From: Mizuhopecten yessoensis
Lineage: Eukaryota
Assembly: GCF_002113885.1 (NCBI RefSeq)
Contig: NW_018407050.1
Location: forward strand, 333,053 to 397,052
Reading direction: 5' to 3'
DNA length: 64,000 nt
Part shown: piece by piece, positions 1 through 64,000 of the stretch
How the letters are laid out: every line of letters starts with the position of its first letter
How positions within the stretch are numbered: the first letter of the stretch is position 1
Notes under the pieces: model-generated
What the model was told of the DNA's origin: nothing
Database searches by the model: none
What the model saw: the letters and a program-made list of their open reading frames with translations, nothing else
Program-made: the position numbers and the translations under genes

Positions 1-879
1 CCGTGACGTCATACTTCATTCATATGTATATGTCACTATGCCACGCCTCAAAATTACGGTGGACGCCATGGTACCGGCCTCCTTCCCCATGTATACTTCA
101 TATGGGTCTTCGGTTACACACGTGGTTGACGTCCACGGCACTCTCTTCAATAGGAGTTTTTGTGACGTCACATTAATATGCATACGTTATCAAGTCAAAA
201 CCCCAAAACTGTCACGTTTGGACGCTACAACTAAGTGGTGATTGTAGATATTACAGTCGTATCATGCACTACTTGGCCATCTGTCAGTGACAACTAGTGT
301 TATATATATGAAACACAAACCACATTTTTCAGTTGTTGTATCAAAGCAGAAATGTATTTCATAATGTGAAGCCTGAGCGCCGTGCTGATAATATATGTGC
401 CCATTACCCTCTCACCCTGGCAGTTTTCAATAAAAGTAAAAGGTCAGTTAAATACCTGTTTAAATGCTCCAGTGTTGACACATGTACTGCAGAAGATATA
501 TTGACAAGTGATATAATTATTTAAAGGCATTCCATATGGATATTCTTAACATAGTACCTATGACATTTGGTGACCGATATTTGTATACATTGTCCTTTCG
601 TATAACTTTATTTTTTTTATAATATGAGCAATTGAATGTAATGTCATTTTTTTTTATAATAATCGTCTATTTTTTTACTTACAATATATGAAAATGAAAT
701 ATAATTTAAAATTCAATTCAATTGCCATAATAACTTTATGGGAGTATGAACATTAACAAACATATACATTTAGAAAACACAGTATAATAAGACGTAGATT
801 ATACATAGCGTAATACTGATTGATATGAACCCTCAGATTAACGTACGATACTTTAATTGTGATCAAGAAGTTAACATGT

Positions 880-895
880 GAAAGTGAAACGAAAA
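880..895 (+). promoter_or_regulatory. Candidate IRF-binding element (ISRE-like) GAAAGTGAAACGAAAA
   Basis: Matches GAAANNGAAA with a third GAAA, ~1.4 kb upstream of copy 1. Retained as GAAAGTGAAA at ~22322 and degenerate at ~10897. Motif match only. Confidence 0.3.
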
Positions 896-2266
896 CCTTA
901 GATCATCCTGTGACGTTCTTTAAAACCTTTTTCGCTTTAAAATGGCAAATTGGTGAGATGAGACAATTTTCTAAAGTGCACTGTAAACTAATCAAGTCTT
1001 TGCATTGATCCATGACTTACCACATATGAGACTGCAGTGATTTAAAATAGGGAGAGGATGGACGACAAGTAAAACCCCGCCTACCTGCCACAGTACGCAT
1101 CGCCGTCAAACTTACAATGTCTGAAGTGATATTAATGTTGTTTTTTAATCCATTACATGTCAGGGTACCGCTGCATCACATTAGTTCCTACTTCTTTTTA
1201 ATATGTAGCAGGTACAGGGGTTCGGATTTCAAATTTTACTGCTAATTAAATTATTTCAAAATATTATAATTGTACAAGCTATTTAAATTATTTCAAAATA
1301 TTATAATTGTAAAAGTGGTCAACTTGTGTTTATTTTGGTGTTTCGATAAATCCATTGACTCTACGCAAGGATACATTATGAAATCTGGTAGTAAAAGTAA
1401 AACCAACGAGGAGTCTTTTTTTTAGTGATTTGTTTTTTCGTTAAATTAATTGACAATGCACACTATATATGCTACATATTATTTAATACTTGGGGATTCA
1501 TATATGATGTGCTATTATACAAAATATTTACACATATAGAGTTATATCTAAAACAAAATTAAAGGGAGATCAATCAAACAGGGAACGACCGTCGAACATA
1601 TTAATCATGCATATCATAAATAAAAAAATGGAAATTGTTAAGATATATGATCATTTATTGAACAGTGTTGTTTGCAGAGAAACAATTTCATAAACTACAC
1701 ATCACAAACCTACGGCAAAGTCTACGCTGCTACCAGACCGTATATTTGATAAAAATAAACGGACTTTGAACTTATATCAGTAGGTCAATTTTGCAGGTTT
1801 TCGGCAACGTCGCTTAACCGGGAAGGTATTTACTTGCAGAGTTACATACTGAGCTATAAGTCACACCTGTATAGATAACTAAAACAGTCATGCGCATGGA
1901 GGGCTGGATCGATTTTATGTCATTCAATAATTTGGCCGGTTATATAATAAAGGCGTCACTTTTAGTATCAAGACATTTCGAAATAACAATTTATGGTTTG
2001 ACATAGACGTTAAACATTGTCATTGTATGCCGACTGCCTGACATTGGAAACAAGGTGAGCGATGATGGTAACTTATGTTTTCCCATGATATTTTTAAACA
2101 TATTCTCCAACACATTCATTCAGACAGGAACAGGCGAACCACTACTGATTAGTGAACCTGAGGGATCTACGTGGATTTCATTTTCCGAAGTCAAACAAAC
2201 TGCTTTACTGTGAATTCAATTTTCTAAAGTCCATTATCCTCGAAAGTTTTATATCTCGTTACTAAA

Positions 2267-3967
2267 ATGGCCACGCCCCAGTACAAAGGGCAGCTTCCTT
2301 CCCGTATCAAAGGTCAAACAACGTGTATGTACCACAAGGATAGAAAACTGGACATTTACTGTGAAGAATGCCAAGAGCTTGCTTGTATCAAATGCCTGTC
2401 AACTGTACATAAGAAACATCCTTTGTGTGACCTTAGTGAAATTACTCCAAAAAAGAATCAAGAGATTCAAAACTTCATCGACAAAACCGAGAATGCTGAC
2501 CTCGTACAAATTGACCAGTACATCACTGATACTGATACACATTTAAAGGACAATGCCAGCAACTTTGAAAAACTTTCCCAACAGTTGAAGAAACAAACAA
2601 TGAAAATTATACAAGATCTTTGCCAGCTTTCAGCACAGACTACGTGTCTCTATCAGCAAATGGAGGAGGATAACACCAAGCTACTACAAACCTACAAACA
2701 CGATCTGGAAATGTACAGCATACAGCTTAAACAACAAGTACAAGAATGTAAGATAGCACTTCAGCGTGGCACTGACATACAAATCTACGACGCAGGATTT
2801 GAGATTCATTCTCCTGTCACTCTCCCTGTAAAACCTACCCTGGGTACGGCTAGCTTCACTTCAAACCAAAATCCTAAGGGTCACATTGAACAAGCCTTGG
2901 GAAAAGTGGACACTTCAAATAAAGGTCAGGGTCAAGTCTCTGTTTGCCCCGATCAGTCATTTTCTGGACATGGTCATTCCTCTACACAGAAGTCGTCAGA
3001 ACGTAAAGTTAGGAGACCAAGTTCACAACAGAGCTCAGGAGAAAGAGAGGACGTGTCCAGTCCAGTATATACCCTGTTGTCTCAAACCAAAGTGTTGGAG
3101 GAGTGGCAGTCTCCATGTAATATTATTTCTGTATGTCCCACCACTAATGGTCAGGTGTGGACCACTTATAGTGACACCTTAACTCTTCTGAACAGGAAGG
3201 GGAAAGCAATACAGGAGGTTAAACACAATACTGGGATCACAGACATAAGTCTGTCACCTACAACCAACACACTGTAGATCTGTGACAAGGAAAACAACAT
3301 CACAGAGCTCGTGTCAGGACGACTAGTATACAGATTCAGCACCAGGGAGGAACCACGGTGTATCTGTATCACAGCTAGTAACCATGTCATTGTGGGGATG
3401 GACAAACACATCTCAAAATTTATCACAAATGGTAAACTGGTACTTACTTCATCAGCTTCAAAGACTGGGAAGCCATTAGTGTGCACACCATACAGGATCT
3501 CAGAGTGTCCTGTCACTCACAATGTCGCAGTGGCTGAGTTGGGTATTGCAGAGGAGGAGGAGGAGGAGGAGGAGGAAGAAGAGGAAGAAGAAGAAGAGGA
3601 GGAGGAGGAGGAGGAGGAGGAGAAAGAAGATGAAGGAGATGATAATAATGATGATGAATGGAAATCACATGTTGTTGTCATGGACACAGATTTCAATGAA
3701 CTATTTATATATGATGGTGAAGTCTCAAAATCAGAAAATGAACCGTTTAAATCTTTGGATGTTGTGTATGATAGTGTGGGTAACCTAGTCATAAGGGACT
3801 ATTACAAAAAGCGTGTCCTACTCATCAGTGGGTGTGGTGAGTTCCTTAGGATCATACACACAGACGACTACTACATTACACAGGCTGTTCGTGTTGACAG
3901 GGAGGATGTCCTGTGGGCAGTATTTGGGTATAGGGAGTTCAAACTACTACAGTACAGCAGCATGTGA
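2267..3967 (+). pseudogene. RING-less TRIM-like gene (B-box2, coiled coil, NHL-like beta-propeller), copy 1, interrupted by one in-frame stop
   Basis: ORFs 2267..3277 and 3311..3967 are in the same frame. TAG at 3275-3277 aligns with TGG (Trp) in both paralogs. B-box2 motif CMYH-x8-CEEC-x4-CIKC-x4-HKKH; 24-Glu tract at 3551-3622; 566 codons if read through. Confidence 0.85.
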
Positions 3968-4399
3968 CATCTAGACAGACTACAATGTATATATCTAGTT
4001 ATACCATGATAACTAACACTGATAGAATGATAGAAAACGACAGGATTACGTAATAAACCTCATCAAAAGATAATGTCTTTTTTTACCCGAGAAGCGAAAC
4101 CTCGGTACCCATTGATAATGTGTATATTACATTTGTTATAATGAAAATGTCTCAAAACTGTAATTCTTATAATGTAACTATCGCATAAGTCCTGCAAACA
4201 CGAATAGTTTGACAATTGAGTTGTATTACAATGGAAAACCTTATTTACACTGAATAATCTTCCTTTTTTAAAGTCGTTTATTTTATTTTGTGTATATTGC
4301 AGCTGAAAGACGTTTGTAAAAATAGTGTTGTACTGCAAAATTGTGGTGTCATTATTGTGGCAATTATGGTGTTTAACAAATTTTGTAGCGTGGATATGT

Positions 4400-5310
4400 T
4401 TTGAAATGTCTGGCTCCTGTGATCTTAGTGATATTACAAAAGTAAACAATGCCTAGTCCCTGTGATCTTACCAAAAGTTGCAATATCTGGCCCCTGTGAC
4501 TCTAAAAATGGTAGTTGTTATATTCTGCCTAACGTTCAGCATTAAGGGGAATGACAACCCGTTGTCAGCATAATGTGACCAGGTTAAATGCTGTGTTAGG
4601 TGTCTTTGGCATAGTGTTCCAGTGGGATAGCACTTTAAAGTCTGCATCAGATCCGCGCAGGCACGTAATACGAACATACCCTGTCTCCGGCACACATGCA
4701 CGCATGCTCCCTTTCACAACACACATGGAGGCACGTCCTTAAATAACATTAGCTGTTAATAGGATGTTAAATAAAATAAAAGTAAACTTAACTGACCCCC
4801 GTGCTCTTAGTGATATTACCAAATGCCATAATGTCGGGCCCCTTTGGTCATAGTGATATTACCAAAAGTGATTCAGAATTACATTAGAGACACCAGACGT
4901 TTTTATTAGATTCTCAAATAGTTTTGTAAAATAATCTCCCTTACAACAATTGTGATGATTGAAATACGTATTGTCCAATCAAATTCAAAGTACAAATAAT
5001 TTCTTATTTTGATACTTAAAGAAACTTATGTAAAAGTACCGTTTATATGATGTGTATATACTGTTATTTTTTGTAAAGAGAGGGCTTATATAGGCTATGC
5101 CTGTTGCCCAATTCCTTTTGTACATAAGATCAGTACAATAAAATATTCTGAAATAAAATAATGTCTGGTACCTGTGGTCATAGTGATAAAACCAAAAGTA
5201 ATACTGTCTAGCCCCTGTGATCCTAGTGACATTACCAAAAGCATTAATGTCTGGCCCCTGTGATCTTAGTGATATTATCTAAAGTAATCATGTCTGGCCC
5301 CTGTGATTTT
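4400..5310. repeat. Interrupted ~40-45-bp minisatellite (aatgtctggcccctgtgatcttagtgatattaccaaaagt)
   Basis: About nine degenerate units in three blocks (4405-4510, 4795-4870, 5160-5310). Confidence 0.75.
4521..4785 (+). mobile_element. 5'-truncated SINE
   Basis: Its 3' tail gcacgtccttaaataacattagctgttaataggatgttaaataaaataaaa is shared with the tRNA-headed SINE at 41355-41575. It interrupts the minisatellite. Confidence 0.55.
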
Positions 5311-7659
5311 GTCAACATTGTTATGTATAATATCTTAAGGAGCGTGACGTGACAATTTTAAAACACACACAAGAGGCCCCTATGACTTTATTGTTCAGCA
5401 GGATATTGAAGGAATCATGGCAAACGATTCTCGATTTAAGTATAGTATGGCAAATGGAATCCTAGAGATACGGTCAGTCCCTTTGGGCAATCCTGGTACG
5501 ATATGTGTATTCAAATATTCATGCTTGGCAATTGTTTTGTAATAGGGTGGGGATCTTAAATGTTTGCAAGTGATGAACCAGCGAGTAATTATCGACGGGG
5601 GAGCAGTCCCCAAGGCCGATCCTGGTAGCAGAGTTGTATTCATCCCTGCAATTGTTAAAATGGTTAAAGGATGGGGATATCAACTGTTTCAAAGTTATGA
5701 CCCAGGAAATAAGTCCCTAGGCATATGACAATACCCGTGGGTCGACGCTTAAAGCATTAATATATTAGTCTCTATATGCTTAGCGATTGTATATACGGTA
5801 ACGGGTTGGGAATCTCAACTGATTCCAAGTTGTGACCGAAATATTTTCAGTAGGGACAAAATCAGTTTATTCTCTCAGAGGTATTCTTGGCAATGATAAT
5901 AAATCTATTTTTCAAAATTGAGCTTTTTATTGTTTTAAACTTAAGTCGTACTTCTTATACATTGTAGTGCATATTATAATTGTGCTGAATTTGTATATAA
6001 TAATCTTCTTTAAAAATCATAATATAGATATTTCTTAGGAGATTATGATGTCAACTAAAATGTGATATGCACACATCTATGATTTAAAAAAATGTAGAGT
6101 TGACACTTTAAACTTTTGTTGATTTGTTATTCAACATGAAATTCAATATTTACTTTTTTATAGGTTTGTCAAACCAGTCATATTGTGGTAATAGGTTACC
6201 CGAACAATCTTCCGAGCCAGTAACCGATTAATCGGTCACTTCTTCGGTAAACAAATAATAAACAGCAACAAACACATTAAATAAACTATCTAAACGTATT
6301 TACTCCACAAACATACATGTATATATTAATTAGCAGGACAGTTTATTCGTGTATTTCAAGCTAAACGCAGGAAACAGCTGCATGTAACCTCAGTAAGTTT
6401 ATTTCATGGACAACAAATGTCGGAATGCAGTAAGACGGGATTCAATTACAGTTGTCTGTACTCGACATCATATGCGGTTACATTGTTCTTCAGTACTAAT
6501 ATTAATACCCGGCCTCCTTTGTCCCGGCCAGGTATCAAATCGATCCCATGCCTTGTAACGGAGAAGATTTTAGAATTAATTGATAGCACATTGGTCCGCA
6601 TCCATAAAAAGAGTTGTAATATGAACTTTTTATGTTGATACCCTATATAACTTAAAGTTAAACTCTGCCTAAGATGTCGTTAAATTATCAAGTTAATGTC
6701 GCAAGGGGAATCGAAATCTGAATTGACCGCCATGTTGGAAATTTCGTCTCTCTTCCGATATAGGTCAGACGTCTATATACATTGTATGGGTGTCATGACC
6801 CAATATGGAAATTGTAGTAAACATGACGGCATCAGTATTTATACTTATGCTGGTCATATAGAAAGGATAATTGAGATAACATCACGCGTGATCTTTCATA
6901 GTGTTTGTTTCTATTTTTTCCCCAAGACGGACTTGGCTAATTTCGTGAAAGCGTTTTTTTATTAGTAAGGATTTGTTTTTTCAACAATTATGCATTATTT
7001 TAATAACATTTTACTCATATGAGGCGTGAATTATATGCAATCTTACAGATTAGCACTTTTGATTTTGCTCCATTAGTTGGCATAGGACCGCTTCGTACCT
7101 CTGATGACGGAATTTATAAAAACTTTATACATTATCGCAGATAATTGTTTTTTAAAACAAAATTTGATCGACAAACGTTTTAAGACATGCATGCTCAGAC
7201 AGTGTGTACTCTTCAGATCATATTCACATCTCGCATGTAAAAGCGCGTTCTATCTCTAAGATTGTTTATGGTGTTGCCGACATCTCTTTGTCAAAAGTTA
7301 CAATAGAGTACAAAAACAACACTAACATGTTTTCCCTGAACCCTGAAAACAAAATCCGATTTTGGTCGCATCTATAGATAATTTGCAGATCTAAGACAGG
7401 GAAACATGGGGCTTCCGAAAGGGTTAAGAACATTTTCGACTACTCAGTTATTGATTTTGGTAACCGTTTCGTGGTCTTTCGACCGAGTTACCTGTTAACC
7501 GACTAGCCGATGACAACCCTACTCTTTTATAAAAACCACTCCACACCAAGAAACCACATGTACAGTAACCAAATGGTGTGTTCTTAACACAGATTTTTTT
7601 TTTTAATTTGATTTTTATTTTCATTTTAATGTGCAATATATACATCTTCATCAAATTAG

Positions 7660-8040
7660 CAATTATCATAATCATCATTCATCAAGCATTATCCATCATA
7701 AACAATAGCCTCATTACCATCACATTTCACAGACATGCACCATCCTCATCATCATTCTCATCACCTTCGTCATCACTTTTTTTTAATACAAAACAACATC
7801 TCATCATATTTCATACAATGCATCATCATCATTATCATCATCCTCTCATCATCATCATTATCATCATCATCATCATCTCATCATCATCATCTCATTATCA
7901 TCATTATCATCATCATCTCATCATCATCATCATCAAAGCAATATCATTGTATCGTTATAATCATACAGAGAAAAAATACAAATCAACACTGGTCATTACC
8001 ATAAATACTTGCATCATGTACATGTGATCATCATCCTCAC
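7660..8040. repeat. Degenerate (CAT)n microsatellite
   Basis: Runs of catcatcat; explains the His/Ile/Ser-rich ORFs. Confidence 0.9.
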
Positions 8041-11000
8041 TGTTATTATAAAGAAAACAAGATCACCTTCCACATGTCACATGACTCTCACATCCTGACA
8101 TCATACACATAAAGTTGAGGAAGCATATGCAGTAACAAAAAAAATAAACAATAAATTATCTATTGTATACCTGCAGTGATAAATAAGATCAGATTTACAT
8201 GAATGTATATTGCACTTTATTGGCTGGACAGACAAATAGCATGTAGAAAGAATTAAAGACGTTTAAAGAAAAGAAAAAGAAAGCGAGAAAAAGAAATAGA
8301 AACAAAGTGGAAGAACAGGTTGGGAGGTAGCTATATATAGACAAGACATAATATTTTCAGCTTTGCCAAGGGCTGGGAGAAGCCTACTTGATATATGAAT
8401 AACAATAACACTGGTACTACTAATAATAATTTACAAGTAAAAAACAGCAAGAGTACTATATTTTATAAATCAATTAACTTTTTCCATTTACACAGATTTG
8501 ATTAAATCTTACAAACCCTGTATGTCCTTAGGTAATTTCTGATGGTTTTTACTGCACAATTAAAAAAGCTTTCAGTAATCATAAGATATACCCTCACTAA
8601 AGAAAATACAGCAAATGACAATGGACAAACGTTAACAATGGACAATATGTTTATATAGTATTACCTTACAATACAGTAATACAGTTTTACATACCTTATA
8701 ATTATACATAACCGTTCACAACCTTAGTTTTTAATTATGCGCCTTTGTATATATTATTTAAAAGGTTATATATATATATGTTTTCAAAAGAGATTATGAT
8801 GTTAACTGAATAGTTATGTATACTAAACTATGATTAAATAGAGTATTTATGTCTTTAACTTTTATTGATTTTTATTCAGCACAACCTTTCTTATTTACCT
8901 ACTCTATTATAAAGCCTAACCCTCACTAAGAGATCACGATTGTTGCAACCAAAGGGTTGTCTCTTTATATAGATTTGTATCTTACAAGAGGCCAAGGACC
9001 AGTAATACTCTGGGTATACTACTAGAATGCTTGAAACGGTCGTGTTCCAAATTTAGTTTAAACTTTCTTTTATTCAAGTATTTCAATTATATATATATAA
9101 TACAAAACAGATGGTACAAAATAGGAAATAAAAACAAGTGTCTTAGACACTTATATAAATCGATCACTTTATGATAAACTGCAGAATATATTCAGGATGG
9201 ACAGCATATTGTTAGCAGTTTAATAACATACAATTAACACAATCAATGCCAAGACTTCAAACAAGGAGAAGGAATGAATAAATGGTGAAGGGTTTTGGTC
9301 GTTAAAGGGTTTTACTTGTTGTTACATACGTACAAGTCGGCGTTAAGTACATACATGTTTATGAAACATAAAATCATAAGGAAAACCTGTTTGTTTGTAA
9401 TATATAACATTGGCCAGCTAGGAAGATAACCTTATTTTCTTGTAATGACTGTGTCTCGTTCCCAAACATTAAGATATCTGTAAATACTGCCTTTTAATGT
9501 CGTCGTATCTGTTACATTCTAAAAGAAAGTGAGCAATGTTTTCAACTTGACCGCATAAACATAGAGGAGATTGACCAATGTTCTAATGACTGTTTAAGGA
9601 ACTGCATTCCATTTGCAGACGAGCATGAAACATTTGACCCTTATGGGTCCAGGTGCTAGTATTTATGTTTTAAACTTTTGTTGATTTGGAATTCAACACG
9701 AAATTCAATATTTACTCTTTTATAAAGACCAAGAGACCACATGTAAAGTAGCCAAAGGGTGATCCTGTGATCCAATGGACAATCTGTTTAAATAGCACTA
9801 CCATATCATACAGTGTTATACACTTTTATATATTTTTATATACGTTATACATTTATATGTGAAATATATCAAATACAAAATCTTTCATTTTCCACAACAT
9901 ATGACATTCATGAAACATGTCTGGAAATGTTTGTTTTAGCAAAACTGACATTACTGCAACTTTCAAAAACATAATGAGGACCAATGATATAAGTAAGATT
10001 AAATACTCTATGAAGTTACGGTATGACTTTTTTATTGAATTTAATATATTAAATGTGCCAACTAAATTAAATATTTTTTTCAATCCCCCCTCACCACCAT
10101 TACATTTAAATAAAGTAGATTATAAAAAGTAAACAAATCTAACATTACCATATCCCGTTTATACAGACACTTATTTCGACCCCATAAAAAGGTTTGCCGT
10201 GACGTCATACTTCATTCATATGTATATGTCACTAAGCCACGCCTCAAAATTAAGGTGGACGCCATGGTACCGACCCCCTGACCCATGTATACTTCATATG
10301 GATATATAAAACACAAAACACATTTATTGGTATATCAAAGCAGAAATATATATTATTACGCATTACCCACTCGCCCTGGCAATTTTCAATAAAAGGTCAG
10401 TTAAATACCTAAAAAGGGCAGGTTATGCAAATCCTAGATTAATTTCGCAACATGTTTAAATGCTCCAGTATTGACACGTGTACTGCATATAGAACTGAAG
10501 AAGATATATTGACAAGTGATATAATTATTTAAAGGCATTCCATATGGATATTCTTAGCATAGTACATTAACGGACCTATGACCTTTGGAAACCGATATTT
10601 GTATACATTGTCCTTTCGTATAACTTTATTTTTTTTATAATATGAGCAATTGAATGTAGTGTCATTTTTTTATACTAATCGTCTATTTTTTTTACTTACA
10701 GTATATGAAAATGAAATATAATTTGAATTTTAAATCAATTTCCATGGTAACTTTATGGCAGTATGAACACTAAAAATCATCTACATTTAGTAAACACAGA
10801 ATAATATGACGTAGATTATACATTACATAAAACTGATTGATATGTATCCTCAGATTAACATACGGTAGTTTAACTGTGATCAAGAAGCTAATATGTGAAA
10901 ATGCAATAAAAACACGTTTATCATACCGTACCGTCTTTAAAATCTTTTGCGCTTTAAAATCGCAAATTGGTAAAATTGGACAAATTGTTTAAAGTGCACT

Positions 11001-11150
11001 GTAAACTAATCAAGTCGTTGCATTGGTCTATTTCAAGACCTACCACATATGAGATTGCAGTGTTTATAAAATAGGGAGAAGACGACTGGTAAAACCCGCC
11101 TACCTGTCGCAGAACACATCGCCGTCAAACTTACAATGTCTGAAGTGATA

Positions 11151-11740
11151 GTGTAACACCAGAAGTATCCAAATGTAAGACACCAAGATGTGCTACATGT
11201 CCTATGATTATCGAGTGTAATGATTTTATTTTCAAGAATGGTTTGAAGTTTACTGTGAAGGTAAATATGAATTTTAAATCAAAAAATGTAATTTATGCAA
11301 TAGTTTGTTCTAAATGTGGTGATTTTTACATCGGTCAAACCGGTAATGAACTCAGAACACGTATGACTGTACATAGACAACAAACTAGAACTGATTCTTT
11401 ACGAAATCTTCATGTTAACAAACATATTCATGAATGTGCTGGAGATAAATTTAATGTATTACCTTTGTATCAACTATTTTCATCAGACACTATTTTAAGA
11501 GAAACGAAAGAAGACCAACTAATAAAAATATTAAAACCGAGTCTCAACAGGCCACAATAAAATTTTACGCCAAATTGTCCACCAATCTTGTGTACTTCGT
11601 GACGTCACGTTACTATTGTAGTGTGATGACATGTAATTGTGACGTCACGACGTTGTTCTCTTTTGAATAAACCTGAAGAGCCCTGTGAAGGGTGAAAGCA
11701 GCTAGTTTTTTAGTCGGTCGTTAATTTTATTTTTTCTNCT
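11151..11740 (+). mobile_element. 5'-truncated Penelope-like retroelement: GIY-YIG endonuclease (ORF 11204-11560) plus 3' pseudo-LTR region
   Basis: Upstream in-frame CKTPRCATC zinc knuckle, then NVIYAIVCSKCGDFYIGQTGNELRTRMTVH and C-terminal E...I..LKP.LN. Begins exactly where homology to unit 1 (tctgaagtgata, ~1110) stops. Confidence 0.88.
11669..11708 (+). ncRNA. Minimal type I hammerhead ribozyme in the Penelope 3' region
   Basis: AAAC-CUGAAGA-GCCCU(GUGA)AGGGU-GAAA-GCAGCUA/GUUU: conserved core boxes, 5-bp stem II, stem I AAAC:GUUU, very short stem III, CUA cleavage triplet (cut after 11704). Confidence 0.78.
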
Positions 11741-12984
11741 AGCGGACGATCTGAAAAATGTATGTTTTTTTTCTATATAGAAATATATATATGGGGCAAA
11801 GAAGTAATTCCAACAGTGTTGTTATATATATATATATGTATATAATAAGAGCGTAGCTCTCAGACGCCGAAGGCGCCCGAGCGAAGTTCTTCAATGGTAA
11901 CACATGCGTGCGTGAACAGAGTTGCTTCCCCTTGCTACACGTTGCCTTCAATTATTTCCGTCCGGCAGTAGACGTCAATTGGGGAAACCGGAAGTGTATT
12001 CTTGAAGCAAAGACAATTGTGTTTCAACCATTCATGAACATCTTCATAAAGTGAAAACAATCTTCATGTTTTACAACGTATTTATTTAGATAAAAACTAA
12101 TATACATTCTGTGTGAAAAAGTCTACAAATAAAATGTGATACTAAAAGGCATGCAACTATCAGAGAGTATCATACTATGACGTCACAAGCACGTCACACT
12201 CCATCGGCCTTCAGCGGTGAATTCCGGAAGGATGAAAAATAACCGGAAAATCTTTGAACTGATGTCGGGTGCTTTATCTCTTTATTGGTGCTTCATGACT
12301 TTTTTTATTTCAGTTTTTTCTTCAGGCACAAAAAGTAAAAATGCGGATAAATTCTGAATGTTAATATGTCTACCAGGAGATCTCTTCAAAGAGAGCGGGA
12401 TTAAACCGATAGGACAACGTTTACATTTATTTTTTTTATCATGTAAAATTTCATCAGCTTTTAGTTTGAATTTGTTGAGAATATGAACGAAATTATTAAC
12501 ATTTGTGAAAGTCTGGTTTTAGTCTTTACGTAATTTATTTATGCATTACTACTCATAAAAGAAACAATGGATAATGCATTTATGTCAAATCAACAATAAT
12601 TTTCCAGACAACCAACCCGAGTTCAAAGCCCTTTTTTAGCAACGTATTACTGTTTCACAACGTGTGCCGATTTATAACTAATTACAGACAGAAACTGTTA
12701 AATTCTATATGGCATCATTACCTGTTAAACCTCAGTGACATTTACAAAATTTGAAATTCAATCCGGTGTTCCATGGTCGAACAGGAATTGAGACTACATA
12801 TCGACATAACGACAATCTCAGTTACATCAAAGTATAACAATGTTTTTTTTTTGTTTTTTTTTTAAACTTACATCTCTATACATTTACTTAGACTAATCGT
12901 CAAACATGTAATAAGCTCTTTTTTCTATAGGAATGACCAATCAGGTTGTTTTTTCCAAACTGATCTCAATCATTCTATTTGTGC

Positions 12985-13132
12985 CCTTACGGAAGCACGC
13001 AGTGGATTTAATTCTTAATGTAGGAGGGAGCTGCAGTATCCGGAGAAAACCCGCGTGATCTGGAAGGTGAACGGGATTGAATGCGGCCATCTTGGTGAAG
13101 ACGAGCACACTATCCACTGCGCCACCTGACCC
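12985..13132 (-). mobile_element. Degenerate tRNA-headed SINE fragment
   Basis: Minus strand reads ggtggcgcagtggatag (A box) ... gggttttctccggatactgcagctccctcc, resembling the core of the SINE at 41355. Confidence 0.5.
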
Positions 13133-13257
13133 ATCATATACGTTACGCACAAGAACAAATATCTCCTTTAGCTTTGACTGGAAGAAAATGGCGTCATTGA
13201 TGCAAAAATTATATAGTGAATACATTTTTATCAATCATCAATGATACAAAAAATCTA

Positions 13258-13903
13258 CATACGGGAGACCGGGGCAAGTCCGGCCACCCCTTATATGTTT
13301 GTTTTTGAGCTAATATTTACAACTTTAAGGATCTTAACAGTTAATTTGGCTGCACATTCACACGAAAAAAAAGACGAGGAAACTCTAATGTAAAATTACT
13401 AAACAGGAGAAAATGACTTTGGAGAGGGTAGAAAGAAAATCATGATCTCGCTTCTATAGTTATGCGAACTTTCTGTAAACGGAATTGCTACTTTTTACGG
13501 TCAAACGTGTAACACACTGACAGCTTCAAATGATATACATAAAAGCTAATCACTCATTGCCATATTGCTGTACGATAAGAATTTATTGAAATATCAATTT
13601 GGGCCCGGTCAGGTTCGGGCAATGATACCGTGGCAAGTTCGGCCCATGTAACACATTACAAAGTCGTAAAATTGGCGGTAAAATATGACGTTGCATGCTT
13701 TATGACGTCATAATTAAGCTGATTCGAATAGGGGCCGAACTTACTCAAATGCCTGTCCGAACTTACCCCATGGCGGGGCTCGTTCGGCCATCCGATCTTC
13801 CGATAGAAAAAGTTAAATAATGTTCAAAAACGGACGTTCTGCCATACTATAAAAGAACGGACTTAAATAAAATGGCTCGAACTTGCCCCGGTCTCCCCTA
13901 CTG
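13258..13903. mobile_element. Tc1/mariner (pogo-like) MITE
   Basis: TIRs catacgggagaccggggcaagtccggcca / tggctcgaacttgccccggtctcccctactg; TA on the left flank; internal ggcaagttcggcc subterminal motifs. Confidence 0.7.
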
Positions 13904-15700
13904 TTATATCGGTCTTAATCTTATTAAAGCTTGTGTTTTATTGTTATTCCTCGATATTGTCGACTTTAAATTAAGTTTTTCGTATCTGAAATCTCATTCT
14001 GAAAGCCGTATGATGAATCAGTAAATATCCGAGACCAACAAAAGCTACGCTCTTTCAAGGCTTTGCCTTTTCATACTAAACTACATTTTGAATACAATTA
14101 TTTTAGAAGAATGATTTTTTTCAAAAAGTGATTTCCCCAGATTTTGGACTTGTGAAAACCATCAAAAAACGCTAAAAAATGCAAAACAAACATGATTTTT
14201 TACCCACAATTTGGCCCACGCAAGTGCTATTCTTTTTCTTAAAACCTGTCTTAAATTAAATATCACCTATTCGGTAACAGAAATACTCAAGTTTTAGTAT
14301 AGGTTGTTCAACTGGATTTTTACACAAAATTTTCACATCTGCTGATTACAAAAATAGACTACATGAAAAACTAGCTTCTGTTGTGGAGACACAGATTTGT
14401 AAATGGCCAAAAATGTAATCTCAAACCAAATTCACAAAAAAATACATGATACATGTAATATTACAGGGGTTATTCATTGTACAAATATAACACCCATGGC
14501 CACCGTACGCTACTGTACACTGCTAAGGAGGCAGTACCCAAATCGGATCACTTTTTGCAAAAATACTTATAAATAAATAAATGTGTCAACAAATCAGTTA
14601 TAACAATGATGTAGTCTTAGAATCGATAGCCATACACCATTTTTTGTCTACAGATGATTAGTTTTTAAGTTCAAATAGCGCAAGAAAACGTAATTCAAGC
14701 TCAAATGTCAATGTTTTGATTACGTTTTTAAAAAATGGTGCGTGCGACGACTATGCATTCCGTTTTGGACTATAGGAATAAATTCACACTATAGAAATAC
14801 TTTTTGACATATCAATTATAAATATAAAGGTCATCATAAAATGTTAATATGCTGACAAAACAATATTCATTTGAATTGTAAGATACTGCAAAATTCAAGA
14901 CTTGATCCGATTTGGGACCTGACATTCGCAAAAACCGGAGACGCTGATTGGTGACTTCAGAGCGTTCTATAAATACCTCAAGTGAGCCCCGGTGCTAATT
15001 TCGTTTGTAAAACTCTCATCGATATTCCTCCTTTGATACAACCATAACTGAATATAATTCCTCCTGATATTTTTCAATGATTTAATAAAATAATCGTTCG
15101 GTAATCCGAACTGTCACCTTACCTGTATACAGAAGTAATAACATTTAAAAATACTTAGCAAACCTACCACAAAGTCCTTGCTGCTATCAGACCGTATATT
15201 TGATAAAAGTCAAAGGACTTTGAACTCATATCAGTAGGTCAATTTTGCAGGTTTTCGGCAACGACGCTAAACCGGGAAGTTATATTACCTGCAGAGTTAC
15301 ATACTGAGCTATAGGTCACACCTGTATAGATAACTAAAACCGGCATGCGCATGGAGGGCGATAGATAATAAAGCAGTCACTTTGGGCTGAATCTATAAGT
15401 ATCAAGACATTTCGAAATAACAACTAACTTGTAATTTATGGTTTGACATAGACGTTAAACATTGTCATTGTATGCCGACTGCCTGACATTGGAAACAAGG
15501 TGAGAGATGATGGTAACTTATGTTTTCCCATGATATTTTTAAACATATCCTCCAACACATTCATTCAGACAGGAACAGGCGAACCACTACTGATTAGTGA
15601 ACCTAAGGTTTCATTTCCCGATGTCAGACAAACTGCCTCACTGTGAAATCAATTTCCTTAAGTCCATTATCCTCAAGAGATTTTATATCTCGTCACTAAA

Positions 15701-17329
15701 ATGGCCACGCCTCAGTACAAAGGACAGCTTACTTCCCGTATCAAAGGTCAAACCACTTGTATGTATCACAAGGATAGAAAACTGGACATTTACTGTGAAG
15801 AATGTCAAGAACTAGCTTGTACCAAATTCCTGTCTACTGTACATAAGAAACATCCTTTGTGTGACCTTAGTGAAATTACTCCAAAAATGAATCAAGAGAT
15901 TCAAAACTTCATCGACAAAACCGAGAATGTTGACCTTGTACAAATTGACCAGTACATCACTGCTACTGATACACATCTAAAGGACAATACCAGCCACTTT
16001 GAAAAACTTTCCCAACAGTTGAAGAAACAAACGAAGAAAATAAACCAAGATCTTAACCAGCTTTCAGCTCAGACTCTGTCTCTCTATCAACAAATGGAGG
16101 AGGATAACACCAAGCTACTACAAACCTACAAACAGGACCTGGAAATGTATAGCACACAGCTAAAACAACAAGTACAGGAATGTAAGAAAGCACTTCAGGG
16201 CGGCTCTGACATACATATCTACGACACAGGACGTGATATTCAATCCCCTGTCACTCTCCACGTTAAACCTACCCTGGGTACTGCAAGCTTCAATCCGAAC
16301 CGAAATCCTAAGGGTCACCTGGAACAAGCCTTGGGAAAAGTGGATACGTCAAGTAAAGGTCGGGGTCAAACCTCTTTTCGATCCGATCAGTCATGTTCTG
16401 GACATGAACTACCCCCTACACAGAAGTCGTCAGAACGTACAGTTAGGAGACCAAGTACACAACAGAGTTCAAGAAAAAGAAATGAAGTGATCGATCCAGT
16501 ATATACCCTATTGCCTCAGACAACGGTGTTGGGGGAGTGGGTGTCTCCATATTATATGACTTCTGTATGTCCCACCACTGATGGTCAGGTGTGGACTAGT
16601 GCCTTTTTCACTGGCACTATAAATCTCCTAGACAGGAAAGGGAACGTTATACAGGAGGTTACACACAATGCTGATATTACAGACATAGGTATGTCACCTA
16701 CAACTAACACACTGTGGATCTGTGACAAAAACAACAACATCACAGAGCTCGGGTCAGGACGACTAGTATTACGATTCAGCACCAGAGAGAAACCACAGTG
16801 TATCTGTATTACAGCTAGTAATCATGTCATTGTGGGGACGGACAAACACATCTCAAAATTTACCACAAATGGTAAACTGGTACTTACTTCATCAGCTTCA
16901 AGGACTGGGAAACCATTAGTGTGTACACCATACAGGGTCTCAGAGTGTCCTGTCACTCACAATGTTGCAGTGGCTGACAGTGACAGTGAAGATGATGGTG
17001 GTAAAGGGAAACCACGTGTTATTGTCATGGACACAGATTTCAAGGAATTATTTGAATATGATGGTAAAGTCCCAGATACATATCAGCCAACATCACAGTC
17101 AGGAGGTCAACCATTTAACCCCTGTGGTGCAGTGTATGACACTGTGGGTAACCTCGTCATCGGGGACTTTAACAATAAGAGTGTCCTACTCATCAGTGGG
17201 CGTTGTGAATTCCTAAGGATCATATATACACATGACTACTGTACCTATGCTGTTGAAGTAGACAAGAATGGTGTTCTATGGGCAGCGTTTGGGGGTTACT
17301 ATGTCCAACGACTACAGTATCTGCATTAA
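15701..17329 (+). CDS. RING-less TRIM-like protein (B-box2, coiled coil, NHL-like propeller), copy 2, 542 aa, uninterrupted CDS
   Basis: Long ORF, collinear paralog of copies 1 and 3. NHL-like blades such as FNPCGAVYDTVGNLVIGDFNNKSVLLIS. B-box Cys43 is replaced by Phe. Confidence 0.9.
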   Translation: MATPQYKGQLTSRIKGQTTCMYHKDRKLDIYCEECQELACTKFLSTVHKKHPLCDLSEITPKMNQEIQNFIDKTENVDLVQIDQYITATDTHLKDNTSHFEKLSQQLKKQTKKINQDLNQLSAQTLSLYQQMEEDNTKLLQTYKQDLEMYSTQLKQQVQECKKALQGGSDIHIYDTGRDIQSPVTLHVKPTLGTASFNPNRNPKGHLEQALGKVDTSSKGRGQTSFRSDQSCSGHELPPTQKSSERTVRRPSTQQSSRKRNEVIDPVYTLLPQTTVLGEWVSPYYMTSVCPTTDGQVWTSAFFTGTINLLDRKGNVIQEVTHNADITDIGMSPTTNTLWICDKNNNITELGSGRLVLRFSTREKPQCICITASNHVIVGTDKHISKFTTNGKLVLTSSASRTGKPLVCTPYRVSECPVTHNVAVADSDSEDDGGKGKPRVIVMDTDFKELFEYDGKVPDTYQPTSQSGGQPFNPCGAVYDTVGNLVIGDFNNKSVLLISGRCEFLRIIYTHDYCTYAVEVDKNGVLWAAFGGYYVQRLQYLH

Positions 17330-18143
17330 TATGTAACAGGACAAACTACAATGTGTGTATCTAGTAACCATGACAACAAACACTGATATTTTGATCGAAG
17401 TTGTCATGATACTCGATAAACTTCATAAATAGAGGATCTTACATTCGTGTCCGTTTCATATTGAATTTATTAAAAGAGTTTAATAATTTGATGTCGTATT
17501 GGATTTATTGAACAAATGGGGCTCAATGAGGGAATACAGTGATAAATGTTTAAAACCTGCGATTGGAGGAATTTTAGCTACATTTTGTGTGGAGCATCTT
17601 TTAGCAAGAGGAGGTTTATTTTGCATAAACAGAGGGTGTGGCTCTCCTAGCGGGCAGAGGAGCGCGGCCCAATAGGGACAACATAACAATAAATGTTTAA
17701 AATCCTTTTCCTTCAACACAATGAGAAAGGTTTTAACCAACTATTGTGTATAGCATCCTTGGGCAAAGGGGAGTCAGTATTTTTAAACAGAGAGTGACTC
17801 CCCATCTAGGGATAGAAAGGTGGGGCCTAATAGGGATCTTAAAAATCCCTCCTTCACACGATTGGAAGGATTTTAATCAAATTTGGTGTAAAGCATCTTT
17901 CGGCAAAGGGGACTTGATTTGTATATACTAATAAGGTGTCACAATGAGATAGCAAAACCCAGTACAGTCTTACATCACCTAACAATGCTCATTTGTTTGT
18001 GACGTCATCATGCGCTGTTTAAGTGACGTAGTATTAGATATAGGCAACAAATAACAAAACTGTTAGAAATATCAATCATGATGTCATTTTTTTTCTTTTT
18101 TCAAACAAGCATCAAATGCTTTTGCTAACGCCATGATACTTAA

Positions 18144-18234
18144 TTAACTCATTCACCCCTGAAATTTCATAATGAACTATTCACACTTTTGATTTGGAAG
18201 AGTTCAAATGTGTCATCAGGGGTGAATGAGTTGA
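18144..18234. mobile_element. ~90-bp TTAA-flanked piggyBac-type MITE; relatives at ~34678, 40287, 47876, 57235, 57427, 63262 and 63554
   Basis: ttaactcattcacccctga...tcaggggtgaatgagtt; a second subfamily reads ttaaccctttcacc...gaaagggttaa. Confidence 0.75.
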
Positions 18235-21028
18235 ACAGAACAAAGTCGCTTTAATGATTGAATTTCTGTATTATATAACAACAGGTGTGTCTTTGATAGG
18301 AATATACATTTACAGCTACCTGTATGTTGTAACGATGCAATCTTTTGATCCGAGTGTTATTAGTAATAGTAGCAATGTCTGGCAAGTAGTAAACTAAATG
18401 CGATCCCCTGAGGCAATCCCTAGTATGATATATGTATCTAAATCTTCATGCTTAACAATTGTTTTGTAATAAGGGTGGGGATCTCAACTGTTTAAATTCT
18501 TCGACACAGCAGTTAAATCTCCATGGATGGGGCCGAACCCTGAGACCATCCTGGTAGAATGTGTGTGTATTCGTTTCAGCAATTGTATATGTGGTTATAG
18601 GTTGGGGGATCTTATTTTTTCCCGAGCTAAAAACTCTATCCAGCCCCGCCCCTCATCCCTAGGTTCATCCCTTCAACGGGGTTGAAAATAATTTTAAATA
18701 TATTGTTTCACCTTTCCTCAACAAGTGACGGATAGTCTTCATAGTAATTAAGTTTGAGAGAGATGATTTTGTTAATTTCATCAAATAATGTTGATATGCC
18801 AAGATTCCAAATTGTCTGTGTTGTGTTTTGCTTTTGTTGTGGGTTTTTTCAAAAGAGAAAATGGTCTTAAAAGACAATTATCCATTTTGAGACAATACCT
18901 CTAGATACTACACTGATTTGTTGTATTTTTTAAAATCATCTTTTACAAGAGCAAGATTTAAATAAAGAGATCCAGTTATCTTTGAACCGGTGATATTTTC
19001 ATCTAATAAGTAAACATATCTTGTTGTTAAAACTTCTTCAGACTGAAATAAAACAGCAGTAAAGGAAGATGTGTCATTAAAACTCAATAATGACATCACA
19101 ACGTGTCACTACATGTCAGTCAATGTACCCTGAGTGTGAGACATTAACCTACAGGACTTAATGATGAAAAATATGTGATAATTTAATTTCTAATGACTTC
19201 TTAAATCCATATACAAATTACCTGATATATTTGATGGACAGTCACCGTGAGCATACTTGCCAACTCTCCCTATTTAGGAGAGAGACTCTCGATTTTGGAC
19301 CCTTAAATTTGGTAGTTTCAACTAGAGAGTTTTCTAAACTACACTTTTGTTCTAAGATCTAATGAGACAACTCAAAATATGTCATTTTAAAGGGTTATTT
19401 TGTCTCTAGGGGGGGTTATACACACATTTTATTTCTGTTTTAATTTTGAGCATGCAGAATCTCCCCCATGGGAATGTCAGAATTTGGCAAGTATGCATGA
19501 GACATTTTCAATATGGAAAAAAATCTGTTGGTTTTTTTCCGTGGTATTCTTCGAAATGATAATAAATCTATGTTTCACAAATAGGTTTCTGAACTTATCA
19601 TAATTTAGTAATAATTAAAATACAGTGTGGTGTATATTATAAGTGTGCTTCTTTTGTATATATTTAAAAAAAAGTAATTATTATGAGATTATCAATACTT
19701 AGTGATTAAATAGAGAATTTATGCTTTAACCTTTGTTGATTTGTTTTTAAACATGGAATTCAATATTTACTCTATTTATAAAGATCACTCCCCACCAAGA
19801 AACCACATGTACACCAACCAAAGGGTGGTCTCTTAACACAGGTTTGATTTATCTTACAAACCCTGTATGTTCTGAGATTATTTTACTTATTTCAGTTGAT
19901 CGTGACTACACTACAATCTGTTTATATGTTATTACCATACCAGACAGTGTATAAGTTAAAGTAATACAGTTTAACATATCATACAATGATACATGATACA
20001 TCTAAATGTGAAAAAGTGTTGAAATTAATTAAATATAACATTTCATAATTCTCCACAACATAATTTTATGACTTTCATAAAACATGTCTGGAAATTTGCA
20101 TTCGAAAGGAAGGATGGATAAAAAATAACGAGGACAGATGGAAACAATCCAGTAAGATTAAATACTTTATGGAGTTAATGTATGACTTTTTTTAATAAAT
20201 GGTAAGGTCTAAAATGTGTCTAAATCAAATCAAATATATTTTAATAAAAATAAACTAAAATTAAATTCTTATCCCGATAGTATTTTTCTCAAATTTCCCC
20301 TCCCCATTATATGGTATACGCTATGGTACGCCTCCCCCACCCAATACATCTTCATATGGGTCTTCAGTTACACACATGATTGACACCTGGAGGGCTATAA
20401 CCAATTGGCGCTTGTAAATCTTACAATAGTATGATTCAGTTCTTGGTCCTCTGCCAGTGACAAAACACACACGTGTTGTATATATGAAACACAAAACACA
20501 TTTTTCATTTGTTTTTATATTTCATTACGTGATGACTGAGCGCCGTGTAGATACTATATTCGCCCATTACCCACTCGCCCTGGCAGTGTCTCAATAAAAG
20601 GTCAGTTAAACACCTGAAAAGGGCAGATTATATAGAAATACCTGTGGTGTACTTCAATGTTTCCTCCGAGTTTAGCTGCTAAGCTTGGTCAATTGTTGAA
20701 TTTCACAACATGTTTAAAAGCTCCAGTGTTGACACATGTACTGCATAAAAAACTGAAGAAGATATATTGACATGTGATATAATTACTTAACACAGTACTT
20801 TGACGGACCTATGACCTTAGGTGACCGATAGGTATATACATTGTGCTTTCGTATAGCTTTAATTAGTTTATAATATGAGCAAGTGATTCGGCTATTTTTT
20901 ACGTACAACATGTGGAAATGAAAAATACGCTGAATTTTAATTCAATTGACATAGGACATTTATGGCAGTATGAACACTAAAAGTCATCTACATTTAGTAA
21001 ACACAGTATAATGTGACGTAGATGATAT

Positions 21029-22263
21029 ATTATGGATAACTGATTATGAATTACTGATTATGGATAACTGATTATGAATTACTGATTATGAATTACTGAT
21101 TATGAATTACTGATTATGGATAACTGATTATGAATTACTGATTATGGATAACCGATTATGAATAACTGATTATGAATTACTGATTATGGATTACTGATTA
21201 TGGATAACTGATTATGAATTACTGATTATGAATAACTGATTATGGATAACTGATTATGAATTACTGATTATGGATAACTGATTATGGATAACTGATTATG
21301 AATTACTGATTATGGATAACTGATTATGAATTACTGATTATGGATAACTGATTATGAATTACTGATTATGAATTACTGATTATGGATAACTGATGATGGA
21401 TAACTGATGATGGATAACCGATTATGAATTACTGATTATGAATTACTGATTATGGATAACTGATTATGGATTACTGATTATGGATAACTGATTATGAATT
21501 ACTGATTATGAATAACTGATTATGGATAACTGATTATGAATTACTGATTATGGATAACTGATTATGAATTACTGATTATGAATAACTGATTATGGATAAC
21601 TGATTATGAATTACTGATTATGAATTACTGATTATGAATTACTGATTATGGATAACTGATGATGGATAACTGATGATGGATAACCGATTATGAATTACTG
21701 ATTATGAATTACTGATTATGGATAACTGATTATGGATAACTGATTATGGATAACTGATGATGGATAACCGATTATGATTTACTGATTATGAATTACTGAT
21801 TATGGATAACTGATTATGGAATACTGATTATTGATAACTGATCATGAATAACTGATTATGGATAACTGATTATGGATAACTGATTATGAATTACTGATTA
21901 TGGATAACTGATTATGGATAACTGATTATGGATTACTGATTATGGATAACCGGTTATGAATTACTGATTATGAATTATTGATTATGGATAACTTATTATG
22001 GATTACTGATTATGAATAACTTATTGTGGATAACTGATTATGAATTACTGATTATGGATAACCGATTATGAATTACTGATTATGAATTATTGATTATGGA
22101 TAGCTGATTATGGATTACTGATTATGTATTACTGATTATGAATTACTGATTATGGATAACTGATTATGAATTACTGATTATGGATAACCGGTTATGAATT
22201 ACTGATTATGAATTACTGATTATGGATAACTGATTATGGATAACTGATTATGAATTACTGATT
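21029..22263. repeat. 14-bp minisatellite (ATTATGGATAACTG / ATTATGAATTACTG), roughly 88 units
   Basis: Directly visible; two interspersed unit variants. Confidence 0.95.
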
Positions 22264-23640
22264 GATATGTATCCTCAGACTATTATACGGTATTTTAATT
22301 GTGATCAAGAAGCTAAGATGGGAAAGTGAAATAATAAAAATTATCATCCGGTACCGTCTTTAAAATCTTTCGCGCTTTAAAGTGACAAATTTGTGAAATA
22401 AGACAACTTTTATAATATATCATGGTTGGACGCCTAGTGAAGCCCCGTCTTCCTGTTGCAGTACGCATTACCTTCAAACTGACAATGTCTGAAGTGATAT
22501 TTCAATTGTTTTCTAAACCATAACATGTCGGGGTATCACATCAGCAGCACATTCCCTACTTCTTTTTATATGCAGTACCCACGTGTGTAACAGAAGCACA
22601 CACATACAGGGGTTAGGATTTAACATTGTACAGCTTTTTAGATAACTTCAAAACATTTTAATTGTACAAGCCATCTTCAGACCTTTGATTACAATTACAA
22701 TGAGGATGTTCGCTTGGCGACTTAGGTCTGTAACAATTCACACTGGACACCTTTTCTTGCATATCTATAGCTTTAATAAATCATTTCTGAAATTTTACCT
22801 TCAAAATGTGGAAAGGTCCACGGAAAAAATAAACACAAAAATTCATCATCATCAGCATATGTCATGTAATAAGATAGCAACGCAATAAAAAGTATCCAAG
22901 CCGGGGTTCGAGCCCTGGACCTCAGAGCTCGTTAGAGTCGCTTTATCAACCCCGAACAACATGGTCACTTACCGGCCTAGTCCCGATAGTTATATCCAAA
23001 CCGAAATCAAAGGGAGATCAATCAATATCAGACAGGTGATATCAGAACATGTACATTAATCACATGACGTCCATGCTACGAGTGTTATAATACATGACTA
23101 TTGTTATGAACACACGTGTAATAACACATTGGAGGGTTTTGATTGGTCAATTTATTCTCATTTCGGGTGTGTTGCCGATCAAAATTACAATAGTCACATA
23201 TGATCGCTTACCTTGTTTTGTCTAAGTGGAAGTCTGTACAAACAGCATATAACACAAATTATCTCTATTGTTTCTAGATCAGTCACTACTTTTTTCTCTA
23301 GAACAAGTCTAACAATATATTCTTCAACATCATTATTAAGACTTTTAATTTTGAACCACAGCCAACTTTATAAACACCGAGTCTTTTTTGCGATAATACC
23401 TAGTTCTTAAACATAATTTTATCGAAATGACTTTGATCCTGATCGAAAGGAAAGACAACGTTTAGGTATTTATAATGAATATATCATTACCAAAATGTAG
23501 CTACGTATTAGAAAATGTGGTTTTCGGACATGATTGTAACTTTAATAAATAATTTTTGAAAAGAAAATATACCTTGTAGGATTTTTGGGGAAAGTAAAAA
23601 AAAAATAATGAAATATCACCATCACCAACAGTGTTCTGAC

Positions 23641-23737
23641 TGTAACAAAAATAGCGAGCATGGACTAGGATTTGAACCCAGGACCTTTGATTATTATACT
23701 GTGGCTCTGACCAACTGGGTAACCTTGAGGTGCTACA
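23641..23737 (-). mobile_element. Solo-LTR-like sequence with a tRNA-like core
   Basis: Minus strand TGTAGC...TACCCAGTTGGTCAG (A box)...GGTTCAAATCC (B box)...TTTTTGTTACA. Same layout as the LTRs at 48628-48990. No TSD seen. Confidence 0.55.
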
Positions 23738-25517
23738 GGTATATCCAGAACTAAAACAGGTTACTGTTTTTATATATATATATATGAAAGACACGCTACA
23801 GTAAGACAAGTATCCTTAAGCTGTATTTACTGGGTTATTATTATAATTACACAATCATCATGATTACATATCCTATCTTTAAATACACATAATGACCACT
23901 TGATAGCGTGATCTAGTTTATAATTGTGTAAGGAATTCAAAAAGCTTTCTTAAAAACATTTTTTGGCAAATCCTTTCATGTGGAATTATCAAGCACACAT
24001 AATGGCCTAATTATTATTATGAATACATATCATGACCACTCGACAGCATGGTCTTGTTTATAATAAGTCTTAAGAATTCAGATTTTACACCTGAAAATTC
24101 ATTTTTGTCAGGTCTTTGCAAAACATTAAATATAAGTTCATGTTTGGCAACACTTCGTTTTAGAAAGAAACGTTAGAACATTATTTAGAAAATTACCAAA
24201 ATGTTTGTTACTTCTAAGAAAAATTCTGAATACATCACTATTTTGACAATTGGACAAAAGCCAAGGAAGACACAACAAAAATAAATGCTTTTGTAATGTC
24301 ATTACTGTATGCATATGCTAAGGAAGGTAGTAGGCATTTCAGTTTGTTCTCCGAACTCTTTAAACATAATACTAGCCAGGTGGCTTTAAGAAAATATATT
24401 TTCTGGTGTAAATGTTTCTGTCACTATTCATCATGATCTATATGGCATTAAACATTTGTGAGTTTCGACCCTAATGCAACGTGAGGTACAGAGCAAATGT
24501 CAAATTTCATGTCTTAGCCAAGGTCAAAGTTCAACAAAAAAACGGAGTTTTTGTTGTCGTATTTCCTCCGTCTTCATATCTTTGGTAATGTTGTGTACCA
24601 GTCTAGATTATTTAGCACACCATCTTTCCAACGGTACCAAGCATTTTTTCGTACAACAAATAGAAATGTGGGGGGAGTTGCCTACTATGTTTAAAGTAGC
24701 GCATCAAGATGTCTAGTACGGCAGGAAGTAGGAGGAGGGCGCGTCTACCACATCCAGGCTGTCCTGTGACCCTAGCCTACTCTATTGTGTTTGTTTTGTT
24801 CTACATTTTGGATGTCCGTCTAATCATCTTAATACATTAATCTGATCTAACCTAACCCTATCCTCTGTGTCGGCGTTATCACGCCTACTCTTTCGTGCAG
24901 GATGGACCTTCCCACACGGGACACCGTTTATACGCGATTTGACTAATTGATTGACTGAATGATTTGTTTTACGTCCTTTTTTACTACAGAGAAGTTCGGT
25001 TATCCAGCAGACGAAGAAAAGACAGGGAACTGCATAGAAGGGATAAAGAATAGAGTGAAGGGATATAAAAAAAAAGATTGGGGAGAGAAGGAGCCGTCTA
25101 TCCTATATGTATTTCACGTATAAATCTATTTTTTTGTAAGACGGTTCCTAGGCCTAATATAAATTTGCCTTACCCTATCACTAGTCGTGTGGCAGCACCA
25201 AGCCTGTAACGGAAGTTAGGTGCATGAGCCGCCGCCAGTCACACCAGCTCCTGACTATTTCATAAATTTTGTTTGGTATATATTCAAACCAATTTGTAGT
25301 TACAAATGTGCAAATACAATTTTGAATTTGAATTTGAATTTATATTTTTGAATTCCTTCTTAATGTCTAATAAAGAGAACCTAGTTCTAACGGCCGAAAA
25401 TAAATCTTACACTATATTAGTATATACTGTTCATGAGATCCACGAGGTCTGGAATCTCCTCCTCTGTGCCCCACTCCCTTATCACATTGAATATCGACTG
25501 AACAACTCTTAATACGC

Positions 25518-25870
25518 GGTTGGTTGGTTGGTTGGTTGGTTGGTTGTTTGTTTGAGTTGTGTATTGTCTACACTTCACTGACGATGTCGCCGCGGTTGGT
25601 TGGTTGGTTGGTTGTGTTTTGTCTACACTTCACTGACGATTTCGCCCCGGTTGGTTGAGTTGGTTGGTTAGTTGAGTTGTGTATTGTCTACACTTCACTG
25701 ACGATGTCGCCGCGGTCGGTTGAGTTGGTTGGTTGGTTGAGTTGTGTATTGTCTACACTTCACTGACGATGTCGCCGCGGTTAGTTGACTTGGTTGGTTA
25801 GTTGAGTTGTTTATCGTCTACACTTCACTGACAATGTCGCCACGGTTGGTTGGTTGGTTGGTTGGTTGGG
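25518..25870. repeat. ~58-bp tandem repeat built around (TGGT)n
   Basis: Five copies of gtctacacttcactgacgatgtcgccgcgg separated by ggtt tracts. Confidence 0.85.
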
Positions 25871-26329
25871 TGACGGGTTTATCGCCTTGATTGATTGATA
25901 GGTTTTACGTCCGCTTCACTACCGAGTAGTTCGCGGTTATACAGCAGACGAAGGTTTATCGCCTGTTTTGATTTAAGGTTTTACGTCCACTATTACGGTC
26001 TTGTGGCCTTTCAGCAGTCGAGAAAAGATAGAACTAAATGAAACTGGAAGGGGGCCTTCGTGAATACCCCCGCTTTGATTGAGCAGGAATAGGTTGGAGT
26101 GATGGGCATGTGGATTGAAAGAATCAAGTGAGGAGTTTATATGCTGCAAGTATTTTCACTGAAGGTAGTTTGATACAGGACAACGTAGTATATACATGTA
26201 CATGTATATAGCACATGAATAGGATTAAGATGAGGGTGTTTCTGTGAGTATATGTGAATTGCGTGCGATTCATGAAGCAATTGATGCTAAGAAATAAATT
26301 CTTTTGAATGTATACGTTTATCAGGCGAA

Positions 26330-26892
26330 TCACATTCTGATAGGTTGAAGGTCGCAGTAACCACAAAGCAGGAGATATGCTCGAAAAACCTTGCAAACCT
26401 TTCAGACCCTAAGTCTCACGTTACGTAGGTCAAAGGTCACATTAGAGGTCAAGGGGACCTACATATGGTTCGCAACACACCGCCTTCCATGCATGTACCC
26501 ACAAACCAAGATAACCGTAGGTGAAATAGTACCGGAGATATGCTCCGGAAACCTTTCTGGCGACATTATGTAGGTCAGAGGTCATGGTGACCTACATATG
26601 GTACGCGACACACCGCCCTTCCATGCATGTACCTACAAACCAAGATTCATAACCGTAGTTGAAATAGTACGGTAGATATGCTCCGGAAACCTTTCTGGCG
26701 ACATTATGTAGGTCAGAGGTCACGGTAGAGGTCACAGTGAATATACATATGGTACGCGACACATGGCCTTCTATGCATGTACCCACAAATAGCACAGGAG
26801 ATATGCTTCGGAAACCTTTCGGACGGACACACGGACGGCCGGACGAAGCAAACACTATATACCCCGACTTCGTCGAAGCGGGGGTATAAAAA
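26330..26892 (-). mobile_element. HINE/pearl-like Helentron derivative with ~135-140-bp internal tandem repeats
   Basis: Terminal hairpin ataccccgacttcgtcgaagcggggtataaaaa, adjacent GGAC/GTCC microsatellite, and three internal repeats. Confidence 0.7.
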
Positions 26893-27089
26893 GGAAAATA
26901 GAAGGTACAAAGAATGTAGAGAAAGGAGGGAAGGGGAGACGGTAGACGTGGAGGAGATAGGAGTCGTCTGTCCTTTATCGTCAAATGTACAATCTCCTCC
27001 ACCACTCTGCTTAGGTTTCGGTGAACGTAAATTGAACATTTTGCACACTAAACTTAGACATCAGGGTAGTCCACTTAAAAATGATTTTT

Positions 27090-28599
27090 TGACTACGTCT
27101 CCCACATGTTTGAACTTTTTGTCATGCACTCAAGATGTCTTGGATTAAAAAAATTACTAACCCCTCAAATCAGGCAGGATGGAAAACACTATTATTAGAC
27201 AAACTAGAGTGCTTTGGAGGCGACAAAATTTTCAAAATGACAAAAGACAGATTAATGTTATTAGCCAAAAAATTTAATACCTTTTGGATGGAAGTGTTTA
27301 CGGCTTGGGCCTCTATGCAAGAAAATGCATCCCCCCACAACCCCAGAGAAGGTGGTCTCGCAACCAATTTGGTATAATTATTTTATTAAAAGAGGCAATA
27401 ATTGCATTCTTTATGAAAACTGGTGTAAAAAATATGTATTTTTTTATTTCTGACTTGTTAGAAAATAATCAATTCATGTCTTGTGATATTTTTTCTCAAA
27501 AGTATAATATAAATGTAAATTTTATAGATTACTATGGAGTTATTAATGCCATACCAAGAAATTGGAAAGACATTTTGCAGAATATAAATGGTGACATACC
27601 TTATATAACTTATAAATCAATAATCTATCTTAATACACATGATAAAGTTACTAATTATTTCTATCATATTCTTCTCCAAACTATCTCTGAAAAACCGGTG
27701 AATAGTCAAAGAAAATGGCAAGAAGATCTCCATAGTAATATTAGTGAAGAATCTTGGGAATATTTTAACTCGATTCCAAGGGCCATAACTGATGACACAA
27801 AACTTATTAACTTTCAGTATAAAATCATACACAGGATCATCTACACCAACACAAAATTAATGAGATGCAAATTAGCTGAAACTGAAAATTGCACATTTGG
27901 TACAAATGAGAGAGAAACTATTATACATCTTTTTGGGGAATGCAGTATAATAAAAACTTTTTGGTTATGGCTGATAGATACGCTAGAAAATAAGTACCAA
28001 ATTATCAATTATCTTGCCCAGACACCCAACAACTTTTATTTTTGGTGTAGTAGAAAAAGAACATGGAGACAAGATTAATTTTGTATTGCTCATTATGAGA
28101 TACTATATATATTTATGTAAGTTAAAAAACACTGCTCCTACCATTCTGGAAGGGAAAACATACCTTATTTTTTATAATAAAATAGAAGATATGGGTCTGT
28201 ATGCCTATAACAACAAGAAGCAAGAAAAAATCAAATGCAAATGGATTTTTATCAATCATTTATTTACTTAACTGAGCTGACATTGTTAATATATTTTGGG
28301 TAAAGTCTTTAGAGCCATATATTCCTGTCGATAACTTCACATCTAAATGTATTCAAAATAGAAATGATCTGTCTTACTTACAGATGTCATGGTACTCTGT
28401 ACTTGTCTTTAAAAAACGTGAAATATCCGATGGAAATATAATCTAAATGCATGAGTAAACAGTTAAACTCATATATATATATATATATACGATTCTGATG
28501 GGTATATAGTTACAGAATGAAAATGGTTACATGAAACAATTGTAATGTGCATGTAAATGTAGTAAAATGTGATTATGAAAAAAAGTTGAATAAAAAAAA
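27090..28599 (+). mobile_element. 5'-truncated, frameshifted L1/Tx1-clade LINE (ORF2 C-terminus plus 3' UTR)
   Basis: LRLPHV*TFCHALKMSWIKK; LINFQYKIIHRIIYTN...CTF...ETIIHLFGEC (zf-RVT-like); A-rich tail; 14-bp TSD taaaaatgattttt at 27076-27089 and 28600-28613. Confidence 0.88.
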
Positions 28600-29280
28600 T
28601 AAAAATGATTTTTGTAGAGTAAATATGGTTGATAGTCCATTTTTTTTATTGTGGCCATCCCTGTGAAAATGCCTTTCATTATTCTTGCGAGTGCTTACTT
28701 TTTAACAACGAAAGACACATCCTGCTCCAAAATTGGAATGCCTTGCATATGTTGATTTTAATTTAGAACTAATTTTGTTTGGTAATAGCACGGACTAATT
28801 CCGTGGTAATAGTCAACTTTCGGTAGAAAACAATATAAACATTTTTAGAAATGATAACTTTTTTTTTTTTTTATGCGTGTACGTTGTTATATGTATTTAT
28901 GAAATTGCATTTCATTATTTTGTCTGATTTCTTTGTTACATTGATTCTGTTCATTTTGAAATTACTCTACCAGGCTGCATGTCATGAAATTTATATAATT
29001 TATAATTTATTTAAATGCGGATCAATTTTACAGTGTACACGATTTCTTTTTCTAGGTAACCCCTCTCCCAACCTTTCTTCCCCAAAAACATATACATTTA
29101 TTTTACCACATGTATTGTGGAGAGGACTTTATTAAGTTGTAATAACTTGTTGTCAAATCCATTTGTATATTTGTACAATAAAATATGATTGAACTAAAAC
29201 GTATATACCCATAGGCCGAGGAGGCTAGCACCAAGCTTAAGGCTACGTATATATACCTGTCAATCATCCAGATATTGGGT

Positions 29281-31543
29281 GGTAGGTACAATGTAAATCT
29301 TGTACGCCGCTCCCGCTCCCGTTCCAGGATTTAACGCGATCGTTTATATATATTTTTTTTTATAAAATTATACAATAATTTCAAACATTATTTTCTAAAT
29401 GTGGATTTTTAAAAAAAATAAATTATTTTCTAATAATTTAGAAATTGACGATAATATGTTTTTCAAGGGGGTAAAACTTGAACGCCGCAGTCAACAGTAA
29501 AGAACACGTTTTTCACATATAATTAGATATTGAGTGAAAACTAACATGTTATTTTCAGGTATTTAGAACAAAATACCTCACTGTTTATAAGTATATAAGT
29601 TTCGTTGCAATAAACGACATATTTCACATGGAATTCTGACTTTGTTGTGATCGCGGGAGTTTTGTTTACTCAGAATGAAACCAACTAGCGCTGCATCAGC
29701 ACAAATTCATCGTACAGGCGAGGACCATTGGGCAGTGTCAGTACAGGAGGTAGATAGTGGGGAAGTATACATTCTTGATAGTTTGATAGGAAATACGAAA
29801 CAGAAGGGTCATTTGTCAGCTTCTTTAGAAATGCAGATGCAGTTGTCATCATCATATGGGGAAAATAGTTTTTTTTAGAAACAGTATTACCAAATGTGCA
29901 ACAACAGTGGCGGATCCAGAGGGATATTTTAGGCATTCTAATAGAATGGCTATAAGAGTTCTACTTGATAACGACAGCTTGACAGACTGATGTCCCCTTA
30001 GTACGGGTACGGGAGTAAACAAAACACCTGCGATCAAAGTCAGAATTTTGTGTGAAATATGTCGTTTATGTAGCAGTGTATCTGCTCTGGGATCGCTGTG
30101 TACTTAAGCACCACAGAAGACATCAGTTCGATTCCAAGATTTATTCTGGGTGTCGAATAAACCCTATAACAACAATATAACAGTACATTAAAACAAATTC
30201 TCAAACTTACACTACCTGAACGAGTTATGAACTCGTCCAAATCTAACACGACCGGTTAACGCACTCAGTACAAACACGCTTCACTATACAAGTACTACTA
30301 AAGTACAATACCGGATAACCCAGTCGCTATCATACATTACAGAGTCAACGCTCGTACGCTATGAATTACAATACATAATTCACTCTGTTAGTTAGTAATA
30401 CAATATATATACATATCACGTTGTCGCATTGAAATTGACTCAATTACAGCACTTATGTTTATAAGAAATGCACAAAATTACAAATACTGTAAGTTACACT
30501 AAATACACAAATTTATACATTAAAGCAACAACCTACCTCTTCAAAAAGGGAAGAGGGCTTAAGGGACACAACCCGTGGATGACGGTATACCAGGCCACAG
30601 AACGAAACGTAGGATCTACAAATTATGTTAAATAATTAGCAAAGATAACAAAAGTTAACTTTCACCAGAATTTAGAAAACAATTATAATGAATGAAATAT
30701 ATCTCAACACACCTCTTCTGAATAATGTAAAAGATAAACGTGAACTCCAAACAACATGAAATTCAAATTACAAAAGATCGATTCACTCACAATTCAACAG
30801 AGAGCCTACTAAATATAATTCAACATCGATCTTTACCAGATGATACAATTACAATAATCCTAAAAGATACTTATTTACAATATAGTTAATGTACAACATG
30901 ATCAGTACTTACATAATTTCCAAGTACAAAGGATGAAAATGGCCTCTCTCAATAAAACCCAACCATCATCATACAACGTCCACAGGTGTGTGAATTTACC
31001 GCGCGCCTTGCGCAATGCCCACTGGGCATTCAGATAAAAATAGATTCGCCCTTTGACATAGCAAAGAACCGGTTTATAATACATAATAAAATAAGACATA
31101 CACTTGCGTCACAAAACACCGGACCGGAACTTGCACACTTCTATTAAAATACAATAAACGGTCTACAAAATTGTACCCTACTACATTTATTGCAACGAAA
31201 CTTACATAATTATAAACAGTAGGGTATTTTGTTCTACATATCTGAAAATAACATGTTAGTTTTCACTCAATATCTAATTATATGTGAAAAACCGTGTTTT
31301 TCACGGTTGACTGCGGCGTACAAGTTTTACCCCCTTAAATTCACATTATCGTCGATTTCTAAATTATAAGTTAATAAATAGACATTTTTGTAACTGTCAC
31401 ATTTCGAAAATAACGTTTGAAATTATTGTATAATTTTATAAAAAAATATAAACGATCGCGTTAATGAGATATTAAAATATCTATATATTCCTGGTACGGG
31501 GTTTTGGGACGGGAGCGGGAGTGGCGTACAAGATTTACCTACC
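29281..31543. mobile_element. DNA transposon remnant with ~335-bp TIRs and a Ulp1-like peptidase fragment (Mutator-like, tentative)
   Basis: 29281-29614 is the reverse complement of 31186-31543. Internal QIHRTGEDHWAV...YILDSL...NVQQQ at 29675-29910. No TSD recognised. Confidence 0.7.
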
Positions 31544-32197
31544 ATCTCTGATAACACCCGGAACACGGCGGTTTACAATTGTATAAAAACAACTAGCTCG
31601 GTAGGTTTTCATCACAATTTGACAAAAAATCAAAATATTTTAAACTTATATCAGCAGGTGAAGTTTGCAGGTTTTCAGCAACGTCGTTAAACCGGGAAGT
31701 GCAGAGTGAGGAAGGCGAGCCTACTGATCATGAGCTACAGACGGGGTTGCCGCTACGTATGTACACAGACGATATATTGAGCCACCCATATTTCTACCCG
31801 GGTAGACAACTGAAACCGTCATGGCGCATGGAAGGCTGGGTCGATTTTAATATCATTCAACAATCTGGCCGGGTAGATCGTGAAGCAGTCAACTTTGGCT
31901 GAATTAATCATTTACTTGCAATTTACGTTTTGACAATTTTGTATGGCGACTAGCTAGGCAGCCTAATGGCAGAGACGTATATACATACGTCTCTATTAAT
32001 TGTGAAAAGCGTTTTCTCTTCTCACGATATTTTTCAAATTCTCCAACACATTCACCAAGGCAGGACAAATTGAACCACTCCTGATTAAGTGAAGTTGGGG
32101 TATTTTTGAAGATTTAATTTCCCGATGTCGGACGAACTGCTTCACTGCTATAGTCGATAATCCTCGAAAGTGTTATACATTGTATCTCGTTACTAAA

Positions 32198-33826
32198 ATG
32201 GCCACGCCCGAGTACAAAGGGCAGCTTCCTTCCCGTACCAAAGGTCAAACCACGTGTATGTACCACAAGGGTAGAAAACTGGACATTTACTGTGAAGAAT
32301 GCCAAGAACTTGCATGTACCAAATGCCTGTCTACTGTACATAAGAAACATCCTTTGTGTGACCTTAGTGAAATTACTCCAAAAAAGAATCAAGACATTCA
32401 AAACTTCATCTACAAAACTGAGAAAGTTGACCTCGTACAAATTGACAAGTACATCACTGCTACTGATACACGTCTAAAGGACAATGTCAGCCACTTTGAA
32501 AATCTTTCCGAACAGTTGAAGATACAAACAAAGAAAATAATACAAGATCTTAACCAGCTTTCAGCTCAGACTCTGTGTCTCTATCAACAAATGGAGGAGG
32601 ATAACACCAAGCTACTACAAACATACAAACACGATCTGGAAATGTACAGTACTCAGTTAAAACAACAAGTACAGGAATGTAAGATAGCACTTCAGCGTGG
32701 CTCTGACATACAAATCTACGACACAGGATTTGATATTCAATCTCCTGTCACTCTCCCCGTTAAACCTACCCTGGGTACTGCTAGCTTCACTCCGAACCGA
32801 AATCCTAAGGGTCACCTGAAACAAGCCTTGGGAAAAATGGACACTTCAAGTAAAGGTCAGCGTCAAGTCCCTTTTCGCCCCGATCATGTATTTTCTGGAC
32901 CTGGTTATTCCTCTACACAGAGGTCGTCAGAACAAAAAGTTTGGAGACCAAGTTCACAACAGAGCTCAGGAGAAAGAAATGACGTGTCCAGTCCAGTGTA
33001 TTCCCTGTTGCCTCAGACCAAGGTGTTGGGGGAGTGGGAGTATCCATCTGGCATCAGTTCTATATGTCCCACCACTGATGGTCAGGTGTGGTCCAGTGAC
33101 TTTGACAGAAAAACCTTACCTCTCCTGGACAGGAAGGGGAAAGTTATACAGGAGGTTGAAAACAATACTGGGATCAAGGACATAAGTATGTCACCCACAA
33201 CCAACACACTGTGGGTCTGTGATAATGAAAACAACATCAGAGAGCTTGTGTCAGGACGACTGGTACACAGATTCAGCACCAGGGAGTTCCCACTGTGTAT
33301 CTGTATTACAGCTAATAACCATGTCATTTTGGGGATGGTCAACAAAATCTCAAAATTTACCACAAATGGTAAACTGGTACTTACTACATCACCTACAAGG
33401 ACTTGGAAACCATTAGTGTGTACACCAAACAGGATCTCAGAGTGTCCTGTCACTCAGAATGTCGCAGTGGCTGACAGTGATAGTGAACATCATGGTGGTG
33501 AAGGACAATCACATGTTGTTGTCATGGACACTGACTGCAAGGAACTATTTGTATATTGCGGTGAATACAGACATACATATCAACCACCATCACAGTCAGG
33601 AAGTGAACCATTTAACCCCTCTGGTGTGGTGTATGACAGTGTGGGTAACCTAGTCATAGGGGACCGTAACAACAACCGTATCCTACTCATCAGTGGGCGT
33701 GGTGAGTTCCTCAAGATCATACACACAGATGACATCTTTACATCGGCTGTTGGTGTAGACAAGAAGGGTGTTCTGTGGGCAGCGTTTGGGATTTTCTATG
33801 TCAAACTACTACAGTATCTACATTGA
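32198..33826 (+). CDS. RING-less TRIM-like protein (B-box2, coiled coil, NHL-like propeller), copy 3, 542 aa, intact
   Basis: ATG at 32198 in the same AAAATGGCC context as the paralogs; the track's TTG start at 32180 is not the likely start. Complete B-box ligands; NHL-like FNPSGVVYDSVGNLVIGDRNNNRILLIS. Confidence 0.92.
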   Translation: MATPEYKGQLPSRTKGQTTCMYHKGRKLDIYCEECQELACTKCLSTVHKKHPLCDLSEITPKKNQDIQNFIYKTEKVDLVQIDKYITATDTRLKDNVSHFENLSEQLKIQTKKIIQDLNQLSAQTLCLYQQMEEDNTKLLQTYKHDLEMYSTQLKQQVQECKIALQRGSDIQIYDTGFDIQSPVTLPVKPTLGTASFTPNRNPKGHLKQALGKMDTSSKGQRQVPFRPDHVFSGPGYSSTQRSSEQKVWRPSSQQSSGERNDVSSPVYSLLPQTKVLGEWEYPSGISSICPTTDGQVWSSDFDRKTLPLLDRKGKVIQEVENNTGIKDISMSPTTNTLWVCDNENNIRELVSGRLVHRFSTREFPLCICITANNHVILGMVNKISKFTTNGKLVLTTSPTRTWKPLVCTPNRISECPVTQNVAVADSDSEHHGGEGQSHVVVMDTDCKELFVYCGEYRHTYQPPSQSGSEPFNPSGVVYDSVGNLVIGDRNNNRILLISGRGEFLKIIHTDDIFTSAVGVDKKGVLWAAFGIFYVKLLQYLH

Positions 33827-36800
33827 TATTTAACACCAGGACAAACTACAATGTGTGTATCTAATAACAATGACAACAAACACTGATGTTTTGATCGAAG
33901 ATGTCATGATACTTGATAAACTTCAAAATAGAGGATCTTACATTCGTGTCCATGTCATATTGAGTTTATTAAAAGAGTTTAATAATTTGATATGAATCGA
34001 GCCTTTAGGCGAGTGTCATGTTGGATTTATTGAACAAATGCATATGGGGCTCAATGGGGGAATAAAGTGATACATGTTTATAACCCTTGACCTTCAGTAC
34101 GATTGGAGGAATTTTAATTACATTTTGTGTGGAGCATCTATTAGCAAGGGGGACTTAACTTTGCATAAACAGAGGGTGTGACTCTCCCAGGGGGCAGAGG
34201 AGCGCGGCCCAAAAGAGAGAACAAAGCAATAAATGTGTAAAATCCTTCTCCTTCAATAGGATGGGAGGGATTTCAACGAACTGTTGCGTAGAGCATTCCT
34301 GGACAAAGGCCTAGGGGACTCTGTATCTATAAATCGAGGGTGCGTCACCTTCTACGTATATTTTTTTAGAAGGGCAGGGCCTTGTAGGGATCTTTAAAAT
34401 CCTTCCTTTTCACAAATTGATTGATTGTTATCAAATTTCGTGTAAGGCATGTTTCGGCTAAGGGGACTTAATTTGTAACTGATAAGGTGTCACAATGAGA
34501 AACCAAAACCTAGTACAGTCTTACATCACCTAACAGTGCACCTGATTGAGTGACGTAGTATTAAATATAGGCAATCAATAACAAAACTGTTAGAAAAATT
34601 ATTAATGGTGTCATTGTTTTTTTTTTAAATAAGCATCAAATTAAAAAAAAATTCTTAACGCAATGCTATTTTAAAAATTAACTCATTCACCCCTGAAATG
34701 TCATAATGAACCATTCACACTTTTGAATTGGAAGATTCCAAATGTGTCTTCAGGGGTGAATGAATTAAATAGAACAAAGTTGCTGGGATCATTGGATTTC
34801 TGTATTTATATAACAACAGGTATATCTTTCACAGAAATATAAATTTACAGCTACCTGTATGTTGGTAACGATTTAATATTTTGATCCAAGTGTTATTACT
34901 AATATAATAGTAGCAATGTCTGGCAGGTAGTACAGTAAATGCGATCCCCTGGGGCATTTCCTTGTATGATATATGTATCTAAATCTCCATGCTTAACATT
35001 TGTTTTGTAATAAGGGTGGGGATCTCAAACTGTTTCAATGTAGTATAAGGACCCAGGAATTAGGTCCCTAGGGATGTGATTAAAGCCCAGGGTCAATTTA
35101 ATAACATGATTGTGTTTAAGTCTCTTTTATGTATGGTTATAGGGTGGGGATCCCAACTGTTTAAATTCTTTGACCCAGCAGTTGTAATAATATCCAGTTT
35201 GCCAGACTGCTGCACTCCTGGGATGGCCCTGTTTGCTTATGTCGTATCTGTACCTGTGTTTAAAGTTTTAATGTTTTTCAGTGTTTTAGTCTTTATTACT
35301 AGTTACCTTCTTTATTTATTTATTTATTTATTTATTTGTTTACTTATTTACCTATATATTTAGCCTAACTTCTGCATTGCATGGTGCTTTTATATACCAA
35401 CAACTGACAGTATAGTTTCTAGCTCTCTCTTCTAATCATCATTATAGCTCAATATGTTTTTTTATTACTAGACCTTGTTGTCCTATTTTAATTTACACTA
35501 TATTAGTGTATATTATGTCAATTTTTACTCTTTTGCTAAATTAGCTTGTTTGTACATTACACTTGAAGTGCTTTATAACCTTCATATTATATAGCAGCAC
35601 CTGTGTGATATGCAGGTGTTCACTATTATATCATTACATCATTTTTAGTATAATACTTTAAATTTAGTGCCTATGCTATCTAATTATATGCTGCTATGTT
35701 GTTGTATGTTTTACCCCCTGATTATGTGCTAGCTTTCTGTGATAGTGTATAGCTTGATTTGTTGTTTTCTTTCTGTTTGCATTTTATCATGTTTGTCGCA
35801 AAAATAGCGCTACAGCGCTAATGTTTCTCTGTTTGATATATGCGACGTTAAATAAAGTTTCTTGTATCTTGTAGTTAAATCTCCATGGGTGGGGCCAGAC
35901 CCTGAGGCAATCCTGGTAGAATATGTGTGTATTTGTCTCATTATACTCAACAATTGTATATGTACAATATAGGTAGTTGTTATAGGGTGGGGATCTTAAT
36001 TATTTCCGAGCTAAAAACTCTTTCTAAAAACCCGACCCTCAGTCTAGGTTCAGCCCTTCAACGGGTAAAATTTTAAGACCCATCATGGCCACCTGCCAAT
36101 GCCTCCAACCAAATATGATTGAAATCCATCTCTTGTTTCCAAAGAAGGAGTTTCTTAAAGCAATATGGCCAAATAACCCCTTTGTGGCCCATCCATTCAG
36201 CCCCACTTTATGTGAACAAAGATGTTTTGTGTAAAAAAATAATTTTGAAAGTAATTTTCAACATCAATAAAACATCTATGTTCATTTATAATTTCAGTGT
36301 AGTCTTTCACATTTGGTATAAAAGACGGGATAAATGTAATTTTATATTATATATTTACTGTATATATATATAACCATTCCTCAACTGATAGTCTTCATAG
36401 TAATTTAGTTTGAGAGCGTTATTTTTTTTTATTTCATCAAATAATGTTATTATACCAAGATTCCAAATTGTCTGTGTTTTTTTCAAAAGGGAAAATAGTT
36501 TTTAAAGACAATGATCCATTTTGAGGGTTTTCTGAAGGCCAGACAATACCTTTAATTACTACACTGATTTGTTGTATTTTTTTTATTTTTTTTTTCATTT
36601 TTTTACAAGAGCAAGATTTAAAGAGATCCAGTCATCTTTGAACCGGTGACATTTTCTTCTAATCAATAAACATATCTTCAAAAAAATGTCAAACTGAGAT
36701 AAAACAGCAGTAAAGTAAGATGCGACATTGAGATTCAATAATGACATCACAACGTGTCATTACATGTCAGTCAATGTACCCCGAGTGTGAGCTAACAATT

Positions 36801-37396
36801 ATAGTCGCATTAACTTACAGAACTTAATGAGGAAAAATATGTGATAATTTAATTTCTAATGACCTCATAAATCAACATACAAATTCCCTGATATTTGATG
36901 GCCAGATCACCATGGGATATTTTCAATATGGTAAAAATTAGTTTTTTCCCCAGAGGTATTTTGGAAATGATAATAAATCTATTATTTTTCATAGTTGAGT
37001 TTTTGGTTGTTTTGAAATTTGTTCATAATTCTAACAGTGTACATTATGATTATGTTGCTTATTTTGTATATATATTTTTTTAAAGAAGTAATATATTTTT
37101 CTCAAGTTATTATGACGTTAACTAAATTGTGATGTATATATATACACATTTATGATTAAATTAAGTATTTATGCTTTAAACTTTTGTTGATCGTTATTCA
37201 ACATGTAAATAAATATTGAGTTTTTTTATGAAGATCCATCCCAACCAAGAAACTAAATGTACAGTACCTAAATTAAAGGGTGTGCTCTTTACACAGATTT
37301 GATTGTACCTATCTTACAAACCCTGTATGTCATGAGATTATTTGACTTATATCAGATGAGGGTGACTACAACAATCGGTGCAAAAAGATTTTCACC

Positions 37397-37570
37397 ACAT
37401 CATTTAAAGGAAAATACAGTCAAGGACAATGGGCAAAGGTTTTAACAACTGACACATCATTTAAAGGAAAATACAGTCAAGGACAATGGACAAAGGTTTT
37501 AACAACTGACACACATCATTTAAAGGAAAATACAGTCAAGGACAATGGACAAAGGTTTTAACAACTGACA
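37397..37570. repeat. Three tandem ~56-58-bp repeats
   Basis: cacatcatttaaaggaaaatacagtcaaggacaatggacaaaggttttaacaactga x3. Confidence 0.9.
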
Positions 37571-38069
37571 ATCTGTTTATTATGTAATTACCATACAATA
37601 CAGTGTATAAGTAAAACAGTTTTACATACAAATGTACCCTCTAAGTTTCATTATACATCTATATGTGAAAATAAATTAAAAGTAACATCTTACAATTTTT
37701 CTACATCATATGACATTGATGAAACATGTCTAGATTTTTTTTGCTTCAAAAAAAACTAATTTCTGCAAATTTCATGACAAGTTTTATAAATCTCAATATG
37801 AAATGGAATCAAATTTACATAACTTTTATCATACCACAAAAGAATATGTTCAAGTATTAAAAAGAAAACATTCTTTTCTCAGGCAGATTCGTCAAGACTT
37901 TTCAATGTCACCATTTTGATTTTATGGTTTTCAAATGACAATGTGATAGTACGTCACAATGTCATGAAGTCATGTTGACTGCCATCAAAATCATTGTAAT
38001 TATATGAGGTAATGCGCAAGAATATGAAATGGTTTTATTTGCTGCGAAATATGCATGGTAGAAATCAAA

Positions 38070-38212
38070 TAAAGGTCTATCTAAATATAGATTAGCCAAT
38101 ATAGGTCTATCTCCATATAGCTTAGCCAATAAAGGTCTATCTACATATAGCTTAGCTAATAAAGGTCTATCTACATATAGATTAGCCAATAAAGGTCTAT
38201 CTACATATAGAT
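38070..38212. repeat. 30-bp minisatellite, about 5 units
   Basis: aaaggtctatctacatatagcttagccaat repeats. Confidence 0.9.
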
Positions 38213-39309
38213 AAGGCAATATTTGACCCCTAAAATCCATCAAAATCTTAACACTTCGATTGAATTTTCAAATTGCTGGGTTTTTTTTTAATTTTCAGTC
38301 CTTCGGCTTCCAATTATGTATTATGAAAATGTAAGTGTTTCCAATTACAGTTGCTATGGTAATCACTTGAAACTTGTAACATTAGATACATTTGAGAATT
38401 TTTTGTCAATTTTTTGCATGGTTTCAGGATGGATCTTGGGTCCTAAAAATGGTCCGACCCATATATAGTGTTATAGACATAATTTACGGAGTATAAAATA
38501 ATATTTTATGTTTATTATTTAAACGTGATAATTAGGTCAGTTTTCTATATTCATTATATTATTATCTCAAACAATGCCACTATTTAACTTTTGTCAATAT
38601 GCCCGTCGTTAAAACACACCTTTTAATTCCAAAGACTACAAAAAAACAGAAACCAAATAAACAATTATTACCGGTAATAAAAAACATAATTGTTTACCAA
38701 GCTGTGAATATGCATAGCCACCACCCTGAGAACATTTTTCTCGTCACTAACAAGGTGACGGGTGACTAGGTGAAAGGGATGACATGGATATTCAATTAAA
38801 CCTCTATAGAATGCCGCTTGTTTTAACTTCCATTTCGCCTACCACAGGTACTAGCCTCGTCTGTCAATACACCTATTATATTAAAGGTGTATTGGCAGGC
38901 GAGGCTAGTACCTGTGCACCTAATGCCAAGTTTTCACTGACATGGTTGAAACAGTTTTTTATGTGATTACAGAATATCACTTTGTTCTTAACTCTGCTAT
39001 GTAATATTGTTGACATATCATATTTGAGACAAGCATGAACACATATCCTTTAACGGCAGGAGCCTGTATTTGCTGCTGCTGCTGCTGCTGCTGCTGACAT
39101 ACAATTGTACAATGATAAATAATGTTATCTTCATTTCTTGTTGAGACATAATTTGTAAAGTTGTACACATAGATATCCACAATATTCTCACATGAAAAAT
39201 TTCCCTGAATGTTTCAATTCTTTCTGTTTTTCTGAACAATTAAACTGTAAACAATAAATTGACAATATATAAGTACATTTCAGTTATTATGAAATAGATA
39301 GATCTTATC

Positions 39310-39600
39310 TTTGTGTTAGAGTTATCTCCCTTAAGGATGTATACTACCTTACACATTATACCTGTGATTTGTGTTAGAGTTATCTCCCTTAAGGATTCAT
39401 ACTACCTAACACTGTATACCTGTGATTTGTGTTAGAATTATCTCCCTTAATGATACATACGACCTAACACATTCACTGTAATTTGTGTTAGAGTTATCTC
39501 CCTTAATGATACATACTACCCAACACATTCACTGTAATTTGTGTTAGAGTTATCTTCCTTAAGGTTATATGTTACTTGTAAAACCTATGATTTGTGCTTC
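39310..39600. repeat. ~56-bp minisatellite, about 5 units
   Basis: tttgtgttagagttatctcccttaa repeats. Confidence 0.85.
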
Positions 39601-51581: not shown

Positions 51582-54500
51582 ATGACGGACCAAACAGATT
51601 CAGATGCATCCGACTCGGTCGAGGACGTCATTGAGATACGTCCTATGCCAAGACGAAATGTTGTTGAATTACAAGATATTGAGTCTGAAAACGAACAGTC
51701 GACATTTCGTGCATCCAATCAACCGGACTTGATGCAGCATACTGGTGTTTTCCGTAGGACGGGAAGACTGAAGGTATTGTACGGCGGTGTACTCAGTACT
51801 GTCAATCATAGCCCGAGTTTCCTCTGGCCCTGACCCAGGCTTAGATATTTTGACAGATAGATATCTGGTGTGGGACATCTATCTGTCAAAATGTCTAAGT
51901 CTGGTGTATCATGTCAGGGCAAGAGGAAACTCGGGCTACTAAGTCTGGTGTCAGGGCCAGAGGAAACACGGGCTACTAAGTCTGGTGTCAGGGCCAGAGG
52001 AAACACGGGCTACTAAGTCTGGTGTCAGGGCCAGAGGAAACTCTGGCTACTAAGTCTAGTGTCAGGGCCAGAGGAAACTCTGGCTACTAAGTCTAGTGTC
52101 AGGGCCAGAGGAAACTCTGGCTACTAAGTCTGGTGTCAGGGCCAGAGTAAACTCTGGCTACTAAGTCTGGTGTCAGGGCCAGAGTCGGGCTACTTAGTCT
52201 AGTGTCAGGGCCAGAGGAAACTCTGGCTACTAAGTCTGGTGTCAGGGCCAGAGTCGGGCTACTTAGTCTAGTGTCAGGGCCAGAGGACACTCGGGCTACT
52301 AAGTCTGGTGGCAGGGCCAGAGGAAACTCGGGCTACTAAGTCTGGTGTCAGGGCAAGAGAAGACTCAGGCTACTGAGTCTGGTGTCAGGGCCAGAGGAAA
52401 CACAGGCTACTAAGTCTGGTGTCAGGGCCAGAGGAAACACGGGCTACTAAGTCTGGTGTCAGGGCCAGAGGAAACTCTGGCTACTAAGTCTAGTGTCAGG
52501 GCCAGAGGAAACTCGGGCTACTAAGTCTGGTGTCAGGGCCAGAGGAAACACAGGCTGCTCAGTCTAGTGTCAAGGCCAGAGGAAACTCTGGCTACTAAGT
52601 ATAGTGTCAGGGCCAGAGGAAACACGGGCTACTAAGTCTAGTGTCAGGGCCAGAGGAGACTCAGGCTACTAAGTCTGGTGTCAGGGCCAGAGGAAACTCT
52701 GGCTACTAAGTCTTGTGTCAGGGCCAGAGGAAACACAGGCTACTAAGTCTAGTGTCAAGGCCAGAGGAAACTCGGGCTACTAAGTCTGGTGTCAGGGCCA
52801 GAGGAACCTCTGGCTACTAAGTCTTGTGTCAGGGCCAGAGGAAACACAGGCTACTAAGTCTAGTGTCAAGGCCAGAGGAAACTCGGGCTACTAAGTCTGG
52901 TGTCAGGGCCAGAGTCGGGCTACTTAGTCTAGTGTCAGGGCCAGGGGAAACTCTGGCTACTAAGTCTGGTGTCAGGGCCAGAGGAAACACAGGCTACTAA
53001 GTCTAGTGTCAAGGCCAGAGGAAACTCGGGCTACTAAGTCTGGTGTCAGGGCAAGAGCAAACTCGGGCTATATCTAACAATATACAATTATTGTATATGA
53101 TATAAATAAGTCATATTTAAATACCTCAAATAAAAAACGGAACATATTTACATGTAATTTGAATATATGGAACTGAATGCTACAATATGACATTATCTAA
53201 AGTTCATTGATGTACCTACAAATGTATATGTAGCCCGAGTCTCCTCTGGCCCTAACACCAGACTTAGTAGCCTGAGTCTCCTCTGGCTCTAACATCAGAC
53301 TTAGACATTTTGACAGATAGATGTGTGGTTAGCCTGAGTCTCCTCTGGCCCTAACACCAGACTAAGACATTTTGACAGATAGATGTGTGGTTAGCCCGAG
53401 TCTCCTCTGGCCCTGACACAAGACTAAGATATTTTGACAGATAGATGTGTGGTTAGCCCGAGTCTCCTCTGGCCCTGACACCAGACTTAGTATCCTGAGT
53501 CTCCTCTGGCCCTGACACAAGACTAAGACATTTTGAAAACTCAGGCTACTAAGTCTGGTGTCAGGGCAAGAGGAAACTGGCTACTAAGTCTGGTGTCATG
53601 GCCAGAGGAAACTCGGGCCACTAAGTTTGATGTCAGGGCCAGAGGAAACTCGGACTACTATTTAAAGTCTGGTGTCAGGGCCAGAGAAAACTTGGGCTAC
53701 TTAGTCTAGTGTCAGGGCCAGAGTCGGGCTACTTAGTCTAGTGTCAGGGCCAGAAGAAACTCTGGCTACTAAGTCTGGTGTCAGGGCCAGAGTCGGGCTA
53801 CTTAGTCTAGGGCAGGGCCAGACAAAACTCTGGCTACTAAGTCTGGTGTCAGGGCCAGAGGAAACTCGGGCTACTAAGTCTGGTGTCAGGGCCAGAGGAA
53901 ACTCGGGCTACTATTCAAAGTCTGGTGTCAGGGCCAGAGGAAACTCAGGCTACTATTTAAAGTCTGATGTCAGGGCTAGAGGAAACTTGGGAGGCCAGAG
54001 GAAACACGGGCTACTAAGTCTGGTGCCTGGGCCAGTGGAAACATTCATAGTTCCTTATGTGTTTCCGAAATTTTAAAATTGCACAATATTACAAATGAGC
54101 TCTAATTTTGGTCCAAATAATTTGATGTTTCGTTTCTGTTCTGTATCAACTTTGACATTTCTCCAGCTGCACACATGTTTGATTTAGATTTTATTTTACT
54201 CACAAGTGTATAACACAAATATAGATGAGAGATGATTTCACTGAGGTCTATCCCAAATGAAACAAAACTTATACAGCTACTTTGAGTGCACAAAGTTCAA
54301 ACACTCAACCTCTCGACCTCCATTAGAACTGGAGTGTTTGGCACCAGTTAAAGTTAATTGCACTGTACACTATAATGTGTATCAATGTGTTTGGTGAAGG
54401 AACTACTGCTAAACAAAACAATAAGTGTGTTTCCTTTAACATGTTTGATAATTTTGGTAACTATTTCAAAAAATAATTTTGAGGTTTTTAAAGGAAAGAG

Positions 54501-56093
54501 ATCTTCCTTGAAAATTGCTTAAAAAGGATATGCTAGGTATACAAATTTAGAGTAGGAAGGGCTACTGGAAACACAAAATATATTTTGTTTGATAGAAATC
54601 GTGATGCACCAAATATTTTTTTTAATAAATGAACTATGGTTGTTTCTTTATCTCCCGCTTTTACCGAAACGGGTGATATTAATTTGGGATTGTCTGTCTG
54701 TCTGTCTGTCACGCTTCGTTTCCGTGCAATAACTACAACAAATGTTAACTGATTTTCTTGGTCACAGGGTAAAATGCCTTAAGGGCTCGGCCAAGTCAGA
54801 TGACCATTTTCAGTGGACTTTATTTGAAAGAGTTATGGCCCCTTGAATAACGAAAAACATTATTATCTGCCGTTTCTGTTCATTAACTCTCGCAAATATT
54901 ATCCGATTGTCATCAAACTTTTTAACAGGGTTCAACGCCTTAAGGGCTCAGCCAACAACTTGAATCGGACTCCATTTGTCTCAACAGCACGATACTCACA
55001 TGTTTAAACCTAACCCCAATAATGTTTACCTACAATATGTCCTGCAAGTGGGGGATATAAATTCCATGAATTTGCTTGTTTCATTTGTTATGGATACATA
55101 TCAGTTGTCCATAAAAACTCATTTGATTATACTACAAAATTACCCTAGATTTTTATCATTATTGGCTGTAGACTGCAGACTATATTTCTAAAGAATTAAT
55201 TTGGTGTTGAATTTGTATTGTTGAGTATGAAATGTAATCAAAATGTTTACTTATTGGTATTTTGATTGTTTGTTTATACTCTGCTGTGTTTATATCATTG
55301 ATATAGTCTGTACAATTACTGTTTTTTAAATAAGCTCTTGTAACATTTTTATTTATAGTCACAAGAATTGCCAGTTTCTACTCCCAGACTGTATCGGGAT
55401 CCCGACCAAGACCTACAGTTTCCGCCGGTAATTCCTCTCAACGTCGGTGGCGTCAAATACGTCACTCGTCTGTCTACGCTCTGTAAATACCCAGACTCGA
55501 TGCTTGCCGCTCTTTTCAGCGGTCGCCATGCTGTTGACAAGGACCAGAACGGTAACTACTTTCTAGACAGTAACGGTTCCATGTTTGGATATATTCTGGA
55601 GTTTCTCCGTAACGGCTCGGCTCCTCCTAACCATGTGTCTGTGGCAGTTTATAAAGAGGCTAATTATTACGGCATTCAACATCTCATAGAGAAACTTCAG
55701 CTCAAGCCAGAAGTAGCCAGACTCCTTGTTCGGGAGGCTCACAGACAACAGTTTCCAAACTACTATGAGGTTAAGAACAACGTCATTCAACTTGCTGTAG
55801 ACCACGCCATTGTTAACAGACAAGGGGAGGTAATTCTGTATGTATTTCGTACAGAATTTGTACCCAAGGTGCCAAATTTTAATCTTAGTCATGGCTGTGT
55901 TGTAGAAAATGCTCATTTGTCTGTCGGACCTTGGTCAGCCGCAGTCGATGAAGAACTATTCATGAAATGCTTGGAAACTGATTTGATAGAAGAAGGGTTT
56001 AATCTCAAACCACATGAATCAAAAAAGAAATGCCGATATTTTCATGGACAAACATGTCAGAAGTTTGTTTACCGACTACAAATAATGTTTTAG
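51582..56093 (+). CDS. BTB/POZ (T1-type) domain protein, KCTD7/KCTD14-like; 2 exons (51582-51773, 55359-56093), 308 aa
   Basis: VIPLNVGGVKYVTRLSTLCKYPDSMLAALFSGRH...YFLDSNG.MFGYILEFLR...EANYYGI. AAG|gtattg donor and tttatag|TCA acceptor join in phase 0. Confidence 0.88.
51809..54040. repeat. 37-bp satellite in the KCTD intron, derived from a palindromic MITE arm, with orientation switches
   Basis: Unit tcagggccagaggaaactcgggctactaagtctggtg. Hairpin seed at 51809-51938; forward to ~53070, reverse ~53231-53530, forward ~53540-54040. Confidence 0.92.
54648..55080 (+). mobile_element. HINE/pearl-like Helentron derivative
   Basis: 5' tatctcccgc...cgggtgata hairpin, (GTCT)n tract, and 3' gggggatata followed by the aaattc-cat-gaattt stem-loop and tt. 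Confidence 0.65.
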
Positions 56094-59000
56094 AAAAACA
56101 AAAAACAGTTTTTCCATCAAATTAAATTAAAAGTTTTCCCAGAAATTATGATTTAGTTTAGGGTAGAGAAGTTTTTTACATATAAACCACTTGTATTGTA
56201 CATGAAACATGACCAATCAGGATTATGAGTGTCTTTATTACTCCAGGGCTTATGTTTACTAACCGGGTATGTGTGTAAATAAGCTAGTGCACATCCCATG
56301 GAGTATCAAGGATGGAAGATGAGTTGTTCAAAAATCACAATGAGGATTCTCATACTAGAATATTTGATGTCTCGCCTATTTTAAATATAAAGGTTACACC
56401 CCTGTGCTATTGTTTCGTGAAATTAGTTTTTCGTTTTGGAAAATTCTGTTTTCTTTAACATTAGTTACCATTGGTACCAGAACTATTCTAAATGTCTGTG
56501 ATAATTAAAATGTCAGAATATGTGTGTGTGAAAACACTGTTCAAATCCTACATACAATATTAATTTTGTTTTTCCCGATAATTTAAAAGATGGGAATCTC
56601 ACATAATGTCTGTTCTGAGCTCCTCATAAAGCAAATGTATTATTGTGGGTAAAGATGTACTTGCTTCAAAATGCAATAATATTTGTTTTGTGTCTACAAT
56701 GTTAGGTCAAGAATCTCACACCATGGTCTGTTCAGCCCGAAAACGTTTGGAAATGTTTTTTCCAATTTTCACTTACGTGTCAGATATATGCTTGTGTTCA
56801 AACCTGACATATGTTCTATGTGTATGTGGTGTTACACTTTACATGGTAACACAGTGTTATGTTCATAACTACAGTGAAACCTGCCTAATCCGACCCTTAT
56901 GTATTCTGGAATTCTGTCTGATCCAACTCCCACATAAACCAACATGCTGTCTACTATCCAACATAATGTTTAAATCATGTTTCTAATATAGATGACCAAC
57001 AAACATCTTTGTATTCTGAAATCCTGTTCAATGTGAAAAGTATATTATGTTGTATCCTGCAGGTTGTCAGATTAAACAGGTTTAATTAAATAAAAAATAA
57101 ATAAAAAATTAAACCACATGCAGAAATTAATGACTGCCATTATCACAAACATACATTATTATAGTTATTTTATTTACATAATCACGGTGGTGAGGAAGAG
57201 TCGCCACATACTACGGATATGAAACTGATCAGAATTAACCCTTTCACCCCTATGTAACTTTAGTAGACTCCACCATGCATTGATCTGGATGAGTCCATTA
57301 TGGTCTTCAGTGTTGAAAGGGTTAAGGTGTCCCTAATAGTATAAAGCTACTTGTACTATACCTGTACCGCTGGGTAATTTTGGGGGCAATCCTATTTTCA
57401 AGATTTTAGCAGTAATTCGGATCTTCTAACCCTTTCACCACTGTAGACCATAATGGACTCATCCAGATCAATGCATGGTAGAGTCTTCTCAAGTTACATA
57501 GGGGTGAAAGAGTTAATTAAACATGACATTATACATATCCAACAATATGAAATCTGTTAATTAAACACTGTGTGATGTCATCTAATTTTTCACATACATG
57601 TAAATGCCAAAATAATACTGCACCATTATTAATCTGTATACAGGATTACATTGTAAAAAATATTTAAAAAGTGAATGACAGTCAACAAAAACAATATTGT
57701 GTTCTATCAGGATTATTTTGTTTTACCATTACATAAATATCATTGTATCCTGTACATGGTATGTGGTCAAGTTAAAAACAGCTGGAACTGTTATCACGAT
57801 ATTTTATGAATTTTTATACATATTTATTTTGCAATGATAACAAATATTGTCTGACAGTTGTTCGAAATATTTTTCTGTTGAAAATATTCACAATTTTTTT
57901 TCTGTTAATTGTTGTACATGTTGATTTTATTTTAATTGGTATATAGTTCTGCTTAATAATTTCCAGTCATGCAGTTGTTCAATTTGTCTATTTTGGACTT
58001 TGCTAGAGTAGCTAGCACCAAATGTTGAATTTAAGGGCGAATGAAATATGCATTGTACTTTCCATTTCACTGTCTCAAATGTTAAAATGTGAAGAAAAAA
58101 ATTAAGAGGAGCATGGCAATAAATTATCAGGTAAGTACTGATGCTATTAACTTATGAAAATTCATACGTTTAACAAACAGATTTTTTTTTATTCTTTTTT
58201 GCTAACACAAAAGAATTTAGAAACATGCCCAGACATTGATAGGGCTTAACATGTTTGGCCCCTGTTGGGTAGGTTTTTGAGGGAGAATCTGTTTCCCATG
58301 CCCCTGTGCTGTAAAATGGCAGTTGATAGCTCTGTATAACAGCATGGTTTAGTGATGTGTTTGTTACTTTGTTTTGATGTTAAGGTGAAAGTGCTTTTTC
58401 GATTCCTGAATGTTATTATTTTGTTTAAGTTTAATTGTGATCTTGTTTTGTCTGAAGTTTTATATTATTAGCCTATAAGTTTATGTATTGTCTTCTGTTA
58501 AAAATGTTGTCTCCATTCAATCACAATGTTGTAATCTGTAAATATATATATATATATATAGACAAATATTTCTGTTAAGGTTAATTTAAGTTTGAGGATC
58601 GATCCCTATATCACTGCTAAAAGAAAGATAACTTTGTATTGAAGCTTTTACATCAGTATGGCAGTGTAGCTGTGATCAGTTATTTCTGAAAAAAAAACAT
58701 ACCTTGTGAAACTTTTAAGGATAAATGAAATATGAAATGACATTGTATCAAAAAACAACAACAGTGTTCTGAAAGTGCAGGAGAAAGCCACGCTGGGAGC
58801 TTGGGCTGGGAGCTCGGTCAGGGTTTGACCTCCTGTCCTACAATCACTGGGAGCTTGGGCTGGGAGCTTGGGCTGGGAGCTCGGTCAGGGTTTGACCTCC
58901 TGTCCTACAGTCGCAATAGTTTCACACTAACCAACAGAGATACCTAAAATCTATCTTAAAAAAATAAGGGGAGGTAACTGTTGTGTTTTGTAGTGGGACA

Positions 59001-60106
59001 GGGGTCCTTGAAACGTGTTGTTTTGTTAGATGTCTCATCCGTCTGTTTTAGTTCTGTTCATACTCATTTTGTTGTTTTTGTAAGCTCAGTTTAATATATA
59101 ATATAGAATCTTACGTGAGTTTCCATTCCATAGAGATTAATGGAACTGAAGTCTTAAGAACTTTTCAAGAGGCTCGCTAATTTGAAATATTTGTGACATG
59201 TTTCATCAATTTCATATGAAATGAAAACGAATGTAAGATCCTTTTTATCACATTATCAAGATTTGTGGCATTATTTCATGTAAAACGGCAATTTTCATGC
59301 AAACTTGAAATGTAAAATGCCGCCATTTTGACTCCAGTAAGTAAGTCTGTGACGCCATGTACTTGTCCTAGGCGTGGCGTCACAATTAAAACAATTGACT
59401 CTTACAACCAATCACAGGGTTGATAGGTCATATTACAAGGGTTGGTATGCAAAAACATATGACATGGGTACTATTCACTGGATAACACAGTACATTGTGT
59501 GATAACACAGTACATTGTGTGATAAATATATATATATATATGATTATCAGTTGACTCTAAACCTGGTTTACAGACCAATATTTTCTAGTGTATTTTTATG
59601 GTTATTGTCATGTCATTCCTCTTTATGTTGTTGTCCCAATTGTTTGGTTTTTCCCAGGTCTTTGTTTACTTTCGCTGATCTGGTGTTTGTTAAGTGAATA
59701 GTTAAGTTTACATGTATTTCTGGCAGAGTTCTGATTCTCAACACTAAATTTACTTTTCAGTGTTTTATTTAACTGCATGCAAGTAATGAGTCAAATACAA
59801 TTACCATTTTTTAAAATTTGATTCATTGGATTTTGAAAATTCATTAATTTGATATAGAATTTCATATGGTACACTGCTTTTCAGAACCTGATAGAATATG
59901 GCTCGATTATGATTACTTTGTGAAAAATGGAGATAAACCAACGTTTCTGGAGGTTTTCTGTATAGTACAGTACAACATGATCATACAGGATATTTCAGAT
60001 ATGTGAATTGAAATATTATTGATTAACATACAAACAACAAAATCAACAAAACACAGAATGTTGAAATAATGTAACAAGTCCTTTACACTTGCACCTCTGT
60101 ATTGAC

Positions 60107-60817
60107 TATCAGATTATACTGATCAGGTTATACTGATCAGATTATACTGATCAGGTTATACCGATCAGGTTATACTGATCAGATTATACTGATCAGGTTA
60201 TACTGATCAGGTTATACTGATCGGATTATACTGATCAGGTTATACTGATCAGGTTATACTGATCAGATTATACTGATCAGGTTATACTGATCAGGTTATA
60301 CTGATCAGGTTATACTGAGATTATAATGATCAGATTATACTGATCAGATTATACTGATCAGGTTATACTGATCAGGTTATACTGATCAGGTTATACTGAG
60401 ATTATAATGATCAGATTATACTGATCAGATTATACTAATCAGGTTATACTGATCAGGTTATACTGATCAGATTATACTGATCAGGTTATACTGATCAGGT
60501 TATACTGATCAGGTTATACTGAGATTATAATGATCAGATTATACTGATCAGATTATACTGATCAGGTTATACTGATCAGATTATACTGGGATTATACTGA
60601 TCAGGTTATACTGAGATTATACTGATCAGGTTATACTGATCAGGTTATACTGATCAGATTATACTGATCAGATTATACTGAGATTATACTGATCAGATTA
60701 TACTTAGATTATACTGAGATTATACTGATCAGATTATACTGAGATTACTGATCAGGTTATACTGATATTATACTGATCAGATTATACTGAGATTATACTG
60801 ATCAGATTATACTGATC
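60107..60817. repeat. 14-bp minisatellite (GATCAGRTTATACT), about 50 units, with 10-bp variants
   Basis: Directly visible; palindromic CTGATCAG core. Confidence 0.95.
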
Positions 60818-63800
60818 GTATTCACCACTTTCTACATACATTTCTGTACTAACACTGTATCATTGCATGATCAGGGATTTCTGCTGCATTTTCTGCTTTA
60901 GTAGACATAAGAGTAACCTAAATTGTTTTCCCTATAGCAATATGTATATAGGGCATTTATCTTTGTTGTTTCTCCTCAGCGTAATGCTATCCCTCGTTAC
61001 CTCTGGTTAGCCAGTTGTCAGACTTTAGTGAAGGTGTGTGACATTTCAGTATGATAACACTTTAAAGTTGGCCGTGATAATAGCAGTGTTTTAATATGAG
61101 GACGCAGAACCTTAACATAAACAAGGGAATACCTGAAGAGTGAGCAAATCTGTAACTTAAATTCAGAATCATTTAAATTAAAGCAAAATATATGAACAAA
61201 AGAAAGATTTACCTAGACACCCCTGAAAAGTATAAACAGAGTAAGACCAGGTGTTCCAGAAGGGTAAGAATCTTCTGCTTCATCAACCACAACCGCCATG
61301 AACTCTAGGTTTAATAATATTAATGTCACACTCTCCAATGGAGAAGTGGGGCAGTGAAAACGACACAGCAATTAAGGCAGGACTTTCAGGCCGCACCACA
61401 AGTTGGTGAACAAACAAGGCTGAGGCATCGGTTCAGCCACCAAATCTAGAACATTCTGTTCTGAGATACAGTAGCTGATGACAAGTGGTTTTATGTCTCC
61501 TTTATATCTCATGCAGGGCACAATCTTCAGCATGTCATGGTTCTCAGCATCTGAGACTTTCTTCTCGACAAAGTTCCAATGTCAAAGTTGTTCTTTATGG
61601 CTGTTCATTGCAGTTGCACTTTACAATGGTAAGAGTGTGTTAAGCAAACTACAATCAGATGTATAATAGTAAAATTGAGGCTACACAAAGCTTATATTTT
61701 TATTTATGTTTTGTATGCCCATTCCCCTTCATTTAGTTCAAGTGCTTGTTATATTACTACTCTATGTCAAAACAAAACATAGATTTAGCACTGGGTCTAA
61801 TAAGTCTTCACTGATCATGAGACCTATACTATTTTTAGCGTACCAATATGAAGCGTACACACAACAATGGAAAGATTTGCATATCCTTGAGTTTTAATTT
61901 AATGCATCAACTTGTGTTATATGGTAAATATCTCACCATTTACCGTGTACAAGTATCAGAATATTGTAGATTTTTATTTCCAACATTGAACAAATTATAA
62001 ACATATGGAAACTAGATGTTTTTATGTGTTTAGAAATATTTTTAGATTTAAATTTCTGTTGGTGAATGTTTCCGTGGTTACAAATATCTTATATATCATA
62101 GGATATTATTGATATTAGCTTTTTTTTATTCTTGGTCCAGGTAGAACAATTTTAGCCGATTTGTGTCACAGGGCAGTAGGAGGTTTTGGGTGCTACGGGG
62201 GCCACAGCTTCTGCCAAGCGCTTTTTATTTTTTCTTGAAGTGTTTTTATAATACTCATACATACATGTACGTAACATATACAAAAATATTAAAATAATGG
62301 TCGACACAACATTGACCTGCATTGTAATATTCACCGGTGTAGTGTGTTCATGTTTTGCATATTTTTGTTTTTATTATATTTTTTTTTAAATGGCTAACCT
62401 TTGAGAGGTAGTCATAAATTCATGAATTAAAACCGTTATGCATCAGAAAAATTCACAAAGTTCATCACTTGCGTACATTAGCATTACTGAGTACCTACAT
62501 GTATACATTATGATAGACGAGTTGTTATTGTTTCACAGTAGTATTATGCACAGGTGTAAAACATACACATGATCAAGGAATCAGTGTCTTCGTTTACATT
62601 CCAGATGAGATTTATCGTTATCATTTGTATTATTACCATAATAGTTGATGAATTTCATCACAAAGTGTTTGAAAAAATGTCAATATATCATTAAATAGCT
62701 ATACGTTTATGCATGTTAAGAATTTTAAAAATGTCAAAAATTGTTTGCTGACAAAATTTTGTTTAAACCTTTCCTTGACTGTTTTATAAACATTTCGCTC
62801 TTTATCATTAGTTTACTATATTTTAGAAGGAAAATTAACTTTTGGGGATGATTTTTATTTATTTTTTAGATTTTTAGAAGAATAAATATTTTCACAGGAT
62901 CTATTTTAATAGATACATGTCTATTATATGCACTGCACTTGAGAGTGAAAATAAAAAATTGTGAACCATGCGAAATATTGAGGGTTTCCATAGAAAGGAT
63001 TCAAAGAAAACATGGCGGACCGTTATATATTGTTTATTGTGTAAATTATTTTATGGTTCATTCTCTATGTCTCATGTTTTTAACAAAAATGAAATGTCTC
63101 CAGAGAAAATTCCAATAACTTACCGGTTCACTGCTTGGAAAGATAATCATGAAGAAATGTATTATTGTGATGACTGGATACAGTTTGACTATACATACAA
63201 AATATGTCATCTGTCTGTTGCCACAAAGATGCTGAGCATTACATCATAAATGTAACTACATTTAACTCATTCACCCTCACGACACATTTAAACTCTTCCG
63301 ATTCAAAGGTTTGGAGTAGTACATTATTTAATTTCAGGGGTGAATGAGTTCAACATAATTTCAAGGATACAATTTAATCCATGCAAAATATTACCCAGCA
63401 TTTTGATCAAAATAATGATTTCTTCACGATAATCTCTCTCCGACCTGTAGATATTGTAGCTTATGTCTCGCGAGAGTTTAGGGCCTTTGGCTTGCTTATT
63501 ATGTCGGTTGTGGATACCAAAAGGCATGTTGCCTTGTTAATGCCAAAATATTTACCCCTAAAGTCACATTTGAACCTTACAAAATCAAAGACTGGACAAG
63601 TCCATTTTAAAAATGTAGGGGTGAATGAGTCAACATTAATATTGTTAGCCTTGAGTCTTAATTCTGCTTAATTTTAATGTGATCTTTAAAATCAGTGAGT
63701 TCATTTTAAATTTCTTCATAAATGTTTGAAAATTATATTGGGGCCCCATCAGATATGCCAACAGTGTATGATTTATGAATGTTGATATAGATCGTTAATA

Positions 63801-64000
63801 CATTTACAAATTGTGACATTTTTACCTCAACTTTATTTATAACCTGGTCAGTCACGGAATGTGTTTTAATATAATGTAAAAAGAGGCAAAAAATGGCCCA
63901 GAACATTTCAAAAATTTCAAAAAAAAAAAGAATATTTTTTAACATACTCAAATATTACTGTGATATAGCCACATGCATAACCAAAATTATTTTTTAATTC

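Follow-up and report, generated by a model that had tools for sequence, protein, structure and literature searches.

RING-less TRIM-NHL-like genes of a scallop with positive diversifying selection on the top face of the propeller

Three tandem genes in the window

The whole stretch of scallop DNA analysed here, 64 kb in length and called the window below, carries three tandem paralogs on the same strand, which are intronless and have a protein identity of 70-76%. By tblastn there are no further copies in the 64-kb window, and a fourth, intact copy lies on the same contig approximately 14 kb upstream of it. An exact-protein look-up for these genes returned no record. The features are as follows.

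1705..2266, + strand: sequence 5' of copy 1, with a co-duplicated counterpart at 15159-15700, ahead of copy 2 (self-blastn)
2267..3967, + strand: copy 1, a B-box/coiled-coil/NHL gene broken by an in-frame TAG (translation and alignment to copies 2 and 3)
3275..3277, + strand: in-frame TAG of copy 1 at a codon that is TGG in copies 2 and 3, within blade 2 (strand b) (three-way DNA alignment; a genome search likewise reports one TAG)
3552..3622 (about), + strand: (GAG/GAA)n microsatellite of copy 1 (sequence; alignment gap in copies 2 and 3)
15701..17329, + strand: copy 2, an intact 542-aa ORF with the B-box zinc ligand Cys43 changed to Phe
17330..18497, + strand: sequence 3' of copy 2, with a co-duplicated counterpart at 33827-35039, behind copy 3 (self-blastn)
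32198..33826, + strand: copy 3, an intact 542-aa ORF and the reference for the model and the residue numbering
32246..32362, + strand: B-box of copy 3, residues 17-55, of B-box2 type with eight Cys/His ligands (Pfam PF00643, E = 2.4e-9)
32363..32695, + strand: coiled-coil helix of copy 3, residues 56-166, a single helix in the AlphaFold2 model
32696..33004, + strand: linker of copy 3, residues 167-269, mostly disordered (pLDDT <50 except for a short helix)
33005..33823, + strand: NHL beta-propeller of copy 3, residues 270-542, with six blades (24 strands, pLDDT >90)

An earlier, sequence-only reading of this DNA has to be corrected with regard to copies 1 and 2. The Trp lost to the TAG of copy 1 is invariant in 93 relatives, and the microsatellite lengthens the blade 4 b-c loop, which is on the top face, by approximately 31 residues, the majority of them Glu; copy 1 probably represents a pseudogene or null allele. 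The B-box cysteine replaced by Phe in copy 2 is at least 90% conserved in the 93 relatives. Damage thus affects two of the three copies in the window, with a stop in one and the loss of a zinc ligand in the other.

The duplications extend beyond the coding sequences. The final ~180 bp of the copy 1 5' flank are also common to 32019-32197 upstream of copy 3 (self-blastn), and the co-duplicated 5' flanks have a divergence of K = 0.09-0.27. The 3' flanks of copies 2 and 3 are 87% identical (K = 0.143 over 1137 aligned bases) and were used as a non-coding yardstick of divergence.

Architecture and predicted fold

In each copy, a single B-box is followed by a long helix, then by a disordered linker and finally by a six-bladed NHL propeller. 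The RING-less B-box/NHL architecture proposed from the sequence is borne out, given that Pfam finds both domains, with PF00643 scoring over the gathering threshold in each copy (E = 2.4e-9 to 2.6e-6) and NHL above the cut-off in copy 3 only, and that there is neither a Pfam RING match in the copies nor a C3HC4-type pattern in a six-frame translation of the window. Every copy's ATG is preceded by in-frame stops, and Met1 is invariant in the 93 relatives. Without a RING, there is no evident output mechanism. The eight B-box ligands are invariant or nearly so in relatives, copy 2 lacking one, and the sequence matches of the B-box in the PDB are the B-boxes of TRIM3 and TRIM2.

An oligomerising stalk had also been proposed, and the prediction goes some way towards it. 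Residues 56-166 form one long helix, for which a homodimer is predicted with an ipSAE of 0.69 (best control, 0.00), although the predictor may be reproducing TRIM dimers of solved structure. Of 30 solved homodimers, 21 scored above the pass mark, as did 0 of 23 solved single chains. The predicted contacts are antiparallel (for instance, residue 89 with 140-147 and 71 with 158-161), at least 98% of them are common to three runs, and the partner chain has a pLDDT of 88 or more. The helix probably forms an antiparallel TRIM-type dimer.

The linker has a conserved motif at approximately residues 187-212 (columns P187 to G212), which includes the short helix (203-211), and residues 194-215 contact the partner chain in the predicted dimer. 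It is also variable, with a dN/dS of approximately 1 among the three copies. No filamin domain was matched by Pfam, and residues 173-266 are disordered in the model. For the propeller, Foldseek returns the TRIM2 NHL domain (7qrv; E = 5e-16, TM 0.78), and the best structural matches are the NHL domains of TRIM2, Thin, Lin41, TRIM3 and Brat. RNA-binding folds are among the closest, namely TRIM2, the RNA-bound forms of Lin41 and Brat, and Mei-P26. At the sequence level, phmmer matches reach the TRIM71, TRIM3 and TRIM2 NHL domains (TRIM71, E = 3.6e-11).

Variation, selection and family history

The top face is defined here as the d-a and b-c loops, with faces assigned from the strand order in the predicted model. 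In Brat, these loops form the top, RNA-binding surface (PMC4015489), and in human TRIM-NHL domains the diversity is located at the top opening (PMC9634614). Seven variable segment triplets had been listed in the sequence-only reading and placed on the top face of the propeller; all seven are present as written, and each lies in a d-a or b-c loop of the copy 3 AlphaFold2 model, ahead of a blade's first strand or behind its second. In the trio, differences occur at 58 of the 80 positions in top loops, compared with 13 of the 51 in bottom loops (Fisher p = 1.4e-7) and 48 of the 142 in strands (Fisher p = 3e-8). The clustering of differences in propeller loops that had been noticed in the trio holds genome-wide, with an entropy in 49 full-length paralogs of 1.56 bits in top loops, 0.48 in bottom loops and 0.68 in strands. 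Top loops of 3-5 residues come in 28-43 variants among the 49 genes, compared with 3-19 for bottom loops, in which one variant is often common to approximately 40 genes.

Across 15 sister pairs that are independent of one another, the top loops have a dN of 0.207 and a dS of 0.115, which gives an omega of 1.81 (bootstrap 1.36-2.48), compared with 0.48 for bottom loops, 0.78 for strands, 0.30 for the coiled coil and 0.40 for the B-box. A maximum-likelihood partition model places the top-loop omega at 1.99 (LRT 77 vs omega = 1). Codon site models, run with our own script on a fixed topology with scaled branch lengths and not with PAML or HyPhy, favour M2a over M1a (LRT 1005) and M8 over M7 (LRT 1056, the comparison suggested in the sequence-only reading), where all such LRTs assume a single tree and are inflated in a family that recombines. 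The positively selected class entails approximately 13% of sites, with an omega of approximately 5.2-5.3. The copy 3 propeller carries 33 top-face sites inferred to be positively selected (M2a, posterior >0.95), of which 25 are in top loops, 8 in strand ends adjoining top loops and 0 in bottom loops. As a negative control, the same site test on the B-box/coiled-coil half gave an LRT of 0. With the higher silent divergence of the N-terminal half as the yardstick, the top-loop omega falls to approximately 1.2. Compared with non-coding DNA, the top loops of the window copies have non-synonymous differences of 0.28 and 0.25 per site, vs 0.13 and 0.083 in the flanks (Fisher p = 6e-7 and 4e-8). Of the outcomes that would have spoken against the sequence-only reading, scattered variable sites and a loop dN/dS of 1 or less are both contradicted, as the variable or selected sites are found on one face only and the loop dN/dS is above 1. 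The top face is under positive diversifying selection, and purifying selection acts on the remainder of the protein. Positive selection among paralogs points to diversification of binding and not to an arms race with pathogens.

The family is very large, with 75 or more copies in each genome. In-frame stops occur in approximately 5 of roughly 78 scored loci, and full ORFs are kept in approximately 94% of scored loci, at silent divergences of 0.1-0.5. The clades are species-specific, with every scallop species having its own, and expansion of the family took place independently in each of these species. The trees of the B-box/coiled-coil and linker/propeller halves are incongruent and reject each other (delta lnL 710 and 249), and the silent divergence of the two halves differs 4-5 fold, which together indicates exchange between paralogs. 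The birth-and-death evolution proposed earlier is consistent with the species-specific clades and broken copies, but given the incongruent histories of the halves it is not pure birth-and-death. Likewise, the proposed constant stalk is constant at the protein level but not at silent sites, where it is the older and more diverged half.

A candidate repertoire of intracellular binders and known systems

By analogy with Brat and Lin41, the top face would be a ligand-binding surface, and the family would hence be a RING-less, TRIM-NHL-like, germline-encoded repertoire of intracellular binders with a diversified top face and many specificities, a reading to which we give a probability of approximately 0.6. 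The proteins, encoded by intronless genes, would be cytosolic and would join a conserved B-box and long dimerising helix through a disordered linker to a propeller with conserved strands and bottom face, and with a top face (loops and adjoining strand ends) that differs in almost every paralog. The likeliest targets would be non-self, such as viral or other parasite proteins or RNAs, or perhaps transposon products. Bivalent binding by the dimer could lead to sequestration and assembly or to recruitment of a RING-bearing partner, outputs that are considered because an E3 domain is missing from the proteins themselves. New specificities would arise by tandem duplication and point substitution in the loops, with some copies dying and the linker/propeller half also being exchanged among paralogs. 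An immune function is suggested by analogy. In oysters, Dermo-tolerant and sensitive families have been reported to differ in their TRIM2/3-like transcripts (PMC9892467), and TRIM upregulation after OsHV-1 challenge is cited in the same paper.

A wider version of this reading, which we put forward tentatively and at less than even odds, is that scallops, and perhaps molluscs, have an uncharacterised class of germline-encoded, NHL-propeller intracellular recognition receptors, with dozens to hundreds of RING-less B-box/coiled-coil/NHL genes whose near-unique top faces are kept diverse by positive selection, whose linker/propeller is exchanged independently of an older, vertically inherited dimerisation module, and whose targets are viral or parasite proteins or RNAs. 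If true, scaffold and specificity would evolve on separate tracks.

The strongest competitor, which we nevertheless consider unlikely, is that these are diversified post-transcriptional regulators with a top face that binds endogenous mRNAs or transposon transcripts and not pathogens. The nearest folds are those of RNA-binding TRIM-NHL proteins (TRIM2, Lin41, Brat and Mei-P26), Brat is also RING-less and uses its top face as an RNA platform (PMC4015489), and the selected sites are enriched in Asn, Tyr, Arg, Lys, Asp and Trp, of which Arg, Lys, Tyr and Asn would suit RNA. However, canonical RNA-binding tops are electropositive (PMC9634614, PMC4015489), whereas a count of charged residues in the top loops of the 49 paralogs gives net charges between -12 and +6 (mean -0.5) and the blade 4 b-c loop is acidic. 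An omega of approximately 5 and a nearly unique face per paralog would also be unusual for regulators of host mRNAs. Still less probable are substrate adaptors or regulators for endogenous proteostasis, which would heterodimerise via the coiled coil with RING-bearing TRIM-NHL ligases of the same genome and direct these to many host substrates, or else act as dominant-negative decoys; the predicted TRIM-type antiparallel dimer and the lack of an own RING fit this, but slowly evolving host substrates would not drive such an omega, or a unique face in almost every recent duplicate.

Relaxed constraint in a decaying birth-and-death family, in which the loops are simply least constrained, many copies are turning into pseudogenes and there is no adaptive diversification, is very improbable. 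It would account for the stop and microsatellite of copy 1, the zinc-ligand loss of copy 2, the high whole-gene omega of 0.5-0.74 and the linker omega of approximately 1 in the trio, but relaxation cannot raise omega above 1, and the top loops are at 1.8-2.0 with one site class at approximately 5. The equally exposed bottom loops are more conserved than the strands in both omega and entropy, most scored loci keep full ORFs despite their silent divergence, and top-loop change is 2-3 fold above non-coding flank divergence. Misalignment of indel-rich loops, together with gene conversion that violates the single-tree assumption, is largely excluded as the source of the signal: three top loops do contain indels and the trees of the two halves conflict, but gap-free columns in the sister pairs give a higher omega (2.21, and >1 in 14 of 15 pairs), the short indel-free loops 343-345, 490-493, 511-514 and 531-533 are among the most variable, the pairwise sister comparisons are tree-free, and the N-terminal control is null by the same method.

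The candidate repertoire belongs to the same broad gene class as the bivalve 'TRIM2/3/45/71-like' expansions, for which earlier reports are at the annotation or expression level and an expanded bivalve B-box orthogroup has been listed (PMC8382680); in the literature searched, we found no site-level selection analysis, NHL top-face mapping or module discordance for these expansions. The TRIM-NHL proteins of class C-VII (TRIM2, TRIM3, TRIM32/Thin, TRIM71/Lin41, Brat and Mei-P26) have the same B-box2, long coiled coil and C-terminal six-bladed NHL propeller, and their ligand face is the variable face of the scallop proteins. The filamin/ABP280 domain is present in TRIM2, TRIM3 and TRIM71 and absent in TRIM32 and Brat. 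The scallop proteins have neither RING nor filamin, with a disordered linker of approximately 100 residues in filamin's place; Brat is RING-less too, but has two B-boxes instead of one. The scallop genes are also intronless, with at least 75 copies per genome vs 3-5 in flies, worms and mammals, and their top face, which the charge count suggests is not consistently electropositive, is positively selected rather than conserved.

The fungal NLR-like HNWD/HET proteins have hypervariable WD40 propellers, with diversifying selection on positions of one face that recur once per blade, and sequence exchange. A beta-propeller as the recognition domain (putative in the scallop), one-face diversifying selection and exchange between paralogs are common to both systems, but the scallop propeller is NHL and not WD40, is without NACHT/NB-ARC or effector domains, and is diverse mainly between genes and not between internal repeats. 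TRIM5alpha and the fish finTRIMs are tandem multigene families in which a TRIM scaffold carries a B30.2/SPRY head with positively selected surface loops, expanded in a lineage-specific manner. The scallop family likewise has a duplicated B-box and coiled-coil scaffold (with the dimer predicted here) and a putative C-terminal recognition domain with selected loops; it differs in its NHL propeller head, in the absence of a RING and thus of an intrinsic E3 output, and in an antiviral role that is proposed by analogy. If the wider reading is true, the family would be an invertebrate counterpart of TRIM5/finTRIM with a different head domain and output.

Three tandem genes and their predicted architecture

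The ORF listing and translations place three intronless paralogs in tandem, with 70–76% protein identity among them:

2267–3967 (+), copy 1
15701–17329 (+), copy 2
32198–33826 (+), copy 3

Searching the 64-kb window with each copy (tblastn) gave no further family member; the contig carries a fourth copy, intact and 527 aa long, about 14 kb upstream of the window. Besides the CDS, the duplicated unit takes in 180–560 bp on the 5′ side and at least 1.2 kb on the 3′ side. Copy 1 carries TAG at 3275–3277, where the DNA alignment has TGG in copies 2 and 3, replacing a Trp that is invariant in 93 relatives, and a (GAG/GAA)n expansion at approximately 3552–3622 adds about 31 residues, mostly Glu. Sliding dS within the trio is only mildly uneven, which gives little support to a mosaic origin of the copy 1 C-terminus as a single event. 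In copy 2, residue 43 (15827–15829) is Phe, at a B-box position where the family shows a zinc-ligand Cys with at least 90% conservation. The B-box of this copy may be defective despite the intact ORF; at least one other paralog (L039) likewise lacks a B-box Cys. An exact-protein look-up for expression evidence returned no record.

Transposon remnants and satellites occupy the spacers between copies, and the window holds the following other elements:

11204–11557 (+), 118-aa ORF encoding a GIY-YIG nuclease domain (E = 1.9e-6), which fits a Penelope-like element adjoining the hammerhead motif at 11669–11708, upstream of copy 2
21029–22263, satellite array, 14-bp unit within 42/70-bp higher-order repeats
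27284–28075 (+), 264-aa ORF matching the reverse-transcriptase zinc-binding domain zf-RVT (E = 9e-6, slightly below the Pfam cut-off), remnant of a retroelement in the spacer that separates copy 2 from copy 3
41765–43086, satellite array, degenerate 40-bp unit
50678–51466 (-), 263-aa ORF with a partial Y_phosphatase3 (tyrosine-phosphatase-family) match (E = 2e-7)
51912–53070 and 53537–53991, satellite array in two blocks, 37-bp G+C-rich unit, local G+C up to 0.50
53230–53527, inverted satellite block between these two
55368–56090 (+), single-exon 241-aa ORF with BTB_2 (E = 3e-16) and KCTD C-terminal (4e-21) domains, a KCTD-like gene downstream of the array
60108–60817, satellite array, 14-bp unit, about 53 copies

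Pfam detects the B-box in each of the three copies but an above-threshold NHL repeat in copy 3 alone, with no RING or filamin match in any of them, and a RING-like Cys/His pattern is absent from every frame of the window. Stops precede the ATG of each copy, and Met1 is invariant in the family. The translations contain no hydrophobic N-terminus or membrane segment, so the products are presumably cytosolic. The AlphaFold2 model of copy 3, built from a 93-sequence alignment, has a mean pLDDT of 79.9.

Segments of the AlphaFold2 model of copy 3
Residues 17–55: B-box
Residues 56–166: single helix
Residues 173–266: disordered stretch, with a short conserved helix at 203–211
Residues 270–542: propeller of 24 strands in six four-stranded blades, closed by an N-terminal strand, pLDDT above 90

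The best PDB matches by Foldseek are the NHL domains of TRIM2 (7qrv, TM 0.78), Thin, Lin41, TRIM3, Brat, TRIM71 and Mei-P26, and phmmer against PDB sequences matches the NHL domains of TRIM71/3/2 and the B-boxes of TRIM3/2. Homodimer prediction for residues 12–215 reached an ipSAE of 0.69, compared with 0.00 for the best control, and passed a mark that 21 of 30 solved homodimers reach but none of 23 single chains of known structure does; three runs agree on at least 98% of contacts, with a partner pLDDT of 88 or more. Contacts are antiparallel, and a conserved linker motif folds back onto the coil. This motif (copy 3 residues ~187–212, 32756–32833: P187, P190, L192, F197, N200, P203, L207, A210 and G212) is strongly conserved, with A210 invariant and the same stretch present in copies 1 and 2. 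Its short helix contacts the partner chain in the model, a packing that resembles the L2 segment of TRIM coiled coils, which packs back on the coil. The family proteins are predicted to dimerise; the model resembles TRIM dimers of known structure and may simply reproduce them.

A 673-aa Pecten maximus relative (P0085, a gene model) has a death-effector-like domain at residues 13–92, ahead of its B-box and NHL propeller. At 27 bits this match is under the Pfam cut-off of 36 and hints weakly at a connection with death-fold signalling. Provided that the gene model is correct, a death-fold adaptor occupies the position of the TRIM RING in some members of the family.

Diversifying selection on the propeller top face

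Strands a–d of each blade were assigned from the copy 3 model. The sequence-only reading had quoted seven segments that differ in all three copies and had placed them before the first or after the second strand of each blade. Every one is found in the three-way alignment, and all seven fall in d-a or b-c loops, which ‘by definition’ make up the NHL top surface, the RNA-binding platform in Brat (Loedige et al., PMC4015489). Human TRIM-NHL domains likewise show sequence diversity at the top opening (PMC9634614). Among copies 1–3 the top loops are significantly more variable than the bottom loops (Fisher p = 1.4e-7) or the strands (p = 3e-8), and they have the highest mean per-column entropy in 49 full-length paralogs extracted from the genome. 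Each three- to five-residue top loop occurs in 28–43 distinct versions in these 49 genes, while most bottom loops have a single version common to about 40 of them.

Variation and selection by structural class (variable positions in copies 1–3; entropy in bits, 49 paralogs; dN/dS summed over 15 phylogenetically independent sister pairs; omega under the partition model)
Top loops: 58/80; 1.56; 1.81; 1.99
Strands: 48/142; 0.68; 0.78; 0.88
Bottom loops: 13/51; 0.48; 0.48; 0.58
Linker: entropy 1.15; dN/dS 0.63
B-box: entropy 0.85; dN/dS 0.40; omega 0.32
Coiled coil: entropy 0.70; dN/dS 0.30; omega 0.30

Across whole domains of the three window copies, Nei-Gojobori dN/dS is 0.26–0.39 for B-box plus coiled coil, 1.0–1.6 for the linker and 0.63–0.85 for the propeller. 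In the sister pairs, the top-loop ratio (dN 0.207, dS 0.115) has a bootstrap range over columns of 1.36–2.48 and departs from neutrality with a binomial p of 2e-6; it is 2.21 on gap-free columns and exceeds 1 in 14 of 15 pairs. Top-loop omega is only about 1.2 if N-terminal dS is the yardstick, but top, bottom and strand codons alternate along the sequence, which makes local dS the proper one. Co-duplicated non-coding flanks provide a further comparison: the non-synonymous top-loop difference is 0.28 per site between copies 2 and 3, against 0.13 in the flanks (Fisher p 6e-7), and 0.25 between copies 1 and 2, against 0.083 (p 4e-8).

Codon models (M0, M1a, M2a, M7, M8 and partition; GY-type, F3x4) were fitted with our own Python script on a fixed topology with one scale factor on branch lengths, which makes the sizes of the likelihood-ratio tests (LRTs) approximate. 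Whole-gene omega is 0.70, and the partition model rejects omega = 1 for the top loops (LRT 77, p = 1e-18). For the propeller, M2a is preferred to M1a (LRT 1005; omega 5.3 at 13% of sites), and M8 against M7, the comparison that the sequence-only reading had proposed for PAML, also favours a selected class (LRT 1056; omega 5.2 at 13% of sites). The 33 propeller sites with a posterior above 0.95 comprise 25 top-loop residues and eight strand residues adjoining top loops, among them the second residue of strand a in blades 2–6, and no bottom-loop residue. Under the same procedure the B-box/coiled-coil half collapses to M1a (LRT 0, zero selected sites). Because the two gene halves have different histories, LRTs that assume one tree are inflated; hence, the case rests on the sister pairs, on the contrast between top and bottom loops, whose interleaved codons have one common history, and on the N-terminal control. 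One propeller face is under diversifying selection, with purifying selection elsewhere; the variable sites are concentrated rather than scattered and loop dN/dS exceeds 1, as the sequence-only reading had expected.

Shuffling of loop cassettes was rejected as the chief source of diversity: only seven of 66 top-loop pairs show all four variant combinations and nearly every top-loop variant is unique, so point substitution dominates.

Expansion of the family and the histories of the gene halves

A six-frame search of the 988-Mb, 82,659-contig assembly gave at least 85 matches at 60–76% identity, a lower bound since scoring covered 80 of the 810 first-look candidates. Nearly all of these matches are intact single ORFs; in-frame stops occur in about five. 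The best named protein matches are all from Mizuhopecten yessoensis, followed by Pecten maximus, Argopecten irradians and Ylistrum balloti proteins annotated as ‘uncharacterized’ or ‘TRIM2/3/71-like’, and the ESM Atlas holds many molluscan B-box plus NHL clusters without RING. In a 93-protein scallop tree each species forms its own clades, and the window clade lies within a Mizuhopecten-only group. The expansion is lineage-specific, and the species-specific clades together with the broken copies support the birth-and-death evolution previously proposed from the sequence. Homology between dispersed paralogs stops 40–310 bp past the stop codon and 50–690 bp ahead of the ATG, limits that are not decisive as a retrocopy signature.

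At silent sites of the B-box/coiled-coil half, the members of the window trio are closest to one another (dS 0.16–0.24), with other arrays at 0.3–0.6 and a large dispersed clade saturated, above 2. For the propeller half, tandem neighbours are no closer than paralogs on other contigs (dS 0.15–0.28), and dS to the large clade reaches only 0.46. Across the family, silent divergence falls 4–5 fold, fairly abruptly, at codons ~165–190, the end of the coiled coil. The N-terminal and propeller alignments reject each other’s trees (delta lnL 710 and 249, KH/SH p = 0).

Four-fold-site p-distances (B-box; coiled coil; linker; propeller first half; propeller second half)
Window clade vs large clade: 0.84; 0.72; 0.26; 0.40; 0.27
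Within large clade: 0.21; 0.22; 0.075; 0.054; 0.035
Within window trio: 0.32 (31 sites only); 0.135; 0.124; 0.136; 0.156

The likeliest explanation is that the linker/propeller module has been repeatedly exchanged among paralogs via gene conversion or recombination. The low propeller dS across the family could instead reflect constraint on silent sites, or less frequent mutation, in the 3′ part, but within the window trio the drop at the coiled-coil end is not seen and silent divergence is uniform along the gene, which is at odds with this alternative unless the trio N-termini were locally homogenised. The sharp silent-site break points to modular exchange as a mechanism worth study by itself.

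Putative function and comparison with known receptors

Asn, Tyr, Arg, Lys, Asp and Trp are over-represented at the selected sites, and Val, Leu, Ile and Thr are under-represented. Top-loop net charge ranges from -12 to +6 (mean -0.5), in contrast to the uniformly electropositive tops of RNA-binding TRIM-NHL proteins (PMC4015489). This pattern weakens the case for a conserved RNA-binding role, although some members may bind RNA. We infer that the selected top face is a putative ligand-binding site. In oysters, TRIM2/3-like transcripts are among those distinguishing Dermo-tolerant from sensitive families, and the same study cites TRIM upregulation after OsHV-1 challenge (PMC9892467); a B-box orthogroup is expanded in bivalves (PMC8382680).

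The putative ligands would be diverse and probably non-self. Bivalves live in water rich in microbes and viruses, in which herpes-like viruses cause mass mortalities, and to our knowledge they have no adaptive immunity. Expanded “TRIM-like” genes in bivalve genomes were already known, as annotation. The literature searched contained no site-level analysis of molluscan NHL propellers and no earlier report of an NHL-propeller head whose top face is under strong positive selection, of the RING-less nature of this family or of separate histories of the head and stalk modules. With the NHL top face and its 33 listed residues, a loose annotation becomes a receptor hypothesis open to testing, under which specificity should follow the loops when these are swapped. 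B30.2 TRIMs already provide a case of a hypervariable head on a TRIM stalk, and the principle of a conserved oligomerising stalk with such a head, seen with SPRY and LRR domains, would here extend to the NHL propeller.
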